From positions 28,162-92,161 of the forward strand of contig JACRCZ010000056.1 of the NCBI GenBank assembly GCA_016218765.1: DNA of 64,000 bases, given 5' to 3'. The stretch is from Deltaproteobacteria bacterium (GTDB lineage: Bacteria > Myxococcota_A > Polyangia > DRWM01 > JAAZOP01). Within the stretch, counting starts at the first letter, position 1. The number at the start of each line of letters is the position of its first letter. Below the pieces are notes generated by a model that had not been told where the DNA came from, searched no databases, and saw nothing but the letters and a program-made list of their open reading frames with translations. Of this stretch, positions 1-64,000 are shown piece after piece. The translations under genes and the position numbers were made by a program.

Positions 1-2
1 GG

Positions 3-317
3 CCGGCGTACGAGACCGCCAACGACTACGTCCAGGTCTTCCTGCACGGTGGCGTCGAGGACAGCTACAACATGGCGGTGCAGGTGCTGCACTTCGACCA
101 GATGGCGCAGAGCGACGCCGACTGGCTGAACGGGTTCGGGCACGACGTCCTGGTCTGCGATCACGGCGGCGGCCACGCCGCGCCCGTCGCGGGTTTCGGC
201 GCAGACCAGATCGTCCGCTTCTTCGCCGACCACCCGCTGGGCACGATCGACTCGCCGTACGCGGCGGGGCTTCCCGCCGGACTGCCGTCCTACTGCGTCT
301 TCCAGGCCGGATCGTAG
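3..317 (+). CDS. C-terminal fragment of a probable alpha/beta-hydrolase (esterase/depolymerase-like); begins before the window
   Basis: Frame is open from base 3 (PAYETANDYVQVFLHGGVEDSYN...CDHGGGH...). The LHGGxxD and HGGGH segments resemble the catalytic Asp and His regions of alpha/beta hydrolases. Confidence 0.4.
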   Translation, partial: PAYETANDYVQVFLHGGVEDSYNMAVQVLHFDQMAQSDADWLNGFGHDVLVCDHGGGHAAPVAGFGADQIVRFFADHPLGTIDSPYAAGLPAGLPSYCVFQAGS

Positions 318-324
318 GTTCCGC

Positions 325-942
325 TCACGGCGTCGTCGCCGGGCACGCGCGCCCGGCCTTGCCGGCCTCGAAGGCGCGCACAACGGATTCCTGCGCCGAC
401 GCGGGCAGGCGCAGGCGGAACGCGGAGAGGAAGTGCCGGTCGTCGAACGGCAGGACGCCGGATGCCGCCAGGGCGCCAAGGACGACGACGTTCTGTCCCT
501 GCCGCGACCCGCACGCTTCGGCAATGCCGACGGAGTCCACGTCCACGACCCGCACGCAGGTCCGCCGCAGCTCGCCGAGGATGTCGACCACGGGCGGATA
601 CTTCGCGGCGCCGAACGCGACGCTCGGCGGCACCCACGGCCCGACGGCGACGATGGCCGTCGTCCGGGGCGAGCAGTAGCGGAAGGCCCGCAGGGCCTCC
701 AGGGGCTCGAACGCCACGAGCACATCGGCCTCGCCGTCGCCGACCTGCGGCCCGTGCGCGGGTCCGACGACCACGGTCGAGACCACCGATCCTCCGCGCT
801 GGCTCATCCCGTGGATCTCGCTGAGGACGACATCCAGGCCGGCTGCCATCGCCGCGTCGCCGAGCAGCAGCGAGGCGAACAGCGAGCCCTGGCCGCCGAC
901 GCCGCAGAACACGAACCGCAGCGGCTGCGCCGTCCCCGTCAT
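325..942 (-). CDS. iorB: Indolepyruvate:ferredoxin oxidoreductase beta subunit
   Basis: Motifs CGVGGQGSLFAS, SEIHGMSQRGGSVVS, ADVLVAFEPLEALR and NVVVLGAL. The ATG at 942 overlaps the iorA stop (ATGA). Confidence 0.9.
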   Translation of the reverse strand: MTGTAQPLRFVFCGVGGQGSLFASLLLGDAAMAAGLDVVLSEIHGMSQRGGSVVSTVVVGPAHGPQVGDGEADVLVAFEPLEALRAFRYCSPRTTAIVAVGPWVPPSVAFGAAKYPPVVDILGELRRTCVRVVDVDSVGIAEACGSRQGQNVVVLGALAASGVLPFDDRHFLSAFRLRLPASAQESVVRAFEAGKAGRACPATTP

Positions 943-3900
943 GCCCCACTCCCCCACGGGCCCGGGGCGATCGCTCCGTTCGGGCACATCTGGGCGCAGA
1001 CGCTGCAGCCGTTGCACGACGTCGCATCGATCGCCGCCTTGCCCTCGCGCACCACGATCGCCGGGCAGGCGAGCGTCTCCACGCACGCCAGGCAGTGCCC
1101 GCACATCCCGCACGCCAGGCAGCGCGCCGCCTCCGCCTGCGCATGGTCCTGAGCGTCTCCCTCCCACAACCGCCGCTCACGGACGACCCGCCCCGGCTCG
1201 GGCACCTGCCACGAATCGTCGGTCCGCACGGCCGGCAAGTCGAGCGGCGCGGCGGCGGCGCCGCGGAGAAACACATCGATGCCCCAGGCGGCACGCTTGC
1301 CGGCCGCGATGGCGTCGACCACCGTCCACGGCCCGCTCACGGCGTCGCCACCGGCGAAGACGCCGGCGCGCTTCGTCGCCAGGGTCGTCGCGTCGACCTC
1401 GATGCGACCCGCCGGGTCGACCGCAAGTCCCAGCGCTTCCGCCGGTCCCGGATGGCCTTCCTGTCCGACGGCGACCACGACGAGGTCCGCATCCAGCTCG
1501 AATTCCTCGCCGGGGACGGGCACCGGGCGCGCGCGTCCCGAGCCGTCCGGCTCGACCAACCGCATGCGTGCGCACCGCAACCCCGCGACCCGGTCGTCCC
1601 GCCGGAGCACCTCGACCGGTCCCGCCAGGAGCTCGAACCGCACGCCCTCGCGTTCGGCGGCCTCGCGTTCCCCGGGTTCGGCGGACATCTCGGCCGCGGT
1701 GCGCCGGTAGGCCACGACGACGGAGCCGGCCCCTTGGCGCCGCGCGGTGCGGGCGGCATCGATCGCGGCGTTCCCGCCGCCGACGACGACGACCCGCGCG
1801 CCGGGCAGGCGCCGCGGGTCCCACGTCGCGCCTCCGGGGAGCGGCGAGGCGTCCGCCGCCGCCGCGAGCAGGTCGAGCGAATCGACGACGCCCTCCCCTG
1901 CCTCGCCCGGCACGGCGAGCCGCCGCGTGCGTCCGGCGCCCGTCGCCAGGAACAGCGCGTCGAAGCGCTCGGGGCCGGCGAGCAGTGCCTGCGCGTCGAC
2001 GTCCCGGCCGAGCTCAGCGCCCATCCGCAGCGTGACGCCCATCCGCCGGATGACGTCGATCTCGCGGCGCAGCACCTCGCGCGGCAGGCGGTGCGCGGGG
2101 ATGGCCGAGGCCATCAATCCGCCCGGCTCGCGCGCCCGGTCGAACACCGTCACGTCGTGGCCCCGGAGCCGCAGCTCGTACGCGGCTTGCAGCCCCGCGG
2201 GACCGGCGCCCACGACGGCGACACGCTTGCCCGTCGGCGACACGGCGGCCGCGCGGGCCAGGAGGTAGTGCTTCTCCGGCGGATCGTCGCTCGCGGCGGC
2301 ATGACGCTTGAGCGCGAGGATGGCCAGAGGGTCGTCGAGCTTCGCGCGCACACAGGCGGTCTCGCAGGGGTGGTGGCAGACGTGCCCGAGCGTCCCCGGG
2401 AAGGCGACGCGCTCGCGAATCAGCTCCAGCGCGGCGCGCGGCCGGCCGGCCGCGACGTGGGTGACGTAGCCCATGGCGCAGATTCCCGCGGGGCACGCCG
2501 CGGTGCAGGGCGGCGTGGGGGGCACGGCGGGACGAGTGCGCGCCGCCGAGGATCCGAACAGCTCCAGGCGGCGGGCGGAGCGGAACACCTTCGTGGCGGC
2601 GTCGAGCGGCACGGAACAGGGGCTTCGATCCGCGGTGGTGCCGCAGGTGCAGCAGTCGCCGGCCGCGACCTCGAACGGCGCCTTCGCCACGGTCCCCGCC
2701 GGCGGCTCGGGGTGCAGCCGGCACGGGGCGCGGAACAGGACGACCGCGACGCCGTCGTGCGCGATGGCGCGGCGGAGGCCCTGCACGGCGCCGGCGGTGT
2801 CGAGCGGGTCGAGGATCTCGAGGTGGGTGACGCCGCAGGCGCGGACGAGGTCCTCGATCTTCGCGTGGCGGAAGGCGCGGCCGGCGCGCTGGGCGGTGCC
2901 CGGATGCGGCTGGTGGCCGGTCATGGCCGTGGTGAGGTTGTCGAGGATGACGACGACCTGGCGGTACCCGCCGTGGACGGCGTTGAGCAGGCCGGTGATG
3001 CCGGAGTGGAAGAACGTCGAGTCGCCGATGTAGGCGAAGACCGGCTGGTCGGTCTGGCGCGAGAGCGAGGAGGCCAGGTTGATCGCGCCGCCCATGCAGA
3101 TGAGGTGGTCGGCCTGGTGGAAGGGCGGGCCGTAGCCGAGGGTGTAGCACCCGATGTCGTTCTCGAAGATCGCGCGGTCGCCGGTCGCCACCTTGGCGGC
3201 GTAGAACGCGGCGCGGTGCACGCAGCCCGCGCAGAGCACGGGCGGCCGGGGGGGGACGGCGAGGGCAGGGCGTGCGGGAGGGGGAGGAGGCGTCCACGCC
3301 GCGCCCGTCAGGGCGGCCACGGCGCCGGTCATCAGCGCCGCGTTGAACTCTCCCGTGCGCGGCAGGTGGCCCGAACGCTTGCCCAGCACCTGGGGCCGGC
3401 GCCGCGCGCGGAACGCCGCCAGCTCGACCTCGTGTTCCAGGAACGGCTCCAGCTCCTCGGCCACGAGGATCCGCCGCTTCCAGCGCAGGAACCGGCCGAG
3501 CATCTTCTCCGGCACGGGCCAGGTCATCCCCAGGCGCAGGACGGCGACCTGCTCGGCGACGCCGAGCGCGGACAGCGCGTCGAGCGCGTAGGCGTGGGCG
3601 ATGCCCGAGGCGACGATGCCGACGGTGCCTTCGCCGGCGGCGACATTGAAGGGTGAACTTTCCGAGATGCGGGCCGCCCGCGCCATCGCCTCGAAGTGCC
3701 GCCGGCGATTGGCCGGCGCGTTGGCGGGCATGTTCACGAAGCGGCGCGGGTCCCGGACGATGGCGGCGGGCGGCGGACGGATGGGCAGGATGTCGCCCAG
3801 CGTCACCGCGCCGCGCATGTGGGCCAGCCGCGTCGTGATGCGCAGGATCACGGGCAGCCCGACCTCCTCCGAGATGTCGAAGGCCGCGCGCGCCATGCGC

Positions 3901-4349
3901 CGCGCGTCCTCGGGCGAGGCCGGCTCGAGCACCGGCACGTCGGCCAGGCGGCCGTAGTGCCTCGTGTCCTGCTCCGTCTGGCTGGAGTGCTGGGCGGGGT
4001 CGTCGGCCACGACCAGGACGAAGCCCCCGATCACGCCGACCGCACCCAGCGTCAGGAACGGGTCCGCCGCGACGTTGAGCCCGACCTGCTTCATCGCCGA
4101 CAACGCGCGTCGTCCGCCCCAGGCCGCGCCCGCGGCCACCTCGATGGCGACCTTCTCGTTGGTCGAGTACTCGAAGTGGTGTCCCCGCTCGGCCGCCGTC
4201 CGGGCGAGCGTCTCGGAGACTTCCGTCGAGGGCGTGCCGGGATACGACGCGACGACGGCCACGCCGGCCTCGATCGCGCCGCGCGCAATTGCCTCGTTGG
4301 CCAGCATCAGGCGACGTTCCCCCGCGGCCTGGTCGAGCAGCGGATGCAT
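939..4349 (-). CDS. iorA: Indolepyruvate oxidoreductase alpha subunit fused to a GltD-like FAD/NAD(P)H oxidoreductase module, with a C-terminal 2x[4Fe-4S] domain
   Basis: IorA motifs LANEAIARGA, YPGTPSTE, NEKVA, KQVGLNVAADP, CAGCVHR, DIGCY and GDSTFFHSG..LDNLTTAMTGHQ. These are followed by the GltD-type PCTAACP..VCHHPCETAC, two Rossmann motifs (GAGPAG, GGGNAA) and GDAVSGP, then CGHCLAC..CP and CNGCSVCAQMCP. Start taken at ATG 4349. Confidence 0.9.
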   Translation of the reverse strand: MHPLLDQAAGERRLMLANEAIARGAIEAGVAVVASYPGTPSTEVSETLARTAAERGHHFEYSTNEKVAIEVAAGAAWGGRRALSAMKQVGLNVAADPFLTLGAVGVIGGFVLVVADDPAQHSSQTEQDTRHYGRLADVPVLEPASPEDARRMARAAFDISEEVGLPVILRITTRLAHMRGAVTLGDILPIRPPPAAIVRDPRRFVNMPANAPANRRRHFEAMARAARISESSPFNVAAGEGTVGIVASGIAHAYALDALSALGVAEQVAVLRLGMTWPVPEKMLGRFLRWKRRILVAEELEPFLEHEVELAAFRARRRPQVLGKRSGHLPRTGEFNAALMTGAVAALTGAAWTPPPPPARPALAVPPRPPVLCAGCVHRAAFYAAKVATGDRAIFENDIGCYTLGYGPPFHQADHLICMGGAINLASSLSRQTDQPVFAYIGDSTFFHSGITGLLNAVHGGYRQVVVILDNLTTAMTGHQPHPGTAQRAGRAFRHAKIEDLVRACGVTHLEILDPLDTAGAVQGLRRAIAHDGVAVVLFRAPCRLHPEPPAGTVAKAPFEVAAGDCCTCGTTADRSPCSVPLDAATKVFRSARRLELFGSSAARTRPAVPPTPPCTAACPAGICAMGYVTHVAAGRPRAALELIRERVAFPGTLGHVCHHPCETACVRAKLDDPLAILALKRHAAASDDPPEKHYLLARAAAVSPTGKRVAVVGAGPAGLQAAYELRLRGHDVTVFDRAREPGGLMASAIPAHRLPREVLRREIDVIRRMGVTLRMGAELGRDVDAQALLAGPERFDALFLATGAGRTRRLAVPGEAGEGVVDSLDLLAAAADASPLPGGATWDPRRLPGARVVVVGGGNAAIDAARTARRQGAGSVVVAYRRTAAEMSAEPGEREAAEREGVRFELLAGPVEVLRRDDRVAGLRCARMRLVEPDGSGRARPVPVPGEEFELDADLVVVAVGQEGHPGPAEALGLAVDPAGRIEVDATTLATKRAGVFAGGDAVSGPWTVVDAIAAGKRAAWGIDVFLRGAAAAPLDLPAVRTDDSWQVPEPGRVVRERRLWEGDAQDHAQAEAARCLACGMCGHCLACVETLACPAIVVREGKAAIDATSCNGCSVCAQMCPNGAIAPGPWGSGA

Positions 4350-4407
4350 CCGGGGCCGAAGGTTGCCTACATCGGGCCGCAAGGCAAGGAAATTGGGTTG
4401 TCGGTTC

Positions 4408-5031
4408 CTACCGCGTGGACGAGAAGGCGTCCGTCTCGTCGAGGGGCATGGCGATCTGGCGGGGGGCGTCGGGCTCGAAGCAGCGGCGGCAACGCGCCTC
4501 GTACTTCCCCTCCGCCCCGACGACGATGCGCTCGTCGGAGGCGATGAGCCGCTGCGAGCGGTTGGCCGGGGCGCCGCAGCGCGCGCAGACGGCGAGGGTC
4601 TTGGTGACGTACTCCGCGACGGCCAGGAGCTGCGGCACGGGCTCGAAAGGGCGGCCGAGGTAGTCCTGGTCGAGGCCGGCGACGATCACGCGCTTGCCGA
4701 GGTTGGCGAGTTTTTCGCAGACGTCCGCCACGTCGCGCCCGAAGAACTGGATCTCGTCGATCGCCACGACCTCGGTGCGATCCGCGACGTGGGCCAGGAT
4801 CTCCTCCGCCTTGGCGACCATCTCCGCCGGGACGCTCATGTCGCTGTGGCTGACGATCTGGTCGCGGCGGTAGCGGTCGTCGAGCTGCGGCTTGAAGACC
4901 TGCACGCGCTGGCGGGCGATCTGCGCGCGGCGCACGCGGCGGATCAGCTCCTCGCTCTTCCCGCTGAACATGCTGCCGCAGATCACCTCGATCGACCCGA
5001 GCCCGCGCACGAATCCGTGGAAGTCCGACAT
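4408..5031 (-). CDS. tdk: Thymidine kinase
   Basis: P-loop [25 protein letters not shown], and Zn ligands CARC/CRRC. An AGGAGG RBS precedes ATG 5031. Confidence 0.95.
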
Positions 5032-5116
5032 CCCGTCGCCCCTCCTGGCCGGCAGGGCGAGCCTAGCGGATCGGGAGGGCGCGGAGAAGGGGGGGAGGGA
5101 GGACGCGGGGGGGAGG

Positions 5117-5166
5117 GAGGGCGCGGAGATCCGGCTTACCGCTGAGACGCTGAGGGCGCTGAGAGG
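5117..5166. repeat. Dispersed 50-bp periodic element, copy 1 (copy 2 at 36021-36070)
   Basis: gagggcgcggagatccggcttaccgctgagacgctgagggcgctgagagg aligns to 36021-36070 with about 2 substitutions and 2 single-base indels. Confidence 0.8.
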
Positions 5167-5201
5167 AACGCTGAGAGCACAAGGGGGTGGGGCTACCCAC
5201 G

Positions 5202-5249
5202 ACCGCTCCACCGCTCCACCGCTCCACCGCTCCACCGCTCTACCGCTCT
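5202..5249. repeat. Tandem octamer (ACCGCTCC)4(ACCGCTCT)2
   Basis: Read directly. The array contains the TAG stop (5240-5242) of the adjacent minus-strand gene. Confidence 0.9.
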
Positions 5250-6283
5250 GCCCACCCCGTCACGTCGCCCCATGGAGTCGGCAGGAGCACCCACAGGCCG
5301 GGTGGGGGACCGTCTTCGATGCGGTCGAGCCGCACGTCGGCGAAGCAGAATGCGACGACGTCGCCGTCCGGTCCTGTTCGCAGCTCGGTCCCGGCGCGGA
5401 GGGAGACCCGCTCGGACTCCTGCGCGTCGTCGCCCGCCGTCGAGGGCTCCGCTGACGCGGGCGGCGCAGAGTCGGCGACGGCCAAACGATCGGCGCGCAC
5501 CCACCCGCGCACGAGCAGAGTGGGAGAGGGATACAGCACCTCGCGCCAGCCGTCCTCTTCCGCCCCGAGGCTCTTGACCCGCACGTGCGCGTTTCCCTCG
5601 GGCCGCAGCACGGCCAGCACCGCCCCGTCCGGGCGGTCGTGAACGGTCGTTTCCGGCGCCGTCTCCAAGTCCGCGACCTCGAACGCCACGTTGAAATCGT
5701 GCCGTTCGTAGACGCGACCGACGCGCGTCTCGATCACCCATCCGTGGGCCCGCACGGCCGGCGTGTCCACGTCGAACAGCACCCAGCCGTCCTTGCGTTC
5801 GACGGCGACGCCCGGACCGCCCGGAACGAGCTGGACGCCTGGACCGTCGCCCGCGATCGGCTCGTCCGGGGCGGGGCAGAGCACGACCCGCTCGGTCGGC
5901 ACGGCCGCGAGGTCGTCGGGGCGGACCCACAGCGCGACGCGCATGCCTGCGCCCTCGACGACGACACGCACGGCCTCGGACCGCTCCTCGGCCACGAGCA
6001 TCTCGAGCGGAGGCGCCGGCGAGGCGTCGCCCGACGGTTCGCGCCACGGTTCGTCGAAGGACGGCTTCCACTCGCCCGCACGGCCGAGCACCGCCCGGCG
6101 CGGGTGTTCGGCGCTGAACCCGTCGTAGAGGGCGTGCGGATCGGGTCCGGACACGGCGAGCGAAACGTCCCGACCCGGTGGAACCGGGTCAACCGGAACG
6201 GCGCCATGACCCGCGGGACAGGCCGCGAGGAGCGGGGCCGTCGCCCCGAGCACCGCAACCCAAGTCGTCCAGCGTCCGCGCAC
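5240..6283 (-). CDS. Hypothetical lipoprotein, possibly with SH3-like beta modules
   Basis: GTG 6283 with a GGAGG RBS, signal peptide ending LLAAC, and recurring RAHGWV/LVRGWV/DVTGWA segments. Confidence 0.6.
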
Positions 6284-6430
6284 GCTCCGCCTCCCCAACC
6301 CGACGAGGGAACCGTAGGACCACCGGCGGTGCGAGGTCAACGCCGGCCGCCGCGCGCCCCCTGACCGAACCGCGGGCCTCGGGCCCGCGGCTGCTTCGTC
6401 GCCGCCGGCGCTGCACGCGGGCGTTCGATG

Positions 6431-6439
6431 TGCTAGCGT
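6431..6439 (+). promoter_or_regulatory. Extended -10 element (TG-c-TAGCGT) 6 nt before ATG 6446; probable leaderless transcript
   Basis: Motif spacing fits, and there is no Shine-Dalgarno before the ATG. Confidence 0.35.
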
Positions 6440-6445
6440 CCAGGC

Positions 6446-8167
6446 ATGCGCTTGTTGTCGTTCGCGGCCTTCGTCGCCTGGGGATGCGGACACGACTGGT
6501 CCGCCGCGGGCGACACGGGAACCGAGTCCGTTCCCGGCGATGCCGAAGACCTCGTCCCGGATGAGCCCGAAGCGGACGGGGATGCGGATGCGGACGACGA
6601 CGACGCGGCACCGACCGACGATGGGGCGCCCGACGGCGACGAGTGGGGGACGGAGTTTGACGGCGACGACGACGGCGGGGACGACGTCGACGGCGGGCAC
6701 GAGTGCGCGGTCGACTCCGACTGCGACGATGGCGACCCCTGTACGCTCGACCGTTGCGACGCGGACGCCCGGTGCGGGAACTTCGCGCAACCGGACGACA
6801 CCTCCTGCGGGACCGACTCGATCTGTTGCGCCGGGGCCTGCGTCGGTGCGCTCGACCCGGCCCACTGTCTGACCTGCGACCGGACCTGCTCGCCAGGTCC
6901 GCACGGCGCCGCGCTTTGCCTCCCGTCGGGATGCGGCCTGTCCTGCGAGCCCGGGTGGGGCCACTGCAACGCCGACTTCGTCGACGGCTGCGAGACCGCA
7001 CTGGCGGACGACGAATCGCACTGCGGCGGCTGCGGCACGGGCTGCTCCGAGGGGGAATCGTGCGTCGCCTCGGACTGCGTCGCGAGCTGGCAGCCGGTGA
7101 CCGACGCCGGCGCGCCGACGGCGCGACGCCACCACCGCGCGAGCTGGACGGGGACCGAGATGATCGTCTGGGGCGGGACGTCGGGGAGCGCGCTGCGCGA
7201 CGGCGGGCGCTACCGGCCGGCGGACGGCACGTGGACGACGATGGCGGCGGCGCCCGGGGCGATGGACGCGCGCTACCGACATGTCCAGGAGTGGACCGGA
7301 ACCGGGATGATCGTCTGGGGCGGTACGCGCAGCGGCGGTCTGGGCCTCGCTGCCGACGGCGGCGGCCTGTACGACCCGACCGGCAACACCTGGGCGATCA
7401 TCGACTCCGGCACCATCGAACGCTCCGATCCGACTTCCGTCTGGACCGGCACCGAGATGCTCGTCTGGGGCGGGCTGGTTTCCTGGCCGACGGCGGTGCG
7501 CGACGACGGCGTGCGCTACGACCCCGCGACCGACAACTGGGAGGTACTTCCGCCGATGAGCTGGAGCAGCCCCCGCTGGTCGGCCGTTGCGGTCTGGACG
7601 GGGACGACGATGCTGGTCTGGGGCGGTTGGCGGCAGACGACGGGGACCCCCAGCGCCACGGGCGATCGGTTCGATCCGGCGACCGGCGCGTGGCGGGCGA
7701 TGTCCACGACCGGCGCGCCCGCCGCGCGGGGGGCCGCCACGGCGGTGTGGACGGGGAGCGAGTTGCTCGTCTGGGGCGGCGCGACCAGCGATGCCGTGGG
7801 CTCCGCGCCGTCGGGCAGCCTGGGCGACGGCGGCGCGTACGATCCGGCGGCAGATACGTGGCGGGCCATCTCCCCCATCGGAGCGCCGAGCGCCCGGCAC
7901 CATTATTCGGCCGTGTGGACCGGCACTCGGATGATCGTCTGGGGCGGACAGCTCGCCAACGGCGATCCGGCCCTGGGTGACGGCGCCGCGTACGACCCCG
8001 CGACCGACACGTGGACGCCGATCACGATGTTCGGAGCGCCGGCCGCCCGTCGCGGACACACGGCGATCTGGACGGGCACGGAGATGGTCGTCTGGGGCGG
8101 CTCCACCGTCACGGGAAGCACGACCGTCCATTTCCGGGACGGGGGGCGCTTCACGCCGCGCGAGTAG
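6446..8167 (+). CDS. Lipoprotein with acidic linker, Cys-rich repeats and a 7-bladed Kelch-like beta-propeller
   Basis: Lipobox AWGC, CDDGDPCT-type Cys repeats, and seven copies of WTGxxMxVWGG followed by G..YDPATDxW. Confidence 0.8.
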   Translation: MRLLSFAAFVAWGCGHDWSAAGDTGTESVPGDAEDLVPDEPEADGDADADDDDAAPTDDGAPDGDEWGTEFDGDDDGGDDVDGGHECAVDSDCDDGDPCTLDRCDADARCGNFAQPDDTSCGTDSICCAGACVGALDPAHCLTCDRTCSPGPHGAALCLPSGCGLSCEPGWGHCNADFVDGCETALADDESHCGGCGTGCSEGESCVASDCVASWQPVTDAGAPTARRHHRASWTGTEMIVWGGTSGSALRDGGRYRPADGTWTTMAAAPGAMDARYRHVQEWTGTGMIVWGGTRSGGLGLAADGGGLYDPTGNTWAIIDSGTIERSDPTSVWTGTEMLVWGGLVSWPTAVRDDGVRYDPATDNWEVLPPMSWSSPRWSAVAVWTGTTMLVWGGWRQTTGTPSATGDRFDPATGAWRAMSTTGAPAARGAATAVWTGSELLVWGGATSDAVGSAPSGSLGDGGAYDPAADTWRAISPIGAPSARHHYSAVWTGTRMIVWGGQLANGDPALGDGAAYDPATDTWTPITMFGAPAARRGHTAIWTGTEMVVWGGSTVTGSTTVHFRDGGRFTPRE

Positions 8168-8197
8168 GTGCCCTTCCCCCGACGGTTCCGGTCCCCG

Positions 8198-11100
8198 CTA
8201 GCCCAGATACCCCCGCCTAGCCAAACCGAAGGGCAATGGCACCGAAGGGACGGAGGCGGGCGCGGCGGAGGAGGGATCCACTTCCATCATCGCCCATGCG
8301 GTCGCGACGGAGTCGTCGAGGACGTAGCGGGCGGTGAGGGTGCGGCCGCCGATGCTGGCGCGGTGGGCCTCGGCCTCGCCGACCAGCTCGACCGTCGCCT
8401 CGCCTTCGTGCATCCCGACCACACGCACGTCGCGCGGGTCGACGGCCATGCCAACCCCCAGGGCCTTCGTGACCGCCTCCTTCAGCGTCCACAACACGGT
8501 CGCGCCGTCGCCGTTGAGCCCGACCGCGCCGGCCAACCGCGCCTCGTCGTCCGTCAACACGTGACGCACGAACGCCTCGTCCCGCGGCTCCACACGCTCG
8601 ACGTCGACTCCCACGCGGGTGCCGGAATTCCGCGGCGCCAGCACCGCGATCGCCCTCCCCGCCCCGTGCGAGATGGCCAGGAGCGGCAAGAGGTGCTCCA
8701 GGTCCGTGCGACCCGCAACGCGCACCACCGGCGCGCCGCGGGGATCCGCCGCCACGCCGATGTCCTTGTCCCGGATCGCCGCGCCCTCCGTTTCCAGCAG
8801 GAACGCCGACACCAGACGCTTGGCGGCGACTCGCCCGCCCAGCCAGTCGACGCGGCGCTTGCGCGACCCGATCTGCCGGAACAACGTCGCCTCGGCCGGC
8901 CCCAGCACCGCCGCGGCCACCACGTCCGCACTCGCCGCCAGCACGTCCAACCGCACGTCGACGCTCTCGGGCGAATCGAGGAACGACGCCGTCGCCGGCC
9001 GCGCCCCGGCCAACGGACCGGTCTCGATCAACGCCACGTCGCGCAGCCGCTCGAACACCGCGCCGTCCTCCCCGAGCAGCTCGACGTCGAAGACGTGCAC
9101 GCGCGCGCCGGTTCCGGCGGCGGTCGTTCCTTCCTTGGCCCGCACGCGGACCACGATCTCCCGGCCGGGCGCCGGCGTGTCGAGACGTTCCGCGCGGCCG
9201 ATCCCGTGCGGCAACGCATTCACGCCGTGACGGCACATCGTCCAGAGCCCGGCGGCCTGCAACCCGATCTCGCGCAGGCGCGGCCCGCAGAGGTCCCCGA
9301 ACGTCGCATCGGCCGCCGACGGCGGAATCACCGCCCGCGCGACGAGCCCCTCCGGACCCACGCCCGTCGCCGCTGTCAGCACCCGGAAGCTCGGACCGTG
9401 GAAGAAGTGCCGGTAGATCTCCGGCGCTTCGGGCCCGCGCGCTTCCAGCAGCCGCAGTTGGCCCAGCGGCCCCAGCGTCGGGTCCCCCTTGGCGCTCCTT
9501 TGCGTTCTTGGCGCACTTTGCGCGAAATCCCTTCCCCCGTCGGACATCGCCGCGGCCTTCGCCCGGAAGTGCACCGCCTCCAGGGGTCGTCCCGTCGCCG
9601 CGGTCGAGCGCGACTCGAGCACGCACTCCACGCCGTCCGCTCCGCGCTTCGCCCGCGCGACGACCGTCACCGGCCGCCCCGGATGGGCGCGAACGGGGCG
9701 CTCGAAGGACACGTCCTCGATCGCCACGTTGCCCGCGCCAAGAACGCGGCGAGCGGCCTGGGTCATCAACTCCAGCCCGACGACGCCCGGGAGGACCGGG
9801 ATGCCCTCGATCACGTGATCGAAGAGGAAGGACTGCCGTTCGGGATCGAGGACCAGCGAAACCTCGGCCTCATCGACGGGGGCCGCGAGTCCGATGCCGC
9901 CTTCGCGGAGTTCGGCGGCAGAACCGTCGAACGACTTCGGGGCCGGAAGCGAAGGAACCATGACCGCGGGCGCAGCCGCGACGCTCGCCGCCTCGCCGGC
10001 GATACGGGGTTTCGCGAGCGCGCCGAGCTTCCCGCAGACGACGACCTCGCCGATGGCGCCGCGGTCGATGAGGTCAGCGGCGAGGGGCACGCCGATCTCC
10101 GGCGGCAGGAGGTCGACGCCGCGCTCGACGAGGATGGTGCGCATGCCGCCCGCGACGGCCATGCCGATGCCGTCCCAGCCGGTCCAATCGATGGCCAGCG
10201 CGCGCGTCGCCGGGTCGTTCGAGGTGATCTCCCACGCCAGGCGCGCGACGGTCTCGTTGGCCGCGGAGTAGTCGATCTGGCCTTCGTTGCCGAAGCGCCC
10301 GGCGACCGAGCCGAAGACCGTGAAGAACGCGGGGCGGTCGTCGCGCACCAGGGCCCACAGGTGCAGGGCGCCCAGCGCCTTGCCGCGAAAGACGCGGTCG
10401 AAGCCGGCCGCGGTCTTCGAGGCCAGGGGCCGGCTCTCCTCGACCCCGGCGCCGTGGACGACGCCGCCGATGCGGCCGAAGCGCTTCCGCACGCCGTCGA
10501 GCGCCCGCGCCACCGCGTCGCGATCCGAGAGATCGCACGACTCGTAGTGGACCTCGGATCCCGCCGCGCGGTAGGCGGTCAGCGCGGTCGCGGCGCCCTT
10601 CGCCCGGCGCAGCGGGACCAACTCGGCGTCGACGCGCGCCGGCGTCACGCGCTCGCCCATCGCCGTCAGGCGCTGCCGGATCGCGGCCCGCTCGGCCTCC
10701 AGATCCAGGTTCTCGGCGCCTTCGGGCGGCCGCGCCACGATGTCGAGCACCGCCAGGCGGCAGCGGTGCCGCCGCGCCAGCTCCGCGCCGATCGCCGCGG
10801 TGATGCCGCCGGCGCCGCCGGTGAGCACGACGACCGATTCGGGACCGAGGTCGGGCGAGCCGGCCGACGGGACCTCGCGCGCCAGCGCCGGCGAGCGCCT
10901 GCCGCCCGCTACCCCGACCTCGACCATGCCGTCCGCCGTCGCGGCCTCGGCCAGAATCGCCCCGACGACATCCGCGGCGCCGTTCAGCGGCGACACGTCG
11001 ACAGCCTTCACGACCGCCTGCGCCCACTCGCGCGCCACGGCCTTGGTGGCGCCGGTGAGCGCGGCGCCCAGCGTCGAGCCGGCCGGAGCGGTGCCGATGC

Positions 11101-14100
11101 CGCACGAGCCGCCGTTGCGGGTCAAGGTGATCAGGAACGAGTCGGCCACGGGCGTCCCGGCCTGCCGCTCGAAGGTCCGCGCCAGGTGGAAGAGGAACCG
11201 CACGCGGCCGTGGACTTGCGCCGCGTCGTCACCGCACGCGTCGGTGATGCCCAGCAGGTTGACGATGCCGAGCGGGCGGCCGACGGCGAAGCAGAAGCCG
11301 AGCGCCGACTCGAGGTCGGCCTCGAGATCGGCGCCGTCGCCCGCCGGCTCCGCGTAACGCAGCGGCAGCACCCGCACGCCCCGGCGCCGCAGCTCGGATT
11401 CGAGCTCACGGGCCCGCGGGCCGCCGTCGCTCGCCACGACCAGCGCACGACCCGCGACGGACGCGGCCTCCGCGGAAGGCGGAAGTCCCTCGTTGGCGAC
11501 ACCCCAGACGCGGAAGCGGCCTCCGCCGAGGTCGCCGAAGTCGATGCTCGTCGGGTCGAGGCGCTCGCCTTCCGGCGCCGGCGGGATGCTCGGCCGCACG
11601 CGGGCGGCGGGCCGCTCGGCCTTCGGCGTCGCGTCGACCGCGCGCAGGGTGTGGCGCACGACCCGGGTCTCCGGCCGCGCGTAGCCGGTCACCGCACGGA
11701 GCCAATCGGCGTGCTTCGTGGCGTCGATCCGCCCGTCGAGACGCTCCGCCACGCGGCGGTAGAGCGCGCAGGCGATCTGCGAGCCGAAGCCGGCGGCCAG
11801 GCGCAAGGCGTACTCGCACTCGTGGGGTCCGCCGCGCGAGAGGTTGAGGTCCCCCAGCTCGGGATCGGGCTCGCGCAGGTTGGGGATCGGCGGCGCCTCG
11901 CCGCGCACGAGCGCGGTGAGCGCGACGGCGTCTTCCAGGCCGGCGCCCATCGGGTGGCCGGTGTAGCCCTTGGTGTTGGTGACCAGGACGTGCCGGGCGT
12001 TTTCCCCGAAGGCGCGGCGCAGGGCGGCGATTTCGGCCGAGGCGCTGCCGCCGCGGGCCGGGGTGTAGGTCTCGTGGGACATGAACAGGCAGCGCGGCGC
12101 CAGGTCGGCGCGGGCGAGGCCGTGGAGGCGCTCCGCGTCCGCGACGAGCGCCTCGACCACCTCGGCCACGTGGCCGCTGTCCAGCCGCAGGGCATGGCCG
12201 CCGCTGTTGGCGCACCGGGTCGCCAGGACTTCCGCGAGCGGCATCACGCCGCGCTCGGCGCACGCCTCGGCGGTCTCGACGATGAGCGCGACGGCGCCCA
12301 TGCCGAGCAGCATGCCGTGGCGCCGCCGGTCGAACGGCAGCGCCGCGTCCTCGGCGCGCTCGTCCGTCGCCGCGGCGCCGGTGGCCAGGAACCCGGTGCC
12401 AATCCACGGCAGCAGCGCGTCGCTCGTCACGTCGTCGGCGCCGACGACGATCACCCGGCGGCAGCGGCCCGAGCGGATCCAGTCCTCGGCGGTCGCCAGC
12501 GCGAGCGACGTCGACGCGCACGCGGCATTGACCTGGAGGTTGGGGCCGGTGGCGCCGGTGAACGCGGCCACCTGGGCGTGCCCCAGGGCGAGCACCTCGA
12601 GCAGGAACGTCCGCGAGAACGACTTGGACGCGCCGCCGTTGTTGCGGGAGGCGATCTCGGAGGCGAAGCGGTCGTAGCCCGGGAAGGCCGAGGCGAAGAT
12701 CACTCCGGTCTCGCGGCCGACCGCCTCGGGCAGGCGCCAGCCGGCGCCGACGAACCCGCCGTTGCGCGTCGGCCGCTTCGTCTCGACCAGCGGCAGCCCG
12801 GCCTCGCGCAGCGCCTCGACCGTCGCCGCCAGCGCGAGGCGCGAGGTGGCGTCCAGGGTGCCGTCCAGCTCTTCCGAGGCGCCGTAGTCCTCGACCAGCC
12901 GCACGTCGTGGCCACGCGCGGCGAGCCGGATCACGTCGTCCGTGCTCTTCACCGCCGTCATCGTGGGCTCGCCGTCGGCGGCCTTGACGACGCGGACGAC
13001 GTTCTTGCGCACCATCTCCTGGCGCAGCCCTTCCGGGACCGAGTCGAACAGGGTCTCGCCGCGCAGCAGGCGATCGAAGTGGGCGGGGTCGAACGGGTCG
13101 TCGACGCCGGGCAGGCCGAGCGCGAGGCCGCTCACCACGACGGGAGTGCGGGAGGGGCGCTCGACGACGACGGGGGGCGGTGGGACGGAAGGGGGGCGGG
13201 AGGGAGTCGTCGGTTTTCGGTTTTCGGTTTTCGGTTCCGGGCCGGACCCCGCATCCGAACCGCGGGCTTCAGCCCGCGGCTGAGCCGAGGCACCCAGGCG
13301 CAGGTCCAAGCCCGGGGAGCGGGCGTCGAGGTCGACGGGGACGCCGTCGGCCCAGAGGGTCGCCAGGCCCTCGAGCAGCGAGCGGATCTCGCCGCGCTTG
13401 GGGAGGTTGGTCGTGCAGGCCGTCACGCAGCGTCCGGCGAGGATCTCGCCGACGAAGCCGCTGAGGGCCTTCTTCGGGCCGCACTCGACGAAGACCGCGA
13501 CGCCGGACGCCGCCATGCGCTCGACGATGCCGATGAACTCGACCGGCGAGGCGACCTGGCGCGCGAGCAGCGTTCGGATGCCGTCCGGGGAGTCCGGGTA
13601 CGGCTCGGCGTTGACGTTGGAGTAGACGGGGATGGCCGGCGCGTGCACGTCGGCCGCGTCGAGCACCTGGCGCAGCGGGACGGAGGCGGATGCGACGACG
13701 GCGGAATGGAAGGCGTGGGAGACCGGCAGGCGCGTGCACGGCACACCGCGGGCGTCGAACAGCGCCATCGCCTTGCGCACGGCGTCGGTGGCGCCGGCGA
13801 TGATGGTCTGGGAGGGCGAGTTCTTGTTCGCGGGGAGGACGTAGCCCTCGACCTGCCGCAGGACGTCCTCGACGACGCCGAGCGGCGCGGCGACGGCGGC
13901 CATCCAGCCCGGGTCGCCGCCGGCCGGCGTCGCGGCGGCCATCTCGCGGCCGCGCGCCGCGACGATGCGCAGCGCCTCGTCGACGCGCAGCACGCCGCCG
14001 ACGACGCACGCGGCATACTCGCCCAGCGAATGTCCGGCCACCACGTCCGGCCGCAATCCGTGCTCGCCGAGCAGCCGGGCGATGGCGACGTCGCAGGCGA

Positions 14101-17074
14101 CCATGGCGGGCTGCGTGATGGTGGTCATGCGCAGCGCCGCTTCCGCATCGCCGCCGGCCTCGCCGAAACCCGCACCGAAGATGAAGCTCGTCAGCGGCCG
14201 GCCAAGGATCGGCTCCATCACGGCGTCGGCCTCGCGCAGCGTCTCCGCCACGACCGGATGCCGGCGCGCCAGTTTTTCGCACATCCCGACCCACTGCGAG
14301 CCCTGGCCGGGGAAGAGCCACGCGGTCTTTCCCTCGGGCCGCGGCTGCTGCGGCCCGCGCAGGAAGACTCCCTTCGTGGCGAGGGTGGTGCGGCCCTTGC
14401 CGCCGAGGAGCGCGTCCATGGCCAGGCGGGCCTGGCCCGCCAGCTCGCCGATCGAGGTCGCGGCGAGCGCCGCGCGCCACGGCATTTCCTGTCCGGCGCG
14501 CCGTGAAGCCGCGAGGCGGCGGAGCTCGCCGCCCGCATCGCACTCGGCGGCCAGCGACCGCAAGGCATACGCCAGCGACTGCTCGTCGACTCCGCCCAGC
14601 GTGACGACCTCGCCGTCGAGCTCGGGCGTGGGGGGCGCCGCCGGAACGACCGCGGCCGCACTCGCCGCCGTCGCCGACGGCGCCGTCGGGTCCCCCGTAT
14701 CCGAACCGCGGGCTTCAGCCCGCGGCTGAACGTCGGCGGAAGCCGCACCCTGGCCCCGAAGGGACTCGGCGACTGTGCCGCCGAGCAGGGTGCGGTTCGG
14801 TTCGCGGAGGGTCGGGGCCGCCGCCGACGTCGCCGCGCCCACGGTCTCGATGCGTTTCATGACGTAGTCGGCGAGGTCGCGGAGGCGCGGGTAGTCGGCC
14901 AGGCGGAACTTCTCGTCCCGCGGCAGCCCGTAGCGCTCGCGCACGGAGGCGAGGATCTCGGCCTGCTTCACCGTATCGACGCCGAGGTCCGCTTCCAGCT
15001 CGAAGTCCAGCTCGATCTCCGCCGCGTCGTACCCGGTCTTCGCGCACAGCACGTCGATCAGCGCCTTGGCCACGTCGTCCGGGTGGTGGCCGGGCGTGGG
15101 CGCCGCAGGCGCGCTCGCCGGTGCCGCCACGGGCGTCGCGGGCTGCGTGGCGCCCCTACCGGTCAATTCCACCGGCGTGGTCGGGGTCGGGGACACCGGA
15201 GGAGGGGCCGGCGTCGCGGGCGCACTCGCCGTCGGCGCCGAGGGCGCCGCCGGCTGCGTGGCGCCCCTACCGGTCGACTCGTGCGCCGTCGCGGTTCCGC
15301 CCACGGTTTCGATGCGCCGGACGACGTAGTCGGCGAGGTCGCGGAGGCGCGGGTAGTCGGCGAGGCGGAACTTCTCGTCCCGCGGCAGGCCGTAGCGCTC
15401 GCGCACGGAGGCAAGGATCTCCGCCTGCTTGACGGTGTCGACGCCGAGGTCCGCTTCCAGCTCGAAGTCCAGCTCGATCTCGGCCGCGTCGTATCCGGTC
15501 TTCGCGCAGAGCACGTCGACCAGCGCCTTTTCCACCTGGGCACGATCCACCATTTCCGCCTCCCCGACCGGCGCGACCGGCTTCGCCGGCTGCGCCTCTG
15601 CAACGACCACCGTCCCGCCGGGCCCCCCGGCGGACTGTTCGGGCACCGTCACGCGGCTCTTGCCGGCCGATTGCGGCCGCCATTCCTCGAGCACGACATG
15701 GAAGTTGGTTCCGCCGAATCCGAACGCGGAGACACCGGCGCGCCTCGGCTCGCCCGCCGGCGGCTCGCTCCACGGCTCGGCCTCGGTCTGGATCCGGAAC
15801 GACGACCCTTCGATCCCGCAAGCGGGGTTGTGGCTGGCGAAGTGCATGGTGGGCGGGAGCACGCGGTGGTGGAGCGCGAGGGTGGCCTTCAGCAGGCCGA
15901 CCGCTCCCGCAGCCGCCTTGAGATGCCCGATCTGCGACTTGACGGAGCCCAGGGCCACGGGGCGCGACTTGCGCCCGTCGCCCCACACCTGGTGCAGGAC
16001 GGTCGCCTCGGCGGCGTCGCCGACACGGGTCGAGGTGCCGTGCGCTTCGATGAGGTCGACCGTCGCGGGGTTCACGCCGGCCGCGGCGTACGCGCGGCGC
16101 ACGGCGCGGAGCTGGCCCTGGGGGTTCGGCGCGGTGATGCCCTTGCCGCGCCCGTCGCTGGACCCGCCGACCGCGCGGACCACGGCGTAGATGCGGTCGC
16201 CCGCCCGCTCGGCGTCCTCGAGCCTCTTGAGCACGAACACCGCACAGCCCTCGCCCATGACGAAGCCGGTGGCTCCGGCGTCGAACGGGCGGGAGCCGTC
16301 GGGGGAGAGCGCGCCGATCTTGCAGAACTTGACGTAGGTGGCGGCGCTCATGCCGGTATCGACGCCGCCGCTGACGACGACGTCGCATTCGCCCGCGCGC
16401 AGGGCGCGGCCGGCGGACGCCAGCGCGGCCAGCGAGCTGGCGCAGGCGGCGTCGACGGTGTAGTTCGAGCCGCCGAGGTCGAGGACATTGGCGACGCGGC
16501 CCGCGATCACGTTGGACAGCTCGCCCGGCATCGTGTCCTCGGTCAGCACCGGCAGCGGTCGCTTGTAGTTCGCTTCCACCGAGCGCAGCAGGCGATCGCG
16601 CAGCTCGGCCGGCAGGTCGCTCCAGCCGTCCGCGGCGACGAGCGCCCGGGCGAACTCCGGGAAGAGGACGCGCGCGGCGGTCTTCTCGCGGCGGTCGCCG
16701 CCCAGGGCATTGCCGAGGATGACGCCGCAGCGTTCGCGATCGAGCGCGTCTCCCGCGTCGCGCAGCGCGTCCTCGACGCTCGCCAGGGCGACCCGCTGCG
16801 CGTCGTCCATGGAATCGACGACGGCGGGCGGAAGGCGGAAGCGCTTGCGGTCGAAGGCGAAGCCGGTCAGGAACCCGCCAATGCGGCTGTAGGTCCGATC
16901 GGGCGCCGCGGGATCGGGCGACCAGTACAGCGCCGAGTCCCAGCGCTCGGGCGGCACCTCGCGCACGCCGTCGCGACGCGCCAGCACGCCCTCCCAGAAC
17001 TCGCCGGCGTCGAGTCCGATCGGCGTTCGCGCGCCGACGCCGACGATGGCGACGTCGAGCTTTTCCCCTGCCAC
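8198..17074 (-). CDS. Iterative type I PKS/FAS-like megasynthase: KS-ACP-ACP-AT-KS-(structural KR)-KR-DH-PPTase, about 2958 aa
   Basis: KS1: DAACASS, HGTST, KSQIGH. Two ACPs: LEADLGVDTVKQAEIL. AT: FPGQGSQ, GHSLG, HAFH. KS2: NAACAS, SHETYT, KGYTGH. KR: TGGAGGIT, YSAAN. DH: HVIEGIPVLPG. Sfp-type PPTase: GVDVE, WTLKEAVTKA. Start taken at GTG 17074. Confidence 0.93.
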   Translation of the reverse strand: MAGEKLDVAIVGVGARTPIGLDAGEFWEGVLARRDGVREVPPERWDSALYWSPDPAAPDRTYSRIGGFLTGFAFDRKRFRLPPAVVDSMDDAQRVALASVEDALRDAGDALDRERCGVILGNALGGDRREKTAARVLFPEFARALVAADGWSDLPAELRDRLLRSVEANYKRPLPVLTEDTMPGELSNVIAGRVANVLDLGGSNYTVDAACASSLAALASAGRALRAGECDVVVSGGVDTGMSAATYVKFCKIGALSPDGSRPFDAGATGFVMGEGCAVFVLKRLEDAERAGDRIYAVVRAVGGSSDGRGKGITAPNPQGQLRAVRRAYAAAGVNPATVDLIEAHGTSTRVGDAAEATVLHQVWGDGRKSRPVALGSVKSQIGHLKAAAGAVGLLKATLALHHRVLPPTMHFASHNPACGIEGSSFRIQTEAEPWSEPPAGEPRRAGVSAFGFGGTNFHVVLEEWRPQSAGKSRVTVPEQSAGGPGGTVVVAEAQPAKPVAPVGEAEMVDRAQVEKALVDVLCAKTGYDAAEIELDFELEADLGVDTVKQAEILASVRERYGLPRDEKFRLADYPRLRDLADYVVRRIETVGGTATAHESTGRGATQPAAPSAPTASAPATPAPPPVSPTPTTPVELTGRGATQPATPVAAPASAPAAPTPGHHPDDVAKALIDVLCAKTGYDAAEIELDFELEADLGVDTVKQAEILASVRERYGLPRDEKFRLADYPRLRDLADYVMKRIETVGAATSAAAPTLREPNRTLLGGTVAESLRGQGAASADVQPRAEARGSDTGDPTAPSATAASAAAVVPAAPPTPELDGEVVTLGGVDEQSLAYALRSLAAECDAGGELRRLAASRRAGQEMPWRAALAATSIGELAGQARLAMDALLGGKGRTTLATKGVFLRGPQQPRPEGKTAWLFPGQGSQWVGMCEKLARRHPVVAETLREADAVMEPILGRPLTSFIFGAGFGEAGGDAEAALRMTTITQPAMVACDVAIARLLGEHGLRPDVVAGHSLGEYAACVVGGVLRVDEALRIVAARGREMAAATPAGGDPGWMAAVAAPLGVVEDVLRQVEGYVLPANKNSPSQTIIAGATDAVRKAMALFDARGVPCTRLPVSHAFHSAVVASASVPLRQVLDAADVHAPAIPVYSNVNAEPYPDSPDGIRTLLARQVASPVEFIGIVERMAASGVAVFVECGPKKALSGFVGEILAGRCVTACTTNLPKRGEIRSLLEGLATLWADGVPVDLDARSPGLDLRLGASAQPRAEARGSDAGSGPEPKTENRKPTTPSRPPSVPPPPVVVERPSRTPVVVSGLALGLPGVDDPFDPAHFDRLLRGETLFDSVPEGLRQEMVRKNVVRVVKAADGEPTMTAVKSTDDVIRLAARGHDVRLVEDYGASEELDGTLDATSRLALAATVEALREAGLPLVETKRPTRNGGFVGAGWRLPEAVGRETGVIFASAFPGYDRFASEIASRNNGGASKSFSRTFLLEVLALGHAQVAAFTGATGPNLQVNAACASTSLALATAEDWIRSGRCRRVIVVGADDVTSDALLPWIGTGFLATGAAATDERAEDAALPFDRRRHGMLLGMGAVALIVETAEACAERGVMPLAEVLATRCANSGGHALRLDSGHVAEVVEALVADAERLHGLARADLAPRCLFMSHETYTPARGGSASAEIAALRRAFGENARHVLVTNTKGYTGHPMGAGLEDAVALTALVRGEAPPIPNLREPDPELGDLNLSRGGPHECEYALRLAAGFGSQIACALYRRVAERLDGRIDATKHADWLRAVTGYARPETRVVRHTLRAVDATPKAERPAARVRPSIPPAPEGERLDPTSIDFGDLGGGRFRVWGVANEGLPPSAEAASVAGRALVVASDGGPRARELESELRRRGVRVLPLRYAEPAGDGADLEADLESALGFCFAVGRPLGIVNLLGITDACGDDAAQVHGRVRFLFHLARTFERQAGTPVADSFLITLTRNGGSCGIGTAPAGSTLGAALTGATKAVAREWAQAVVKAVDVSPLNGAADVVGAILAEAATADGMVEVGVAGGRRSPALAREVPSAGSPDLGPESVVVLTGGAGGITAAIGAELARRHRCRLAVLDIVARPPEGAENLDLEAERAAIRQRLTAMGERVTPARVDAELVPLRRAKGAATALTAYRAAGSEVHYESCDLSDRDAVARALDGVRKRFGRIGGVVHGAGVEESRPLASKTAAGFDRVFRGKALGALHLWALVRDDRPAFFTVFGSVAGRFGNEGQIDYSAANETVARLAWEITSNDPATRALAIDWTGWDGIGMAVAGGMRTILVERGVDLLPPEIGVPLAADLIDRGAIGEVVVCGKLGALAKPRIAGEAASVAAAPAVMVPSLPAPKSFDGSAAELREGGIGLAAPVDEAEVSLVLDPERQSFLFDHVIEGIPVLPGVVGLELMTQAARRVLGAGNVAIEDVSFERPVRAHPGRPVTVVARAKRGADGVECVLESRSTAATGRPLEAVHFRAKAAAMSDGGRDFAQSAPRTQRSAKGDPTLGPLGQLRLLEARGPEAPEIYRHFFHGPSFRVLTAATGVGPEGLVARAVIPPSAADATFGDLCGPRLREIGLQAAGLWTMCRHGVNALPHGIGRAERLDTPAPGREIVVRVRAKEGTTAAGTGARVHVFDVELLGEDGAVFERLRDVALIETGPLAGARPATASFLDSPESVDVRLDVLAASADVVAAAVLGPAEATLFRQIGSRKRRVDWLGGRVAAKRLVSAFLLETEGAAIRDKDIGVAADPRGAPVVRVAGRTDLEHLLPLLAISHGAGRAIAVLAPRNSGTRVGVDVERVEPRDEAFVRHVLTDDEARLAGAVGLNGDGATVLWTLKEAVTKALGVGMAVDPRDVRVVGMHEGEATVELVGEAEAHRASIGGRTLTARYVLDDSVATAWAMMEVDPSSAAPASVPSVPLPFGLARRGYLG
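9488..9530. repeat. Imperfect 9-10 nt periodic element (cttggcgc/ctttgcg units) in frame inside the PKS DH region
   Basis: cttggcgctcctttgcgttcttggcgcactttgcgcgaaatcc, translated as DFAQSAPRTQRSAKG between the two hotdog halves. Confidence 0.55.
13211..13236. repeat. Heptamer array (CGGTTTT)3CGGTT in frame in the PKS AT-KS2 linker
   Basis: Read directly; encodes EPKTENRKP. A related array lies intergenically at 48974-49004. Confidence 0.85.
13253..13283. repeat. 31-bp palindromic element (CCGCGGGC-TTCA-GCCCGCGG hairpin), copy 1, in frame in the PKS
   Basis: atccgaaccgcgggcttcagcccgcggctga is identical to 14699-14729; both read QPRAEARGSD. Confidence 0.9.
14699..14729. repeat. 31-bp palindromic element, copy 2, in frame in the PKS ACP2-AT linker
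   Basis: Identical to 13253-13283. Confidence 0.9.
15141..15164. repeat. 24-bp GTAG-type REP-like element, copy 1, in frame in the ACP1-ACP2 linker
   Basis: ggctgcgtggcgcccctaccggtc (minus strand GACCG-GTAG-GGGCGCCACGCAGCC) is identical to 15252-15275; reads TGRGATQP. Confidence 0.8.
15252..15275. repeat. 24-bp GTAG-type REP-like element, copy 2
   Basis: Identical to 15141-15164. Confidence 0.8.
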
Positions 17075-17160
17075 TTCACACCCCCGACGACTTCTCCGTT
17101 GCGGCAAGCCGGAAACGGCCGGCCGGACGGCCCGCGGGACGAGCCGTCGCGCCGCGACCA

Positions 17161-17176
17161 AGCGAGAACGGTGCCA
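17161..17176 (-). promoter_or_regulatory. Candidate sigma54 (-24/-12) promoter for the PKS
   Basis: Minus strand TGGCAC-CGTTC-TCGCT has exact GG-N10-GC spacing and lies about 85 nt upstream of the GTG. Confidence 0.4.
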
Positions 17177-17346
17177 CACGGGGCCGGGACCGGACACCGC
17201 CGCCACCGGCCCGACCGCGACGGAATCACGAGCTTCGAAGGGCGGGCGGCCGAGGTGCGCAGCGCGCTACGCACCCGCCAAGGCACCGGGAAGGCATCCG
17301 CCGCTTCGCACGCCGCGAAGCGGCGTTCGCACCCGTTACGCCAGCC

Positions 17347-17367
17347 GCCCTTCGACAGGCTCAGGGC
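17347..17367. repeat. 21-bp imperfect palindrome GCCCTTCGACAGGCTCAGGGC (intergenic copy)
   Basis: Exact reverse complement at 45937-45957; variants at 35990-36010 and 45857-45876. Confidence 0.85.
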
Positions 17368-17425
17368 CGGCGTGCCGCCCGCCCACGCATGGCGAGGGGT
17401 GCGACCGCGATTGCCACGCCAACGG

Positions 17426-18196
17426 CTACGCCAGACGCCGGCGCACCACCTCGGCCAGGAGCAGCACGAGGACGACGACGAGGAACGGGCGGATGACGCG
17501 TTCGCCCCGGCGCAACGCGACCATCGACCCGAGCTGATTGCCGGCGATGCCCGCGGCCGCGGCGTAGAGCGCCAGCGGGAAGACCACCCGCCCGCCGGCG
17601 AGGAAGACGACGACGGCGCCGGCGTTGCTGGCCAGGTTCACGAGCCGTGCGTTGCCGGACGCCGTGAGCAAGTCGAAGCGCAGCGCCAGATGGAACCCGA
17701 TGGCCAGGAACGTCCCCGTCCCGGGACCGAAGAAGCCGTCCCACGCGCCGACGAGCAGGCCGAGCACCGCCGCCCTGAGCAGCGGCCGCCCGGCCTCGCC
17801 GCCGGCTGCGAGCGGCGCACGGCGGAGCAGCCGATCCTGGAACAGGAGCACGACGAGCGCCCCCGGGACCAGAACGAGCACGACGGTGTGTACCGTGGCC
17901 GGCGGGACGAGCAGCACGGCGCGGGCCCCGGCCGCCGAGCCAACGAGCGCGCCGGCGGCGGCGACGAGCGCGGTGCGCACGTGGATCCTGCGCGCGCGCC
18001 AGTAGCGCCACGTCGCGGTGAGGGTGCCCAGCACGGACGAGAACTTGTTGGTCGCCAGGGCAGCGTGGGGCGGCAGGCCGAGCGCGAGGTACGCGGGCAC
18101 GCTGATCAGCCCGCCCCCGCCGGCGATCGAATCGACGAACCCCGCCAGGAATACCAATCCGCACAGCGCGACGATCGCCCACAGGGAGAGGTCCAC
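17426..18196 (-). CDS. TSUP (TauE/SafE sulfite exporter) family membrane protein
   Basis: LAGFVDSIAGGGGLI, ATNK, GAWDGFFGPGTGTF and NLASN motifs, with about 8 hydrophobic segments. Confidence 0.9.
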   Translation of the reverse strand: MDLSLWAIVALCGLVFLAGFVDSIAGGGGLISVPAYLALGLPPHAALATNKFSSVLGTLTATWRYWRARRIHVRTALVAAAGALVGSAAGARAVLLVPPATVHTVVLVLVPGALVVLLFQDRLLRRAPLAAGGEAGRPLLRAAVLGLLVGAWDGFFGPGTGTFLAIGFHLALRFDLLTASGNARLVNLASNAGAVVVFLAGGRVVFPLALYAAAAGIAGNQLGSMVALRRGERVIRPFLVVVLVLLLAEVVRRRLA

Positions 18197-18326
18197 GATT
18201 GCTCCGCTCGCGGGCGGATGGCCCCGCGGCGCGCGCGACCCTAGCGCGGGTTGACCTTACGTTCCAGCGGCGTCAGGCTGCCGGTCGAGAACCGCGGCGC
18301 CCGCGGGCGCAAGGAACGGCGCGACC

Positions 18327-18965
18327 ATGGAGCGAACCGCTACCCTTCCCCATCGGTGTCCATCGGTGTTCATCGGTGGTTTCCTCCTTGTCCTGACCGG
18401 ACTACCCGGCTGCAGGAGTCGCCCGACGGGCGCGGACGGGAGCCACGAGACCGCGGTCACGGCGGCGACGGCGGCCGGGGACGGCGCGGCGACGGCGGCC
18501 GGGGACGGCGCGGCGACGGCGGAGGACGCGGCGACCGCGAGCCCGGTGCCCGGCGCGGAAGGCGGCGCGGAGGCGCCCGCGGCAGGCCCCGAGGACGTCG
18601 TGCGCCGCTACATCCTGCTCGGGGCGGCGGGTGGGGATCTGCGGCAGGCGCGCGAGCTGGTCGATCCGCGCTGCCTCGACGCGGGCGTCGGCCGGGTCGA
18701 GGCCGTGATCCTGCTCGGCGCCCGCATGGCCGTCGGCAGCGTCGAGACGACCCTGCTGGCATCCGACGAGGCGACCGCCAAGGTCGAGGCCCGCATCTCG
18801 GGGTCGGTCTACGCCGCCGACCCGGCCGGCTCCGTGGAGGTGCTCGGAACCAACGTCGACATCCGCGTCGGCGAGCTGAGCGCGAGCGGCATGGTCCGGA
18901 CGGCGACGCTGCGGCTGAAGAAGATCGACGGCTCCTGGCGCGTGACCTGTCGCGAAGCCGAGTGA
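18327..18965 (+). CDS. Hypothetical lipoprotein
   Basis: Signal peptide ending LPGC, an Ala/Thr/Asp linker, and a C-terminal NTF2-like-looking segment (LKKIDGSWRV). Confidence 0.6.
   Translation: MERTATLPHRCPSVFIGGFLLVLTGLPGCRSRPTGADGSHETAVTAATAAGDGAATAAGDGAATAEDAATASPVPGAEGGAEAPAAGPEDVVRRYILLGAAGGDLRQARELVDPRCLDAGVGRVEAVILLGARMAVGSVETTLLASDEATAKVEARISGSVYAADPAGSVEVLGTNVDIRVGELSASGMVRTATLRLKKIDGSWRVTCREAE
18345..18383. repeat. Decamer repeat element (CATCGGTGTY)n inside a signal-peptide coding region, copy 1
   Basis: cttccccatcggtgtccatcggtgttcatcggtggtttc matches 26315-26353 at 37 of 39 positions. Confidence 0.9.
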
Positions 18966-18990
18966 CCGGCGCGGGGGCGGCCGGGGCGGT

Positions 18991-20781
18991 TCAGCAGCTC
19001 CCGCGGCACTCGCCCGTGTGCCCGCCGCTCGTGCAACACGACGCGGGGGCCACGCAGGAGACGCCGTCCACCGGGCAGATGCAGGCGTAGGACGAGCAGG
19101 CGCTGCCGGTGGGGTCGCCCAGGCAGTCGGAGTCGGCGCAGCAGTTGCCGGGGTTGCGGCAGGCGCCGCCGCAGCAGACGCCGGTGCCGCCCACCGCGCA
19201 CGTCGTCCCGTCCGGCTGGCGCACGTCGGCCGGGCAAGCCGAGGCCGAGCCGGTGCAGTTGTCGGGGATGTCGCAGCCTCCGGAGGGCGGCCTGCAGACC
19301 GTCGTCGCCGGGAGGTAGGCGTTGGGCGGACAGGCCGCCGACGTCCCCGTGCAGCTCTCGGCCGCGTCGCAGCCGCCGGGCGCCGCGGGACGGCACTCCG
19401 TCGCCGCCGGGCGGAAGACGTCGGCCGGGCACGGGGCCGAGGTCCCCGTGCAGTTCTCCGCGACATCGCAGCCGCCGAACGCCGCGGGACGACAGACGAC
19501 GGTTGCGAGCGCCACCAGGTCGGCGGGGCACGCGTCCGACGAGCCGGAGCACCGTTCCTCGACGTCGCAGGTCCCCGCGGCGGCGCGACATACTGCGGTG
19601 GCATCGAGCTTCGCGTCGGGCGGACAGGCGGCCGAAGTCCCGTCGCACCGCTCTTCGGCATCGCAGGCGCCGGCAGCCGGACGACAGGCGACGGTCGGGC
19701 CGGAACGCAAGTCGGACGGGCAGAGCAGCGAGGAGCCGTCGCAGCTCTCGGCGGGATCGCAGGCCCCGGCCGATGCCCGGCACTCGACGGACGACGTCGC
19801 CGGGACGCAGGCGTCGGTGCCGTCGTCGCAGCCGCCGACACAGCCGCCGATCGGGCAGGGGGGAGTTCCCGCCTCGCAGCCGCCGGCGCCGTCGCACGTC
19901 TCGCCGCCGTTGCAGAACGAGCCGTCCTCGCACGACGCGCCCGCCGGCACGGGGCTCCAGCTCCAGGGATCGACGCCGGGCCGGCAGGCCAGGCAGGCGT
20001 TGGCGGGGTCGACGGTGTCCGCCGGGATGCACTCGCCCGCGATGATGCACCAGCCCGGCGCGGCGTCGCAGCGCGCCTCGGCCCCGACACAGGCCTCGCA
20101 GGAGAGCGTGCAGCGCGCGCCGCTCCCGGCGCAGTCGCCGGACGCGCAGGCGTCGGCGACGGTGCACCAGTCGAGGTCGTCGCAGGGGGTGTCGTCGGGC
20201 TCGTCGACCGGGCCGCAGGCGCCGGTCGCGGGGTCGCAGACGTTCGTGCGGCAATCGGTGTCGCCGGACGGATCGCACACGACGACCGTGGTCTCGTCGA
20301 CGACGCACAGTCGATCGCGGCAGACGAGCGTTCCGTTGCACGGGTCGCCGTCCTCGTGCGCGGCGCATTCCGGGGTCGCGTCGCACTGGCAGTCGTTGGG
20401 GCCCGGAACGCACTCCAGGTCGGCGTTGCAGGTGTCGCCGTCGGTGCACGGGTTGCCGTCGTCGCAGGCGCCGCCCGCGTTGGACAGGTGGAAGCAGGAG
20501 CGGCCGCTGACGACGCTCTGGCAGGTATCGAGCGTGCACGGGTCGCCGTCGCCGCACTCGACGGCGGCATGGCAGGACCAGGTGCAGTCGGACTCGCAGC
20601 CGTCGCCGGGCGTCGCGTTCCGGTCGTCGCACTCCTCGGCGCCCTGGAGGACGCCGTCGCCGCAGATCTGCGGGCCGCCGTCGGCCTCGCCGCCGTCGCC
20701 GCCGTCGCCGCCGGCCAGACCCCCGGTGCTCAGCCCGCACCCGGCGGCGAGAGCGAGCAAGAGGAGGAACGCGCGCCTCAC
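18991..20781 (-). CDS. Cys-rich lipoprotein with myxobacterial-type CGDG and CDDGDPCT repeats and six disintegrin-like repeats
   Basis: GTG 20781 overlaps the upstream stop (GTGA). Lipobox AAGC, CGDGVLQGAEECDD, and six copies of CRxxxxxCDxxExCxGxSxxCPxD. Confidence 0.85.
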   Translation of the reverse strand: MRRAFLLLLALAAGCGLSTGGLAGGDGGDGGEADGGPQICGDGVLQGAEECDDRNATPGDGCESDCTWSCHAAVECGDGDPCTLDTCQSVVSGRSCFHLSNAGGACDDGNPCTDGDTCNADLECVPGPNDCQCDATPECAAHEDGDPCNGTLVCRDRLCVVDETTVVVCDPSGDTDCRTNVCDPATGACGPVDEPDDTPCDDLDWCTVADACASGDCAGSGARCTLSCEACVGAEARCDAAPGWCIIAGECIPADTVDPANACLACRPGVDPWSWSPVPAGASCEDGSFCNGGETCDGAGGCEAGTPPCPIGGCVGGCDDGTDACVPATSSVECRASAGACDPAESCDGSSLLCPSDLRSGPTVACRPAAGACDAEERCDGTSAACPPDAKLDATAVCRAAAGTCDVEERCSGSSDACPADLVALATVVCRPAAFGGCDVAENCTGTSAPCPADVFRPAATECRPAAPGGCDAAESCTGTSAACPPNAYLPATTVCRPPSGGCDIPDNCTGSASACPADVRQPDGTTCAVGGTGVCCGGACRNPGNCCADSDCLGDPTGSACSSYACICPVDGVSCVAPASCCTSGGHTGECRGSC

Positions 20782-22169
20782 AGGAGGATCTCGTCCTGGC
20801 ACACGCCAATCTCCATGATCATGTAGAAGAGCGTCAGCTCCTGCTCGTACAGCCCCGGATGCCTCCCGCCGCTGGTGCTGCCCACGGTGTGATAGGTCGT
20901 GAACAGCACGCGCCCGCAGCCGTACTGGAACGACACGGTGAAGGGGTGCGGGGTGTCGTAGTCCCAGGTGTCGACGGTGTGGCTGGTGCCGTCGAGATCG
21001 TCGGCGGTGTAGTTCCACGGTCCTTCGACCCAGGTGATCGGCATGCCGCGCACGACGGCGCCCGTGTCCGGATCGGTTCCCATCTCGCCTTCGAACAACC
21101 CGCCGATCGTGTCCCAATTCTCGAGGGTGTCGAAGCCGTCGTCGAGCAGGTCCTGGGCATCGAGCCAGTCGTGGAGCCCGGTATCGACGGCCGTGGACGG
21201 CGCGTCGAAGGGCGGACCGTGGTTGCAGGTCGGGGGATTCGTGTCCGCCTCGCTGCACCCGCCGTAGAGCGGGCTGTTGAACCAGATGAAGTCGGGCCAG
21301 GGCTGCTCCACGACGGGCATGGCGTAGTCCGAGACGTACAGCTTGCCGCCCTCGGCCACGTACTGCCGCACGCGGTCCTGGACCTCGACGTTGCCCATGA
21401 AGCGGAAGATGGCGTTGTAGGAGCAGTTGAAGAAGATGATGTGGTACGGGCGCATGGTCTCGATGGCGCCGAGCAGGTCCCACTTGTTGGCGCCGTGGTG
21501 TTCCGTGTCGCCGTTGTCGTAGAGGTCGAACGGGGCGTCGGTCTGGTCGTAGTCGTAGCCGTACGCGGAATCGTCCGCGCCGATGCCGACCTTGGCCAGG
21601 ATGTCCTCGATGTGGTCGTAGTCCCCGTAGAGTACGGCGATGTTCGGGATGGTGTCGCCGATCGCGCGATCGGTCCGACTGGGCAGCGTCGTGCGCCACA
21701 CGTCCAGGTCGTAGTCGCCTTCCGTCGCCGGGACGTCGTACTCGGCCACGCGCCGGAACTGGCCTTTCTGCACCGCCAGCCAGTAGTGCCCGCCCGGAGG
21801 AAGGGCGAGCAGGAACGAGCCGTCGGCGGCGGACATCGTGTGCGGCACGGACGGGTCGAGCGTCACGCACTCCTCGCAGTACACCTCGTCGGGGATTTCG
21901 GGAGGCGGCGCGAGGTAGGCGGCGACGAGCGCCCCGGAGACCGGGAAGAGCGACGGCGCGTCGGGCGGCGCCGGCCCCCACACGGTACCGTGCAGGCGCG
22001 CCCCGGGGGGGACGTACGCGTCGGCCTCGGCGTCCCCTCCCCCGCCTTCGTCCCCGGCGCCACCCTCGTCCGTGCGCCCCACGTCGCCGTGGACCGTCTC
22101 GTCCGGATCCGAGCATCCCGGCCCGCCGGCCAGCACCAGGCAACCCACGACCCACGTCCATCGCCGCAT
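20778..22169 (-). CDS. Lipoprotein with a carboxypeptidase-regulatory-like (Ig-like) domain and an uncharacterised C-terminal domain
   Basis: GGAGG RBS, lipobox GPGC, GTVWGP..PVSGALV..SAADGSFLL..VQKGQFRR segment, and typical GC3 codon bias. Confidence 0.75.
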   Translation of the reverse strand: MRRWTWVVGCLVLAGGPGCSDPDETVHGDVGRTDEGGAGDEGGGGDAEADAYVPPGARLHGTVWGPAPPDAPSLFPVSGALVAAYLAPPPEIPDEVYCEECVTLDPSVPHTMSAADGSFLLALPPGGHYWLAVQKGQFRRVAEYDVPATEGDYDLDVWRTTLPSRTDRAIGDTIPNIAVLYGDYDHIEDILAKVGIGADDSAYGYDYDQTDAPFDLYDNGDTEHHGANKWDLLGAIETMRPYHIIFFNCSYNAIFRFMGNVEVQDRVRQYVAEGGKLYVSDYAMPVVEQPWPDFIWFNSPLYGGCSEADTNPPTCNHGPPFDAPSTAVDTGLHDWLDAQDLLDDGFDTLENWDTIGGLFEGEMGTDPDTGAVVRGMPITWVEGPWNYTADDLDGTSHTVDTWDYDTPHPFTVSFQYGCGRVLFTTYHTVGSTSGGRHPGLYEQELTLFYMIMEIGVCQDEILL

Positions 22170-22236
22170 GGCGCACCTCCGAGGCACCGTCAGTGTGGAC
22201 GATCTCTCGCGCACCGGCAAGGTGCGGGAGGAATGC

Positions 22237-23055
22237 TCAGTAGCACGCGCAGTCGGTGGGGGAGGAGCAGATGCCGAAGGTGAAGCCCGAATCGCGGCAG
22301 GTGTCGGAGCAGAGGCCGGGATCGCAGGCGCCGGGATCGGACTTGAGGCCCTCGGCGCCGCCGTCGCCCGGCGGCGGCAGGTCGCCGCCGGAGTCGCGGC
22401 CTTCCCAGCCGTCACGGCCCTCCCAGCCCTCGCGGCCGTCGCGCGGCGGCGGGCCGCCGTCGGTGGGCGGGGGATCGCCGTCGGTGCCGCCGTCCGAGCC
22501 GCCGCCGTCGCAGACGCAGCGGTCGCGGATGCACCGTCCGCCCGAGGCTCCGCCGATCAGGCATTCGATGTTGCAGCTCGTGTCGTCGCAGCCGCCGCCG
22601 TCGGAGCCGCCGTCCGGGCCGCCGTCGGGGCCCCCGCCGTCGCCCATGCCGTCGCGCATCCCGTCGCGCATCCCGTCGCGCATCCCGTCGCGCATCCCGT
22701 CGCGCATCCCGTCGCCCATGCCGTCGGGCGGGGCGTCGGGAATCGCGTCCGCGACGCCGTCGGGCGGCGGGGCGTCGGCGTCCGCGTCCGCGTCCGCGGC
22801 CGAGCCGTCCGGGGCGGGCGTGTCGGCGTCGGCGTCCGCGGCGTCGCTCACGCAGCGGCACGCATCCTCCGCGCAGTAGCCGTCGTCGAAGCCGACCACC
22901 CGGCACGCGTCGCGGCACTCGTCCGGAACGCATCCCCCCGCGCCGGGCACGTCGAAGCACCAGCCCGCGCCGCATCGCGGCTCGTCGAAGTCGGAACGAC
23001 CGCCGCACGAGACGGCGACCCACACGATGACGACCGCGGGAAGAATGGTCTTCAT
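22237..23055 (-). CDS. Lipoprotein with three defensin-pattern (C-x4-C-x3-C-x9-C-x4/5-C-x-C) modules separated by acidic repeat linkers
   Basis: AGGAG RBS and lipobox AVSC. Modules at 22852-22932, 22510-22590 and 22243-22326. Confidence 0.8.
   Translation of the reverse strand: MKTILPAVVIVWVAVSCGGRSDFDEPRCGAGWCFDVPGAGGCVPDECRDACRVVGFDDGYCAEDACRCVSDAADADADTPAPDGSAADADADADAPPPDGVADAIPDAPPDGMGDGMRDGMRDGMRDGMRDGMRDGMGDGGGPDGGPDGGSDGGGCDDTSCNIECLIGGASGGRCIRDRCVCDGGGSDGGTDGDPPPTDGGPPPRDGREGWEGRDGWEGRDSGGDLPPPGDGGAEGLKSDPGACDPGLCSDTCRDSGFTFGICSSPTDCACY
22651..22710. repeat. 12-bp tandem repeat (GTCGCGCATCCC)5 encoding (DGMR)5
   Basis: Five exact units with variant units on each side. Confidence 0.9.
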
Positions 23056-23125
23056 GAGCCCGCTCCTTTCGGGCGGAGGTGTACCACATCCGCAGCGTCG
23101 GGCAAACGCCGACGAGCGACGAGGG

Positions 23126-24223
23126 TCAGGGGCCGGGGGCCGCGGGAGCCAGCGCGCGGGCGCCCAGGGGGATGCAATCGCGGCGGATGGCGGGTTCCTC
23201 GCCGGCGGCTCCGCCGCAGCGCAGCTCGAGGCACCGGCCCTGGGTCCAGGGAAGGAAGACGACGTACCAGAGCTGCGGCCGCGGCTCGTCCATGCGCACG
23301 AAGAAGCTGCGGCCCTCGCCGAGAGGGGACGACACCGGGAGCATCGCCAGGCCCTCGTCGAGCTCGGGTCGCGCGCCCGCGGCGGTGAAGGCGTCGAGGA
23401 CGCGGACCATGCGTTCCGGGTCGGCGGGGCGGCAGTCCGGCCGGTCGTAGACGTGGACGGAGAGCCGGCCCTCCGGGCGGAGGGCGCGGAAGAGCGCGCC
23501 GTCGTGCGGCAGGAGGGTGCTTTCCTCGCGGAGGATGTACCAGCCGTCGGGCACGGAGAGGCGCAGTCCGGCGCGGGGGTCCACGCGGACAGGTCCGTCG
23601 TACGACTCCGCCGCGACCTGCTCCACGGCGCGGGACGTGGTGAACATCCCGGTGGCGGTGGTCACGACGAGCGCGACGGGGTAGAGGGCGAAGAGGCCGA
23701 GCGCTCCGAGTGCCCGCTTGGGGCCGGGCTCGCCGACCGCCAGCAGGAGCGCGGCCGGGAACACGGTCGCGGCCTCCAGCACGTAGGACGGGTGCCGCGT
23801 CTTGGCGTACGAGAGCACGGCGAACAGGATGCCCACGGCGGCCAGCCCCGTGGAGAACAGCCGCGCCTGCTTCGCCTCGCGCAGCACGGCGAACGCCACG
23901 ATCAGCGCCGCGATTCCCCCCGTGTAGAACTCGGGCCCCATCCGCGCCGGCAGGAGGGGCACCGGCACGGCCCGCACCAGGACCGGACCCACGAGGTGGA
24001 CCAGGGCATAGCCGGCCCAGAGGATTGCCAGGACGACGCCCGGACCGTGCGGTCGCTGCAGCATGCGGAGGCTCTTGCCCTTGTGGGTCTCCACGTACCC
24101 CGCGAGGTACTCGTCCCGGCAGCGTTTGGAACAGACGGGGATCTTGGTTCCCGGGTCGCCGCACACGGGCACCTGGATCGGCTGGCGCGTGAGTTTCCCG
24201 CAGACATGACACTTGCTCGCCAC
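23126..24223 (-). CDS. Membrane protein with an N-terminal Cys-rich (CxxC...C...CxxxC) putative Zn-binding region
   Basis: KCHVCG...CSKRC followed by about 5 hydrophobic helices and a soluble C-terminal domain. GTG 24223 is preferred over ATG 24232 because of a -10 box 7 nt upstream. Confidence 0.6.
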   Translation of the reverse strand: MASKCHVCGKLTRQPIQVPVCGDPGTKIPVCSKRCRDEYLAGYVETHKGKSLRMLQRPHGPGVVLAILWAGYALVHLVGPVLVRAVPVPLLPARMGPEFYTGGIAALIVAFAVLREAKQARLFSTGLAAVGILFAVLSYAKTRHPSYVLEAATVFPAALLLAVGEPGPKRALGALGLFALYPVALVVTTATGMFTTSRAVEQVAAESYDGPVRVDPRAGLRLSVPDGWYILREESTLLPHDGALFRALRPEGRLSVHVYDRPDCRPADPERMVRVLDAFTAAGARPELDEGLAMLPVSSPLGEGRSFFVRMDEPRPQLWYVVFLPWTQGRCLELRCGGAAGEEPAIRRDCIPLGARALAPAAPGP

Positions 24224-24230
24224 GGGTCGC

Positions 24231-24236
24231 ATCCTA
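24231..24236 (-). promoter_or_regulatory. -10 box TAGGAT 7 nt before GTG 24223 (probably leaderless)
   Basis: Spacing matches the other leaderless candidates in the window. Confidence 0.3.
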
Positions 24237-24256
24237 CATCGTTCGCGGTCCCGCGG

Positions 24257-25204
24257 TCACCGCGGGGCGCGGCCGGGGTCGACACGCGAATCGGCCCCGG
24301 GTTCCTCGGAGACGAAGAAACGGGCGGACGCGACGCGCCCCGACGTGCGGTCGAGGCGCAGGAACGCGAGCCCGCGCTCGCGCCGCCCCCGCGCCGCCAG
24401 CTCGAAACGGAACGACACGCTCCACCCTGCCGGCGTCACGTCGGCCGCGGAGAGGCGCGCGCCCGCGGGCAGGGACGCCAGCCAACGGGCCGGGGACACC
24501 CGACCCGGCGCGGCGGTCGCGCCGTCCTCGCCCGGAGCATCCGGGGATCGGTCCACGGGATGCTCGACCTCTGCCCCCGGCCCCGAGAAGAGCGCCGCGA
24601 GAGCCCCTTCGTCGCGCGCCGCCACGGCCGACGCCACCGACTCGACGACGTCCCGGCCCCGCCGGCCGACGCCGTCCACCATTCCGCGCGAGTATCCGAG
24701 CGTTCCGGCCAGGCCCTGGATGCGCAGCATCCGGAGCGACAGCCGGGCCATCGTCGCCAGTCCTCGCCCTCCGCCGCGCAGCGCCTGCAGCGACATGCGC
24801 GGCAGCTCCCAGTGCGCCGCCAATCGCCCGATCCGCAGGGCGCCCGCCTCCCCTGCCAGCTGGTAGAGCAGGTGCGACGGGACGGTCAGCTCCAGGCCGG
24901 TCGACAGGCGCGTGTGGATGAGCACGTCGCGCGCGACCTCGCGGCCCGCGACGATGTCCTCGCGCACCTCGAAGCGGATGTCGTTCGGCGCGATGAACGT
25001 GTCCCAGAAGCGCCCCAGCTCGTCGTCCGGCGGATGTCCGCGCCTGCCGGCACCCTTGCGGTGCGGCGCGCTGCCCACCGGATCCTCGACCACCGCGCCT
25101 TCGGTGAACAGCGCGAGCCAGGCGTCCTTGTCGTGCCGCGCGACGCACGCCGGGGACGCGTCCACCAATTCCAGGGCCCGCTCGCGCGTCGGCGTCGTCG
25201 GCAT
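24257..25204 (-). CDS. SnoaL/NTF2-like (ketosteroid-isomerase-like) protein with two domains
   Basis: HDKDAWLALFTEGAVVEDPVGS is a typical N-terminal NTF2-like motif. A second degenerate copy (RDEGALAALFS..VEHPVD) follows. Confidence 0.75.
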   Translation of the reverse strand: MPTTPTRERALELVDASPACVARHDKDAWLALFTEGAVVEDPVGSAPHRKGAGRRGHPPDDELGRFWDTFIAPNDIRFEVREDIVAGREVARDVLIHTRLSTGLELTVPSHLLYQLAGEAGALRIGRLAAHWELPRMSLQALRGGGRGLATMARLSLRMLRIQGLAGTLGYSRGMVDGVGRRGRDVVESVASAVAARDEGALAALFSGPGAEVEHPVDRSPDAPGEDGATAAPGRVSPARWLASLPAGARLSAADVTPAGWSVSFRFELAARGRRERGLAFLRLDRTSGRVASARFFVSEEPGADSRVDPGRAPR

Positions 25205-25211
25205 CCGCGCG

Positions 25212-25239
25212 AGACTACCCGTGCGCCGTGCCGCGTCAA
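25212..25239 (-). promoter_or_regulatory. sigma70-type promoter TTGACG-N16-TAGTCT, 7 nt before ATG 25204 (leaderless)
   Basis: Both hexamers are near consensus and there is no SD. Confidence 0.5.
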
Positions 25240-25322
25240 GTGGCTGAGGCGCGCCGCCGTCGGGATCGGCTCGCCGAACGCGTCGCCGCCGGAGGGTCCC
25301 GCGATCGGGCCGGCCGGTCGCC

Positions 25323-25802
25323 CTACACGAAGAGCTGGACGTCGGCGTCCGCGGCGAAGTCGAGGAACGCGGCGGCGCCGGCGACGTCGGCACCCTCGAT
25401 CAGATCCTCGGCGGCGACGCCCATCACGCCCATCGTCGTCGAGCAGGCGAACAGCTTGACGCCGGACTCGCGCGCCATGGTCAGGAACTCGGGCAGGGTC
25501 GGCAGGTTGGCCTTGCGCATCCAGCCCTTCATCATCGCCGTCGCCGCGGCGGTCATGCCGGGCAGCACGCCGAGCACATTGGGCATGGGGACGGGCATGG
25601 CGGGGTTCGCCAGAGGCGGCACCTTGAGCTTCTTGTGCTTCTTCTTGTGCAGCACGTCCAGGCCGTAGAAGGTGAAGAAGATGCCGGCCTCCCAACCCAT
25701 GCTCGTCGCGGTCGTAGCCAGGATCAGCGGCGGATAGGCGTAGTCCAGGGTCCCGCGGGAGGCGACGATGGCGATACGTCGCGGACGGGAGGGAGCGGTC
25801 AT
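25323..25802 (-). CDS. DsrE/DsrF-like (DsrE2/peroxiredoxin-like) sulfur carrier
   Basis: GTLDYAYPPLILA, IFFTFYGL, FACSTTMGVMG and GAAAFL. The start overlaps the tusA stop (ATGA). Confidence 0.85.
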   Translation of the reverse strand: MTAPSRPRRIAIVASRGTLDYAYPPLILATTATSMGWEAGIFFTFYGLDVLHKKKHKKLKVPPLANPAMPVPMPNVLGVLPGMTAAATAMMKGWMRKANLPTLPEFLTMARESGVKLFACSTTMGVMGVAAEDLIEGADVAGAAAFLDFAADADVQLFV

Positions 25803-26050
25803 CGGGTGCCGCTCTTGCGCACGTAGAAGACGTGCACGCCATCCTCCAGGCGCGTGTCGAGCAGCTCGTGCCCGGTCTGGCGGGCGAAGGCAGGGAAGTC
25901 GCGCAGCGAGCCCGGGTCGGTGCAGAGCAATCGCAGCACCTGGCCCGAGGTCATCCGGGCCAACGCCTGCGACGCCTTGTACACGGGCATCGGACAGAGC
26001 ATCTTCCGGCAGTCCAGGGTCAGGTCGGATGCGATCGGTTCCTCCGCCAT
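25799..26050 (-). CDS. tusA: TusA/SirA-family sulfurtransferase
   Basis: LDCRKMLCPMP (CPxP), TDPGSLRDF, 83 aa. Confidence 0.88.
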   Translation of the reverse strand: MAEEPIASDLTLDCRKMLCPMPVYKASQALARMTSGQVLRLLCTDPGSLRDFPAFARQTGHELLDTRLEDGVHVFYVRKSGTR

Positions 26051-26296
26051 CACGCCCCCTTCGGCCGGCGCGCACGCGCGCCAGACAACGCCGGCACCGT
26101 AACGACGACCCGCCAGACGGTCAAGAGCGAGAGCGCGAGCCGAGAGCACGAGCGGACCGGAACCACCCCTCCCGCCCACTCGACCCAGGCCGCCACGGAC
26201 CCGTTCCGCCCGTTCCGCCCATTTGACCCCCGGGCTCGCTCGCGTCAGTCTGTCGTCCGGCGCCCGCGGCCCGCGCGGGACGCAGGGAGGACGACG

Positions 26297-27373
26297 ATGC
26301 CACGGCTCCAGACGCTTCCCCATCGGTGTCCATCGGTGTCCATCGGTGGTTGCTTCCTTCTGTTCTCCGTCCTCGTGCCCCTTTCCCCCGCCTGCACCCC
26401 GAACGCGGCGGACGACGACGAAGCGGGGAGCGAGACGGGGGACGCCATCGATGCGGAGCACGTCTCCGACGGGCGGGAGCGGCCGGCGGAGGAGGAGATC
26501 ACGGTGCCTCCCAACCCGATCGCGCCGGAGCGCTACGATTGCGGCGCGCACGACGACCCGCCGCCCGAGCGCACGAGTCCCATCGCCTGGAGCTGCCTCC
26601 TCGACCACACATGCCGCGAGCGTTTCATCATCGGCCACCGGGGCGCCGGCGGTGATTTCGGCGTGGTTGCGCCCGAGAACTCGCTGGCCGCCTTCCGCGC
26701 CGCCATCCTGATGGCCACCGACTACCTGGAGACGGATCCGCGCGTGACGACGGACGGCGAGGTGATCCTGTTCCATGATCCCGAGGTCGACCGGGTGATG
26801 GAGGGCACGGGCACGATCGAGGCGATGACGTTCGCGCAGGTGCGCGCGTTGTCGTTCCAGACGGACAAGTACGAGGGGGACTTCTCGTGCGAGCGCATTC
26901 CGACGCTGCGCGAGGCGATCGCGCTGTGCCGCGACCGGGCGATCCTGATGCTGGACATGAACAAGACGGACGACGTGGAGGCGGTCGTCGCCGTCATCCA
27001 GGAGGAGGACGCGGTCGACCAGGTGATCTTCGACACCTCGAGCCTGGACAAGATCGATCGCGCGCTGACGCTCGAGCCCGGCCTGGCGATCCAGATCCGC
27101 CCGGACACGGCGGCGGACATCGCGCCGCAGGTCGAGCATTACGCGCCGCTCATCCCGACGATCGTGGAGCTGGAGGCGAACATCCTGGAGGAGGGTGCGC
27201 CCATCGTGCACGCCCTGCCCTCGCGCGTCACGATCGACGTCTTCCTCAGCGCCGACCTCCGCGCCGTCTTCCTGGGCGACCTCGCCGCCTACGCCGCGTG
27301 GTACGACGACGGCGCGGACATGCTGATGACCGAGCGCCCGTATCTCGCCGCGATCGCGCTCGGCCGCCTGTAG
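26297..27373 (+). CDS. Glycerophosphodiester phosphodiesterase family lipoprotein
   Basis: GGAGG RBS, lipobox SPAC, GHRG, PENSLAAF, ETDPRVTTDGEVILFHD and IPTLREA. Confidence 0.85.
   Translation: MPRLQTLPHRCPSVSIGGCFLLFSVLVPLSPACTPNAADDDEAGSETGDAIDAEHVSDGRERPAEEEITVPPNPIAPERYDCGAHDDPPPERTSPIAWSCLLDHTCRERFIIGHRGAGGDFGVVAPENSLAAFRAAILMATDYLETDPRVTTDGEVILFHDPEVDRVMEGTGTIEAMTFAQVRALSFQTDKYEGDFSCERIPTLREAIALCRDRAILMLDMNKTDDVEAVVAVIQEEDAVDQVIFDTSSLDKIDRALTLEPGLAIQIRPDTAADIAPQVEHYAPLIPTIVELEANILEEGAPIVHALPSRVTIDVFLSADLRAVFLGDLAAYAAWYDDGADMLMTERPYLAAIALGRL
26315..26353. repeat. Decamer repeat element (CATCGGTGTC)n inside a signal-peptide coding region, copy 2
   Basis: Near-identical to 18345-18383; both read LPHRCPSVxIGG. 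Confidence 0.9.
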
Positions 27374-28327
27374 CTACGTCTGCGGCGCGAGCGACGTCAA
27401 CTCCAGGCGGGTCGACTCGACGTGGTCCGCGAGCCCCGAGGTCCGGCTCTCGAAGTCGAGCCGGAGCAGCATGCCGGTGTCGGCGGCGTACCAGGCGTCG
27501 CGGTGCTGGGCGCCGCTCTGGCCGCCGGAGACGACGGAATCCCGTCGCACGTGCCAGGCATCGACGGCCACGCCCCCGATGGTCAGCCGCTCCACTCCCA
27601 CGAACGTGTCCGTTGACGCGAGGTCCTGCGAGGCCCCGACGAGACCGGTGCTCACCGCGCCGCAGTCCCGGGACCACGTCGCCCCCGGCGCCAGCCCGGC
27701 ACGGACCACCTCCGGCTGCCGGCAGGCCAGGGTCGTGCGGATCTCCATCCCGAAGCGCACGTTGTCGGTGACGACCTCCTTCTCCTCGAGGACCCTCCCG
27801 GGCGCGGCGACCCAGCGGAAGGCGGTGCGGTGCCGGTCGAAGTAGTGGACCGTGAGCGTCCAGCCGTCCGCTTCGTTCCGCAGCGCCGCGGGGACCGTCG
27901 CCGGCAGCTCGCGCCGCTCCGAGCCGAACACCGGCGCGATCGTCTCGTAGAAGCCCGACGCCGCGAACGTGTAGACCCCAGCGGGCGGCGGACCGAGACG
28001 ATCCGGCGCGCCCGACGTGCGGACCACGCTCCCCGCGACGCCCTCCGCCCGGAGCCCCGTCAAGACCCGCTCGACCCCGGCGGGCGCCAGGGTCCCGGAC
28101 TGCAGCACGACACGCAGGACCGCGTAGGTGCCGGCGACGACGACGGCGAGCGTGAGGCCCACCGACACTGCGGCGACCCGCAGCCCGTGCCGTCGCATCC
28201 GGGTCCGCTCGCCCTCGGCCCCGAGATCGCCGGCGCGAGCGCGGGGGCGAAGGACGAGCCAGGGCACAACGCCAACGGCGAGTCCCAGCAGGAAGGCGAT
28301 GGCGAGCGAAACCGGATCCCAGCTCAT
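27374..28327 (-). CDS. Hypothetical membrane-anchored protein
   Basis: GAGG RBS, two N-terminal hydrophobic segments and a beta-rich periplasmic domain. Confidence 0.6.
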   Translation of the reverse strand: MSWDPVSLAIAFLLGLAVGVVPWLVLRPRARAGDLGAEGERTRMRRHGLRVAAVSVGLTLAVVVAGTYAVLRVVLQSGTLAPAGVERVLTGLRAEGVAGSVVRTSGAPDRLGPPPAGVYTFAASGFYETIAPVFGSERRELPATVPAALRNEADGWTLTVHYFDRHRTAFRWVAAPGRVLEEKEVVTDNVRFGMEIRTTLACRQPEVVRAGLAPGATWSRDCGAVSTGLVGASQDLASTDTFVGVERLTIGGVAVDAWHVRRDSVVSGGQSGAQHRDAWYAADTGMLLRLDFESRTSGLADHVESTRLELTSLAPQT

Positions 28328-28475
28328 CGTTCCTCGACAGTCACCCGCAGGGTGGCGGGAGCGGGGCGCGAAGTCAATTGAACGCGGGCGGCCCCGCCGG
28401 CGTCGAAGCCCCTGTTCGCCGGCGCCGCGCTTGCGGCTGGATCGGCGGTGACGGGGGGAGTAGAAACGGATCCGG

Positions 28476-29252
28476 ATGAGAACGTGGACACCATTGCTCG
28501 GCCTTGTCGCACTCGCCGCCGTGGGTCTGGCCTGGAACGGCGCGGAGGACGGCGAGACGGAGGTTTCGGCCGAGCCGTACGCGGGGACGTGGGCGCAGCT
28601 CCGGGTGCAGACCGCCGTCGCGGACGTGCCCGTCCTGGGCCACCTGCGGGTCAAGACCACGACGATTCTCCGCCTGCGCATGTACCCGTCGGGGCACAAC
28701 CTGTCGGTGGCGGTCGAGGCTTGCAGCATGGAGCAGGACGCGGGGATCCCGCTGCTCAAGGTGCGCTTCCCGGAGGACCTGGTCCGGCGCGCGGGGCGTT
28801 TCGAGACGTCGGCATCGCTGCGGCGCGAGGGGGACGGGGTGCAGTTCTTCCAGCCGCGCCGGTGGCTGGTGTTCGGCGCGCACCTGGAGGACGAGGATGC
28901 CGACGCCTTGCCGACGGACGGTGCGGACGAGCGCGTCTGGGACCAGGACGAGGACGGGCATCCCGGGGTGACCGTCGAGGTCCGCGGGCTCCTCGACGCC
29001 GACCTCTACCTCGTCCAGCGGAGCTGGACTTCGCTGCGAGGCACGGTGGCCGGGACGGACCGGATCGACGGGCGCATCCAGTGGAGCGAGGACCACGCGG
29101 TGCTCGGGTCGACCAGCTCGTTGTTGTCGAGCCTGCCGCCGAGCACCCCGGACCCCGACCCGGAGGCCAGCACGTTCCGCACCACGCGGATCGACGGCGA
29201 CCTCGACTGCGCGGAGATCGTCGCCCAACGCGACACCCTCTTCGCCCGATGA
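28476..29252 (+). CDS. Hypothetical secreted protein
   Basis: Signal peptide, and a DQDEDGHPG acidic, possibly Ca-binding motif. Confidence 0.65.
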   Translation: MRTWTPLLGLVALAAVGLAWNGAEDGETEVSAEPYAGTWAQLRVQTAVADVPVLGHLRVKTTTILRLRMYPSGHNLSVAVEACSMEQDAGIPLLKVRFPEDLVRRAGRFETSASLRREGDGVQFFQPRRWLVFGAHLEDEDADALPTDGADERVWDQDEDGHPGVTVEVRGLLDADLYLVQRSWTSLRGTVAGTDRIDGRIQWSEDHAVLGSTSSLLSSLPPSTPDPDPEASTFRTTRIDGDLDCAEIVAQRDTLFAR

Positions 29253-29262
29253 CGCCCGCGCG

Positions 29263-29316
29263 TCCCGCACTCCCCGCACCTCCCGCACTTCCCGCACTTC
29301 CCGCACTTCCTGCACT
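29263..29316. repeat. Tandem nonamer (TCCCGCACT)6, intergenic
   Basis: Read directly; two units are variant. Confidence 0.9.
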
Positions 29317-29385
29317 TTCGTTGCCGAGCCGCCGCGACGGCGGTATCCTGCCGCGGGAAGCCGGCGCGGAAGGCGGCGCGCGCGA

Positions 29386-31107
29386 ATGAAGGACCTGGTC
29401 GGCCAGCGAATCGCCGGGAAGTACGACGTGACCCAGCGGATCGGGGGCGGAGCGGTGGCCGACGTCTACGAAGCGGTCCACAACCGGCTCAACCAGCGTG
29501 TGGCGATCAAGGTCCTGCGCCGGGAGTTCACCCGCCTGCCCGCGGTGACGCGCCGTTTCCTCACCGAAGGGCGCGCCGCGAGCGCGGTGCGGCACCCCGG
29601 CATCATCCAGGTCTTCGATGTCGACCAGCTCGACACGGGCGAGCTGTACATCGTCATGGAGCTGCTGCAGGGCGACGACCTGGCGGTGGCGCTCGAGCGC
29701 GAGCGCCAGTTCGAGCCGGCGCGGGCGGCGGGGGTGGCGGTCCAGATCCTCGACGCGCTCGACGCGGCCCACCGCGCCGGCGTCGTCCACCGCGACCTCA
29801 AGCCGGAGAACGTCCTGCTGTGGGCCGACGCCCAGGGCCGGGAGCGGGCCAAGATCATCGATTTCGGCGTCGCGCGCCTGGAGCGGGAGGGGCCGGCGGC
29901 GCTGCGCAAGACGGCCGAGGGGACGATCGTCGGCACGCCGTACTACATCTCGCCGGAGCAGGCGCGCGGGGAGCAGGATATCGACCACCGCACGGACGTG
30001 TACGCGGTCGGGGTCATGCTGTTCGAGATGCTGACGGGCGAGCTGCCCTACACAGGCACGTCGGTGCAGGGCATCATCCAGCGGATGCTCGAGGAGCCGT
30101 TTCCCAGCGTCCGGGCGCTCGAGCCGTCGCTCCCCGAATCGCTCGAGGCGGTGATCCTGCGTGCCACGGCGCGGCGTCGCGACGACCGCTATCCTTCCGC
30201 GGCGGCTTTCGCGGACGCGCTGCGCACCGCGACGGGCCTCGGGGTGCCCGCGCACGTGCCGGCTGGCGCCCCGGTGCCGCCGGACACGCGCGAGGAGTCG
30301 GGCGACGAGCGTGCAACGATTCCCGCGCCGGCGGGGTACGAGGTGGAGCTGGCCGAGGCGGTGTCCGCCGAACCCCCGGTGCGGGCCGTACCCCCGACCC
30401 GCCGTCCGCCGTCGCAGCAGACGGCCGAGGCGGTCGCGCTGCCCAAGGTCCAGACGGTGGTCGTGCTTCCGACCCGCCTGTGGCTGTTCGTTCTCGGCGG
30501 GGCCGTCGCGGCCGCGGCGGTCGTCGCGGTCCTCTTCGTGTTCGTCTTCCGCCGGCCTTCCCCGTCCGCGGAGTCGGGAGCCCGGCCGGCCGGCGCGGCC
30601 GTCGAGGCGGGTGCGCCGGGCGGTCCGGCCGCGGGTGCGGTCGCGGCCGGTGACGCGGGCGCCGTCGCGACGCCGTACGCAGGGGCCGGATCGCCGGCCG
30701 ACGCGGCCGAAGCGGGGCCGGCGATCGCCTCGGCCAAGGAGGCCGGCCCGGACGCCGCCGTCGCGCCGCCGGTCCTGCCCGAGGCCGCCGGCGGCGATGC
30801 GGCCACGGTCCGCCTGCTCCGCCTCCCCCGCGGCGCCGTGGTGACGCTGGATGACGTGCCGGTGGAGGCGGTCTTCGCCGCGCCGATCGCGGACTCGCCG
30901 CGCCGCCTGCGGGTCGAGGCGCCGGGCTGGAGGACGTGGGTGCGGACAATCCGCGTCGGCGGGGATCTCGAGGTGGTCGTCGACATGGAGCGGCGGGATG
31001 CCGTTTCGCCGACCGGCGACGGCGGCGGGCCGCGACCCGCCGACGCCGGCTCCTCGCGTTCCGCGGACGTCCCCCGTCCGCTGGCCAACCCGTTCGGCGA
31101 CGCCTGA
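29386..31107 (+). CDS. Hanks-type Ser/Thr protein kinase with a TM helix and extracytoplasmic C-terminal domain
   Basis: IGGGAVADVY, VAIK, HRDLKPEN, DFG, GTPYYISPEQ, DVYAVG, and a TM segment LWLFVLGG...VFVF. Confidence 0.93.
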   Translation: MKDLVGQRIAGKYDVTQRIGGGAVADVYEAVHNRLNQRVAIKVLRREFTRLPAVTRRFLTEGRAASAVRHPGIIQVFDVDQLDTGELYIVMELLQGDDLAVALERERQFEPARAAGVAVQILDALDAAHRAGVVHRDLKPENVLLWADAQGRERAKIIDFGVARLEREGPAALRKTAEGTIVGTPYYISPEQARGEQDIDHRTDVYAVGVMLFEMLTGELPYTGTSVQGIIQRMLEEPFPSVRALEPSLPESLEAVILRATARRRDDRYPSAAAFADALRTATGLGVPAHVPAGAPVPPDTREESGDERATIPAPAGYEVELAEAVSAEPPVRAVPPTRRPPSQQTAEAVALPKVQTVVVLPTRLWLFVLGGAVAAAAVVAVLFVFVFRRPSPSAESGARPAGAAVEAGAPGGPAAGAVAAGDAGAVATPYAGAGSPADAAEAGPAIASAKEAGPDAAVAPPVLPEAAGGDAATVRLLRLPRGAVVTLDDVPVEAVFAAPIADSPRRLRVEAPGWRTWVRTIRVGGDLEVVVDMERRDAVSPTGDGGGPRPADAGSSRSADVPRPLANPFGDA

Positions 31108-31207
31108 GCTTCGAATCCGCGGCTGCCGGCGGTAGGTCAGGCCTATCCGGCCCGGACAGGGAGAGGTGGGGAGGCCGGCTGGAGAGAGGGGGATGGTCTG
31201 GCCGGTC

Positions 31208-33223
31208 TCACCCCCAGGCGGTGGCGATCAGCCCGGCGGTGAGGCAGAAGTGGAAGGCGCGGAGGAGCGTCTTCCGGTCGGCGTCCGGCAGCCGGCCCTG
31301 GACGCGGGCCAGGGCCTCCACGCCGCTCATGCCGCCGTCGACCGTGTCGGCGATGGCCGCTTCCGCGTCCCGCAGCGTCCACCAGTCCCGCGGCGGACGG
31401 GGCCGCGGTGCGGGAAAGACGTCGAGCGGGGCGGTGGTGGACCACCACTCCTCCTCTTCGCCCTCTGCCAGCGTATGGGCGATCCCCTGGCGCAGCAGAT
31501 CTTCCGCGGCGGGCGCGAGGCACAGCTCCTGATCGCACGGGACGCCGCGATAGAAGGTCCACTCGCCGGCCGTCCAGAGGTAGAGGTCGAGCAGTCGCTG
31601 TCGCAGGTGGGCGCAGAAGAGCTCGAACAGGGTGACGGGGTCGAGCACCTCGATCGCGACCAGGGCGTCGGCGAGCTTGCCGCCGTAGCGCGGGGCGACC
31701 GCGAGCGCCATTTCCAGCTCCGTCGGGCGGATGGCGCCGGTGGACAGCAGGAAGTCGCCGAGCTGCTCGCTGCGGACGTTCGAGGAGACGTACAGCGGGT
31801 GGCCTTCGACCAGGTAGACTTCCTTGCGCAGCCGCTGCTCCTCGAAGGCGAGCATGCCCGTCTCGCGGTCGGCGGCGAGGGTCAGGAACACGGCGGCCAC
31901 GGTGTCCTCCTCGACGCGGCCCTTGCGATCGGGCTGCAGCGGGAGCACGACGCTGACGGTGGTCTGGCCGAGGAGCGGCAGGTGCTGGCGCAGGCCCGGC
32001 ACGGCGGTGAGCGGGAGGAAGCTGCCGTCGTTGATCGCGGCCTGGTCCATGGCGGTGAACTCGGCCGTGAGCACGCCGTCCACGGCGCGGGCGTACGGCA
32101 TCGGACCGAACTCGCGTCCGTCGCGCTTGCGGATGCGGTATTGCAGGGTCGGGACGGAGCGGGTCGATTCGGAGACGGCGGGTTCGCGAGGGCCGACCGG
32201 CTGGTCCTCGGACGGCGTCAGCGTGTAGCGCAGCACCTCGGCGTCGCCGACGTCCCCGGGCCGCAGCAGGGCCTCGACCGTCTCGGCCAGCTCCCGGGGC
32301 CCGACATGCAGGCCGGTACGGTAGGAGAAGTCGAGGAGCTCCTGGCGCATCGCGCCGGCGTCGGGCGGGCGTTCCGAGGGCTCGCGCGCCAGGCTGCGCA
32401 GCAGGATGCGGCGCAGCTTCGCCGGCACGTGTTTCTCGAAATCGTCGGTCAGGTGCAGGCGCACGTCGCGGATGCTGGACAGCACGGCGAGGTCGGTGTC
32501 GCCCTGTAAGGGCGAACGGCCCAGGAGCAGCTCGGCCATCAGCACGCCGACGGCGAACAGGTCGGAGCGCGCGTCGAGCGGCGCCCCGGCGATCTGCTCC
32601 GGCGAGAGGAACCGGATCTTGCCGCGCAGCCGCCGCCGCCGGCGCGTCTCGGCCTCTTCGCTCGGCAGCAGGGCCAGGCCGAAGTCGCCAAGCTTCACCT
32701 CGCCTTCGCGCGAGATCAGGATGTTCGACGGCGAGATGTCGCGGTGGACGATCCCCAGTATGCCCCCGGCATCGTCCCGGAGATTGTGGATGTGCTCGAG
32801 TCCGGCGAGCATTTCGGTCACGACGCGCACGACCGGGCCGAGGCCCAGCTTCCGGCCCTGCCGGGAGAGCCGCCGCGTCACCTTCCAGCAGTCCAGGCCC
32901 GCGACGTACTCGGTGGCGATGTAGCAGCGGCCATCGACCACTCCCGAGTCGCGGAGGCGCACGACGTTGGGATGCGCCAGGCGCGAGGCGATCCGGGTTT
33001 CGCGCCGGAACAGCTCGATGAAGTCCGGGATCTGGGCCAGCTCCGGGAGCAGCCGTTTGACCGCCACCCGCTCCGCCGCGCGCGCCGGATCCGCGGGCCG
33101 CGCCAGGAACACCTCGGACATCCCCCCCGACCCGAGCCGGCGCAGGAGGACCCACGCGCCGAACGGCGCGCCGCCCGGGCACGAGCCTGCCTTTCCCTGT
33201 CCTGCGGTCTCCGGCTCCGGCAC
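31208..33223 (-). CDS. Cytoplasmic Ser/Thr protein kinase with C-terminal accessory domains (DUF4388-like)
   Basis: LGSGGMSEVF, VAVK, HRDISPSN, DFG, FLSPEQ and DLFAVG. GTG 33223 has a GGGAG RBS. Confidence 0.9.
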   Translation of the reverse strand: MPEPETAGQGKAGSCPGGAPFGAWVLLRRLGSGGMSEVFLARPADPARAAERVAVKRLLPELAQIPDFIELFRRETRIASRLAHPNVVRLRDSGVVDGRCYIATEYVAGLDCWKVTRRLSRQGRKLGLGPVVRVVTEMLAGLEHIHNLRDDAGGILGIVHRDISPSNILISREGEVKLGDFGLALLPSEEAETRRRRRLRGKIRFLSPEQIAGAPLDARSDLFAVGVLMAELLLGRSPLQGDTDLAVLSSIRDVRLHLTDDFEKHVPAKLRRILLRSLAREPSERPPDAGAMRQELLDFSYRTGLHVGPRELAETVEALLRPGDVGDAEVLRYTLTPSEDQPVGPREPAVSESTRSVPTLQYRIRKRDGREFGPMPYARAVDGVLTAEFTAMDQAAINDGSFLPLTAVPGLRQHLPLLGQTTVSVVLPLQPDRKGRVEEDTVAAVFLTLAADRETGMLAFEEQRLRKEVYLVEGHPLYVSSNVRSEQLGDFLLSTGAIRPTELEMALAVAPRYGGKLADALVAIEVLDPVTLFELFCAHLRQRLLDLYLWTAGEWTFYRGVPCDQELCLAPAAEDLLRQGIAHTLAEGEEEEWWSTTAPLDVFPAPRPRPPRDWWTLRDAEAAIADTVDGGMSGVEALARVQGRLPDADRKTLLRAFHFCLTAGLIATAWG

Positions 33224-33298
33224 CTTCGACCTCCCGGCGAGCAGCTCGATGGTCCGCGGGACGCACTCCCAAGTCAAGCCGGGCGCTGCGCCCCGCCG

Positions 33299-33682
33299 CT
33301 ACGTCCTGCCCGACGACGATTCCGGCGGGTCGTCGCGGTACGCGGCCCGCCACGGCTCGCGGCGGTTGCGGAACGCGTCCAGCACCGCCTCGTGCAGCGC
33401 CCGCACGGCCAGGTCGGCCACATGTTCCGTTCCGGGTGGCAGCTCGCCGATGCGCGGGAGCAGCTCGGGCGCGTGCAGCGCCAGCACGTCCCCCGGGGCG
33501 CGGCCCTGCGCGAACGCGGCCGCGGCGGCCGCGGCGGCGAGGGTGTTCGTGCACCCCCGGACCCGGAACTCGCAACGCTCGATCGTCGCGCAGCCGAGCC
33601 ACACGTGCATCTCGCAGCGATCCCCGCACTCGCTCTCCGCCCGTCCGATCCCCCCGGCCCGCCCCTCGCAACACGCGCCCAC
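33299..33682 (-). CDS. IscU/NifU-N-like Fe-S scaffold homologue lacking the third conserved Cys
   Basis: ECGD and FRVRGC motifs are present, while LPPGTEHVADLA replaces the usual LPP..xHCS/A. AGGAGG RBS. Confidence 0.65.
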   Translation of the reverse strand: MGACCEGRAGGIGRAESECGDRCEMHVWLGCATIERCEFRVRGCTNTLAAAAAAAAFAQGRAPGDVLALHAPELLPRIGELPPGTEHVADLAVRALHEAVLDAFRNRREPWRAAYRDDPPESSSGRT

Positions 33683-33917
33683 CTCGATCCGCCTCCTCCC
33701 CCCCCGCTCTTCCGGAAGGTATCACGAAACCCGGGCCGCCACGCTTCCTCGTGCCGCCGCTTCCGCCCCACACCTCGGGCCCCCCCACTCGTCCCAGACA
33801 ACCAACCTCCCCACTCGCCCCGATCGACCAACTCCCCCCTCGTCCTCCTTGCCGGTCCCCGCCCGATGTGCTGCACTATGCGTTCGGGGGCTTGGCCTCC
33901 GGGAGGTGGCCCGATCC

Positions 33918-35969
33918 ATGAAGCGATGGAGAACCGTTGCGGCGCTGTCCTGGGCGCTGGCCGCGTCCTGCGATGGAAGTGCGACCCACACGACACCGGA
34001 CGAGGGCCAGCCGCCGCAGGAGGTGTGCAACGGCCGTGACGACGACGGGGACGGCCACTGCGACGACGCCTACGAGTGCTGTGCGGGGAGCGCGGTGGCG
34101 TGCGTGACGTCGTGCGGGACGGCGGGCTGGCAGCGCTGCACGGCGGACTGCCGCGTGTCGAGTGCGGAGGTGTGCCGGAAGCCGTCGGAGACGTGCAACG
34201 ACATCGACGACGACTGCGACGGGCAGACGGACGAGGTTCCGGAGTGCGGGGGCCGCTGGTTGTGGCGGAACCCGCTGCCGAGCTGGAACACGCTGAGCGC
34301 GGTCTGGCCGCTTCCGGACGGGACGGCCTGGGCGGTCGGCGCGGGCGGGGCGATTGCGCGGTGGGACGGGAGCGCCTGGACGGCCCAGCTATCGCCGACG
34401 ATCGAGGATCTGCGCGGCATCGCCGGTCCCGCCGGCGGGCCGCCGCTGTTCGCGGTCGGGCTGCACGGCACGACGCTGCGTTTCGAGGGTGGCGCGTGGA
34501 CGCGCGACACGGCTCCCGTCGCGGTCAACCTCCACGCGGTGTGGGTGGACGCGACGGGGACGGAGGCCGTGGCGGTCGGCGACCAGGGGACGGTCCTGCG
34601 GTGGAACGGCTCCGACTGGTTCGGCGGGACGGCGGGCACGGCGGAGGACCTGTTCGGGGTGTGGGGCGCGTCCGCGGACGACGTCTTCGCCGTCGGCGGG
34701 CACCGCGTGCTCTGCCGCTGGGACGGCTCGTCGTGGACGGCGCAGCAGCCGTACACCGACGAGGGCTGGCTGGAGGGGGTGTGGGGCTCGAGCGGCTCCA
34801 ACGTCTACGCGGTCGGTCGGGACGGGTGGGTCCTGCGTTTCGACGGTGCGGCGTGGCGTCGCGTGGGTCTGGCGTCCGAGGAGGACCTGTGGGACGTGTG
34901 GGGGACGGGTGCGAGCGACGTCTATGCCGCGGGGTCGCGCGGCACGATGCTGCACTGGGGCGGCGCGGCGTGGCTGCCGATGCCGACGGCGGCCGGCACG
35001 TCGGGCCTGCGCGGTCTGGGCGGCACCGGCGCGCGGGACGTGTGGGCCGTGGGCGAGTTCGGCACGGTCCAGCGCTACCAGGGCGGCGGATGGCTCGCGA
35101 TGGAGCACGGGCCGAACGACGACCTGGAGGCCATCGTCACCGTTCCCGGCGGAGGGATGCTGGCGGTCGGGCGCCACGAGGACACGACGTCGAACCTGTG
35201 GACCTCCGTGGTCTGGGGCTCGGACGCCGGCTGGCGCGCCGACCTGTGGTCGATCCGCGGCCAGATTCGCGACGCGTGGGCGGCCGGGCCGGACGACGCC
35301 TGGGTCGTCGGCTGGACCGGGGCGATCCACCGCTTCGACGGCGTCGCCTGGACGCGGGTCGACTCGGGGACGACGCGCGACCTCGAGGCGATCTGGGGCC
35401 TCGACCCCGCGCTGATCTACGCGGCCGGCCAGGACGGGACGCTCCTGCGCTGGGACGGCGCCGCGTGGACGGCGCTGGAGTCGTCCACCGACCGCGATCT
35501 CCACGACGTCCGCGGGCTACGGCCGGACGACATCTGGGCCGTCGGGGACGACGGCGCCGTCGTGCACTGGGACGGCATCGCCTGGACCGGCCACACCACG
35601 AACTCGCGCGCGAACCTGCTCGCGGTCGCCCCGGCGGCGGCGAACGCCGTCATCGTCGTGGGCGAGCAGCCGGGGACGAGCGGCGCGGGGACGGGCGCGG
35701 TGCTGCGCTGGGACGGGGCGCGCTGGGCGGAGGACGAGGAGTGGTTCCCGGAGCCGATGCTCGACGTCGTCGCCGTCTCCGCGACGGACGCCTACGCGGT
35801 CTCCGGGGCGGCGACGTGGCACTTCGACGGCTACGTCTGGACGGCGCTGGCCACCACCGGCGTCGGCCGCACGTTCGCCAGCGACATCTTCCGCGCCGTC
35901 GTCCACGACCCCGCCCGCGGCCTCCTCACCGCCGGCGGACACGGCGCCATCCTGGAGTGGCGGCCGTAG
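33918..35969 (+). CDS. Lipoprotein with Cys/Asp-rich putative metal-binding repeats and about 14 beta-propeller-like blades
   Basis: Lipobox AASC, two copies of E(V/T)CNxxDDDxDG, and repeated LxxVWG...VWAVG..G..LRWDG..W. Confidence 0.8.
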   Translation: MKRWRTVAALSWALAASCDGSATHTTPDEGQPPQEVCNGRDDDGDGHCDDAYECCAGSAVACVTSCGTAGWQRCTADCRVSSAEVCRKPSETCNDIDDDCDGQTDEVPECGGRWLWRNPLPSWNTLSAVWPLPDGTAWAVGAGGAIARWDGSAWTAQLSPTIEDLRGIAGPAGGPPLFAVGLHGTTLRFEGGAWTRDTAPVAVNLHAVWVDATGTEAVAVGDQGTVLRWNGSDWFGGTAGTAEDLFGVWGASADDVFAVGGHRVLCRWDGSSWTAQQPYTDEGWLEGVWGSSGSNVYAVGRDGWVLRFDGAAWRRVGLASEEDLWDVWGTGASDVYAAGSRGTMLHWGGAAWLPMPTAAGTSGLRGLGGTGARDVWAVGEFGTVQRYQGGGWLAMEHGPNDDLEAIVTVPGGGMLAVGRHEDTTSNLWTSVVWGSDAGWRADLWSIRGQIRDAWAAGPDDAWVVGWTGAIHRFDGVAWTRVDSGTTRDLEAIWGLDPALIYAAGQDGTLLRWDGAAWTALESSTDRDLHDVRGLRPDDIWAVGDDGAVVHWDGIAWTGHTTNSRANLLAVAPAAANAVIVVGEQPGTSGAGTGAVLRWDGARWAEDEEWFPEPMLDVVAVSATDAYAVSGAATWHFDGYVWTALATTGVGRTFASDIFRAVVHDPARGLLTAGGHGAILEWRP

Positions 35970-35989
35970 GGGAGGACGCGGAGAGGAGG

Positions 35990-36010
35990 GCCCTTCGGCG
36001 AGCTCAGGGC
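35990..36010. repeat. 21-bp palindrome variant GCCCTTCGGCGAGCTCAGGGC
   Basis: 18 of 21 positions match 17347-17367; lies between convergent genes. Confidence 0.7.
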
Positions 36011-36020
36011 GCCTTCGGCG

Positions 36021-36070
36021 GAGGGCGCGGAGACCGGATTCACCGCTGAGACGCTGAGGGCGCGGAGAGG
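36021..36070. repeat. Dispersed 50-bp periodic element, copy 2
   Basis: Aligns to 5117-5166. Confidence 0.8.
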
Positions 36071-36084
36071 TGCGCTGAGGGGGG

Positions 36085-38064
36085 TCAGTAGGCGTTGAAG
36101 ATCTCGAAGTCGTGCGGCGCATCCTCGACGCCGATGAAGCCGACGCGGTCGTTGGGTACCGGGACGCGACGGAGGCGGCAGCCGGGGCGGCAGCGCAGGG
36201 TCTCCAGCCAGTGGTAGCGCAGGACGAGGCTGCCGCCGGGCGAGCCGCGGACGGCGATGCGGTTGAGCCCGGCCCGCACCTCGCCCGGCCCGTCGCCGAC
36301 GAGGAGTCGTGACGGCTCGCGCACGCGGTAGATGCGGTGGCGGAAGACGACGTTCTCCAGCCGCAGGAGGTCGGTCCGGCTTTCCAGCGCGGGGATGGGG
36401 TTGGAGATCACGACCCACTTCACGGCGTACTGCTGCAGGTACTGCCGGAGCTGCTCGGGCCCGGGCATCTCGGTCCCGGGAAACCGGCGGAAGAGGTTGG
36501 CGTCGCTGTGGGCGAGGTTGATCTCCTTGAACCCGCCGATGACCTGCGCCTTCGTGGCCCACGCCAGGTGCTCGCCCAGCATCCACCACTCGACCAGCCA
36601 GCGGCCGGACCCGTCGTCGTGCGCATCGACGAAGGCCGCCATCGCGGGCAGATCCTCGGCCGTGCCCGGCCGGTGGCGGAAGTCGAACGGGGCGGGCCAG
36701 CGGATGGTGCCGAAGTAGATGCCGCCGTTGACGTCGGGCGGCGGCGCCGGCAGGGGGCGGGTCTGCTGCGGCAGGAGCTCGGGCACGAAGTACAGGACGT
36801 CGCGCGCGAGCCGCGGCACGGTCACGAAGAGCAGCAGTCCCACCAGCCCCCAGGCCGCCGCCGGCGGTCGCGCCGCGCGCAGGGCGCCGATGCCCCGCTC
36901 CAGGAACACCGCGGCCGGGATCACGGCCAGGTACATCGCCGGCAGGATGAAACGGTACGGCTGCACCTGCCGCAGGAAGCCGAGGTAGCCGCCGAAGTAG
37001 CTGACGAAGAGCAGGACGCCCAGCGCCGCCGCGAACGGGGCGAAGCGCCGGTCGCGCTCGCGCCGCCACCACCAGAGGCCGAGGGCCGCGCCGCCGAGCG
37101 CCAGGAAGCGGAAGCCCGACCGCACCGCGACCACGCCCGAGACGGACGGCTCGTTGAGCAGCCCGAGCCAGTCGGTGAGCACGTAGTCCACGGTGGCGTC
37201 GAGGTAGAAGCCCGAGTCGAGGATGTAGCTCCAGAAGCGCAGCGTCGGCCGCAGCCACCACAGGTTGGCCACCACCGCGCCGACCGCGACGGCCGCGACG
37301 CCGAGGTGTTCGCGCCAGCCGAGCGTCCGGACGTCGCGCAGGTAGAGGACGGCCATCGGCGGGGCGAGGAGGAAGAAGGAGTAGGGGTGCAGGTTGAGCA
37401 GCAGGGAGAGCAGCGCCAGGACGGCCAGGAGCCACCAGGGATCGCGGGTCGCGCGCCAGCGCCAGAAGGCCGCCAGCGGCAGCAGCCACAGGTAGGCGGC
37501 GAAGCCCCAGCAGATCATCCCGACCCAGGCGCACCAGTGGGCGAGCGCGTCGAAGAACCAGCACGCGGAGCCGAGCGCGGCAGCGGCGACGGCGGTCCAG
37601 GGGCGGACGTCGAAGAGGCGCGCGGAGGCGTAGAACACGAGCGGCACGAGGAACGCGGCGAGCCAGAGGAAGAGGTTGAACGCAATCGGCCGCGGGACGC
37701 CGAGCGACTCCAGGCCGATCGTCCAGGCCTCCCAGGCCTTGTTGTCGGCATCGAAGATGACGCCGGAGATCTGTCCGGCGAGCTGCTGCGGGTTGTAGGC
37801 CCAGGTGCGGCCGGACTGCCCGTAGGCTTCCGCCGCCGCGTGCACCTGTCCGTAGTGCGTCTCCCAGTCGAATCCCGGCAGCGGGCGGGTCGAGAGGATC
37901 ACGGCGGGCGGGTCGAAGTACAGCGCCAGGCCGACGTGTGCGGCGACGACGGCGAGGAGGCCGAGCAGGGGCGCGGCGCGACGCAGGGGGGCCGGGCGCG
38001 CGTCCTGCGGCGCCTGGTCCCGCGTGCCGGACGACCCCGGCCCGGCCGCCGCCTCGCCGCTCAT
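36085..38064 (-). CDS. Polytopic membrane protein of the GT-C-like / 6-pyruvoyl-tetrahydropterin-synthase-related (YfhO-like) type
   Basis: Acidic luminal motif PGFDWETH after the first TM, about 11-12 hydrophobic segments including LHPYSF and QPYRF, and a soluble C-terminal domain. Confidence 0.6.
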   Translation of the reverse strand: MSGEAAAGPGSSGTRDQAPQDARPAPLRRAAPLLGLLAVVAAHVGLALYFDPPAVILSTRPLPGFDWETHYGQVHAAAEAYGQSGRTWAYNPQQLAGQISGVIFDADNKAWEAWTIGLESLGVPRPIAFNLFLWLAAFLVPLVFYASARLFDVRPWTAVAAAALGSACWFFDALAHWCAWVGMICWGFAAYLWLLPLAAFWRWRATRDPWWLLAVLALLSLLLNLHPYSFFLLAPPMAVLYLRDVRTLGWREHLGVAAVAVGAVVANLWWLRPTLRFWSYILDSGFYLDATVDYVLTDWLGLLNEPSVSGVVAVRSGFRFLALGGAALGLWWWRRERDRRFAPFAAALGVLLFVSYFGGYLGFLRQVQPYRFILPAMYLAVIPAAVFLERGIGALRAARPPAAAWGLVGLLLFVTVPRLARDVLYFVPELLPQQTRPLPAPPPDVNGGIYFGTIRWPAPFDFRHRPGTAEDLPAMAAFVDAHDDGSGRWLVEWWMLGEHLAWATKAQVIGGFKEINLAHSDANLFRRFPGTEMPGPEQLRQYLQQYAVKWVVISNPIPALESRTDLLRLENVVFRHRIYRVREPSRLLVGDGPGEVRAGLNRIAVRGSPGGSLVLRYHWLETLRCRPGCRLRRVPVPNDRVGFIGVEDAPHDFEIFNAY

Positions 38065-38141
38065 CTGCCGCGCGTCCCGTGTCGCCGGATCGCCGTTCCG
38101 CCGCCGAGCATCGGGCGGCATCGTCCCTGCCCGGTGGTGGG

Positions 38142-38172
38142 TTGTCAAGGTTCGCGCCACCTGTGCTAGTGT
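38142..38172 (+). promoter_or_regulatory. TTGTCA ... TG-c-TAGTGT extended -10 promoter, 8 nt before GTG 38181 (probably leaderless)
   Basis: Motifs read directly; no SD. Confidence 0.4.
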
Positions 38173-38180
38173 GCGCGGCC

Positions 38181-40655
38181 GTGAGCGAATCCGGGGAAAC
38201 GGGAGCATCCGCGCCGCCGGCCGAGCCGCCGGCGCCGGACGTGGGACGCGCCGCGGGGGTTTCCGACCTGTCCCTGGGTCTGGGCATCGCCCTGTTCAGC
38301 CTGGTGCTGCTGGCCTACGAGGTGGTGCAGATCCGGGTCTTCGCGTACTCGGTCAACCCGGCCTTCGTCTGGTCCGTCATCGCCATCACGATGCTCGGCT
38401 TCGGCATCGCCGGGGCCGTGCTCAGCCTGTCGGCGCGGCTGCGCCGGGCGCCGTTGGGGTACGTCCTGGCGGCCGGCTGCGTCGGATTCGGCCTCACGGG
38501 CCTGGCGGCCAACGTGCTGTTCGCGCGCACCTCGCACCTCATGCACTTCGAGTCGAGCCTGGCGAGCACCTTCACGTTCGCGACGATCGCGGTCGTCGTC
38601 CTCGCCACCCTGCCCTACGCCTGCGGCGGGTTCGTGGTCGGCTCGATCCTGAGCCGTCGCAGCGAAGCGGTCGGGCGGCTCTACGCGTTCAACCTGGTGG
38701 GCAGCGCCGCAGGCTGCTTCGCCGTGAATTTCCTGTTGCGGCCGCTGGGGGCCGAGCGGCTGGTCCTGCTGCTGCTGGCGGTGGGCGCGGCGAGCGCGGG
38801 GCTGTTCGTGGAGTCTTCCCGGCGGGCCTTGCGGTGGGGGGTGCTGGGCGCCGGGGTGCTGCTGGCGCTGGCCGCGCTTGGGGGGCCGTCGCTGCTCCCG
38901 TTCCAGCCGGACGCGAAGGACGGGCTGGTGCGGACGGCGGAGATCTACCGCGAGCACGGGGGCGGGGAGCCGATCCGGGAGTGGGAGGCGTGGGATCCGA
39001 TCGGGAAGATCGACATCACGTCTTGGCGCGGGCAGAGCATCTGGACGCCGGACCCGCTCCCGTTCAAGGGCTACACGCAGGACGGGGGCGCGTCGTCGGT
39101 GCTGGTGGGGCTGGGGGCGGGGCACGCGGCGCGGATGAAGCTGTTCGACGACACGGTGTACGGCGTGGCGCACCAGCTTCGACCGGGGGCGGACACGCTG
39201 GTGATCGGGCTGGGCGGCGGTCCGGACATCCAGTCCGCGCTGCAGCACGGCGCGCGCAGCGTGGTCGGCGTGGAGATCAACCGCTCGGCGGCCGAGGCGG
39301 TGCGGGGACCGTTCTCGAAGTTCGTCGGCGACGCCTACAACAAACCGAACGTGCAGATCCTGGTGCAGGACGGCCGGAGCTATGCCCGGGCGACGAGCCG
39401 TCGTTTCGACGTGATGCAGATGTCGGGGACCGACACCCTGACGGTGCAGTCGTCGGGTTCGTTCGTGATGGCGGAGTCGTACCTCTACACGGTGGAGGCG
39501 TTCGAGGACTACCTGCGGCTGCTCCGGCCGGACGGGATGCTGGCGATCGTCCGGTTCGGGGCGGAGCCGTACCGGCTGGGCGCGATCGCGACGACGGCGC
39601 TGCGCCACCTGGGCGTGGCGCGGCCGGACCTGTGCGTCGTCGTCCTGAGCCAGGCGCGGATGAAGCTCAGCCTGGTGAAGAAGGTGCCGTTCGCACCGGG
39701 CGAGCTGGACGCGATCGATCGCATCGTGATGCGCAGCGCCTCGTCCAACGAGGGCATCGCGTTCCCGCCGTACGACATCTACGGGCTGCGGTTCGGCGAT
39801 CCGCTGGTCCGGCTCTACGCGCCGGACCGGCCGGGCAACGAGCCGGAGATGAACCGTCTCTTCGGGGCGATCCGGGACCGCCAGGATCCGGGGTTGCGCG
39901 TCGTGCCCACGGACGACCGCCCGTTCTACTTCGCGGTCGACCTCGTCAACTACTTCACGGGCGGGCCGGTGAACCCCGCCGCCGGGGCGCAGGTCGGGGC
40001 GTACATGCGCTTCATGGGCATCCTGGTCGCCGTCGCGGTGGTGCTCATCGTGGTCCCGCTGCTGGCGTTCCGCGCGCGCCGGCTGCGGTCGCGGGGTGCG
40101 CTGCCGGCGCTGGCCTATTTCTTCCTCATCGGCGTCTGTTTCATGCTGCTCGAGGTCGGGTTGCTGCAGAAATCGGTCTTGATCGTCGAGCATCCGGCGT
40201 ATTCGGTGTCGATCGTGCTGGCCTCGCTGCTGCTGTCGAGCGCGCTGGGGAGCTGGCTGTCGTCGCGCGTGCGGCTGTCGCCGCGGGCGATCGTCGGTCT
40301 GGCGGCCGCGGTGATCGGGGTGGTCGGCGGCGCCTACGTGCTGGTGCTGACCCCGCTGTTCGACGCGCTCCTGGCCTGGCCGTTCGCGTTGCGCATGGCC
40401 GCGGTCGTGGTGATCGTCGCGCCGCTGGGCACGGCGATGGGCGTGTTCTTCCCCACGGGCCTGCGGCGGCTGGGCGAAGGGGGCGGGCCGCTGGCGCCGT
40501 GGGCGTACGGCGTCAACGGCTTCGCGTCGGTGCTCGGCACGGTCCTCTCGATGCCGCTCGCCGTGCTCTTCGGCTTCACCACCGTCTTCGCCATTGCCGT
40601 CGGCGCCTACCTCCTCGCCGCCGTGGCGTTCCTCGGGTTTCCGCGCGAGGCCTGA
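38181..40655 (+). CDS. Membrane-bound spermidine-synthase-like / SAM-dependent transferase
   Basis: About 7 N-terminal and about 6 C-terminal TM helices surround a class I SAM domain (LVIGLGGGPD, VGVEIN, DGRSY, FDVMQM). Confidence 0.8.
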   Translation: MSESGETGASAPPAEPPAPDVGRAAGVSDLSLGLGIALFSLVLLAYEVVQIRVFAYSVNPAFVWSVIAITMLGFGIAGAVLSLSARLRRAPLGYVLAAGCVGFGLTGLAANVLFARTSHLMHFESSLASTFTFATIAVVVLATLPYACGGFVVGSILSRRSEAVGRLYAFNLVGSAAGCFAVNFLLRPLGAERLVLLLLAVGAASAGLFVESSRRALRWGVLGAGVLLALAALGGPSLLPFQPDAKDGLVRTAEIYREHGGGEPIREWEAWDPIGKIDITSWRGQSIWTPDPLPFKGYTQDGGASSVLVGLGAGHAARMKLFDDTVYGVAHQLRPGADTLVIGLGGGPDIQSALQHGARSVVGVEINRSAAEAVRGPFSKFVGDAYNKPNVQILVQDGRSYARATSRRFDVMQMSGTDTLTVQSSGSFVMAESYLYTVEAFEDYLRLLRPDGMLAIVRFGAEPYRLGAIATTALRHLGVARPDLCVVVLSQARMKLSLVKKVPFAPGELDAIDRIVMRSASSNEGIAFPPYDIYGLRFGDPLVRLYAPDRPGNEPEMNRLFGAIRDRQDPGLRVVPTDDRPFYFAVDLVNYFTGGPVNPAAGAQVGAYMRFMGILVAVAVVLIVVPLLAFRARRLRSRGALPALAYFFLIGVCFMLLEVGLLQKSVLIVEHPAYSVSIVLASLLLSSALGSWLSSRVRLSPRAIVGLAAAVIGVVGGAYVLVLTPLFDALLAWPFALRMAAVVVIVAPLGTAMGVFFPTGLRRLGEGGGPLAPWAYGVNGFASVLGTVLSMPLAVLFGFTTVFAIAVGAYLLAAVAFLGFPREA

Positions 40656-40668
40656 CCGCGCCCGTGCG

Positions 40669-43200
40669 CTATTCGATGTAGCCCAGGGCCCGCAGGATCG
40701 CTTCCTCGCGCCGTGCGGGCGGCCGCGGGGCGCGGTGGGCCAGCGACCACAGCGGCGCCGCGACCTCGACCAGCTTCGCCCGCCATTCGACGAACAACGG
40801 GTCCTCGGCGGCGACGGCGGAGCGTTCCGCCGGATCCGAGGAGAGCAGGTACGCCTCCCACGCGTCGTCGCGCGGCACGTGGATCAGCTTGCGCGCCGCG
40901 TTGCGGGCGCACACGGCTTCCGTGCGATCCGCGTTCCTCCCCGGGTCGGCCTGCACGTAGTGCGAGGTCTGCCCGTAGACCACGCGCTGGGGTCCGGCCG
41001 CCTCCGCCTGCGCCAGCGTCATCCCGTCCAGGCCCTCGGGAAGCGGCAGGCCGAGGCGCTCGAGGAGCATCGGCAGCACGTCGACCAGGGAGACCTGGGC
41101 GGCGACGTGTCGCGGTCCGGTCGCGTCGGGATCCAGGACGACCAGGGGCACGCGCAGCAGCGTGTCGTAGAGATCGAACGAGTGCCCGTAGTGGCCGTGC
41201 TCGCCGAACTCCTCGCCGTGGTCGGCGAGGACGACGACGATCGTCTCGCGGTCGAGTCCCTGCGCCGCGAGCAGCTCGAGCAGCCTGCCGAGCTGCTCGT
41301 CGAAGTAGCGCACCTCGCCGTCGTACAGGCTCTCGAGCCGCCGCAGCAGCGGCGGCCCGACGGCGATGCGCTCGCCTTCGCGCACCGACATCTCGCCCAG
41401 GTCGCCGCGCACGTCGACGGGGAAGCCGCCGGCGATGGCCAGCACCATGGGGCGTACGGCGGGGTTGCCGAAGATGCTCCAGGTGTCGTGGTCGACGGAG
41501 CCCGTATAGGCGGGGTCGAAGATGTCGTAGAAGGGCTCCGGCGCGACGTACGGCGCGTGCGGCTCCATGAAGTGGGCGTAGACGAAGAAGCGTTCCTCGC
41601 GGTGCCGCACGATCCAGTCGGCGGCCTGGTCCATCACCCGGCCTGCGTTGGCGAACAGCGCCTCGCCGTGGTCCTCGAAGCCGTCGATGAATCCGTGGTC
41701 CCGGCCGAGCAGCGGATTGGAGGTGAATCCGGCCGTGCTGTAGCCGGCCGCCCGCAGTCGATCGGCCCAAGTCTGCCAGCTCGCCGGCAACAGCGAGCGT
41801 TCGGGATGGATCACGCGATGGCGCACGGGGTAGACGCCGGTGAACAGCGAGGCCACCGAGGGGAGGGTCCAGGACGCGGCGGCCGACGCCTGGTCGAAGA
41901 TCAGGCCCCGCCGGGCCGCGGCGGCGTCGAGATGCGGAGTGGTGTCGCGTCCGTACCCGTACAACCCCACGTGGTCGGCGCGCAGGGAATCCGCGAGCAG
42001 CACGACGACGTTGCGCCCGCCGTCGCCCCGCGCGCGCCGCGGCACCGGTTTCCGCGTCACGACCTCGAGCTGCGTGAATCCCGGCGTGGCCCACTCCGGC
42101 GGCAGGTCGCTGGCGGAAACCAGCTCCAGCTCGATCGGTCCCGCGGCGGCGAGGCCGAGCGGCAGCATGCCGGAGGTCTCGCGCGGCCACGGTCCCACCG
42201 CCCCGGGCTCGATGGCCAGCGCCCGGGCCCCCGCCGTCGTCCAGGTCTCCTCGCCCGCGCCGCCGGCGACCCGGGTGCGCACGGTGAACCCGACCGTGCC
42301 GGCCCGTCCCGCGCCGTCCGCCGGCCAATGCGGCAGCACGTGGAAGCGGAAGCGCAGGGCATCGGCCGGACCCGCCTCGAGGCGGTAGCGCAGCGACGAG
42401 CCCTGGGGCACGACGACCGCCGGGCGGAGGGCCATCTCGGCCACGAGCCCGACCTTGATCTCGTGCGGCGCGTTGCCCTGCCCGTTCGCCAGGCGCGACG
42501 CCTGCGGGAACAGCTCGAGCAGGTCCTGCCGCGACGTCTCGGCGGCGACCGTCGTGCGGTCCCCGGGCGGCTCCCGGTGTTCGGAGACGATCGCGGGCCA
42601 CGACCAGTCCGCGATCAGCCCTTCGCGCCCGCCGCCGGCCGACAGGACGAGGTCGCAGCGCGCGCCGGGCTGCGCGGGTTCCGGCAGCGCCACGTCCGCC
42701 TCCGCCCACTCGTTCGTCCCCGGATCCCGCGCGTCCACGGTCGCGGCGAACAGGCGTTCCAGGCCGGCGCCGCGGTCGATCTCGACGCGGAACTCGATCG
42801 GCGCCGCCTCGCCCTTGGTCCGGATCGTGATGCCGTAGCCGAACGTGAGCCGCGCCCCGGGCGGCAGCGGCACGCTGCGGAACCGGAGCCGCAAGGGAGG
42901 CGTGAACATCAGCGCCTCGCGCTGGTCGTCCCGCAGCACCGGGAACCCCTTCTCCACGTGGCCCGGGACCCCCTCGTACACGACGTCGGCCAGCCGCGTG
43001 AACAGCTCGAGCCGTCCCGTGAACGGCTCGGATTCGCCGACCTCCGCGATCTGCCCGTCGGACCAGGCGACGACCTGCGCGGCGCCGGACGCGGCTGCGC
43101 CGCCGGACGAGGACTTGCGGGAGCAGCCGGAGGCGAGCGCCAGGAGCAGCAGCGCGGCCGGGACGCCTGGGCGCCATGAGAAGCACGACCCGTTGAACAA
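40669..43200 (-). CDS. Alkaline-phosphatase-superfamily (sulfatase-like) lipoprotein with Thr at the nucleophile position
   Basis: TTG start with a GGAGGAG RBS, lipobox ASGC, NVVVLLADSLRADH, SWTLPSVASLFTG, HFMEPHAPY, LADHGEEF and RVPL. Confidence 0.85.
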   Translation of the reverse strand: MFNGSCFSWRPGVPAALLLLALASGCSRKSSSGGAAASGAAQVVAWSDGQIAEVGESEPFTGRLELFTRLADVVYEGVPGHVEKGFPVLRDDQREALMFTPPLRLRFRSVPLPPGARLTFGYGITIRTKGEAAPIEFRVEIDRGAGLERLFAATVDARDPGTNEWAEADVALPEPAQPGARCDLVLSAGGGREGLIADWSWPAIVSEHREPPGDRTTVAAETSRQDLLELFPQASRLANGQGNAPHEIKVGLVAEMALRPAVVVPQGSSLRYRLEAGPADALRFRFHVLPHWPADGAGRAGTVGFTVRTRVAGGAGEETWTTAGARALAIEPGAVGPWPRETSGMLPLGLAAAGPIELELVSASDLPPEWATPGFTQLEVVTRKPVPRRARGDGGRNVVVLLADSLRADHVGLYGYGRDTTPHLDAAAARRGLIFDQASAAASWTLPSVASLFTGVYPVRHRVIHPERSLLPASWQTWADRLRAAGYSTAGFTSNPLLGRDHGFIDGFEDHGEALFANAGRVMDQAADWIVRHREERFFVYAHFMEPHAPYVAPEPFYDIFDPAYTGSVDHDTWSIFGNPAVRPMVLAIAGGFPVDVRGDLGEMSVREGERIAVGPPLLRRLESLYDGEVRYFDEQLGRLLELLAAQGLDRETIVVVLADHGEEFGEHGHYGHSFDLYDTLLRVPLVVLDPDATGPRHVAAQVSLVDVLPMLLERLGLPLPEGLDGMTLAQAEAAGPQRVVYGQTSHYVQADPGRNADRTEAVCARNAARKLIHVPRDDAWEAYLLSSDPAERSAVAAEDPLFVEWRAKLVEVAAPLWSLAHRAPRPPARREEAILRALGYIE

Positions 43201-43232
43201 GAACCCCTCCTCCTCGCCGCCGGTCTACCCGG

Positions 43233-43871
43233 CTACGACTTGCGGTTCAACCCCGCCGTCGGACAGACGTCGACGCAGCGCATGCAGCCGGCGCAGTTCC
43301 CGGGCAGCGGGTCGCCCTGGAACGTGGACAGCACCGCGCGCGGGCCGCGATGCGCGAACTCGAGCAGCGGGTCGTCCGGGCGCACGCGGCGGCACTCCAC
43401 GATGCACCGCTTGCACCACACGCACTTGTCCGGCTCCAGGCGGATCGCGGAGTGGCGCTCGTCCGCCGGCGTCGCGATCGGCCGCAGCGGGAAGCGCTTC
43501 GACCGCAGCGGCCACTTCTCGCGCTTCGCGATCCGGATCAGCTCGCACGTCTTGAGCGCCGCGCAACCGTGGCACGTCGGCGCGTGCGCCCCGAGGATCA
43601 GCTCGAAGCCCGTGCGCCGCAGCGCGGCCAGCTCGGGCGTCGCCACCCGCACGACCATCCCGTCCTTCGGTCGCACCGCACAGCTCAGGACCGGCTCCGC
43701 CCGACCCTCGAGCGCCACGAAGCACAGCCGGCAGTTGCCGTCCGGGAACTCGTCGCGGATGGCGCAGAGGTTGGGGATGTGGATCCCGGCGTCCAGCGCC
43801 GCCCACAGCAGCGGCTGCCCGGTGTCGGCGGGCACCTCGCGGCCATCGATGCGGATCGTCACGCGCGCCAT
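43233..43871 (-). CDS. Fe-S-only subunit ([2Fe-2S] + [4Fe-4S]) resembling the N-terminus of HydA/NuoG or HoxU; no catalytic domain
   Basis: IPNLC..GNCRLC..SC ([2Fe-2S]), HxxxCxxC..C, CVWCKRC..C and CAGCMRCVDVCP; 212 aa. The ATG overlaps the upstream TGA. Confidence 0.85.
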   Translation of the reverse strand: MARVTIRIDGREVPADTGQPLLWAALDAGIHIPNLCAIRDEFPDGNCRLCFVALEGRAEPVLSCAVRPKDGMVVRVATPELAALRRTGFELILGAHAPTCHGCAALKTCELIRIAKREKWPLRSKRFPLRPIATPADERHSAIRLEPDKCVWCKRCIVECRRVRPDDPLLEFAHRGPRAVLSTFQGDPLPGNCAGCMRCVDVCPTAGLNRKS

Positions 43872-46459
43872 CAGGAGCAGCTCCGTTCCGGCGGGGTGCC
43901 GGGCTCGGCCGGGGAGGAGATGACGACGGCGTCGTACTCGGCCGGACAGACGCGGGCGCACGAGCGGCACTTCACGCACAGGGCCGGGTCGATGACCTTC
44001 TTGCGCGTCCTGGGATCGGTGGTGATCGCCTCGGTCGGGCAGCTCCCGACGCAGGCGTCGCACCCGCGGGCGCACTTCGTGAGGTCGATGCGGTAGCTGA
44101 TGAGCGGCCGGCAGACCTTGGCCCGGCACCGCTTTTCCAGGATGTGCTCCTCGTACTCCTCGCGGAAGTGCCGCAGCGTCGTCAGCACGGGTCGCGGCGC
44201 GGTCTTCCCCAGGTTGCAGGCCGAGCCTTCGGCCACGGACTTGGCCAGGTCCTCCAGCTCGCGCAGGTCGCCGGGGATCCCGGCGCCGCAGGTGATGCGC
44301 GTCAGCAGCTCGAGCAGCCGGTGCGTCCCTTCGCGGCAGAAGGTGCACTTGCCGCACGACTCGCCGCGGGCGAACTCCATGAAGTAGCGCGCGGACTCGA
44401 CCAGGCAGTCGTCCTCGTCGAGGACGACGAGTCCGCCCGAGCCCATCATCGCGCCGGCGCCGGCGAGGGAGTCGAAATCGACGGGCGTGTCCAGCGCGGA
44501 GGCCGGCAGGCAGCCGCCGGAGGGCCCGCCGATCTGCACCGCGCGCAGCGCCTTCCCCCCCGGCACCCCGCCCCCCAGCTCGTGGACGACGCGGCGCAGC
44601 GTCGTCCCCATCGGCACCTCGATCAGGCCGGGGTTGACGATCTTCCCGGCGAGCGCGAACACGGCGGTTCCCTTGCTTCGCGCGGTGCCGACGGCCGCGA
44701 ACTCCCCGGCTCCGCGCTCGAGGATCCTCGCGGTCGCCGCCAGCGTCTTGACGTTGTTCAGCACGGTCGGGCGGCTCCACAGCCCCTGCTCGGTCGAATG
44801 CGGCGGCCGGACGCGGGGGTAGCCGCGCCGGCCCTCGAGCGAGGCCATGAGCGCGCTCGACTCCCCGCAGACGAACGCGCCCGCCCCCTGGCAGATCTCC
44901 ACGTCGAAGGGAATCGCCGTGCCCATCATCCCGTCGCCCAGGACGCCCGCCGCCCTCGCGTTCCGGACCGCCTCGGTCATCGTCCGCACGGCCAGCGGAT
45001 ACTCGGCGCGGACATAGACGTAGCCGCGGCGCGCGCCGACCGCGTGCCCGACGATCGCCATGCCTTCGAGGATCGCGTGCGGGTCGCTTTCCATGAGCGT
45101 GCGATCCATGAACGCGCCGGGATCCCCTTCGTCACCGTTCGCGATCACGTACCGCTCGTCCCCCGGCGCCTTGCGGCACTCCTCCCACTTCCGCGCCGCG
45201 CCGAACCCGCCGCCGCCCAGTCCGCGCAAACCGGCGCGCCGCACCTCGGCGATCACGTCGTCGGGCGGCACGGTCAGGGCTTTGGCCAGGCCCGCGTAGC
45301 CGTCGTGCCGCACGTACTGCTCCACGTCGGCGGGCACGATGCGTCCCGCGCGCCGGAGCAGCCAGCGCCGTTCGCCCGCGTAGCGCGGCAGGTCGTCCAT
45401 CACCGGCAGCAGCTCGTTCGGCTCCAGCGCTCCCAGCACCAGCTCGAACGGCGGCTCCTCCCCCGCGAGAAGTCGCGTCGCGATCGACTCCGCCGACGCC
45501 GCACTCAGGTGCCCGAAGACCAGCGGCGGCCACGCCGGATGCCGCACGATCGCCAGCGGCTCCGCGTAGCAGTGGCCCAGGCACCCGACCTCGAGCACGT
45601 GCCAAGGGGGAGTCGGGGGGGGAGTCGTGAGTCGTGAGTCGTGAGTCGTGAGTGCGGGCACGGACGAGCCGGCGACGCGGCGGAAGGCCTCAAGGACCTT
45701 GTCGGCACCGGCGGCCTTGCCGCAGGTCGCCGTTCCGACCCAGACGGTCGGCGTGGTCCCGTCCCAGAGGGCGCCCCACGCGGCGTCGGCGCGGGCGCGG
45801 AGGGCGGCGAGGTAGGAGAGGGGACCGGTCGCGGGCACTGGCTCGTGGCTGGCGCCGCCCTGAGCTGGTCGAAGGGTCGCTGGTGGCTGGTGGTCGGGGG
45901 CGGGCCCGCCCCGGACGGCGGTCGACGGTCGGCTTCGCCCTGAGCCTGTCGAAGGGCGGTCGACCGTCGCGGGTGCGGTCGGACCGGCTCCGAGCCCCGT
46001 CGTCGGTCCCCGGCCGTCCTTCGCTTCCAACTCCGCCTTGAGGATGATCCCCTGGACGGTGGTGGGGTCGGCCTTGGCGTGGATCGCCTGTCCGTCGAGG
46101 ACGACGGGGGCGAGGGTGCAGCAGCCGACGCAGGCGACGCGGTCGAGGGAGAACTCGCGATCCGTGGTCGTCTGTCCCGAATCGATGCCCAGGCGGCGGC
46201 GCCACTCGTCGAGGAGGATCTCCGAGCCCTTGAGATGGCAGGCGGTGCCGCAGCAGACGCGGACGGCGTGGCGTCCCGGCGGGTGGAAGCGGAACTGGTC
46301 GAAGAAGGTCGCGACGCCCCACACTCGCGCGGCCTCAACGCCCGACTCCTGCGCGATGCGCAGCATCGCCTCGCGCGACAGGTAACCCCCCGCGCGCTGC
46401 GCCTCCTGCAGCGCGGCGATCAGCCGCCCCGTGCGATGGGAAGGGGACTCACGACTCAC
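43871..46459 (-). CDS. Fused NuoE/HydC + NuoF/HydB-type NADH-binding flavoprotein
   Basis: NuoE-type CCGTAC/CVGCC, a Trx-like domain (TCG..GCLGHC), GLRGLGGGGF, NGDEGDPGAFMDR, GAFVCGE, GGPSG, ESCGKCTFCREG and two C-terminal ferredoxin motifs. The exact start is uncertain because the GTG lies inside a heptamer array. Confidence 0.88.
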   Translation of the reverse strand: MSRESPSHRTGRLIAALQEAQRAGGYLSREAMLRIAQESGVEAARVWGVATFFDQFRFHPPGRHAVRVCCGTACHLKGSEILLDEWRRRLGIDSGQTTTDREFSLDRVACVGCCTLAPVVLDGQAIHAKADPTTVQGIILKAELEAKDGRGPTTGLGAGPTAPATVDRPSTGSGRSRPSTAVRGGPAPDHQPPATLRPAQGGASHEPVPATGPLSYLAALRARADAAWGALWDGTTPTVWVGTATCGKAAGADKVLEAFRRVAGSSVPALTTHDSRLTTPPPTPPWHVLEVGCLGHCYAEPLAIVRHPAWPPLVFGHLSAASAESIATRLLAGEEPPFELVLGALEPNELLPVMDDLPRYAGERRWLLRRAGRIVPADVEQYVRHDGYAGLAKALTVPPDDVIAEVRRAGLRGLGGGGFGAARKWEECRKAPGDERYVIANGDEGDPGAFMDRTLMESDPHAILEGMAIVGHAVGARRGYVYVRAEYPLAVRTMTEAVRNARAAGVLGDGMMGTAIPFDVEICQGAGAFVCGESSALMASLEGRRGYPRVRPPHSTEQGLWSRPTVLNNVKTLAATARILERGAGEFAAVGTARSKGTAVFALAGKIVNPGLIEVPMGTTLRRVVHELGGGVPGGKALRAVQIGGPSGGCLPASALDTPVDFDSLAGAGAMMGSGGLVVLDEDDCLVESARYFMEFARGESCGKCTFCREGTHRLLELLTRITCGAGIPGDLRELEDLAKSVAEGSACNLGKTAPRPVLTTLRHFREEYEEHILEKRCRAKVCRPLISYRIDLTKCARGCDACVGSCPTEAITTDPRTRKKVIDPALCVKCRSCARVCPAEYDAVVISSPAEPGTPPERSCS
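45622..45653. repeat. Heptamer array (GAGTCGT)4GAGT in frame inside the HydB-like Trx domain
   Basis: Encodes LTTHDSRLTT. Confidence 0.9.
45857..45876. repeat. 21-bp palindrome family variant in the HydC-HydB linker
   Basis: gccctgagctggtcgaaggg; its reverse complement matches 17347-17367 except for 2 central bases. Confidence 0.75.
45937..45957. repeat. 21-bp palindrome, exact copy, in the HydC-HydB linker
   Basis: Exact reverse complement of 17347-17367; encodes RPSTGSG. Confidence 0.85.
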
Positions 46460-46478
46460 GACTGATGACTCACGACTC
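46446..46478. repeat. Heptamer array (GACTCAC)n, inverted relative to 45622-45653, overlapping the HydC start
   Basis: gactcac gactcac gactgat gactcac gactc. Confidence 0.85.
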
Positions 46479-46489
46479 GTTTCTCACCG

Positions 46490-47461
46490 CTACCCCAGGT
46501 GCTTGCGCCACTCCGGCGCCCAGTAGGCGAGGATGAAATCGGCGCCGGCGCGGCGCAGGGCCACAGCCGCCTCGCGGATCAGGCCGGAAAGATCGCCGTA
46601 GCCCTTCTCGGCGGCGGCGTGGAGCATCGCGTACTCGCCGCTCACGTGGTACGCGGCGATCGGCAGCAGGGTCCGCTCGCGCAGGCGCTGGATAATGTCG
46701 AGGTAGAACATGGCGGGTTTGACCATGAGCATGTCCGCGCCCTCTTCCTCGTCGAGGAGCGACTCGCGGAGCGCCTGGTTCACGTCGTCGTACGGCGCCT
46801 GGTAGCCGCGGCGGTCGCCGAAGGCGGGCGCGGAGTTGGCGGCCTCGCGGAAGGGTCCGTAGAGGGCCGAGGCGAACTTCGTGGAGTAGCTGAGGATCAG
46901 GGTGTTCTTGAATTCCGCGGCGTCGAGCGCCCCGCGGATGGCGCGCACCTGGCCGTCCATCATCGCGGACGGCGCGACGACGTGGGCGCCGGCGCCGGCG
47001 TGGGAGACGGCCATGCGGCCGAGGGCCTCGATGGAGAGGTCGTTGTCCAGCTCGCGGCCCTTGAGGATCCCGCAGTGCCCGTGGTCGGTGTATTCGCAGA
47101 GGCAGACGTCGGTGAAGCGCACCAGGTCCGGGTACGCCTTGGCGGTGACGCGGAGGGCCTGCTGGACGAGGCCGTCGTCGCGGCAGGCGCCCGTGCCGCC
47201 CGGGTCCTTGTCCTCGGGAACGCCGAAGAACAGGACGCCGCCCACGCCGGCTTCCGCGGCCGGAAGCAGCTCCTGCTCCAGCATGTCGATGCTCACCCGG
47301 GCCTGTCCGGCGAGGCTGGCGATCGGCTCGCGCCGTTTCGCGCCGTCGATCAGGAAGACCGGGTAGATGAGCCGGGCCGGGGGCACCGCGGGCGCCGCGA
47401 GCATGCGGCGCAAGGACGGGGTCGAGCGCAGCCGCCGCATCCTGGTTTCGGGGAATCCCAT
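46490..47461 (-). CDS. hemB: Porphobilinogen synthase (delta-aminolevulinate dehydratase), Zn-type
   Basis: RMRRLR, DVCLCEYTDHGHCG, APSAMMDGQV, YSTKFASALYGPFREA, MVKPA and AYHVSGEY. GGGAGG RBS. Confidence 0.97.
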   Translation of the reverse strand: MGFPETRMRRLRSTPSLRRMLAAPAVPPARLIYPVFLIDGAKRREPIASLAGQARVSIDMLEQELLPAAEAGVGGVLFFGVPEDKDPGGTGACRDDGLVQQALRVTAKAYPDLVRFTDVCLCEYTDHGHCGILKGRELDNDLSIEALGRMAVSHAGAGAHVVAPSAMMDGQVRAIRGALDAAEFKNTLILSYSTKFASALYGPFREAANSAPAFGDRRGYQAPYDDVNQALRESLLDEEEGADMLMVKPAMFYLDIIQRLRERTLLPIAAYHVSGEYAMLHAAAEKGYGDLSGLIREAAVALRRAGADFILAYWAPEWRKHLG

Positions 47462-47577
47462 CGTCGTCCTCCCGCGCGGGCCTCCCGCTCCCTCTCCATC
47501 CGTCGAGGGCGGCCGCGCAACGCCGGAGAACATAGTACAAGTCGGGCCGGGTGCGTAGGGGGCGGGGACGGGACGGG

Positions 47578-48912
47578 CTACAGCAGGATGACCGTGCGGA
47601 GCTGGAACCCGGTCATGTCGGAGTAGGTGTAGGGCCGGCTGCCGACCGAGAAGGTCTCGACCTCGTAGGTCGTCGGGTTGATCTTCGCCGCGTGGCTGCT
47701 TTCCTCCGCCACGGCCCAGACGTTGTGCTGGAAGTCGATCGCCACCCCGACCACCGAGCTGCCCACGCCCGGCACGTCGTGCACCAGCTCCACCGTGTCC
47801 TCGCTGATCTGGAGCACGTTCCCGCCCGTGTTGGCGACCCAGACGGACCCCAGGCCGTCCACCGCGAGGCCGCGGAAGAAGTTCGTCATGCCCGGTGCCG
47901 TGTAGGTGGTGTTCGTGGCCGTCGCCGGGTCATGCCGGTTGACGCAGCTCCCCGTCAACGTCCGGCCCGACGTCCAGATGCGTCCCTGGGCATCGGCGGT
48001 GATGCCGTAGCCGCAGGGCACCGTGACGTAGCTCGTGTCGAGCGCCGACGTGTTCACCCGCGCAAGCTGGCACATGCCGATCGTGCACATCGCGCCGACG
48101 ACCCAGAAGTTCCCGCGACCGTCAATGACACCGCCGTACGGCGAGTTCGTCACGCGCGTCTGCTCGAGGATCGCGCCGTCGTCGCCGTCGAGCTTGAACA
48201 CCTGGTTGCTGGTCAGCGCACCGATCCAGACGAAGCCGCCCTCGCCCGTCTCCGCGTTCTCCGTACCGTCCCACGCCGTCGCCCGCGCGCCGATCGCGCT
48301 GCCCCCGGAGAGGGGCGAATTCCAGAGCATGCACTCGTCCTCGCCCCAGGGCTTGACGTCGGTCGGTCCGGTCGAGGTCTGGATCGTGCCGTCGCCGTTG
48401 CGGTCGATGCAGTCCTCCAGGAGGCCGGCGAACTTGGTCACCGAGGACGGTCCACCGGAAACCTCGCGGTTGGTCACGACCATGTCGCCGTGGAGGTTGA
48501 CCGAGGTGCGCGAGGGGTCGCCGCCCGTCGTCTGCGGGCTGGTCCAGTACCGCCCGACCTCCACGCCGTCCAGCGTGCACAGCTTGGAGAGCTTGCCCTC
48601 GCCGGTGTCCGCGATCCAGATGTAGGAGTACTCGCCCGTCTCCTCGCAGCGGCTGCCCCATCCGCCGCCCTCCTCCGCGGCAGCGTCCTCCGCTCCGCCG
48701 CCGTCGTCGCGCGGCACGTCGGCGTCCGCGTCCGCGTCGGCTCCGGGGTGCCCGGAGCACTGGCAGGACCCGCCCACGCACGCGCCGCCGAGGTATCCGG
48801 TACCGAGGCACTGCGACGTGCACGCCGCGGGCTCGCACACCGCACCGCCGTCGTCGCCACACGCCGCCAGCGGCAGCATCGCCAAGCCTAGGCACGCCAG
48901 TTGCTTGATCAT
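47578..48912 (-). CDS. Lipoprotein with one defensin-pattern module and a Vgb/NHL-like beta-propeller
   Basis: Lipobox LAAC, six-Cys module at 48757-48837, YIWIAD..GKLSK, PSRTSVN, and C-terminal PYTYSDMTG. Confidence 0.8.
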   Translation of the reverse strand: MIKQLACLGLAMLPLAACGDDGGAVCEPAACTSQCLGTGYLGGACVGGSCQCSGHPGADADADADVPRDDGGGAEDAAAEEGGGWGSRCEETGEYSYIWIADTGEGKLSKLCTLDGVEVGRYWTSPQTTGGDPSRTSVNLHGDMVVTNREVSGGPSSVTKFAGLLEDCIDRNGDGTIQTSTGPTDVKPWGEDECMLWNSPLSGGSAIGARATAWDGTENAETGEGGFVWIGALTSNQVFKLDGDDGAILEQTRVTNSPYGGVIDGRGNFWVVGAMCTIGMCQLARVNTSALDTSYVTVPCGYGITADAQGRIWTSGRTLTGSCVNRHDPATATNTTYTAPGMTNFFRGLAVDGLGSVWVANTGGNVLQISEDTVELVHDVPGVGSSVVGVAIDFQHNVWAVAEESSHAAKINPTTYEVETFSVGSRPYTYSDMTGFQLRTVILL

Positions 48913-48940
48913 CGCGATCCTCCCTCTCCGACCCCACGGG

Positions 48941-48968
48941 AGTGTACGAGGGGGACGCGGCGCGTCAA
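48941..48968 (-). promoter_or_regulatory. sigma70-type promoter TTGACG-N16-TACACT
   Basis: Near-consensus hexamers about 30 nt upstream of ATG 48912. Confidence 0.5.
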
Positions 48969-48973
48969 GTACT

Positions 48974-49004
48974 TGGTTCGCGGTTCTTGGTTCTCGGTTT
49001 TCGG
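48974..49004. repeat. Heptamer array tggttcg-cggttct-tggttct-cggtttt
   Basis: Same family as 13211-13236; intergenic, abutting the -35 box. Confidence 0.7.
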
Positions 49005-49149
49005 CCCGGACCCAGACCGCCGGCCGACGACGAGGACGATGAGACGCCTGGCGTCTGAACACCCCACGACCGGGGTGCTGACTCCCCATTTCCGGCCGAC
49101 CGACCGGCCGAAAACGTGGTAATTCCCGGGAACGAAGGGCCGTTCCGCA

Positions 49150-49165
49150 CGGCACGGAGCATGCA
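49150..49165 (+). promoter_or_regulatory. Candidate sigma54 promoter CGGCAC-GGAGC-ATGCA
   Basis: GG-N10-GC spacing, about 40 nt upstream of ATG 49207; two mismatches to consensus. Confidence 0.3.
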
Positions 49166-49206
49166 CCGCACGCGCGCGCGGATCGGGGAGCCGCAGGAGG
49201 AACACG

Positions 49207-50910
49207 ATGAAGAACTCGCGAGGCATGCTGTTGGGGTCGCTGGTCCTGTTCGCCGCCGGGTCCGGCTGCATCGCGGCCGGCGACGCGGGGGACGAGGACA
49301 ACCCGTTCCTCCAGGACATGAGCAACGACGGCAAGGAGGACACGGGGTACGTCAACCCGGACGGCATCGAGGTCGAGGTCGACCTGGAGGGCGACGTCGA
49401 GGCGTCGAGCTGGCGGATCTGGGACGCGCCGGCCGAGGTCGGGCAGTTCGCGGTGACGTACCTGCGCAAGCGCGGCGAGTTCTACGTGGAGAGCCTGGCC
49501 GAGGACGCGACGTCCGACCGCCGGGTCGAGTGGCAGGTCGACGGGACGTGGCTGACGGCCGCGGCGGCGCGCGAGCGGGGGACGGCCGGGATGCGCCACT
49601 TCCGGATCCGCGGCGTCAACGCCGTCCTCCTGCACTCCGCCTCGCGCGGCGTCGCCGTGGGCTCCGCCTTCACGGCCAAGGTCCCGCTCAAGCCCTACGA
49701 CGTCATGACCGACGCGGGCGACCGCTGCGCCGAGCCCGACGACCACATGGGACTCTCCTCCTCGATCTACTGGTACCTCTGGGACCCGGACCGCAGCGGC
49801 TGCGACATCGCGAAGCAGGACCTGCGCGTCACGGTCTCGCGGATGTTCGACGCCAGCCGCACGACCTACCCCGAGTACGACCGCCTCGTCGCCGACGGCC
49901 AGATCACCTTCGTCGTGCTCTTCGGCTCGATCGACGACGACCTCACCGACAACGACCCGGGCGTGCGCAACATGAACCGCATGATCCGCAACCTGACCTC
50001 GGGCGGCTACGCCGAGGTCTCCCCCCGCCCCGCCGTCGGGCGCCGCTTCATCAAGCGCGTCGCCGGCATCGACGTCGTGGCCGACCTCTACTCGCCGTAC
50101 GAGTTCTCCGGCCTGGGCGACATGGCCCACTTCTCCAACTTCCAGAAGGCGCTCTCCGAGCACGAGATCGTGGCCTACGACGGCCACAGCATGCTGGGCG
50201 CCAGCGACTTCTGGTCGCGCCCGACCTACCCCGGGTTCTACCAGATCTACCTCTACGGCGGCTGCCTGGGCTACGAGTACTACGTCCGCCCGATCCTGGC
50301 CGGCAAGGGCGGCTGGGAGAACGTCGACATCATGTCCAGCGTGGTCGAGGTTTCGGCCGACGCGAACGCGTACGCCGCCCCGTTCCTGGCCAAGGTCGTC
50401 TGGGCCCTGGAGAACGGCTACAAGGCCTCGTGGAAGGATCTGCTGACCGTCGTCCGCCGCAACGTCGGCGACTCCACCTTCGGCGCCAGCGGCGTCCGCG
50501 ACAACTGCTTCTCCCCCGACGGCTCGCTCTGCACGACCGAGCCGCCGCCCCCGACCGGCGACACGCGCACCTACGAGAACGCGACGCCGGCCGCGATCCC
50601 CGACGACGCTCCGGCCGGCATCACGTCCACCATCGTCGTGCCCGACGCGCTCACCCCCGCCGCCGTGACGGTGGACATCGACCTGGTGCACACGTGGATC
50701 GGCGACCTGCGCGTGACCGTGGTCCACGACGGCGTCGAGGCCGTGCTGTGGGACAACACGGGCGACTCGGACGACAACATCGTCCGGAGCTTCCCGCTCG
50801 CCGCCTTCGCCGGCCGCCCCGCCGCCGGCGAGTGGACGCTCAAGGTCGTCGACTCCGCGGCGCGGGACGTCGGCACGCTGAACCGCTGGGCCGTCAAGCT
50901 CGACCTGTAG
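49207..50910 (+). CDS. Lipoprotein with an uncharacterised N-terminal domain and a C-terminal proprotein-convertase P-domain
   Basis: AGGAGG RBS, lipobox GSGC, and P-domain motifs IPDD, HTWIGDL, GEWTLKVVD..DVGTLNRW. Confidence 0.8.
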   Translation: MKNSRGMLLGSLVLFAAGSGCIAAGDAGDEDNPFLQDMSNDGKEDTGYVNPDGIEVEVDLEGDVEASSWRIWDAPAEVGQFAVTYLRKRGEFYVESLAEDATSDRRVEWQVDGTWLTAAAARERGTAGMRHFRIRGVNAVLLHSASRGVAVGSAFTAKVPLKPYDVMTDAGDRCAEPDDHMGLSSSIYWYLWDPDRSGCDIAKQDLRVTVSRMFDASRTTYPEYDRLVADGQITFVVLFGSIDDDLTDNDPGVRNMNRMIRNLTSGGYAEVSPRPAVGRRFIKRVAGIDVVADLYSPYEFSGLGDMAHFSNFQKALSEHEIVAYDGHSMLGASDFWSRPTYPGFYQIYLYGGCLGYEYYVRPILAGKGGWENVDIMSSVVEVSADANAYAAPFLAKVVWALENGYKASWKDLLTVVRRNVGDSTFGASGVRDNCFSPDGSLCTTEPPPPTGDTRTYENATPAAIPDDAPAGITSTIVVPDALTPAAVTVDIDLVHTWIGDLRVTVVHDGVEAVLWDNTGDSDDNIVRSFPLAAFAGRPAAGEWTLKVVDSAARDVGTLNRWAVKLDL

Positions 50911-51517
50911 CCCGCCCGGCCGCGCCCGGGATCTCCTCCTCCTCGGTAATCACCCGATCGACCGGCAAGTCGCAATCGTCGCAGGGCACCTCCTCGACGA
51001 CCTGCAGCGCGAAGGCCAAGGCGATACGCGGCGCAGGACACGCGGCGAGGAAACGGTCGTAGAAACCGCCGCCGTAGCCCAGCCGCCGGCCGGTTCGATC
51101 GAAGGCGACGCCGGGCACGATCACCAGGTCGATCTCGCCGGGCCCGACGCGCGGGCAGGAGACCGCGGGCTCCAGGATGCCCTTGAACCCCGGCGCGAGG
51201 TCGTCGAGGGCCGAGACGACCGCGTGCTCCATCGTCCACGTCTCGCGAAGCACCACGGGCAGCACTGGCCGCCGGCCCGTCTCCAGGAGCCTCCGCACGA
51301 TGCGCAGCGTGTCCACCTCGGAGCCGAAGCCCGCGAACAGGTGCACGGTGCGCGCACGCTGCAGCTCGGGCCGGGCCATGAGCCGGCTCGCGATGGCCTC
51401 GGACCAGGCATCCCGCGACGCGGCGTCGACGGCGTCGCGGGCACGGATCACCCGTCGCCGGAGCGCCCGCTTCGCCTCGCGAAGGTCGGCCGGGTCGTGC
51501 GGGTCCGGGCTGCGCAT
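50894..51517 (-). CDS. ygfA: 5-formyltetrahydrofolate cyclo-ligase
   Basis: KRALRR, SEVDT, GILEP and IVPGVAFDRTGRRLGYGGGFYDRFL. Confidence 0.92.
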   Translation of the reverse strand: MRSPDPHDPADLREAKRALRRRVIRARDAVDAASRDAWSEAIASRLMARPELQRARTVHLFAGFGSEVDTLRIVRRLLETGRRPVLPVVLRETWTMEHAVVSALDDLAPGFKGILEPAVSCPRVGPGEIDLVIVPGVAFDRTGRRLGYGGGFYDRFLAACPAPRIALAFALQVVEEVPCDDCDLPVDRVITEEEEIPGAAGRATGRA

Positions 51518-51529
51518 CGCCGGGGAGCA

Positions 51530-51700
51530 TCGTCCCGGAGAAACCCCGCCGTCAATCGGCTGGACGTGTTGCGGACCCGTTTCCGAGCCTTAGTGTGCGA
51601 GCATGGGCGCCGACCAACCGGTGGGCCGCCTGATCGGATTCGTCGCCGTGGAAGGGAACTGCCGGGGCGTGCCTCCGGACGGGATCCCGCCGCGCCGCCT
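51530..51700 (-). ncRNA. Possible structured RNA (6S/ssrS position, or GEMM-I-like motif) upstream of ygfA
   Basis: Sits where ssrS usually lies relative to ygfA. Contains ACUAA-GGCUCG-GAAA-CGGGUC-CGCAA ... GCGGGGUUUC. Not verified by a covariance model. Confidence 0.2.
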
Positions 51701-51751
51701 TGCCGGGCCGACCCCGACGGGGAGCGTGGACAGCAGGAAAGGGGTTTGGCC

Positions 51752-52192
51752 ATGAACGGACGACACCTGATCGCCCTTGTCGCCGGGACGCTGGTGCTGG
51801 CCTGTGTTGCCTCCAATCCGAACGCGGGGAGCGTGACGCCGCGGGTGGCCGCGGCGGGCGCGTCGAAGGTCGTGGCGACGACCGCGACGGCCCCGTCCGA
51901 GCCGCCCGTGCCTGCCGGCGCGGCGCCGCTGGTCGACCGCGCGCGGCAGAACCTGCAGGCGCGGCGGATGGTGGCGCACCCGGGCGAGATTCGCGTGCTG
52001 TCGGTCCAGGCGGTCGACTGGCCGGACGCGGGCCTGGACTGCCCCGATCCGGAAGCCCGAGTCCGGCCGGCGACCACGCCCGGCTACCGGATCGACCTGG
52101 AAGCTGCGGGGCGGAGGTTCGAGTACCACACCGACACGGCGTACTCGATCGTGCTCTGCTCGGAGGGCCAACCGGCGCGGGTGCGGCGATAG
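51752..52192 (+). CDS. Small lipoprotein with a DWPDxxLxCP...TPGYRI..EYHTD domain
   Basis: Signal peptide ending VLAC and a recognisable uncharacterised-family motif. Confidence 0.65.
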   Translation: MNGRHLIALVAGTLVLACVASNPNAGSVTPRVAAAGASKVVATTATAPSEPPVPAGAAPLVDRARQNLQARRMVAHPGEIRVLSVQAVDWPDAGLDCPDPEARVRPATTPGYRIDLEAAGRRFEYHTDTAYSIVLCSEGQPARVRR

Positions 52193-52196
52193 CCGC

Positions 52197-52649
52197 TCAC
52201 CGCGATCCGCCCGGGAGGCGGGATTCCGGCGGGGATTCGCGCACGGCCACCGCCGGCGAGCGGATCGCGAGGTCCGCGCGGAGGAGGAGCAGGGCGAAGA
52301 CCAGGTTACCGGCGCCGGTGAGCGGGAACAGCACGCGTGCTGCGAGCGTGACGTCGCCGGCCAGCAGCGAGCAGGTCGTGTCGGTGAAGACGTCGGAAAG
52401 CCGCACGCCGGCCACGACGGCGAGCCACCAGGCTTCGCGCCGCCAGCGCAGCAGCGCCATGAGCTGCACGAGGAAGAACGCCGTCCAGTTCGCCGCGCAG
52501 CGCGGCAGCAGCGCCTGCGGGTCCACGTAGCCGGCCCCGTGCCACACCCGGAACCACAGCTCGGGCATCGTCCAGGCCCACACGGAGAGCACCAGGTCGA
52601 GGACCGCGAGGAACGCGAGCATGCTGGTGACCGGGATCTTCGTCGGCAT
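52197..52649 (-). CDS. Hypothetical membrane protein (about 4 TM)
   Basis: Four hydrophobic segments. Start may be 52667. Confidence 0.6.
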   Translation of the reverse strand: MPTKIPVTSMLAFLAVLDLVLSVWAWTMPELWFRVWHGAGYVDPQALLPRCAANWTAFFLVQLMALLRWRREAWWLAVVAGVRLSDVFTDTTCSLLAGDVTLAARVLFPLTGAGNLVFALLLLRADLAIRSPAVAVRESPPESRLPGGSR

Positions 52650-52753
52650 CAACCGCGACTCGTTCATGCGAACGCACGATAGGACCCGCCCCGCGGTGGC
52701 GCAACGTCCGCGGCGCGGCAGGACGACGTGCGTTCACGATAACAGATTTTCGC

Positions 52754-52781
52754 TTGACATGATGGACGCGTTCGCTATGCT
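52754..52781 (+). promoter_or_regulatory. sigma70 promoter TTGACA-N16-TATGCT for cysH
   Basis: Perfect -35 and near-consensus -10 in an AT-richer patch. Confidence 0.6.
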
Positions 52782-52857
52782 GAACATCGCCGCGCGGCGC
52801 CGCGAGACGGGGCGCCGGGCGTCACGGCCCCGGAAAGGGGCACAAGGAGGCGTGAAC

Positions 52858-53598
52858 ATGACATCCCTCGCTGTCGCCGCGACGGAGCGGCTGGTCGAAG
52901 ACGGGAGAACCCCGCCGGAAGGCGCCGGGGCCGAGGACATCCTGCGCTGGACGTTCGAGCGGTTCGGCGCCGAGGCGGCGGTCTCGTCCAGCTTCGGCGC
53001 GGAGGACGTGGTCGTCATCGACCTCGCCCTCCGCGTGTTCCCCGCGGCGCGGATCTTCACGTTGGACACCGGCAGGCTCCCGGAGGCGACCTTCGAGGTC
53101 GCGGAGCAGGTGCGGCGCAGGTGGAGCTGCGGCATCGAGGTGTTCGCGCCGGATGCCGCGGACGTGGAAGCCCTCGAGCGCGCCGACGGGTTCTTCTCCT
53201 TCCGCGAGTCGCTCGCGGCGCGCCATCGCTGCTGCGAGGTACGCAAGGTGCGACCCCTCGCCCGCGCTCTCGCCGGCCGCGCCGCGTGGATCACCGGCCT
53301 CCGCCGCGAGCAGAGCGTCACGCGGACCGACGTGTCCGCCGTCGAGCTCGACCGCTCCCACGGCGGAATCGTCAAGGTCAACCCGCTCGTCGCCTGGACC
53401 AACGACGACGTGTGGCGCTACGTCCGCACCCACGACCTGCCGTACAACCGCCTCCACGACCAGGGCTACCCCTCCGTCGGCTGCGCCCCCTGCACGCGGC
53501 CCGTGCATCCGGGCGAGCATCCGCGCGCCGGGCGCTGGTGGTGGGAGCTGCCCGAACACAAGGAGTGCGGCCTGCACGTGAACGGCGACGGGATCTGA
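52858..53598 (+). CDS. cysH: Assimilatory APS/PAPS reductase, Fe-S (APS-reductase) type
   Basis: SSSFGAED, TLDTG, CCEVRKVRPL, ITGLRREQS, KVNPL, GYPSVGCAPCT and ECGLH. The CC plus CxxC cluster ligands are present. AAGGAGG RBS. Confidence 0.93.
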   Translation: MTSLAVAATERLVEDGRTPPEGAGAEDILRWTFERFGAEAAVSSSFGAEDVVVIDLALRVFPAARIFTLDTGRLPEATFEVAEQVRRRWSCGIEVFAPDAADVEALERADGFFSFRESLAARHRCCEVRKVRPLARALAGRAAWITGLRREQSVTRTDVSAVELDRSHGGIVKVNPLVAWTNDDVWRYVRTHDLPYNRLHDQGYPSVGCAPCTRPVHPGEHPRAGRWWWELPEHKECGLHVNGDGI

Positions 53599-53657
53599 AC
53601 CGCCGGTCCCGCGGTTCGGGACGACGCGTCGGCCTTCTGCGGCCCGGACGTCCCGCG

Positions 53658-54380
53658 TCAGCGCGCACTCTCGCCGGGGGGCTCCGGGGGCTCCAGCACC
53701 TCGCGGACCTTGAAGTTGTCGGTCTTGGACGACGCGGAGGCGAACCCGCCGGCGGGGTAGCGGCCGCCGTCCCGACCGCCGTCGGACGACGGTCCCGACG
53801 ACGACTTGCTCTCCGGCCCGGGCTCGGGCTCCGGGGCGAAGCCCGCCGCGGGCGCCACCCACACCTTGTACTCGGCGCCCCGGTTGGGTGTGAGGTCGTA
53901 GGGGAAGAGCTGCACGGTGATGGCGCCTTCCGCCGCGTGGTCGCGGTCCACGCCGGTGGCGTGGCCGCAGGAGCGGAGGAACCAGATGTCGCCCCGCCAT
54001 TCCCAGAACGCGGCGTCGTACGCGACATCGATCACGCCGGCCGCGTTGACGTGGATCCGGCGGCACTCGATGGGATCGGACGACAGGAGCACCTTCCCCG
54101 CCGGGTCGGTGACCTGGAAGTAGTAGTCTCCTTCCGGCAGCGCCGCCGCGCCCGACGGGGCGAGCGGGCCGGGTCCGCCGTCCAGGTAGACGTCCCAGCG
54201 CGAGTCGAAGTCGACGTTGCGGTTGACGTAGCGGCCGTCCCAGGTCGTGGTGAAGATCGCCCCGCGCAGCGGCGCGTCGCGCAGCCCGAGCGCGGCCGCC
54301 GACGGGTCGTCGTCGGCCGGCATGGTGCACGCCACGAGAGCGGAAAAGAGGGCTCCGTACACGACGTCGTTGCGCAGCAT
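53658..54380 (-). CDS. Hypothetical lipoprotein
   Basis: GGAGGAGG RBS, LVAC lipobox, and AIFTT..G..VNxN..VYLDGGP..LPEGDYYFQVTDP segment. Confidence 0.7.
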   Translation of the reverse strand: MLRNDVVYGALFSALVACTMPADDDPSAAALGLRDAPLRGAIFTTTWDGRYVNRNVDFDSRWDVYLDGGPGPLAPSGAAALPEGDYYFQVTDPAGKVLLSSDPIECRRIHVNAAGVIDVAYDAAFWEWRGDIWFLRSCGHATGVDRDHAAEGAITVQLFPYDLTPNRGAEYKVWVAPAAGFAPEPEPGPESKSSSGPSSDGGRDGGRYPAGGFASASSKTDNFKVREVLEPPEPPGESAR

Positions 54381-54469
54381 GGCCTCCTCCCATTCCGGCG
54401 GCGCGCCGCTCCTGCCGGGGACCGTCCCGCTTGCGGCGGGAGTTCCGGCGGGTCGCCGGCCGCGAGCGC

Positions 54470-54485
54470 AGCAACGGGCGTGCCA
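54470..54485 (-). promoter_or_regulatory. sigma54 promoter TGGCACG-CCCG-TTGCT
   Basis: Exact match to the TGGCACG-N4-TTGCW consensus, about 90 nt upstream of ATG 54380. Confidence 0.65.
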
Positions 54486-54636
54486 GGAACCCGTCGCACG
54501 CCGGCGATCGGCCCCGCGTCCCCGGGCCCGTCGCCGCGCCCGCCGCGCCGGCCGGGACGTCGACAATTGACAATCACGCCTTGACGATCCGGTCGAACTT
54601 GGAAGCGCGGCGAGCGACGATTGAGGGAAAACGCCC

Positions 54637-57387
54637 CTATCGTCTCCCCGCGTGCGCCCAACCCAGTCCGAGCGCGGCGAGGCAGCTTGCGGCGAGGCAC
54701 AGGCCGAGCGTGCGTGCGGGGGGCAGGGGGATCAGGGTCAGGGCGAAGCCGATCGCGGCCAGCACGGGGCCGGCGATCCAGGCGGTACGCCGGGCGTCCC
54801 ACCACGACGCCGCGCCGCCGTGCGTCGTCCCGGCGGCGGGCAGCAGCAGGAGGGAGGCGAGCGTTCCGGCGAGCAGGACGGCGGACGCGAACGTCACCGG
54901 GAGACCCGGATCCCCCGGGAGGCCCAGCAGTCCGGCGCCGCCGAAGGCCAGCGAGGCGGCGACGAGCGGCACGATCGTGACGGGGATCGCGCGGCCCAGG
55001 CAGCGCATCGTCCCCGTCCAGCCGGTGGCGCAGGCCGCCGTACCGAGTCGCGACTCTCCGCCGTCGCCGACCAGGAACAGGAGCACCCACAGCACGAGTC
55101 CCAGCACGGCGGCGGCGAGAAAGGCGGTGGTGAGCCCGCGGATCGTCGCGGCGCGCACCGACGGCGCGGCCAGCGGCATCCCGCCGACGCGGACCGCCAG
55201 CGGGACGCCGTCGCCGGGCAAGGCGATCCCGCCGTCGCGCAGCTCCGACGACGCGGCGAGGATCTCGGCCTCCGCCCGTTCCGCGCGGTCCGGGTCGCCG
55301 GTCTCGGCCAGGGCCCAGGCCTGGACGAACGGCGGCAGCCGCGTGCGGCTCTCCCCTTCCGTCGAGACGCGCGAGAGGGCTTCCACGAGCCCCTCCGTCT
55401 CGCGCTTGAGTCCGATGTCGTCCCCGGCCGCCGGCGGGAAGACGGCGACGAGCGCCGTGCGGACGGCATCCTCGTCGACCTTCCCCGCGGCCGCGATCCG
55501 CGCGGCCAGCGCCGCGGCCTCGGCCGTGCCGACCGGCAGCGGCTCCTCGGTTTCCAGGTCCTTGACCAGCACCCAGGTCGTCCCGTCGGCGAAGTGCTCG
55601 CCGATCCGCGACCGCAGCGCCGCCTCGTCGGGACCGGCCGGCGCCGCCGTGCGGTCGAGCAGGTCGCGCAGGAGCGCGGGTGTGCGCCGGTCCGAGGCGA
55701 TGTCGAGGCGCGCGAGGCGCGAGCCGAGCCGATCGACCAGCTCGGCGACCATCCTGGCCCTCGTCGGCTCGTCCGCGTCCGCGAACAGACGGTAGCGCGT
55801 CGCTCCGGGAACGGTGCCCGAGAGCACGTCCCGCACGTGCACCGCGTCGGCCACGGTCGCCCGCGGATCGATCTTCACGAGCACGGCGGCGGCGTCGTGC
55901 GAGGGCCGCACGAGCTGTCCCAGTCCCGGCTGTCCCTCGGCCAGCCAGAAGAACTTGCGCACGCCTTCGGCGCCCGGCGGCAGCTCCGACGCCCGTCCGT
56001 ACGCCTTGCCCTGCGTGCGCACTGCCCCCAGGAGCGACGTCACGGACAGGACCGCCGGCTCGGCCAGCGCCGCGGATTCGAGCGCCCGCAAGGCGTCCAG
56101 CGCCTCGGGCGTCGCGATGTCGCCGTGCACGGCAGCCACGAGGGTCGCCGTGCCGTCGAAGTGCCGCAGCAGGAACTGCTCCGCCTCGTGCGGCCCGCTG
56201 CCCGGCCGGAACGCCTCGCCCGGCTCCACGGCCGCGCGCAGGCGCGGGACGCCGACGTAGGCCGCGGCGCAGGCGAGCGTGAGCACCAGGGCCAGCGCGG
56301 GCCGCGCGCGTGGCACGCCGGGGGCCGGCGCGCCGGCGGTCGCCGGTCGCGAGGCACCCGCCAGGGCCGGGAGGACGAGCGCGGCGAGGGCGAGGTTCGC
56401 CAGGCCGCCGGCCAGGAGCAGGAACGCGGCGTCGGCGGCGCCGGCGAGTAGGGCGCCCAGGGCCGCGATGGCGGTCCAGGCCGCGACGCCCTGGGCCACC
56501 GGTCCCGCGCCGCGCGCGCGCGCGGCCGCCGTGCCGTCCGCGCGGAGCACGAAGCTCGCGAGGGCGAAGGTCGAGCCGGCCGCGGCGACGAGGGCGACGA
56601 GGGCGGAGGACGCCAGGGGGCGGCCGAGGGCCGCGGCGGGGCACAGCGCGGCGGCGGCCGAGACGCCGGCGGCGGCGAGCGCGAGGACGTGCGGGACGGT
56701 CCGCTGCGGCGACACGAAGGGCACGAGCAGGAGGACGGCCGCGACGAGCAGTCCCAGGAGCGGCGCCGCGCTGGTCTGCGCCGTGGACACGGCCAGGGCG
56801 GCGCCGGGCGCCCCGTCGACGTAGATCCGGCCCCCTTCGAGCAGGCGCTGCGCCAGGTCGGCCACCTCGCGCGCCGTCTCGCGCTCCGGGCGCGCGGCCG
56901 GGTCGAGCCGCACGGGGATCAGCGCGGCCGAGCCGTCCGCGGCGACCAGGTTGCCCACGACCAGGCCGTTGGCGAGGACCTCGCGCCGCACGGCGTCGAG
57001 CCGAGCGGGGTCCTCGGGGATCGGTCGCGGCACGAGATCGGCCACCTCGGTGGTCGACGTCCCGGCCTTGATCAGCGGCACCTCGGTGAAGCAGACGACC
57101 TCGGCCACGCCGGGGACCATCGCGGCGTCGCGGGCGAACTTGCGCAGCCGGTCGAGCGAGTCCTTGGCGAAGAGGTCGTCGCGCTCGACGCCGATGAGCA
57201 GGGTGTCGAGCATGCCGAACGGGCCGGCCGCGGCCCGGAACTCCCGCACCTCGGGATCGTCCGCGGGGAGCATGGAGAGCGGGTCGTCGTCGAACCGCAC
57301 GCGCAGGGCGCCGAAGGCGGCGGCGCCGAGGAGCGCGGCGCCGGCGAGCACGGCGAGGGTCGTGCGGCGGGCGGAGGGAGTCGGCAT
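54637..57387 (-). CDS. MMPL/RND-family transporter-like membrane protein (divergent)
   Basis: N-terminal TM then RVRFDDDPLSMLPADDP (typical of MMPL proteins), two TM bundles and two periplasmic loops. Confidence 0.7.
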   Translation of the reverse strand: MPTPSARRTTLAVLAGAALLGAAAFGALRVRFDDDPLSMLPADDPEVREFRAAAGPFGMLDTLLIGVERDDLFAKDSLDRLRKFARDAAMVPGVAEVVCFTEVPLIKAGTSTTEVADLVPRPIPEDPARLDAVRREVLANGLVVGNLVAADGSAALIPVRLDPAARPERETAREVADLAQRLLEGGRIYVDGAPGAALAVSTAQTSAAPLLGLLVAAVLLLVPFVSPQRTVPHVLALAAAGVSAAAALCPAAALGRPLASSALVALVAAAGSTFALASFVLRADGTAAARARGAGPVAQGVAAWTAIAALGALLAGAADAAFLLLAGGLANLALAALVLPALAGASRPATAGAPAPGVPRARPALALVLTLACAAAYVGVPRLRAAVEPGEAFRPGSGPHEAEQFLLRHFDGTATLVAAVHGDIATPEALDALRALESAALAEPAVLSVTSLLGAVRTQGKAYGRASELPPGAEGVRKFFWLAEGQPGLGQLVRPSHDAAAVLVKIDPRATVADAVHVRDVLSGTVPGATRYRLFADADEPTRARMVAELVDRLGSRLARLDIASDRRTPALLRDLLDRTAAPAGPDEAALRSRIGEHFADGTTWVLVKDLETEEPLPVGTAEAAALAARIAAAGKVDEDAVRTALVAVFPPAAGDDIGLKRETEGLVEALSRVSTEGESRTRLPPFVQAWALAETGDPDRAERAEAEILAASSELRDGGIALPGDGVPLAVRVGGMPLAAPSVRAATIRGLTTAFLAAAVLGLVLWVLLFLVGDGGESRLGTAACATGWTGTMRCLGRAIPVTIVPLVAASLAFGGAGLLGLPGDPGLPVTFASAVLLAGTLASLLLLPAAGTTHGGAASWWDARRTAWIAGPVLAAIGFALTLIPLPPARTLGLCLAASCLAALGLGWAHAGRR

Positions 57388-57423
57388 GGCAACTCCTGGT
57401 GTGGGACCGGGCGTCGCCCGGTG

Positions 57424-58164
57424 CTAGGCCGAGCGGTCGTTCTCGGCGGGCTGGTTCTTCGCGACGGGGCGCCAGTAGATGATGCGGGTGCAGTTCGGGC
57501 ACTGCAGGACGCGCTCGCCCCGCTGGACCTCGTTGTAGATCTGCGGCGGGATCTGGAGGTGGCAGCCCTGGCAGTTGCCGCCAATCACCTCGACCATCGC
57601 CTGGGGCTTGCGCCGGCGGATCCGGTCGTACAGCGACAGCGTCTCGCGCGGGACGCGCTTCTCGATCGCGGCGCGCTGCGCCACGTGCGCCTCGCGCTCG
57701 GAGTCGAGCTGATCGATCTGGCGCTTGGTTTCCGCCTCGCGGGTCTGGAAGCCTTCCTGCAGCTCGCGGAACTGCTCCTCCTTGGCGCCGATCGACTTCT
57801 TCAGCGTCTCGACCGTTTCCAGGAGCTGGAGGATCTCCTTCTCCCGCACCTGGATCGCCCCCTTGATCATGTCAATCTCGCGCTGCGCCGCGTTGACCTC
57901 GCGCTCGTTGCGCGCCTGGGCCATCTTGCCCTTGCTCTTGGTCAGCAGCTCGTTCTGGAGCAGCACTTCCTGCTGGAGCTCCGCGAGGTACTTGTCGTCC
58001 TCGGCAAGCTGCTTGCGCTCGCGATCGATGATCCCGTAGATGCGATCCAGATGGGTCTTCAGGTCGGCCAGCTTGTCGGGCAGCTCTCGACGCTGCGTGT
58101 CGATTCGGAAAACTTCCAGGTCGATCTTCTGCAGTTCGCTCAGGTCCTCGATCGCCCTCTGCAC
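57424..58164 (-). CDS. C4-type zinc-ribbon / coiled-coil protein (DUF164-like)
   Basis: LQKIDLE start, a long coiled coil, CQGCHLQIPPQ and CPNCTRIIY. AGGAGG RBS. Confidence 0.9.
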   Translation of the reverse strand: MQRAIEDLSELQKIDLEVFRIDTQRRELPDKLADLKTHLDRIYGIIDRERKQLAEDDKYLAELQQEVLLQNELLTKSKGKMAQARNEREVNAAQREIDMIKGAIQVREKEILQLLETVETLKKSIGAKEEQFRELQEGFQTREAETKRQIDQLDSEREAHVAQRAAIEKRVPRETLSLYDRIRRRKPQAMVEVIGGNCQGCHLQIPPQIYNEVQRGERVLQCPNCTRIIYWRPVAKNQPAENDRSA

Positions 58165-58270
58165 CGGCCAACCTCCTGCCGCGCGCCCCGCCGCACCACG
58201 TCCCCCTCTTCTCAACCCGGCCGCGGCCCTCGTTCCCGACCTCGACCGCCTCCCCCTCCCGTTTCAACCC

Positions 58271-58346
58271 GGTGGGCCCACCTGGGATTGAACCAGGAAC
58301 CGCCCGGTTATGAGCCGGGAGCTCTCACCGCTTGAGCTATGGGCCC
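58271..58346 (-). tRNA. tRNA with CAT anticodon, probably tRNA-Ile2 (lysidine); CCA not fully encoded
   Basis: GGGCCCA/TGGGCCC acceptor stem, D arm GCTC/GAGC, anticodon arm CCCGG-CTCATAA-CCGGG and T loop TTCAATC. C4 and C5 in the acceptor stem are consistent with TilS substrates. The 3' end reads ACCG. Confidence 0.9.
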
Positions 58347-58364
58347 CACGGCGAGCGCGCGCGG

Positions 58365-58394
58365 ACTATAGATCGGTCGCCGGACAAGTTGCAA
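58365..58394 (-). promoter_or_regulatory. Probable sigma70 promoter for the tRNA (TTGCAA-N18-TATAGT)
   Basis: Read directly; -10 box lies 18 nt upstream of the mature 5' end. Confidence 0.4.
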
Positions 58395-58439
58395 CGACCG
58401 ATTCGCCCTGGTAGGGATTCGACCGGAAGGAGGCCCCAC

Positions 58440-59789
58440 GTGACCCGACTCTCCTCCGCCGCCCTGATCCTCGCGCTCCTGCCGGCCGCCGCGCCCGCCG
58501 CGCCGCTGGACATCCCGGTCTCGACCCGCACCCTGGACAACGGCCTGCGCGTCGTCGTCGCCCCCAACCACCTCATCCCCACGGTCGCCGTCACCGTGCA
58601 CTACGACGTCGGCTCCGCGATCGAGCAGCCGGGGCGCACGGGCTTCGCCCACCTCTTCGAGCACATGATGTTCGAGGGGACGACGAGCGTCGGCAAGATG
58701 GAGCACTTCGCCATCGTCGCCGAGGCGGGCGGGATCTGCAACGGCTCGACGGGCCCGGATCACACGGAGTACTGGGAGTCGGTCCCGCGCAACGCCTTCG
58801 AGCTGGCCCTGTGGCTGGAAGCCGATCGCATGACCGCGCTCGACCTGTCCCCCGACAACTTCGAGAACCAGCGCGACGCGGTGATCCAGGAGCGGCAGGA
58901 GAACTACGACAACCAGGCCTACGTCCCCTCCTTCCTGCGCATCAACGAGCTGGCCTACCCCGGCTACTTCGCCTACTCGCACTCCGTGATCGGCGACCGC
59001 GCCGACCTGGAGACGATGCCGTTCGAGGACACGGTGGCCTTTTTCCGGACCCACTACGTCCCCGCCAATGCCGTGCTCGTCGTGGCCGGCGACGTCGGGC
59101 CGGACGAGGCGTTCGCGGCGGTGGAGACGTACTTCGGGCAGATCCCGGCGGGGGATCCGCCCCCGTTCGAGTTTCCCGACTACGCGCCGGCGGCCGGCGA
59201 GCGCGTCGAGTCGCTGGTCGATCCGCTCGCTCCCCTCCCCGCCTTCCACATCGCGTGGAACGTCCCGCCCTTCCGCTCGCCCGACTCCTACGCTCTCGAC
59301 CTGCTCGCCACCTGGCTCACCGACGGGGAGACCGCACCGCTGTACCGCGACCTGGTGAAGGACCGCGCGCTCGTCGCGGAGCTCTCGGTCGGCCTGGACG
59401 GGCGGCGCGGGCCCGACCTGTTCTCGGTCTTCGCGGTCTGCACGCCGGGGCACGAGCCGGCCGAGGTGCGGGCGGCGGTGGACGAGTGGCTGGACCGCCT
59501 GGCGGTCGAGGGCATTCCGGAGGACGGGCTCCGGCGCGCGAAGAACCTGCGCCAGAAGCGCTTCCTGGAGGGGATCCGCACCAACCTCCGCTTGGCCAAC
59601 CAGCTCGCGCGCTACCAGCTCTACTACGGCGACGCGACGCTGCTCCTGGGCGAGCTGGATCGGTGGGACGCGGTCACGACCGAGGACGTGCGGCGGGCCG
59701 TCGAGACCCGGCTCCGCCGCGACAGCCGCGCGGTGCTCGACGTGCTCCCGCCCCCTCCGCCCGCGCCGCAGCCGCCGTCCGCGCCGTGA
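58440..59789 (+). CDS. Secreted M16 (pitrilysin-like) zinc peptidase
   Basis: TLDNGLRVV, YDVGS..E..GRTGFAHLFEHMMFEG (HxxEH), NGST and YVPANAVL. GGAGG RBS. Confidence 0.92.
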   Translation: MTRLSSAALILALLPAAAPAAPLDIPVSTRTLDNGLRVVVAPNHLIPTVAVTVHYDVGSAIEQPGRTGFAHLFEHMMFEGTTSVGKMEHFAIVAEAGGICNGSTGPDHTEYWESVPRNAFELALWLEADRMTALDLSPDNFENQRDAVIQERQENYDNQAYVPSFLRINELAYPGYFAYSHSVIGDRADLETMPFEDTVAFFRTHYVPANAVLVVAGDVGPDEAFAAVETYFGQIPAGDPPPFEFPDYAPAAGERVESLVDPLAPLPAFHIAWNVPPFRSPDSYALDLLATWLTDGETAPLYRDLVKDRALVAELSVGLDGRRGPDLFSVFAVCTPGHEPAEVRAAVDEWLDRLAVEGIPEDGLRRAKNLRQKRFLEGIRTNLRLANQLARYQLYYGDATLLLGELDRWDAVTTEDVRRAVETRLRRDSRAVLDVLPPPPPAPQPPSAP

Positions 59790-59807
59790 GCGCGGTCACG
59801 GCTCCGA

Positions 59808-61139
59808 CTACATTCCCGACGACTGTTCCAGGCAGCCCATCATCTGGTCGCACGGCAGGGCGAGGCAGTGCCGGGCCGCGTTGAGCTCGCCGAAGGTGTC
59901 GGGATCGTCGAGCGCGGCGGCGAGGCACATGCCGCCCACGCCGGACAGGAGCTCCTCCTTCATGCCGGCGATCATCTGCGCCGTCGAGGGGTCGGTGGCG
60001 GCGCCCATCGCCTCGCCCAGCAGCGTGTCCCAGCAGCGGTCCAAGGCGGCCGGGAGCTGTCCGCACAGCGCAATGGTCTCCGCGGGCAGCGTCGCGACCC
60101 GCGCGGGGTCGGGCGGCGAGCCGAACGGCCCGGTGTCGTCGGTCCCCTCGTCGTCGTCCGTCCCCGCCAGGTTCATCTCGCCCATGCACTCCCACATCCG
60201 GTCGCAGTCCTGCTCCAGGCACGCGACCATCTGTTCCTGCGCGCCCGGCGGCAGCTCGGACAGCCCCCGCCGGCACTCCTCGACGGCCGGCCCCAGGTCG
60301 TCCGCGGGAAGCTCGACGTCGACGCACTGTGCGGATCGGATCACCATCTTGGTGCACAGGTCCGCGTCACCCGGCAGCGCGACCGGTCCGTCGTCGTCCC
60401 CCTCTTCCCCGCCTTCCTCCTCCCCACCCTCGTCTTCCGTCATCAGCGCGGCGATGCATTCCATCTTCGCGCCGCAATCGGCCACGGCGTTGCAGGAGCG
60501 CAGCGCCGCCTGCCGTTCGGCCGGCCAGGCGCCGGACTCCTTGCGGCATTCCTCCAGCGCCTCGGTGGCCTCGGCGGCGTCGAGCGCCTCGCCGAACTCC
60601 TCCGAGAAGCAGTTCATCATCGCGGGGATCAGGGTCGCGCACGGATCGGGATCGTCCGGGGGCGGCGGAGCGGCCGGACCGGCCGGGCCGGTCGCCGGCG
60701 CGGCGGGAGCGGCCGGTCCGATGGCCTTGAGCTCGGTCGCGAGCTGCGCCGCGCCGAGCGCGCGGTCGAACGCCGGCGCGTCCGACTCGGCCATCCGCGC
60801 GCGTCCCGTGTCGCGCATCGCCTCGAGCGCGGGAGGAGGCGAGGCGGCGGAGGGCGCGGCGGCCGTCGCGCCCGGTCGGCCTCGACCGCCGCCGAGCAGG
60901 CCTGCGAGGAGGGACCCGCCGCCGCCGACCTTGGCCGGCGCGGCGCCCGCCTCGCCGGCGGCCGTCTCCCCGGCCGCGCCGGCGTCCGCCGCAGTCGCCG
61001 TCGCCTCGGCCGGCGCCGCGGCTGCCGCGTCCGTCGCGGGTGCGGGGGGTGCCGTCGCTTCCTCCGTCTTCTTCTTGCACGCGCCTCCGGCCGCCATCGC
61101 CGCGCAAACCACGACCGCCCATTTCGTGTTCGACGCCAT
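59808..61139 (-). CDS. Lipoprotein with an Ala/Pro linker and three Cys-rich helical repeats
   Basis: GGAC-KKK lipobox, and repeats of the form C..(L)...C......E...C......C...MxC. Confidence 0.7.
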   Translation of the reverse strand: MASNTKWAVVVCAAMAAGGACKKKTEEATAPPAPATDAAAAAPAEATATAADAGAAGETAAGEAGAAPAKVGGGGSLLAGLLGGGRGRPGATAAAPSAASPPPALEAMRDTGRARMAESDAPAFDRALGAAQLATELKAIGPAAPAAPATGPAGPAAPPPPDDPDPCATLIPAMMNCFSEEFGEALDAAEATEALEECRKESGAWPAERQAALRSCNAVADCGAKMECIAALMTEDEGGEEEGGEEGDDDGPVALPGDADLCTKMVIRSAQCVDVELPADDLGPAVEECRRGLSELPPGAQEQMVACLEQDCDRMWECMGEMNLAGTDDDEGTDDTGPFGSPPDPARVATLPAETIALCGQLPAALDRCWDTLLGEAMGAATDPSTAQMIAGMKEELLSGVGGMCLAAALDDPDTFGELNAARHCLALPCDQMMGCLEQSSGM

Positions 61140-61210
61140 CGTGCCCTTCCTTCCCCTCCCCCATCCGGCACGCTACCTCCCCGGCCGCGAGGACTCAACC
61201 TCGCCCGAAT

Positions 61211-61238
61211 TTGCGCGATTCCGCGCGGGCCGTATACT
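61211..61238 (+). promoter_or_regulatory. TTGCGC-N16-TATACT promoter, 7 nt before GTG 61246 (probably leaderless)
   Basis: Strong -10 box and no SD. Confidence 0.45.
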
Positions 61239-61245
61239 GAGCCGC

Positions 61246-62877
61246 GTGAGATTCGCGCCATCGTTCCTTTACCTCCCTCTCGCGTTCACCCTCCATTGCA
61301 GCATGTCGGGGGCCGCCGACGACGGGCCCGACGGCGGCCGGGACGTGTCCGACGAGGAGGCGCTGCGCTCGATCCGCTTCGTCGAGGACGGGCCGATCCG
61401 CCTCGTCTACCGCCAGTCGTTCGAGTACTCGGTTCTCGTCACCGACGCCGGCGGTCCCGTCGCGGGAGCCCGCGTCGACGTCGCGCTGCAGGACGGCCAG
61501 GACGCGTCGCTGGATGCGACGGTCCTCCTGACCGGCGCCGACGGCGCCGCCCACGGCTCGCTCGTCGCCGCGACCGTCACCGGCACGTCCCAGCTGCGCG
61601 CGGCGCTGCCGACCGGCGAGACCGCGCTGCTCGAGCTCGAGACCAGCGCTCCCACCGCCGTCCGCGTGACGCTCGACCCGCTCTACGAGGGCGAACGTCG
61701 GGTCCCCGCGTACGACGTCGAGCTGTCTCCCGGGGCGACGTGTCCGGCGGTGTACCGCGGGCCGGGCGACCCGGGCACGACGGTCACCGTGACGGTGAAC
61801 GCTTCCGACCCGTCCTTCGACCTGCCGCTCGCCCTGCTCTACCTGCCCTTGGCGGTCTCGGTGGTGGGCGTGGACGGCGGCGTGTCGCTCACGTGGGGCT
61901 GCACGGACGGCGTGGCGGTCACGCCCGCGGGCGTCGCATCGCTGTCGGTGGTCCTGGCCGACCTGCCCTGGCCGCGCCCGGGCACGCACCCCACGACCAC
62001 GCGGCTCCTGCTGGGACCGCAGGCCGCCGAGGTCGTGCGGGCGATCTTCTCGCCCGTCGCCGCGGCGCTCGACGGGGCAACGTCTCCCGGCGCCCTGGCC
62101 ATCGACGGCATGCTGGCGGCGTTCGACGCCGATGGGAACGCCCCGGCGCGGGAGGTCCTTGCGGCCCGGCGCGCGCTCGACGGGCTCGATGCCGCGGTCG
62201 ATGCGGCGATGCCCGAGTTCGCGGGCGTGCTGCGCGAGGCACGCGACGGCGCCGTCGCGTTCCTGGAGGCGGCGTGGGTCGAGGGTTCGCTCGACCTCGG
62301 CGAGGTCGACGCCGCCGGCGTCGCCGCGTCCGTGGACCGCTGGATCGGCCTGACCGACGGCACGACGGCCGTCCCGTTCGCCGGCGTTTCCGGGCCGGCG
62401 CTGGAAGCGGAGGCCCGCGCCGTCCCGAGCTCGTCCGCGCTGGAGCTGCGCCAGCACGAGATGCCGGTTTCGCTGGCGCGGATCGTCGAGCTGGCCGTCG
62501 GCGCGCGACTAGGCGATTCGGCGTCCGTCTTCACCGGAACGCTCGCCGCGCGCCTCGACGCGCTGGTCCCGTGCGAGGCCCTCGCCGGCGCACTCGCCGG
62601 CTCGCTCGACCTCCTGGCGGTCTGCGACACCGCCTGCCTGGTCCGCTCATGTGCGGCGTGGCACGACGCCCTGGTCGCGTCCGCGGACGCGGTGCTGTCC
62701 GAGGCCGCGACGGGCTACGCCTCGCTGGCGCTCAGCGCCCGCTGCGGCGTCCTGGAGCCCGACGGCGGGCTCGTCGACGCGGGGCGCTGCGACGGCGACG
62801 CGACCGCCCGCTGGAGCGGCATGGCGGGCGGGGATCTTCCCCCGGGCCCCTTCACCGTCGACCCCTCGACGCCGTGA
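61246..62877 (+). CDS. Hypothetical lipoprotein with an N-terminal Ig-like (Big-1-like) domain
   Basis: Signal peptide MRFAPSFLYLPLAFTLHC, and LVTDAGGPVAGARV..LTGADGAA segment. Confidence 0.6.
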   Translation: MRFAPSFLYLPLAFTLHCSMSGAADDGPDGGRDVSDEEALRSIRFVEDGPIRLVYRQSFEYSVLVTDAGGPVAGARVDVALQDGQDASLDATVLLTGADGAAHGSLVAATVTGTSQLRAALPTGETALLELETSAPTAVRVTLDPLYEGERRVPAYDVELSPGATCPAVYRGPGDPGTTVTVTVNASDPSFDLPLALLYLPLAVSVVGVDGGVSLTWGCTDGVAVTPAGVASLSVVLADLPWPRPGTHPTTTRLLLGPQAAEVVRAIFSPVAAALDGATSPGALAIDGMLAAFDADGNAPAREVLAARRALDGLDAAVDAAMPEFAGVLREARDGAVAFLEAAWVEGSLDLGEVDAAGVAASVDRWIGLTDGTTAVPFAGVSGPALEAEARAVPSSSALELRQHEMPVSLARIVELAVGARLGDSASVFTGTLAARLDALVPCEALAGALAGSLDLLAVCDTACLVRSCAAWHDALVASADAVLSEAATGYASLALSARCGVLEPDGGLVDAGRCDGDATARWSGMAGGDLPPGPFTVDPSTP

Positions 62878-63398
62878 CCTCCGCCGCCGACCGCGAAACC
62901 CTCCGGCGGCGCATGGCTGCTGCCGCGAAGCTCGCCGCCCTGCGCCGGACCGAGGAGGACGGGCTGGCCGCGGCGCTGGCCCGTGCCCGCGGTGCGGCCG
63001 AGGCGGCGGGCGAGGCGCGGGCGCGTTGCGAGGAGCGGCGCGCGCGGCTGGGACTCGAGCGCCAGGAGCGGCGCGCGCGACGGCTGGGCGAGGCATCCGG
63101 GCGTCGCGCCGCGCACGCCGCGCACGCGGACGACGAGGATCGCGCGGCGCGCGAGATCCTCCGGCGCGCGGACGACGACGTGCGGCGCGCGCGGGCGGCC
63201 GCCGAGGAGGCCGCGCGGCTCGTCGAGCGCCTCCTGGGGGCGCTGGGCGCCGCGGTTGCCGCACGGCGCGCGGCGGAGGCGGTCGCGGCGCGGGGCGGGG
63301 TCGAGCTGCGGAGGCTGGATGAGGCGGCCGCCGAGGTCGAGCAGGAGGACGTCGCCGTCGCCCGCCAGCACGCCGGCCGCAGGGATCCGCGCCGCTGA
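62874..63398 (+). CDS. Ala/Arg/Glu-rich coiled-coil protein, possibly FliJ/YscO-like
   Basis: The GTG overlaps the upstream stop (GTGA). About 174 aa, entirely helical, with a C-terminal RRLDEAAAE..ED motif. Confidence 0.4.
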   Translation: MTSAADRETLRRRMAAAAKLAALRRTEEDGLAAALARARGAAEAAGEARARCEERRARLGLERQERRARRLGEASGRRAAHAAHADDEDRAAREILRRADDDVRRARAAAEEAARLVERLLGALGAAVAARRAAEAVAARGGVELRRLDEAAAEVEQEDVAVARQHAGRRDPRR

Positions 63399-63502
63399 GC
63401 CGCAGGACCCTCGGCGGGCCGCCGATCGCCTCCCCGGGGCGCCGCTCGACCTTCCGTGCCCCTTTCTTGCCGCGCTCCGTGCCGCGTCGTAGAACGGCCG
63501 CC

Positions 63503-64000
63503 ATGTCTGGTCGGCTTCCAGGCGACCTGGTCGTCGGGCCCGGGCTTTCCGGCGAGCAACGGCCGCGAGCGTTCCGGCTTCCGGCGCGCCGCCTGGCCGT
63601 CGTCGCCCTCCTCGCGCTGGCCGCTTGCCGGTCGCCCGAGCCGGACCGCCGTCGCGACCAGACGCCGCCGTCCGGGCCTGCCCCAACGGAGCCGCGCCCG
63701 TCAGGGCACGACTCGACCGACGATGTCGCTGCAACGGACGCCGATGACCACGTTGGTCCCGGCCTTCCCGACGACGACGCCGGCGCGCCGGATTCCGCGC
63801 CGGACGGCGGCGAGCCGGAGGACGCGACGCAGATTCCCGCTCTGACCGTCGAGCTGGGGACGGCGCTGCAGGGACGGGTCGCCGAGCTGGCAGCGGAGGC
63901 GTTCGCAGCCGGGGAGTTCGAGGACGCCGCGGGGTTCTTCGAGCGGCTGGCGCGGGACACCCCGCGCGACGCGCCGGGCTGGTACGACGCTTCGCTCATG
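63503..64000 (+). CDS. N-terminal part of a lipoprotein with a probable TPR repeat; runs off the window
   Basis: Frame is open from ATG 63503 to the end. Lipobox LAAC, acidic linker, and AAEAFAAGEFEDAAGFFERLA. Confidence 0.6.
   Translation, partial: MSGRLPGDLVVGPGLSGEQRPRAFRLPARRLAVVALLALAACRSPEPDRRRDQTPPSGPAPTEPRPSGHDSTDDVAATDADDHVGPGLPDDDAGAPDSAPDGGEPEDATQIPALTVELGTALQGRVAELAAEAFAAGEFEDAAGFFERLARDTPRDAPGWYDASLM

Follow-up and report, generated by a model that had tools for sequence, protein, structure and literature searches.

The gene described here is a real and intact gene for an IorA subunit, in which an NfnB/GltD-type Fe-S flavoprotein is inserted into the ferredoxin domain, and together with IorB its product is predicted to form an IOR-type 2-oxoacid:NADP+ oxidoreductase equipped with its own NADP+ reductase, a reading whose substrate and acceptor we infer and to which we assign a probability of roughly 0.6. 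Electrons would probably be delivered by such an enzyme to NADP+, and not to free ferredoxin alone. The same architecture is observed in at least 116 full-length homologue clusters drawn from several phyla (38–47% identity, 97–99% coverage), a recurrence far beyond chance, and the design is widespread in uncultured microbes; genes of this type are now annotated merely as 'IorA' or 'FAD-dependent oxidoreductase'.

Within the window (the whole stretch of DNA analysed, 64,000 nucleotides), the reading frame from 939 to 4382 on the minus strand continues without a stop or frameshift. It is already open from a TTG at 4382, where the residue count used throughout begins, and the ATG at 4349 is the likely start; counted from that ATG, the product is 100% identical to a database protein of 1136 aa (P0002). 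The downstream iorB is translationally coupled to the fused gene (Table 1), and this adjacency is kept in three other genomes (L093–L095), where no other neighbour is conserved. The preliminary description had suggested a single-chain enzyme, but IorB is a subunit of its own; the remainder of that proposal, an arylpyruvate:NAD(P)+ oxidoreductase, is retained here as a prediction. The genes surrounding the operon are iorB, tdk and genes for a Kelch protein and a DUF4215 protein, and no aminotransferase or aryl-acid gene adjoins it in this genome. AMP-binding ligase genes occur at distances of up to 8 kb, non-adjacent, in two of the three foreign loci. The source genome is a MAG of 154 contigs that is about 80% complete, and no match to paaA or paaK was found in it, which at this completeness does not imply their absence from the organism. 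Elsewhere it carries a separate, unfused OFOR alpha-beta-gamma operon beside a GltD-like gene, as well as three homologues of ADP-forming acyl-CoA synthetases, which could convert the acyl-CoA product into ATP.

Table 1. Positions of the two genes and of the domains and motifs of the fused protein in the window.
Feature	Coordinates	Strand	Basis or remarks
iorB	325..942	-	205 aa, PF01558 POR/gamma domain; start overlaps iorA stop as ATGA
iorA-nfnB-like fusion gene	939..4349	-	1136 aa from ATG at 4349; domain and TIGR03336 matches
Remaining IorA-type 2x[4Fe-4S] ferredoxin, residues 1094-1140	963..1103	-	
'EAARCLAC' Cys pair after flavin domains	1110..1133	-	invariant E1084, C1088, C1091
FAD and NAD(P)H Rossmann domains, Pyr_redox_2, residues 720-1028, GAGPAG and GGGNAAID	1299..2225	-	
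YRR motif Y892 R893 R894, predicted NADP(H) 2'-phosphate site	1701..1709	-	aligns with NfnB YRR
NfnB/GltD-type cluster domain Fer4_20, residues 623-697	2292..2516	-	
Retained IorA ferredoxin start, strand 'FEV', invariant C577	2613..2678	-	alignments
TPP-binding domain PF02775, residues 409-548, GDS..DN motif and four proximal-cluster Cys	2721..3233	-	
POR_N domain (OFOR alpha-type), residues 35-195	3798..4280	-	Pfam PF01855, E 8.9e-16

The fused protein begins with an IorA core, followed by the opening strand and Cys of the IorA ferredoxin, then the flavoprotein and lastly the rest of the ferredoxin; the contiguous C-terminal 2x[4Fe-4S] ferredoxin expected of IorA is thus present, but about 510 residues separate its first Cys from the remainder. 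Alignments of canonical IorA proteins (600–640 aa) cover residues 10 to about 575 and resume at 1093–1141, and the match of the whole protein to TIGR03336 (IOR_alpha; 678.9 bits against a cutoff of 650.9) is likewise in two stretches, which flank the flavoprotein block. The core stretch alone, in a six-frame search, reaches 633.6 bits, which is below that cutoff, and substrate specificity cannot be read from the sequence. The flavoprotein block is related to PRK12771 (NF009410, 'NAD(P)-binding protein') at the domain level only (438.1 bits, below the cutoff of 516). A ferredoxin start of the form YxVDxxKC is kept ahead of the insert, and this start also contains C580 and C589, which are features of the delta/myxo subtype. 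On an HMM made from the ferredoxin domains of canonical IorA, the last 75 aa of the fused and split members reach 59–72 bits, compared with 30–50 bits on one built from the C-termini of other stand-alone flavoproteins, with the canonical IorA model scoring higher for 21 of the 22 fused members and all three of the split ones. Comparison of the C-terminal peptide with the PDB returned generic ferredoxin matches only, and these have no bearing on permutation, which is addressed by the structural superposition described below. The alignment in two stretches, the C-terminal scores and the kept start all bear out the insertion of a GltD-like module into the IorA ferredoxin, as the preliminary description had it. 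Its individual landmarks were also recovered, namely the ferredoxin start AAGDCCTCG (residues 572–580, nt about 2643–2669), a full GltD/NfnB-like module closing on EAARCLACG (residues 1084–1092) and the IorA-type two-cluster ferredoxin beyond it; all of these lie where it had placed them. Two stand-alone paralogues in the same genome (L006 and L008) were considered as donors of the insert and ruled out, being distant in the tree and joined to another type of ferredoxin.

The TPP-proximal [4Fe-4S] cluster would be held by C384, C387, C412 and C554. In the inserted module, C626, C630, C669, C673 and C677 align with C47, C51, C90, C96 and C100 of NfnB, and the classic ligand set of that protein (C39, C42, C47 and C100; C51, C90, C96 and E117) is otherwise incomplete on the N-terminal side, where the positions of C39 and C42 are occupied by P618 and P621; E117, the Glu ligand of the proximal cluster, is replaced by an invariant Lys (K692). 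A Cys pair that is N-terminal in classic GltD/NfnB is found here after the flavin domains, and the paralogue L011 of the same genome has the classic contiguous order. Cluster ligation, and therefore the electron wire, is proposed on such Cys bookkeeping. It is reasonable to postulate that an arylpyruvate (or related 2-oxoacid) and CoA would be converted at the TPP site into an acyl-CoA by oxidative decarboxylation, with two electrons leaving singly through the TPP-proximal cluster and then the clusters of the IorA ferredoxin domain; from there they would enter the two clusters of the NfnB-type module and finally be gathered on FAD, to leave as a hydride to NADP+. The direction of this flow, NADP+ as the physiological acceptor and the arylpyruvate substrates are all presumptive. 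With the ferredoxin domain still in place, free ferredoxin may also continue to accept electrons. In an alternative that we consider unlikely, it is in fact the main acceptor, and the module, a ferredoxin:NADP+ oxidoreductase on a tether, would channel some of the electrons to NADPH or, when ferredoxin is oxidised, supply electrons from NADPH. Conservation of the complete IorA ferredoxin domain in all forms is in keeping with such a dual-acceptor enzyme, as is a second, additional ferredoxin domain in the Deferrisomatales lineage L018. It is, however, a quantitative variant of the proposed NADP+-reducing enzyme, from which sequence cannot tell it apart.

An AF2 model of the fused protein (mean pLDDT 86.8, pTM 0.73) superimposes in its POR_N part on OFOR alpha subunits (Z 32–33), and in its flavoprotein block on the NADP(H) module of Thermococcus sibiricus NfnABC (Z 43.7, rmsd 1.9 Å over 433 residues, 40% identity) and on Sporomusa ovata StnC (Z 42.9), a match that spans model residues 620–1096 and includes the Cys-pair segment behind the flavin domains. 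Because these closest solved relatives of the module act in electron-bifurcating complexes, a simple downhill transfer to NADP+ is one option among others. The NfnB-type FAD might instead split or merge electron pairs among NADP(H), the low-potential TPP-side chain and an external partner, for example to drive, with NADPH, the reductive carboxylation of arylacetyl-CoA in the synthesis of aromatic amino acids, and in classic NfnAB it is this module that holds the bifurcating FAD. We nonetheless regard flavin-based bifurcation or confurcation as quite improbable: neither an NfnA partner (PyrK-like, [2Fe-2S] and FAD) nor a HydB/C-like gene is found beside the operon here or in L093–L095, IorB is the only conserved partner, with no high-potential third partner evident, and in NfnABC and Stn the module is what we take to be the NADP(H) entry site rather than the bifurcating centre. 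The specific version in which the retained domain lets the FAD link NADP(H) and the low-potential TPP-side chain with external ferredoxin is, in our estimate, a slightly longer shot still; were it correct, the enzyme could conserve the roughly 150–200 mV that would otherwise be lost between the 2-oxoacid couple and NADP+, or could allow NADPH-assisted reductive carboxylation of arylacetyl-CoA, and the repeated, independent assembly in fused, split and C-terminal forms would represent a general, undescribed class of bifurcating OFORs.

The conservation of the nucleotide sites speaks to NADP+ as the acceptor in the preferred reading. Across the 116 clusters the TPP motif, the proximal Cys, the five NfnB-type Cys, the glycine motifs, YRR and the ferredoxin Cys are invariant or at least 90% conserved; G453, D454, T456 and N482 are invariant in the 116 sequences together with the four proximal Cys, as are G725, G727, P728, G868, G870, A873 and D875 in the flavoprotein. 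The preliminary description had taken a hint of NADP(H) from AYRRT (residues 891–895), and this agrees with the identification of YRR as the 2'-phosphate site of NfnB and with the strict NADP(H) dependence of the DsrL-2 enzymes that possess it, as given in PMC7596348; Y892, R893 and R894 are each at least 90% conserved among the 116 homologues. It is very doubtful that polysulfide, a disulfide, O2 or a quinone takes the place of a pyridine nucleotide as the compound that the module reduces, or that the module is purely structural or regulatory. Although the annotation sulfide dehydrogenase (SudA) has been given to GltD-like proteins, and stand-alone relatives of the module adjoin HdrA/FlpD genes, the conservation of YRR and of the glycine motifs in both Rossmann domains over the 116 clusters makes a decayed nucleotide site unlikely. 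Last, an assembly or frameshift artefact joining iorA to a gltD-like gene, for which the fragmented and incomplete source genome might be invoked and which the preliminary description had named as a possible refutation, is itself refuted: the frame runs on unbroken in homologues from many samples (at least 116 independent clusters) and in relatives of the source genome (92% identity within the genus, 65% within the family and 45–46% within the order), and the IorA ferredoxin continues in frame after the insert.

The nearest unfused relatives (45–48% identity) are three-gene operons encoding an IorA core without ferredoxin, a flavoprotein with ferredoxin, and IorB. The break between the first two genes falls exactly at the first junction of the fusion, and the flavoprotein subunit opens with the ferredoxin-start motif; these split operons constitute Rosetta-stone evidence for the pairing of IorA and flavoprotein. 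A third arrangement, IorA-ferredoxin-flavoprotein, occurs in one Longimicrobiales MAG. Whether the tree is built on the IorA core or on the flavoprotein, fused forms occupy at least three separately supported places, which argues that the pairing has been made or kept repeatedly; these are unrooted quick trees with several long branches (L026, L018 and L015), and they speak to the placements rather than to the order of events or the priority of fused or split forms.

If the proposed NADP+-reducing activity is correct, many uncultured Myxococcota, Desulfobacterota, Dehalococcoidia, Bipolaricaulia and other bacteria would pass the electrons of aromatic (or other) 2-oxoacids straight to NADPH, without a ferredoxin sink. 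Metagenome reconstructions of amino-acid fermentation and redox balance would then change, because the genes concerned are labelled without reference to this function. For engineering, two genes would suffice to supply a compact OFOR that needs no ferredoxin and could serve to regenerate NADPH or to make acyl-CoA. The architecture is also a natural case of one redox domain inserted within another at a cluster-binding motif, for which fused, split and re-ordered versions all exist for comparison.

Among solved structures, the module is most like the NfnB-like NADP(H) modules in the large subunits of NfnABC (PDB 9n5u/9n5v, 9bov) and StnABC (8oh5 chain C), with 38–40% identity, Z 43–44 and an rmsd of about 2 Å; YRR is common to them, and so is a topology that puts the Cys-pair segment behind the flavin domains. 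Those modules, however, are part of fusions with a formate-dehydrogenase-like domain and have HydB/C-like subunits as partners, whereas the one here is embedded in an OFOR ferredoxin domain. OFORs that reduce NAD(P)+ do exist, and share with the fused IorA the logic of a catalytic core and a flavoprotein delivering electrons to pyridine nucleotide. They include the 2-oxoglutarate:NADP+ oxidoreductase (KGOR) of Azoarcus evansii, which is KorABC, the phenylglyoxylate:NAD+ oxidoreductase of the same species (PadEFGHI, reportedly described by Hirsch and colleagues in 1998, a study listed in PMC5109826) and the pyruvate:NADP+ oxidoreductase (PNO) of Euglena, which Rotte and colleagues are said to have treated in 2001, in a study listed in PMC13768988, along with that of Cryptosporidium. 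The flavoproteins of these enzymes are separate subunits or a C-terminal domain of the cytochrome-P450-reductase type, and to our knowledge there is among them no IOR and no module inside a ferredoxin domain. With canonical indolepyruvate:ferredoxin oxidoreductase, the IorAB of the Pyrococcus furiosus type (Mai and Adams 1994, as cited in PMC5109826), the enzyme shares the POR_N and TPP domains, the four proximal Cys, the IorA-type sequence of the two-cluster ferredoxin and a separate IorB encoded directly downstream, at 38–48% identity to deltaproteobacterial and archaeal IorA; it differs in the Fe-S flavoprotein that follows the first ferredoxin-domain Cys and in a predicted acceptor, NADP+, that would replace free ferredoxin or stand alongside it. 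Full-text searching found no description of an IorA-GltD/NfnB fusion in the literature. The nearest statement is a remark on DsrL-like genes linked to OFOR subunit genes, which the authors of the DsrL study noted and then excluded (PMC7596348). No dsr-type gene is found at the present locus, so that the dsrAB linkage used as a criterion for DsrL is absent there. DsrL and the fused IorA have in common NfnB-type clusters, FAD, NAD(P), a linker and a C-terminal two-cluster ferredoxin, in that order, and in both YRR predicts NADP(H); the partner of DsrL, however, is DsrAB and not an OFOR, and the C-terminal ferredoxin of the fused protein is of the IorA type.

In the window, the G+C content of which is ~74%, a single open frame runs on the minus strand from 4382 to 939, and the iorA-nfnB-like fusion gene that it holds is real and conserved. 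A 1136-aa database protein of the same sequence (P0002) and its homologues start from the ATG at 4349, a position identical to the upper coordinate in the preliminary description, and the sequence strings quoted there were all located where it had placed them. Residues of the fusion protein (P0001) are counted here from the TTG at 4382. In an NCBIfam scan, TIGR03336 (IOR_alpha, the alpha subunit of the indolepyruvate type, IOR) scored 678.9 bits against a cutoff of 650.9, with the match falling in two stretches (model 2-562 on residues 23-587, and model 550-595 on the extreme C-terminus), and PRK12771 reached 438 bits over residues 610-1139, short of its cutoff of 516. The ATG of iorB and the TGA of the fusion gene overlap as ATGA.

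Features of the fusion gene, its surroundings and related operons (residues refer to P0001)
Feature	Location	Strand	Remarks
Fusion gene	939-4349	-	
POR_N	residues 35-195	-	Pfam/NCBIfam scan
TPP_enzyme_C	residues 409-548	-	Pfam/NCBIfam scan
Fer4_20	residues 623-697	-	Pfam/NCBIfam scan
Pyr_redox_2	residues 720-1028	-	Pfam/NCBIfam scan
Fer4	residues 1118-1138	-	Pfam/NCBIfam scan
C577, C580, C589, C1094	2613-2678 and 1101-1103	-	Subfamily Cys region
iorB	942-325	-	PF01558, 205 aa, downstream of the fusion gene
Thymidine kinase	4408-5235	-	Directly upstream of the fusion gene; looks unrelated to the operon
Kelch-repeat protein	6446-8167	+	573 aa; looks unrelated to the operon
Large DUF4215-repeat + PPC ORF	C13:23518-27378 (L092:7319-11179)	+	Just outside the window, converges on iorB
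Split operon, IorA core			549-558 aa; POR_N + TPP_C, without ferredoxin
Split operon, flavoprotein + ferredoxin			536-588 aa
Split operon, IorB			
Unfused operon, contig C66	~6987-12204 (L004, L010)		OFOR alpha (POR_N + PFOR_II), beta (TPP_enzyme_C) and gamma (POR), then a 556-aa GltD-like flavoprotein, a 254-aa Fer2_4/Fer4 protein and a 114-aa dicluster ferredoxin

In a BLASTP search against 5.8 billion proteins, over 120 clusters of full-length homologues were recovered (1078-1195 aa, query coverage 96-99%, identity 37-45%) from Deltaproteobacteria-type, Dehalococcoidia and other MAGs, their annotation limited to 'indolepyruvate ferredoxin oxidoreductase subunit alpha' or 'FAD-dependent oxidoreductase'. 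Species-representative genomes, when scanned, likewise yielded full-length fusions, from Myxococcota, Dehalococcoidaceae, Deferrisomatales, Acidiferrobacteraceae and one other MAG. In the 40 genomes closest to the MAG that contains the window, the fusion is intact in a same-genus relative (92% identity), a same-family relative (65%), same-order relatives (45-46%) and three further same-class genomes. The concern that a mis-assembly had joined two genes is not borne out by these intact homologues, and an assembly artefact is exceedingly improbable. One same-order genome (G008:C214:1481-4739) carries the fusion as two adjacent frames, covering query residues 9-592 and 621-1138; this represents a frameshift or else a split form.

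Canonical IorA proteins of 600-640 aa (from NaphS2, Desulfoluna, Archaeoglobus, Methanobrevibacter, Dehalobacter and others) align twice to P0001, at residues 10 to ~575 and 1093-1141. Their terminal ferredoxin has the form 'F/YxVDxxKC-x2-C-x2-C-x5-CPA ... ID...CxGCxxCAQxCPxxAI'; P0001 has the opening strand and first Cys of this ferredoxin ('FEVAAGDC', C577) ahead of the insert, and the motif 'C-GH-C-LA-C-VETLA-CPAI ... CNGCSVCAQMCPNGAI' behind it. Two HMMs were compared over the last 75 residues, one of 70 canonical IorA C-termini and the other of 29 C-termini of other stand-alone flavoproteins. Fused proteins (21 of 22) and all three split members, in which the IorA core, the flavoprotein plus ferredoxin, and IorB are separate genes, scored 59-72 bits with the former versus 30-50 bits with the latter, whereas the stand-alone paralogues encoded by the window's own genome gave the reverse (15-20 versus 40-44 bits). 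As these scores favor canonical IorA C-termini, the terminal ferredoxin belongs to IorA itself, and the module was correctly described at the outset as inserted at the ferredoxin domain.

The best short relatives of residues 600-1147, P0123, P0124 and P0129 (the last from Bipolaricaulia), are as near to the query as other fused members (45-48% identity), and are not free-standing; each lies within a three-gene operon. The split IorA core stops directly past the fourth proximal-cluster Cys ('SRHPCVLL', then the stop codon), and the next gene begins with the ferredoxin-start motif 'VDLxRCKxCWNxEPGFRC'. Given a boundary at this point, the ferredoxin start, the NfnB module and the rest of the ferredoxin behave as one unit, like a delta-like subunit with the flavoprotein inside. 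Other arrangements exist: a Longimicrobiales MAG (L015:7938-10958) has the order IorA, complete ferredoxin, C-terminal flavoprotein; a Deferrisomatales MAG (L018:7911-11471) has the inserted form and a second, terminal ferredoxin domain; and P0036 (1384 aa) bears the IorB domain on the same protein too. Further stand-alone relatives of the flavoprotein-plus-ferredoxin module, in Bathyarchaeia (L099:5001-6761) and Desulfobacteraceae (L100:5001-6674), adjoin HdrA-like, FlpD/MvhD-like and CCG-domain genes, which suggests that this NADP(H) adaptor also connects to Hdr-type complexes; as such, the module resembles a portable adaptor that links Fe-S enzymes to NADP(H). In quick maximum-likelihood trees, unrooted and with long branches (IorA core, 106 rows; flavoprotein module, 76 rows), fused forms fall into three or more positions, each with its own support, and in both trees the Dehalococcoidia-type fusions group together with 100% support, well away from the delta/myxo-plus-split group. 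From these placements, the two parts seem to travel together within lineages, the pairing having been created, lost or exchanged several times.

In sequence, the flavoprotein module comes closest, among solved structures, to the large subunits of NfnABC from C. saccharolyticus and T. sibiricus and of StnABC from S. ovata, and next to classic NfnB, GltD and DPD. An AF2 model built on a 116-sequence alignment (mean pLDDT 86.8, pTM 0.73, confidence low only in two linkers) was matched in an exhaustive structural comparison by T. sibiricus NfnABC (Z 43.7, rmsd 1.9 A over 433 residues, 40% identity) and StnC (Z 42.9), both over model residues 620-1096. Classic T. maritima NfnB, in contrast, aligns to residues 620-1045 only, and the 50 residues beyond hold 'EAARC1088LAC1091'. 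This Cys pair lies behind the flavin domains in the fusion protein and in two stand-alone PRK12771-like paralogues of the same genome (L006, L008), as it does by structural match in StnC and NfnABC, whereas in classic GltD/NfnB, and in the DPD-like paralogue L011 ('EALRCLGCHDAPCRCGCP'), the pair is N-terminal, immediately ahead of the 'C...CP' motif.

Residue-level alignment equates C626, C630, C669, C673 and C677 with NfnB C47, C51, C90, C96 and C100, places P618 and P621 at the positions of C39 and C42, and replaces the Glu117 ligand by K692 (invariant in a 19-sequence alignment, and kept in at least 90% of 116 clusters). This leaves three cluster ligands to be supplied by other residues, and the 116-cluster alignment holds exactly three further invariant cysteines, C577, C1088 and C1091. 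Also invariant are the TPP motif residues, C384, C387, C412, C554, the five NfnB-type Cys, six ferredoxin Cys, the FAD motif (G725, G727, P728) and the NADPH motif (G868, G870, A873, D875), with C1097 kept in at least 90%. This count would be consistent with four [4Fe-4S] clusters after the TPP-proximal one. In the delta/myxo and split subfamily, three extra Cys are conserved beyond those common to all 116 (C580, C589, C1094), and these could provide a fifth cluster or a metal site. Y892, R893 and R894 align with the YRR of NfnB, which has been assigned to its 2'-phosphate pocket (PMC7596348), and are kept in at least 90% of the clusters. A DsrL-2 that bears YRR is experimentally strictly NADP(H)-dependent, whereas DsrL-1 enzymes without it use NAD(H) (PMC7596348), and by this analogy the NADP(H) preference proposed in the preliminary description gains support.

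The genome concerned is a 5.9-Mb MAG, ~80% complete, and the nearest named carrier of the fusion is a Myxococcota MAG. At the window's locus the operon consists of the fusion gene and iorB only, and in three foreign loci with the fusion (L093-L095) no neighbor other than iorB is conserved. The DUF4215 repeats and PPC domain of the ORF converging on iorB are typical of secreted proteins from myxobacteria. The MAG that contains the window has at least seven GltD-like paralogues, and its unfused operon on contig C66 encodes a second 2-oxoacid oxidoreductase that is associated with a GltD-like module. On contig C125 (L007, 32593-34155), a NuoF/HydB-type 'SLCGLGQTAPNPV' cluster motif lies ahead of a GltD-like module within one frame that exceeds 1055 aa, and the whole looks like an NfnABC/Stn-style fusion.

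The most economical reading, to which we assign a probability of about 0.6, is that the fusion protein and IorB constitute a 2-oxoacid:NADP+ oxidoreductase, in which electrons would pass from TPP through the proximal cluster to the ferredoxin-domain clusters, and thence through the NfnB-type clusters and FAD to NADP+. A close variant, with ferredoxin and NADP+ both serving as acceptors, is a distinctly lesser possibility. Bifurcation is more doubtful still: the module is akin to those of NfnABC and Stn, but any conserved third partner is missing. An acceptor other than a nucleotide is very unlikely. For a 2-oxoacid:NADP+ oxidoreductase, a plausible route would lead from an aromatic amino acid through the arylpyruvate to arylacetyl-CoA, CO2 and NADPH, and on to arylacetate and ATP; the genome encodes three ADP-forming acyl-CoA synthetase homologues, and paaA and paaK were not found in this ~80% complete MAG.

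A full-text literature search found no paper on an IOR core with an NfnABC/Stn-type module inside its ferredoxin domain. The logic of a 2-oxoacid:ferredoxin oxidoreductase (OFOR) joined to a flavoprotein that reduces pyridine nucleotide is already known from the KGOR of A. evansii, phenylglyoxylate:NAD+ oxidoreductase and the pyruvate:NADP+ oxidoreductase of protists; the references for these enzymes appear in the lists of PMC5109826 and PMC13768988. The present protein differs from all three in its IOR catalytic core, in the NfnABC/Stn type of its module, and in where that module sits, within the ferredoxin domain at its first cluster motif.

Follow-up and report, generated by a model that had tools for sequence, protein, structure and literature searches.

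The window, a stretch of 64,000 nucleotides, belongs to the MAG G000 (154 contigs, 80% complete, 72% G+C), whose host is a free-living, Myxococcota-like groundwater bacterium. TRF and k-mer scans revealed short arrays and hairpins at the places where a preliminary description of the sequence had put them. At 5073..5177 (+) lies an intergenic composite element, which consists of a G-rich array (GGGAGGGCGCGGAGA), a core, GGAGATCCGGCTTACCGCTGA, and then (CGCTGAGN)4, an 8/9-nt array forming its tail (5140-5177); a second copy is located at 35969..36079 (+) with the core at 36029-36049. Their repeated parts of about 50 nt are 5110-5177 and 36017-36063, respectively. This family has eight copies in the genome with the parts in identical order, and dispersed copies of the second element are found at 86-90% identity on other contigs of G004 (JACRCX01), an independent MAG of a congener. 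Arrays of the GCGGAGA type stand on both sides of a GxxExxY gene in G002. Next to the first composite element, an octamer array, (ACCGCTCC)x5.9 with an 8-nt unit (5202..5248, +), extends into the 3′ end of gene 5240-6154(-), whose TAG stop and last codons it provides. A hairpin of about 30 nt, CCGAACCGCGGGCTTCAGCCCGCGG, has two copies (13255-13279 and 14701-14725) and a REP-like variant upstream of a Kelch gene (6365..6390, +), the latter unaligned in G004. The 21-bp palindrome GCCCTTCGACAGGCTCAGGGC is found in intergenic DNA at 17347..17367 (no strand assigned), and again at 45857-45876 and 45937-45957.

Further intergenic elements include a nonamer array, (CCCGCACTT)x7 with a 9-nt unit (29255..29317, +), immediately 3′ of the stop of 28464-29252. 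It is cleanly absent at the orthologous site of G004, where a single degenerate unit has possibly been left. A 94-nt insert with GGAGAGGTGGGGAGGCCGGCTGGAGAG (31108..31200, +), a solo arm of the GxxExxY cassette type seen on contig C53 and in G004, is likewise absent in G004. A 26-nt unit repeated 2.5 times (33783..33845, +), with a family of at least six loci, lies inside a match aligned with G004. Between divergent genes, a heptamer-like array (CGGTTYT; 48972..49004, +) is shared with G004 though with different units; it is related to a CGGTTTT array at 13210-13236. This heptamer, like the 21-bp palindrome, occurs both within and outside genes, as the preliminary description had noted.

Seven repeat copies are predicted, from the reading frame, to be translated within the PKS ORF 8198-17266, those described below being on the minus strand. 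In the DH domain, a solo arm of a GxxExxY-type cassette, (CCTTTGCGT)n-CTTTGCGCGAAATCCC (9478..9535), reads RDFAQSAPRTQRSAKG; this arm is also found flanking GxxExxY genes, both at C105:21374-21888 and in G004, and the loop insert of 16-17 aa is missing in G005. The linker after the AT domain carries the heptamer array (CGGTTTT)x3.9 with a 7-nt unit (13210..13236), reading EPKTENRKPT, and the REP hairpin hp1 (13251..13282), reading QPRAEARGSD, while in G005, G006, and G009 this linker is short and has no hp1 element. A second hp1, accompanied by a variant second arm, CCCTGGCCCCGAAGGGACTCGGCG (14699..14771), occupies the ACP2-AT linker and reads VAESLRGQG...QPRAEARGSD. The corresponding site in G002 is empty with a gap of 58 aa, and the variant arm is also found beside the Y1 transposase of G004. 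In the ACP-ACP linker, two copies of the 21-nt GCTGCGTGGCGCCCCTACCGG (TGRGATQP; 15142..15273) are part of an internal duplication. This unit was rejected as a dispersed family: it has three exact copies in the genome and is a local coding repeat.

HydCB holds at least three copies predicted in the same way to be translated. In HydB, a heptamer array, GAGTCGT x4.6 (coding strand ACGACTC; 45622..45653, -), reads ALTTHDSRLTT within a loop of the thioredoxin-like domain. In G004 this loop is longer than in G000 by 42 nt in frame (six heptamers, 14 codons), and in G006 and G007 the insert is missing. Two of the 21-bp palindromes, along with GGCTGGT heptamers, lie in the linker between HydC and HydB (45857..45957, -). 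In the sister genera (G006, G007) the two proteins have a gene each, the closest NuoE homologues being frames of 165-212 aa that adjoin separate NuoF genes of 647-650 aa; the fusion (870/876 aa) is confined to G000 and G004. It is real and lineage-specific, and its junction is composed of repeats; the earlier proposal that repeats generate gene fusions holds to this extent, while the repeats may have caused the fusion or may have colonized its linker afterwards. Upstream, the reverse complement of the loop array (coding strand GAGTCGT; 46446..46478, -) fills the hemB-hydCB junction and contains TGA in all frames together with the GTG start of HydCB (MSRESPSHR).

Two signal peptides contain a decamer triple. 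In the lipoprotein 18327-18965, (CCATCGGTGT)x2.9 followed by GGTTTC (18347..18383, +; array 18350-18378) reads PHRCPSVFIGG, and in the GDPD lipoprotein 26297-27373, (CCATCGGTGT)x2.9 (26317..26351, +; array 26320-26348) reads PHRCPSVSIGG. Both are retained in G004 with the upstream ATG and the frame, the former with 29 of 30 positions identical. An in-frame array of eight 12-nt units, (DGMR)n (22630..22726, -), lies in a linker of the three-module defensin-like gene 22237-23055, and a 24-nt unit repeated 2.5 times, (AATAAGDG)n, lies in frame at 18462..18522 (+). The 12- and 24-nt arrays were rejected as dispersed families: the 12-nt units are nearly all unique genome-wide, and both are local coding microsatellites. 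The preliminary description's count of at least 12 translated copies in linkers, loops, and N-termini is borne out: at least 13 copies in the window are predicted to be read in frame (seven in the PKS, at least three in HydCB, two in signal peptides, and one in the defensin-module gene), and the domains on either side of the inserts share a frame.

The same kinds of elements are abundant in the rest of the genome. Arrays with periods of 7, 8, 9, and 10 nt number 163, 123, 204, and 124, vs. 3, 0, 7, and 2 in a fifth-order Markov null genome, and 486 arrays fall into 32 families, each with at least five loci. About 60% of the period-7, -8, and -10 arrays are intergenic, while intergenic DNA makes up about 9% of the genome according to a rough GC3/codon gene model that overcalls (91% coding). 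Three of the eight composite elements contain the 21-bp hairpin, always at one fixed site, and it also occurs within nonamer and heptamer arrays. For three of the PKS inserts, for the insert in the HydCB loop, and for two intergenic elements, filled sites could be matched with clean empty sites in orthologues; this supports the view that the elements behave as insertions and bears out the earlier expectation that they add new peptide segments in linkers, loops, and N-termini. All of the translated copies that can be compared with G004 (about 86% DNA identity) are shared with it; hence they are old, and a process still active, as had been suggested, is only a possibility.

Neither a transposase nor a nuclease was found among the window genes scanned, as had been noted, but candidates exist elsewhere. 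G000 has four GxxExxY genes (one weak and degenerate) and three four-helix-bundle genes outside the window; six of these seven lie between inverted copies of an array or repeat whose unit is particular to the gene, and beside the degenerate seventh there is an 8-nt array. Of seven GxxExxY genes that were checked in G002, G003, and G004, four likewise have inverted flanking arms. Arm sequences of such cassettes recur in two window elements, the PKS DH insert (9478-9535) and the insert 31108-31200. On the other hand, no cassette found in G000-G004 has arms made of the decamer, the octamer ACCGCTCC, the nonamer CCCGCACTT, or the heptamer GAGTCGT. The REP doublet folds as a single hairpin (-29.6 kcal/mol, z = -5.4) and is present in 145 copies in G004, 40 in G000, seven in G001, two in G002, and none in G003 or other genera. 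Y1_Tnp was found only in G004, where one copy has related hairpins on its flanks, and was not detected in the 80% complete G000. The GxxExxY, four-helix-bundle, and Y1 genes flanked by these repeat families are candidates for mobilizing genes just beyond the window, and their products may move the elements.

Probably, the window is a sample of a genome-wide repeatome with four parts, rather than the product of a single seeding process as had been supposed: at least three unrelated element classes coexist with ordinary coding microsatellites. Class A would comprise tandem arrays of 7-10-nt units, whose complete form is two inverted arms of a small cassette carrying a GxxExxY (PD-(D/E)XK-like) or four-helix-bundle gene, in a layout like that of ORF-bearing 23S rRNA intervening sequences. 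About 97% of the arrays in G000 would then be solo arms. Since no more than 26 of the 846 arrays are accompanied by an inverted partner at a distance of up to 150 nt, such an origin of most arrays is an extrapolation. Class B would be REPIN-like hairpin doublets related to the hairpins flanking the IS200/RAYT-type Y1 transposase of G004; class C, the 21-bp hairpin inserting into arrays; and class D, the in-frame 12- and 24-nt microsatellites, which are not dispersed. Classes A-C may enter DNA as discrete blocks, mainly in intergenic regions and in many cases right at a stop or start codon. In a genome of 72% G+C, with most units lacking stop codons, rare in-frame insertions in linkers, surface loops, or N-termini would escape purging and become translated peptide segments, n- and h-regions of signal peptides, and start or stop codons; once, they would have come to form part of the joint between two fused genes. 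Later slippage would alter the unit numbers in multiples that keep the frame. If the repeat-bearing proteins are made and functional, tiny repeats that landed in genes now encode linkers, loops, the starts of signal peptides, and the joint of a fused gene.

The arrays might instead be cis-elements kept by selection at each site, such as binding sites of nucleoid, transcription, or RNA-binding proteins, stop/restart modules, or 3′-UTR modules, with the coding copies as by-products. The placement of the families could equally mean function. The median distance between octamer or nonamer arrays and the stop of an antisense gene is 6.5-7 nt (in the octamer family of 46 arrays, 12 of the 16 that face an antisense gene end are within 15 nt of that stop), 48 of 69 decamers are upstream of same-strand starts, and GAGTCGT arrays, with TGA and GTG in all three frames, are placed exactly at gene junctions. 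The decamer is better conserved between G000 and G004 (29/30) than its flanks (80-85% overall), an identical 30-mer is found in more than 10 phyla, and a regulatory role has been discussed for similar intergenic heptamer arrays in Xanthomonas and Nostoc (PMC4692102) and in Beggiatoaceae (PMC4679880). However, the same units build the inverted arms of gene cassettes, copies are found in both orientations and within unrelated proteins, one congener may have a whole array that another lacks although the flanks are otherwise conserved, and 32 unrelated families would need equally many binding factors. Selection on each site is therefore an unlikely general explanation.

Less likely still, the apparently translated copies may be untranslated elements in gaps that are intergenic in function, the ORFs being chance open frames over separate genes or pseudogenes. 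Stops are rare at this G+C content, the gene model overcalls, strong in-frame coding signal on both sides accompanies only 29 of the 63 family arrays called inside genes genome-wide (these 29 give recurrent peptides, e.g., SPHSPH), and several decamer N-termini could instead begin downstream. Against this, no stop interrupts the common frame of the PKS and HydCB domains on the two sides of every insert. Although the DNA of G000 and G004 has diverged by about 14% and shows several indels, both keep the frame, and the indel of the HydB loop, as measured in the DNA, is 42 nt, a multiple of three. Moreover, this loop insert lies within a single folded domain, which cannot be split, and the conserved ATG and frame of both signal-peptide decamers speak for translation. 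Replication slippage is clearly at work, as the unit numbers that differ between G000 and G004 and the expansion of (SRPP)n in G004 show. An origin of the arrays by such slippage from chance seeds, with shared units reflecting mutational or compositional bias rather than dispersal, is also consistent with the unique units of the 12- and 24-nt arrays and the possible degenerate unit at the empty nonamer site. As a general origin it is very improbable, because the Markov genome of the same composition yields 0-7 arrays per period instead of 123-204, members of a family also have conserved, non-repetitive sequence in common beside the array (the GGTTTCC tails, the ends with CTTTGCGCGAAATCCC, and the core GGAGACCGGATTCACCGCTGA), and the copy number of the decamer is constant at 2.8-3.1 units. 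An assembly or binning artefact, which the 154 contigs, 80% completeness, and decamer clusters at the ends of contigs C54 and C69 might suggest, is scarcely credible, since G004 shares these elements at orthologous positions along tens of kb, and they are found well within long contigs where the adjoining coding sequence is normal.

Insertion of mobile blocks, the favored reading, has a counterpart in the Rickettsia palindromic elements, reportedly described by Ogata and co-workers in 2000: these short selfish repeats are said to sit in frame in coding genes, tolerated in surface loops and linkers, to be translated as extra peptide segments, and to show filled and empty sites between relatives. 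They are about 100-150 bp long. The elements studied here resemble them in all these features of insertion; however, they are 30-80 nt in length and unrelated in sequence, belong to many families at once, are mostly tandem arrays without a palindrome, reside in a free-living host of high G+C content, and in addition appear to serve as start or stop codons, as parts of signal peptides, and as the joint of a fusion. To our knowledge, none of the similar cases in Rickettsia involves as many families. In ORF-bearing 23S rRNA intervening sequences, a four-helix-bundle ORF (S23p/PF05635) lies between arms complementary to each other and able to pair in a long stem. G000 has the same layout in its three four-helix-bundle genes and, with a different cargo, in its three strong GxxExxY genes, whereas these cassettes are outside rRNA, their arms are short-unit tandem arrays, and gene-less single arms far outnumber complete cassettes. 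Heptamer STRRs and small dispersed repeats (SDR) are reportedly known from cyanobacteria through work by Mazel in 1990 and Elhai in 2008. Together with these (SDR are cited in PMC3116915) and the heptamer SSRs of Xanthomonas/Nostoc (PMC4692102) and Beggiatoaceae (PMC4679880), the present arrays share tandem 7-nt units (here also 8-10 nt) of few fixed sequences at many intergenic loci, a location near the end of the upstream ORF, occasional copies at ORF edges, and small hairpins nested in arrays. They differ in unit sequence, in the presence of about 32 families in one genome, in the direct link to GxxExxY and four-helix-bundle cassettes, and in the in-frame copies, predicted to be translated, with empty-site orthologues. 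Finally, as in REP/REPIN elements with RAYT or IS200-type Y1 transposases (Bertels and Rainey, 2011; PMC3116915), the CCGAACCGCGGGCTTCAGCCCGCGG hairpins form inverted doublets folding into one long hairpin, with dozens to more than 100 copies confined to one genus and related hairpins beside the G004 transposase. Unlike in those systems, G000 yielded no Y1 gene, close to half of the copies are in ORFs called by the rough gene model, with two demonstrably within the PKS frame, and heptamer arrays often precede the doublets.

The study genome (5.9 Mb in 154 contigs, 72% G+C, ~80% complete) carries the window on its contig C13 (28162–92161), and G004, the nearest congener with long synteny to the window, shows ~86% DNA identity. 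The genes of the window encode a PfaA-like PKS with the domains KS-ACP-ACP-AT-KS'-KR-DH-PPTase (8198–17266, minus strand), a TauE exporter, Ser/Thr kinases, a sulfatase, HemB, a NuoE-NuoF-ferredoxin fusion (“HydCB”) and several Cys-rich secreted proteins; neither a transposase nor a nuclease was found among the window genes scanned. All of the arrays and dispersed elements listed in the preliminary description were recovered by TRF, repeat and k-mer scans. In the whole study genome, TRF arrays with at least 2.8 copies and at least 85% match number 163, 123, 204 and 124 for periods 7, 8, 9 and 10, respectively, and these are lower bounds because clusters of the decamer break the assembly at the ends of contigs C54 and C69. 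Both contigs terminate within tandem clusters, with a 53-nt period, of the “decamer triple”, i.e., ~2.9 tandem decamer units in 30 nt. Families with at least five loci each number 32 and together comprise 486 arrays, with units such as CCATC[T/G]GTGT (~95 arrays), ACCGCTC[C/G/T] (~55), AAAGGACGC (26–34), ACTCCCCGC (26–35), AAGTGCGGG (25–31), ACGACTC (10–13) and AAAACCG (8–9). According to our own codon/GC3 gene caller, by which 91% of the genome is called coding, 58, 63 and 62% of the arrays of periods 7, 8 and 10 are intergenic, corresponding to a roughly six-fold enrichment. The dispersed repeats do not include (DGMR)n and the 24-nt arrays, which are ordinary in-frame coding microsatellites, since 12-nt units are nearly all restricted to a single locus (51 units in 52 arrays). 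The (DGMR)n repeat, together with DADADA, forms the linkers of a secreted protein with three defensin-like (cysteine-stabilised) modules (22237–23055), and a neighbouring 444-aa secreted protein (47578–48912) opens with a similar single module.

The dispersed repeats most likely arose from at least three classes of selfish element (cassette arms, REPIN-like doublets and a 21-bp hairpin) that inserted as blocks, with selection acting as a filter. Within coding DNA, persistence would be limited to copies that are in frame, free of stops and located in tolerant segments, and slippage would afterwards shift unit numbers in frame-preserving steps.

The first class was identified by examining ORFs enclosed by inverted arrays of the same family located 0.1–3 kb apart in the study genome. 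Small genes were found there, and NCBIfam assigned two of them to GxxExxY (TIGR04256, E = 8.5e-35 and 3.3e-39) and one to the four-helix-bundle proteins (TIGR02436, E = 2.7e-19). A jackhmmer search of all six-frame ORFs gave four GxxExxY and three four-helix-bundle genes in total, all outside the window; the fourth GxxExxY, on C23, is a weak and degenerate match, and a separate family search gave only three. One of the GxxExxY genes is located at C105:21445–21828, and one of the four-helix-bundle genes at C39:16917–17363. Six of these seven genes have inverted arrays or inverted repeats on both sides, with a unit that differs from cassette to cassette: 9-nt ACGCAAAGG, 7/14-nt GGAACAC/GGAACTA, GGAGAGGTGGGGAGG, a 25-nt unit and 7-nt CGTTTTT/CGTCTTT. 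The degenerate C23 gene is adjoined by just one 8-nt CTGCGGCT array with no bracketing pair. Among the congeners G002, G003 and G004, 4 of 7 GxxExxY genes checked have inverted flanking arms, and GCGGAGA-type arms are present in a G002 cassette. Two elements of the window contain such arm sequences. The PKS stretch at 9478–9535 terminates in CTTTGCGCGAAATCCC, the invariant end of the nonamer cassette arm, of which the study genome has 19 copies, 15 of them intergenic, and a 94-nt insert at 31108–31200 contains the arm of the cassettes on C53 and on contig C158 of G004, with GGAGAGGTGGGGAGG at 31160–31174. The decamer, ACCGCTCC, CCCGCACTT and GAGTCGT matched no cassette arm in the study genome and its four congeners, where the decamer was likewise not found as an arm of a GxxExxY cassette. 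A foldback hairpin was rejected as the main form of the arrays in the study genome, because only 26 of 846 have an inverted partner within 150 nt and complete or foldback forms are thus rare. A link between the 26-nt family (33783–33845) and the 25-nt arms of the four-helix-bundle cassette on C151 was not supported by BLAST. In the literature searched, GxxExxY is mentioned only incidentally, and we found no account of GxxExxY or four-helix-bundle cassettes flanked by repeats other than in rRNA intervening sequences.

The second class resembles the REP-RAYT system, in which REP doublets with Y1 transposases are known as REPINs (PMC3116915): the REPs are likewise near-identical short palindromes and form inverted doublets folding as one hairpin. 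Exact copies of the 18-nt REP core number 40 in the study genome, 145 in G004, 7 in G001, 2 in G002 and 0 in G003, and none was found in 36 other genomes, indicating a genus-specific family. A single hairpin folds at −11.8 kcal/mol (z = −3.3). CCGAACCGCGGGCTTCAGCCCGCGGCTG is usually followed after 5–20 nt by GCCGCGCCCTGAAGGGCGCGGTTCGG, and the resulting doublet folds as one hairpin at −29.6 kcal/mol (z = −5.4). About one quarter of the doublets are preceded, as in the PKS, by heptamer arrays. By our gene calls, 21 copies in the study genome are intergenic and 18 lie within called ORFs; two are certainly within the PKS frame. The Y1 transposase (PF01797) has two matches in G004, the only genome with any, and its lack of matches in the study genome is weak evidence since that assembly is 80% complete. 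Neither G004 Y1 gene has the exact REP core within 1.5 kb; one of the two does have related GGCTTCAGCC hairpins and an CCCCGAAGGGACTCGGCGGCT arm on its flanks, and this arm is also present in the PKS.

The third class is a 21-bp hairpin, GCCCTGAGC[CT][TG]GTCGAAGGG, with 21–22 copies in the study genome. It occurs at one fixed point in three of eight copies of a composite element (a G-rich array, a core and a second array) and is also nested within nonamer and heptamer arrays. Cyanobacterial heptamer arrays contain nested small dispersed repeats (referred to as SDR in PMC3116915), and the 21-bp hairpin is similarly nested in tandem arrays.

Copies of these elements are found not only between genes but also in reading frames. 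Across the study genome, 29 arrays of the families are flanked on either side by strong in-frame coding signal within an ORF, and most of them occupy segments rich in Pro, Ala and Gly. In the PKS, the REP hairpin is read twice as QPRAEARGSD (residues 847–856 and 1329–1338), the heptamer as EPKTENRKPT, a variant arm as VAESLRGQG and the nonamer arm as RDFAQSAPRTQRSAKG. Protein alignments place the same inserts in the G004 PKS (G004:C120:83974–89412). Empty sites are seen in relatives: the ACP2-AT site corresponds to a 58-aa gap in G002, the linker after AT is short in G005, G006 and G009, and a 16–17-aa insert in DH is absent from G005. The congeners differ further by insertion and by slippage: an extra QPRAEARGSD hairpin insert follows ACP1 in the G004 PKS but not in that of the study genome, and the heptamer in G004 is followed by an expanded 12-nt (SRPP)n repeat. 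Two ACPs and their linkers (14822–15535) form a 462-nt tandem duplication with 90% identity over 252 nt, and the two copies of “TGRGATQP” are due to this duplication of the ACP-ACP segment.

HydCB is a similar case. While HydC (188–197 aa) and HydB (647–650 aa) are encoded by separate adjacent genes in the relatives G006 and G007, the study genome and G004 have a single ORF of 862–875 aa, whose junction of ~80 aa has no counterpart in the alignment with these relatives. The junction in the study genome holds two 21-bp palindromes and GGCTGGT heptamers, and that of G004 differs. Furthermore, a loop insert, ALTTHDSRLTTPPP, lies inside the thioredoxin-like domain of HydB, where relatives have no insert, and the N-terminal MSRESPSHR is array-encoded. 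Two inverted GAGTCGT arrays (45622–45653 and 46446–46478) are 793 nt apart, an arrangement with a chance of ~0.01–0.03 given 13 arrays per 5.9 Mb. Between them lie hydC, the linker and the first ~45 hydB codons; in the mRNA the two arrays could form a 32-bp long-range stem resembling that of a cassette, with the host gene in place of cargo. The repeat-derived joint may represent a route to gene fusion (hydC-hydB) that is open to testing.

RPEs of Rickettsia are palindromes of ~100–150 bp inserted in frame and translated as part of proteins. The window elements work like RPEs by analogy only, with no membership implied: ORF continuity and empty-site orthologues in the PKS and HydCB point to in-frame insertion and predicted translation. 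The elements here differ in being 30–80 nt long and mostly non-palindromic.

The decamer triple has a fixed length of 2.8–3.1 units and a constant GGTTTCC followed by a pyrimidine-rich tail, with no secondary structure. Of 69 intergenic triples, 48 are located upstream of a gene start on the same strand. In two lipoprotein genes (18327–18965 and 26297–27373), the decamers follow a conserved ATG and continue in frame into a hydrophobic stretch and lipobox (MERTATLPHRCPSVFIGGFLLVLTGLPGC and MPRLQTLPHRCPSVSIGGCFLLFSVLVPLSPAC); between the study genome and G004, the element is identical at 29 of 30 positions and the flanks at 80–85%. A heuristic scan of the study genome found the triple at the 5′ end of at least 10 further exported-protein genes, with all three frames and both orientations represented. 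The exact 30-nt triple occurs in at least 111 stretches from more than ten phyla, with hosts including Scytonema, Verrucomicrobiota, Planctomycetota, Acidobacteriota, Chloroflexi, Beta- and Gammaproteobacteria, Leptospiraceae and Nitrospiraceae, and in only 2 of 41 relatives of the study genome. Outside the phylum of the study genome it is often found in inverted pairs 16–85 nt apart. In the Verrucomicrobiales MAG PBAL01 (4558–5972 of the locus), four triples surround truB, not a nuclease gene; the truB ORF begins within one of them (MFICVHLW...), so that the element stands at a gene start in an unrelated phylum as well.

The arrays are also placed regularly at gene ends. Arrays of the octamer ACCGCTCN and of the nonamer CCCGCACTY lie directly beside the stop of an opposite-strand gene, with a median gap of 6.5–7 nt, lying within 15 nt of the antisense stop in 12 of 16 and 8 of 13 cases, respectively, and TAG and the last codons of the gene at 5240–6154 come from the array at 5202–5248. 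GAGTCGT arrays offer TGA and GTG in all three frames of the coding strand. The hemB-hydCB spacer (46460–46492) is essentially one such array containing the GTG start of HydCB, and is a possible translational-coupling module: because of these codons, it would stop the incoming ribosome and offer a restart codon. On C118 (87444–92227) of the study genome, two paralogous genes (745 and 772 aa) lie in tandem, and each of three direct ACCGCTCC arrays comes after the stop of one or the other, which suggests that gene and array were duplicated together as a unit. Intergenic heptamer arrays near an upstream ORF have been reported in Xanthomonas and Nostoc (PMC4692102) and in Beggiatoaceae (PMC4679880).

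A bolder extension, which we regard as tentative and rather unlikely as a whole, is that gene-less arms of the transposase-less GxxExxY and four-helix-bundle cassettes serve as movable units for expression and coding. At gene junctions, these short arrays could bring in stop codons, restart codons (GTG/ATG) and hydrophobic segments of signal peptides, and they could fuse adjacent genes; the decamer would be preferentially kept at 5′ ends of exported genes because its sequence and pyrimidine-rich tail give a ready-made n/h-region. If true, high-G+C bacteria would have in these elements a general source of new coding sequence that has not been described before. The main rival to insertion, that the arrays are selected cis-elements, is improbable: it accounts for their polarity and their placement at stops and starts, but as the sole explanation it is at odds with the cassette architecture of the arms, with copies in both orientations within unrelated proteins, and with blockwise presence and absence. 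Both readings could apply if some of the inserted arms are co-opted. Phase-variable contingency loci were rejected, as the HydB loop insert (28 aa in G004) provides the only DNA-level difference in coding unit number between the study genome and G004, an in-frame 42 nt and thus a multiple of 3, both ORFs are open through other linker indels, and the decamer copy number is fixed at ~2.9. Chance or composition is ruled out as the source of arrays by a 5th-order Markov genome of equal size, which gave 3, 0, 7 and 2 arrays of periods 7, 8, 9 and 10.

Selfish block insertion, the likely reading, would provide a concrete and checkable case outside Rickettsia of selfish micro-repeats entering predicted protein sequence, with empty-site controls and several element classes together. 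It would also connect heptamer-type repeats, whose excess in large high-G+C genomes has long been noted but lacks an explanation, with identifiable partner genes, namely those for GxxExxY and four-helix-bundle proteins and for the Y1 transposase. Annotation of such genomes would have to allow for starts, stops, signal peptides and “linkers” that may stem from repeats, and for contig breaks at arrays.

Comparison with G004 gives a relative age of the insertions. The nonamer array at 29255–29317 and the 94-nt insert at 31108–31200 are missing from otherwise collinear G004 sequence, and the decamers, HydCB arrays and PKS inserts are common to both genomes. Because intergenic sites differ and coding copies are shared, there has been turnover since the split of the two, yet the in-frame copies are older than the split. 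G004 is not syntenic at the composite region 5073–5248, which includes one copy of the composite element (5073–5177). On G004 contig C120, synteny stops at ~35983, exactly at another composite copy (35969–36079), and resumes on another contig. The same contig has extra segments of ~2.2, 6.8 and 6.5 kb at intergenic 18249–18268, 25225–26219 and 27374–27380, the 6.8-kb one replacing ~1 kb of the window.

Follow-up and report, generated by a model that had tools for sequence, protein, structure and literature searches.

The enediyne synthase PksE (SgcE/CalE8 type) is an iterative, self-phosphopantetheinylating enzyme that follows the order KS-AT-ACP-KR-DH-PPTase and has no ER. A second family of interest was catalogued in 2011 by Shulse and Allen as the "Type R secondary lipid synthase" (PLoS One 6:e20146; PMC3098273), with Koribacter, Solibacter, Elusimicrobium and Roseiflexus as hosts, the order KS-MAT-CLF-ACP(3-6)-KR and a PPTase encoded by a downstream gene. 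This family is common across phyla; no product has been reported since, and our literature search found no characterised member with a known product. The synthase described here belongs to a permuted sub-clade of this widespread family. The original prediction had stressed its non-canonical layout, and while the unusual order is confirmed, the protein is not a one-off.

Gene, neighbours and domain order

The gene is located in a window of 64 kb, a term by which we mean the whole stretch of DNA that was analysed. The features of the gene and its surroundings are as follows:

8198..17074, minus strand: megasynthase gene, 2958 aa from GTG 17074, stop codon at 8198-8200
6446-8167, plus strand: Kelch protein gene, convergent neighbour (gene map)
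17426-18196, minus strand: TauE/TSUP membrane transporter gene, upstream of the synthase on the same strand (gene map)
17161..17176, minus strand: predicted sigma-54-type promoter TGGCAC-N5-TCGCT, ~85 nt upstream of the start codon
17254..17333, minus strand: two conserved palindromic blocks (17302-17333 and 17254-17275), from a three-way alignment of upstream regions

Counted from the first GTG, the open reading frame extends over 8198..17206 on the minus strand and encodes 3002 aa; the database copy of the synthase starts 44 residues later, at GTG 17074 (2958 aa). The latter start, also chosen in the original prediction, is the right one because position 17206 is upstream of the conserved sigma-54-type promoter (17161-17176). 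Residue numbers given below refer to the 3002-aa translation, from which 44 has to be subtracted to arrive at the real protein of 2958 aa. The gene map agrees with the TSUP transporter and the convergent Kelch gene that had been named as neighbours. The TauE/TSUP gene is kept at three of the four clade-A loci examined, and further neighbours of the synthase encode a thymidine kinase and a disintegrin-repeat lipoprotein. Neither Pfam nor the neighbouring genes revealed an ER or a TE within the synthase gene or adjoining it, and the view of a self-contained synthase without linked ER, TE or partner gene is thus upheld by domain map and neighbourhood. Pfam resolves the order KS1-ACP-ACP-AT-KS2-KR-DH-PPTase in one protein, with the ACPs ahead of the AT just as had been proposed:

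15659..17056, minus strand: KS1, PfaA/type I PKS-type, residues 51-516 (Pfam)
15323..15526, minus strand: ACP 1, residues 561-628 (Pfam PP-binding), Thr591 codon at 15434-15436
14861..15064, minus strand: ACP 2, residues ~715-782, repeat of ACP 1, Thr745 codon at 14972-14974
14321..14656, minus strand: putative KS-to-AT linker domain, recognized by the sequence pattern EVVTLGG..SLAYALRSL..WRAALAA..GVFLRGP before FPGQGSQ
13475..14320, minus strand: malonyl-type AT, residues 963-1244, GHSLGE with S1060, HAFH at 1164-1167
11690..13144, minus strand: KS2, FabF-type with N-terminal extension, residues ~1355-1839, C1563, H1711, K1746, H1751
10847..11689, minus strand: structural (pseudo-KR) region preceding the KR, weakly matched by positions 1862-1967 of the PfaA model
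10172..10834, minus strand: KR, residues 2125-2345, S2300, Y2313, N2317
9020..9853, minus strand: PKS-type DH, residues 2452-2729, H2464 in HxxxGxxxxP, E2646-xxx-Q2650
8237..8929, minus strand: fused Sfp-type PPTase, Pfam residues 2864-2952, GVDVE 2866-2870, WTLKEA 2906-2911

Conservation of motifs was counted in 120 aligned sequences (80 for the PPTase). C255, H389 and H428 of KS1, S1060 in GHSLGE and the HAFH motif of the AT, S2300, Y2313 and N2317 of the KR and H2464 of the DH are invariant among the 120, as are G-x-D-x-E (GVDVE in our protein) and W-x-x-KEA among the 80 PPTase sequences. The HAFH motif and a match to FabD (TIGR00128, 208 bits) corroborate the assignment of the AT as malonyl-type. 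The acid residue of the DH is Glu, as had been read from REIGLQ (E2646), and since Glu occupies this position in 120 out of 120 sequences it represents a trait of the family rather than a lesion.

ACP 2 is a 252-nt direct repeat of ACP 1 with 90% identity. The region assigned to the KS-to-AT linker yielded no Pfam or NCBIfam match; because the putative linker domain follows the ACP pair, the ACPs appear to have been inserted between KS1 and this domain. Repeats of 31 bp flanking the AT (13253-13283 and 14699-14729) were considered as a footprint of the permutation and rejected, as they represent a genome-wide REP-like hairpin with at least 60 copies that is also present at other linker positions in the ortholog at locus L001.

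The two ketosynthases

KS1 spans positions 8-469 of the PfaA model, and its PDB matches comprise KS domains of type I PKS, Pks13 and the KS-CLF of PfaC (6riw). By sequence and by modelled fold, KS2 is a FabF-type ketosynthase. It resembles FabF in sequence (PDB 1j3n, 8e-25; TIGR03150, 132 bits) and the best 50 Foldseek matches of its AlphaFold model (pLDDT 74.8, pTM 0.82) are all type II ketosynthases, almost all of them FabF/KAS II, with a target TM of ~0.8. A relationship of KS2 with the CLF of PfaC was rejected, 6riw being found among the matches of KS1 and absent from the best 60 of KS2. The catalytic set of KS2, consisting of C1563 (NAACAS), H1711 (SHETYT), K1746 and H1751 (KGYTGH), is invariant in 120/120 relatives, which together with the FabF fold agrees with the earlier statement that the domain is not an inactive chain-length factor. 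Given the invariant catalytic residues and the predicted fold of KS2, we take both KS domains to be active.

The original prediction went further and proposed that KS1 iterates while KS2 catalyzes a separate condensation or release step, for example a head-to-head coupling, leading to an unusual lipid or polyene. Taken as a Claisen coupling or release resembling those of Pks13 or OleA, such a step would give a branched or very long lipid. A KS2 that is catalytically intact and strongly constrained would suit such a role, as would the lack of a TE for release, and the PccB/AccD-type carboxyltransferase encoded beside the synthase in relatives could in principle carboxylate a long acyl chain, a reaction that AccD4 performs for Pks13. 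Nevertheless, we found nothing in support of this proposal and regard it as quite improbable. KS2 matches FabF, and neither its PDB and profile matches nor its best 50 Foldseek matches include any resemblance to Pks13 or OleA; Pks13 was seen among the matches of KS1 only. The Pks13 model NF040607 reaches 416 bits as compared to a cut-off of 2100, and this score is carried by KS1 and not by KS2, in a synthase without TE. The genes flanking the synthases encode no FadD32-like or TE partner. Furthermore, Bradymonas sediminis, in which the two KS domains of the synthase are the only ones in the genome, makes ordinary C15-C17 iso acids in pure culture according to its published profile. As the family member is the sole ketosynthase-bearing gene of this organism and iso-C15/C17 acids are formed, the case is more readily reconciled with two KS domains serving elongation or priming than with a coupling step.

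Family relationships and probable role in lipid formation

In a maximum likelihood tree based on five domains, the clade containing our protein (support 1.0) is sister to protein P0012, and both together are sister to a clade of KS-AT-KS-ACPn-KR-DH proteins from Chloroflexi and others (support 0.94), which agrees with affiliation to Type R. The tree was built without the named Type R references (Koribacter, Roseiflexus), the link to which consists in matching architecture and host phyla. Throughout the family the order KS1...AT...KS2...KR-DH is kept and the ACP block moves, such that at least five domain arrangements exist and the position of ACPs before the AT arose twice. The same domain set occurs in thousands of proteins; within the phylum, 80 of 301 evenly sampled genomes encode a KS2-type domain, which is also found in Chloroflexi, Acidobacteriota and others.

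In both carrier domains, Thr (Thr591 and Thr745) occupies the canonical position of the phosphopantetheine-bearing Ser, for which PF00550 has a conserved Ser in a (D/H)S(L/I) motif. From all clades of the family, 344 ACP units have this Thr in their motif LEADLGVDTVKQAE, where it sits within an almost invariant stretch of 14 residues. To our knowledge, phosphopantetheinylation of Thr has never been shown, and our literature search found no report of Thr-linked phosphopantetheine. The replacement of Ser in both ACPs could be taken as a sign that the gene is a relic which is decaying or has lost its function. This reading is strongly disfavoured and has next to no probability, as the same Thr recurs family-wide in a nearly unchanging motif, the catalytic motifs are all intact, and the gene is free of frame breaks and 87% identical to its ortholog in the sister genome.

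The new aspect emerging from our comparison is a link of the family to primary fatty acid synthesis in the Bradymonadaceae, based on comparative genomics and published fatty-acid profiles. The synthase is encoded in 22/22 sampled genomes of this group and canonical FabF in 0/22, the absence having been checked at a lenient threshold. Bradymonadaceae have earlier been reported to lack FabB/F and FabI (PMC7460792) and produce iso-C15:0 and iso-C17:0 when grown on marine broth (PMC7188933). In the genome of B. sediminis, FabH is missing, no AcpP was found above cut-off and one FabK-like ER is present. As this organism produces iso-C15/C17 acids without any other KS, FabH or AcpP, some members of the family, if not all, are probably genuine fatty acid synthases, and the synthase appears to be the sole fatty-acid-building machinery in this group of cultured predatory bacteria, which have no other ketosynthase route to iso-branched fatty acids. 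If true, this would explain the reported "missing fatty-acid synthesis" of Bradymonadaceae, and the product could be read from culture; via these axenically growing organisms the family is now tied to a concrete, testable function. Co-occurrence of FabF and synthase across the phylum was rejected as a clean test, since 126 of 301 genomes are without FabF at 1e-130 and most of these also lack the synthase.

For the organism studied here, absences are weak evidence because the assembly is 79.6% complete. Within this limit, no canonical FabF, AcpP, FabH or FabI was found, and in the sister genome a canonical FabF (532 bits) is encoded next to AcpP. Absence as evidence for a function of the synthase as primary FAS was rejected in view of the completeness and of the FabF-AcpP contig of the sister genome, which has no counterpart here. 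The sigma-54-type motif occurs twice in the 64-kb window as compared to 0.11 expected matches, and the orthologous loci L001 and L008 have kept the promoter; a scan for sigma-70 promoters gave nothing upstream of the synthase gene. The palindromic blocks at 17254-17333 are candidate sites for an enhancer-binding protein. On account of the conserved sigma-54-type promoter and of the ordinary FabF-AcpP pair in the sister genome, this copy is probably a secondary lipid synthase whose expression is conditional.

Options for enoyl reduction in relatives are a PfaD-type ER fused to the synthase, an acyl-CoA dehydrogenase (ACAD) encoded next to it or a FabK-like gene elsewhere, and the partner ACAD is 53% identical between Chloroploca and clade-A locus L002. 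In our genome (79.6% complete) and its sister there is no match to PfaD/FabK-type ER above 37 bits, neither a PfaC-like gene nor an ortholog of the partner ACAD was found, and a search for a hidden ER gave no FabI match above 28% identity. As no ER was found in either genome, a saturated product would need another reductase. Alternatively, KR and DH acting without ER could build a conjugated polyene in the manner of PksE, perhaps a pigment or a signalling lipid. The missing PfaD/FabK-type ER and partner ACAD would agree with this, as would the C-terminal KR-DH-PPTase order known from PksE, and regulated expression from the predicted sigma-54 promoter fits a specialised product. However, relatives normally have an ER partner, a housekeeping enoyl reductase could act in trans, PksE possesses a single KS and neither enediyne cassette genes nor a TE are located nearby, so that we consider a polyene synthase unlikely.

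Proposed mechanism and comparison with known synthases

We favour, with reasonable though not high confidence, the view that the enzyme is a PfaA-like type I synthase of the Type R family with permuted domains, which works iteratively, activates itself and forms a fatty-acyl-type secondary lipid without an ER. The reaction steps are inferred from the sequence features described above. The fused PPTase would load phosphopantetheine onto both ACPs, where the conserved Thr would need to serve as acceptor, and the single AT would supply malonyl units. KS1 (PfaA-type) and KS2 (FabF-type) would both condense and divide the cycles between them, either as priming and elongation or as short and long chains, like KS_A and KS_C in PUFA synthases. 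KR and DH would process every beta-carbon, and enoyl reduction, if any, would be left to a separate enzyme, none of which was found in this lineage. In a synthase without TE, the chain may be released by the AT or by an acyltransferase acting in trans. The product would be a fatty-acyl-type chain, which in the case of this ER-less copy is probably unsaturated or hydroxylated; as a secondary lipid, it would be formed under the control of sigma-54 beside ordinary FAS II.

More speculatively, and in our estimate possible rather than probable, the Type R-like two-KS family may constitute a third type of fatty acid synthase in bacteria that is single-chain, PfaA-derived, self-activating and has its phosphopantetheine attached to threonine. 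In Bradymonadaceae it would have taken over completely from the FabH/FabF/AcpP-based FAS II, the copy in the window would be an ER-less, sigma-54-controlled offshoot making a specialised unsaturated or hydroxylated lipid, and the mobile ACP block would indicate that domain order is irrelevant to an iterative enzyme of this kind. With a single gene, its own PPTase, two ACPs and no partners, this compact copy offers a convenient construct for studying the roles of the KS domains and the question of the Thr-bound arm.

Among known systems, PfaA (TIGR02813) is the best NCBIfam match, with 900.6 bits below the curated cut-off of 1010.1, and KS1, AT, tandem ACPs and the KR-DH tail resemble PfaA. In contrast to PfaA, the protein contains an extra FabF-type KS and ACPs with Thr instead of Ser. 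It has no FabA-type DH domains, and the cis-double-bond chemistry of PUFA synthases is therefore not expected. With its score below the cut-off and no PfaB, PfaC or PfaD anywhere in the assembly (79.6% complete), it falls outside the PfaA proteins of PUFA synthases. PksE, which was compared by its description, likewise is an iterative self-phosphopantetheinylating type I enzyme with C-terminal KR-DH-PPTase and no ER, but our protein possesses an additional KS and places two ACPs before the AT, and neither a TE nor an E3-E5 cassette is found nearby.

The two-KS synthases of Bradymonadia (Bradymonas sediminis, Persicimonas caeni, Lujinxingia, Microvenator), whose annotation does not go beyond 'type I polyketide synthase' or 'SDR family oxidoreductase', belong to the same family and have the same domain set, a fused PPTase and Thr-ACPs. 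They are 37-39% identical to our protein, with the best local alignment covering ~55% of it. Unlike our protein, they follow the order [ER]-KS1-AT-ACP3-KS2-KR-DH-PPTase; acetyl-CoA-carboxylase genes follow the synthase gene in Bradymonas, Persicimonas and Chloroploca, in the first two in the form of BCCP and carboxyltransferase genes that our locus does not share. Such genes, like the fused or adjacent ER partners of relatives, speak for fatty-acid-type chemistry in the family. In Bradymonadaceae, where canonical FabF is absent from the sampled genomes, the synthase probably is the primary FAS.

Type R synthases have three to six ACPs after KS2 and a PPTase encoded by a separate downstream gene, whereas our protein has just two ACPs, both ahead of the AT, and a C-terminally fused PPTase as do 80 of its 120 closest relatives. 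The gene is also set apart by its own predicted sigma-54-type promoter and by the absence of a linked acetyl-CoA-carboxylase or acyl-CoA-dehydrogenase gene. Like Type R, it is a PfaA-like protein that combines KS, malonyl-AT (MAT), a second KS ('CLF'), tandem ACPs and KR in one open reading frame and has a dedicated PPTase. It shares the Thr-containing ACP motif and the signature motifs of KS2 with Type R, and the Type R relatives mapped here contain a DH as well.

Gene structure and promoter of the window synthase

Pfam orders the domains of the window synthase as KS1, ACP, ACP, AT, KS2, KR, DH and PPTase; the top NCBIfam match is PfaA with 900.6 bits, below the cut-off of 1010. The two ACPs form a 252-nt direct repeat of 90% identity. 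Residues ~850-960, immediately N-terminal to the AT, conform in sequence to a KS-to-AT linker domain. Since this stretch lies between the ACP pair and the AT, the pair appears, on sequence grounds, to have been inserted between KS1 and the linker, leaving the catalytic core in its order. Identical 31-bp hairpins in two linkers flanking the AT (13253-13283 and 14699-14729, in-frame translation QPRAEARGSD) were considered as a footprint of ACP permutation and rejected, as they belong to a REP-like element of which the genome contains at least 60 copies (4 or fewer mismatches). Three hairpin copies occur at other linker positions within the gene of the orthologous locus L001.

In this window of ~74% G+C, the minus-strand open reading frame 8198-17206 encodes 3002 aa when counted from the first GTG. 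The copy in the public protein collection comprises 2958 aa and starts 44 residues later. A pattern search of the window revealed a sigma-54-type promoter (two window matches versus 0.11 expected), which, together with two upstream palindromic blocks, is conserved in L001 and in a second orthologous locus, L008 (87% and 66% protein identity, respectively).

Features of the window synthase gene
8198-17074, minus strand: two-KS synthase gene
14972-14974 and 15434-15436, minus strand: Thr codons of the two ACPs
17161-17176, minus strand: sigma-54-type promoter TGGCACCGTTCTCGCT

The promoter is situated downstream of the GTG at 17206 and thus excludes it, so that the real start is 17074. The gene is neighbored by a convergent Kelch protein gene and an upstream TauE/TSUP transporter gene, with genes for a thymidine kinase and a disintegrin-repeat lipoprotein farther out. 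Start and immediate neighbors thus agree with the original prediction; TauE is the sole neighbor conserved across the window and the two nearest orthologous loci. The sole further exact promoter match in the window, TGGCACGCCCGTTGCT, is located at 54470-54485 on the minus strand. In Persicimonas caeni, a gene for an FHA and sigma-54-activator protein lies divergently upstream of the synthase gene (L007, 8027-9418, minus strand), which hints at sigma-54 control of the two-KS family beyond the clade of the window synthase.

Catalytic and carrier domains

Alignments of each domain drew on the 120 top-ranking homologs, or on 80 in the case of the PPTase. All catalytic residues are present in the window synthase and invariant in the alignments except for positions 2 and 4 of the PPTase G-x-D-x-E motif.

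Catalytic residues (numbering of the 3002-aa translation)
KS1: C255, H389, K423, H428; invariant, 120 homologs
KS2: C1563, H1711, K1746, H1751; invariant, 120 homologs
AT: GHSLGE, HAFH; invariant, 120 homologs
KR: S2300, Y2313, N2317; invariant, 120 homologs
DH: H2464, E2646, Q2650; invariant, 120 homologs
PPTase: G-x-D-x-E (here GVDVE), WxxKEA; 80 homologs

The glutamate at the DH acid position, pointed out in the original prediction, occurs in 120/120 homologs and is a family-wide trait, not a defect. As KS2 retains a complete and invariant catalytic set, it is not an inactive chain-length factor, just as had been proposed. By sequence it is nearest to FabF (PDB 1j3n, 8e-25; TIGR03150, 132 bits), and no type I PKS, Pks13 or PfaC is found among the KS2 matches listed. 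An AlphaFold model whose input alignment comprised nine window and locus sequences (pLDDT 74.8, pTM 0.82) retrieved type II ketosynthases in all of its best 50 Foldseek PDB matches, almost all FabF/KAS II (target TM ~0.8). For KS1, the hits include type I PKS ketosynthases, Pks13 (258 bits) and, at 240 bits, the PfaC KS-CLF structure 6riw. A catalytically complete KS2 had been proposed to perform a separate condensation or release step, for example head-to-head coupling; the proximity of KS2 to FabF and the lack of Pks13 among its listed matches speak against this, and we consider it improbable.

Both ACPs read LEADLGVDTVKQAE, with threonine in place of the phosphopantetheine serine. Across all family clades, 344 ACP units carry the motif LEADLG[IV]DTVKQAE with this threonine. 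The residue is likely the attachment site because a PPTase is fused or linked and the catalytic domains are intact; a literature search found nothing on phosphopantetheine bound to threonine.

The family, its partner genes and its probable role in Bradymonadaceae

Homology searches retrieved thousands of proteins of 2,400-4,000 residues with the same Pfam set. When the domains were placed on the best 120 homologs by BLAST, the order KS1...AT...KS2...KR-DH(-PPTase) proved constant and the position of the ACP block variable.

Architectures among the best 120 homologs
KS1-AT-KS2-ACP4-6-KR-DH: 39/120; PPTase separate; Chloroflexi, Leptospiraceae, others
KS1-AT-ACP-KS2-ACP2-4-KR-DH-PPT: 47/120; 46 with ~260-400-aa N-terminal extension; one without fused PPTase
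[ER]-KS1-AT-ACP1-4-KS2-KR-DH-PPT: 20/120; 9 with ~700-aa N-terminal extension; Bradymonadia
KS1-ACP1-3-AT-KS2-KR-DH-PPT: 8/120; clade of the window synthase; one is a fragment without KS1
N-extension-KS1-ACP-AT-(ACP)-KS2-(ACP)-KR-DH-PPT: 4/120; three with ~700-aa extension, one shorter
KS1-AT-KS2-ACP-KR-DH with fused PPTase: remaining three; two with ~700-aa extension, the third is P0012

The ~700-aa extension was demonstrated to contain a PfaD-type ER as an N-terminal fusion in Lujinxingia. The conserved ~260-400-residue extension N-terminal to KS1 in the largest clade (P0024 and 45 others) has no Pfam match. A single ORF from an Acidobacteriota MAG (L003; G004:C135:54076-59871), encoding a 3256-aa homolog, has KS-like matches at three distinct sites and is possibly a three-KS variant. 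In a maximum-likelihood tree of five concatenated domains (1781 columns), the clade of the window synthase is monophyletic (support 1.0) with P0012 as its sister (1.0), and both together are sister (0.94) to the clade of Type R, the secondary lipid synthase family of Shulse and Allen (2011). The remaining ACP-before-AT proteins fall into the other major clade, and this order therefore arose at least twice.

Genes for BCCP and carboxyltransferase directly follow the synthase gene in Bradymonas sediminis and P. caeni, and a Chloroploca operon encodes an ACAD, synthase, PPTase, carboxyltransferase, biotin carboxylase and BCCP. An ACC gene has also been reported within the Koribacter Type R cluster (PMC3098273). 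The synthase-linked ACADs (545-613 aa) of Chloroploca and of the clade-A locus L002 share 53% identity over their full length and are thus orthologs, likely serving as redox partner of the synthase.

FabB/F and FabI/L have been reported missing in all Bradymonabacteria (Mu et al., 2020; PMC7460792). Our whole-genome search of B. sediminis found no FabF-model match outside the two KS domains of its synthase, no FabH (best 28.6 bits), no AcpP above cut-off (best 28 bits) and one FabK-like flavoprotein only (TIGR03151, 155 bits, below cut-off). The gene for this lone FabK-like reductase resides in a small lipid-related neighborhood (L012, 19-3608), beside genes for an HpnN-like RND transporter and a phosphoinositol-dihydroceramide-synthase-like protein. 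Among 301 evenly sampled genomes of the phylum, 80 contain the KS2-type domain (59 of 209 genera). All 22 sampled genomes of the Bradymonadaceae, the family of B. sediminis, contain the synthase and none has FabF above cut-off; in 18 of them KS domains are, at the same threshold, confined to large ORFs, nearly all >1,000 aa. Bradymonadaceae can be cultured axenically on marine broth, and their fatty acids are mainly iso-C15:0, C17:0/iso-C17:0 and iso-C17:1 (PMC7188933). The simplest reading of comparative genomics and published profiles is that their fatty acid synthase consists of the two-KS synthase, ACC and the FabK-like reductase, and that the two-KS family is able to stand in for FAS II. 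With FabH missing, one of the two KS domains or the AT would have to take the branched primer. Across the phylum sample, 126/301 genomes are without a FabF match at E <= 1e-130, ~90 of these also without a two-KS synthase.

The window copy and known systems

A sister genome with an 87% ortholog encodes a canonical FabF (532.8 bits) adjoining AcpP (71.9 bits), a region without counterpart in the 79.6% complete assembly of the window genome. As the region is simply lacking from an incomplete assembly, the lineage possesses the usual FAS II, which probably makes the synthase a secondary system. Searches of both genomes found neither a partner ACAD nor a PfaD/FabK-type ER. As KR and DH are present and an ER was not detected, double bonds or hydroxyl groups may be retained in the product. 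We moderately favor a FAS-like or secondary-lipid function; a PksE-like polyene synthase appears rather unlikely. Elsewhere in the window genome, contigs C61 (~15-55 kb) and C86 (~34-40 kb) harbor two clusters of genes for free-standing proteins that resemble FabF-type KS, CLF, FabG, FabZ and ACP. None reaches the FabF or AcpP equivalog cut-off, and the clusters appear to be secondary type II systems, of the aryl-polyene type or another.

The literature yielded no characterised synthase with this architecture; a match to a synthase of known product, which would have refuted the original prediction, was therefore not found. The Type R cluster, described as KS-MAT-CLF-ACP3-6-KR with a downstream PPTase in Koribacter, Solibacter, Elusimicrobium and Roseiflexus and with unknown product (PMC3098273), corresponds exactly to the KS1-AT-KS2-ACP4-6-KR-DH arrangement with a separate PPTase gene. 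The window synthase differs from it by the ACP-before-AT order and the fused PPTase; these traits, sigma-54 control and the lack of ER, ACAD and ACC partners are particular to this copy, which is a permuted member of an already catalogued family present in hundreds of species.
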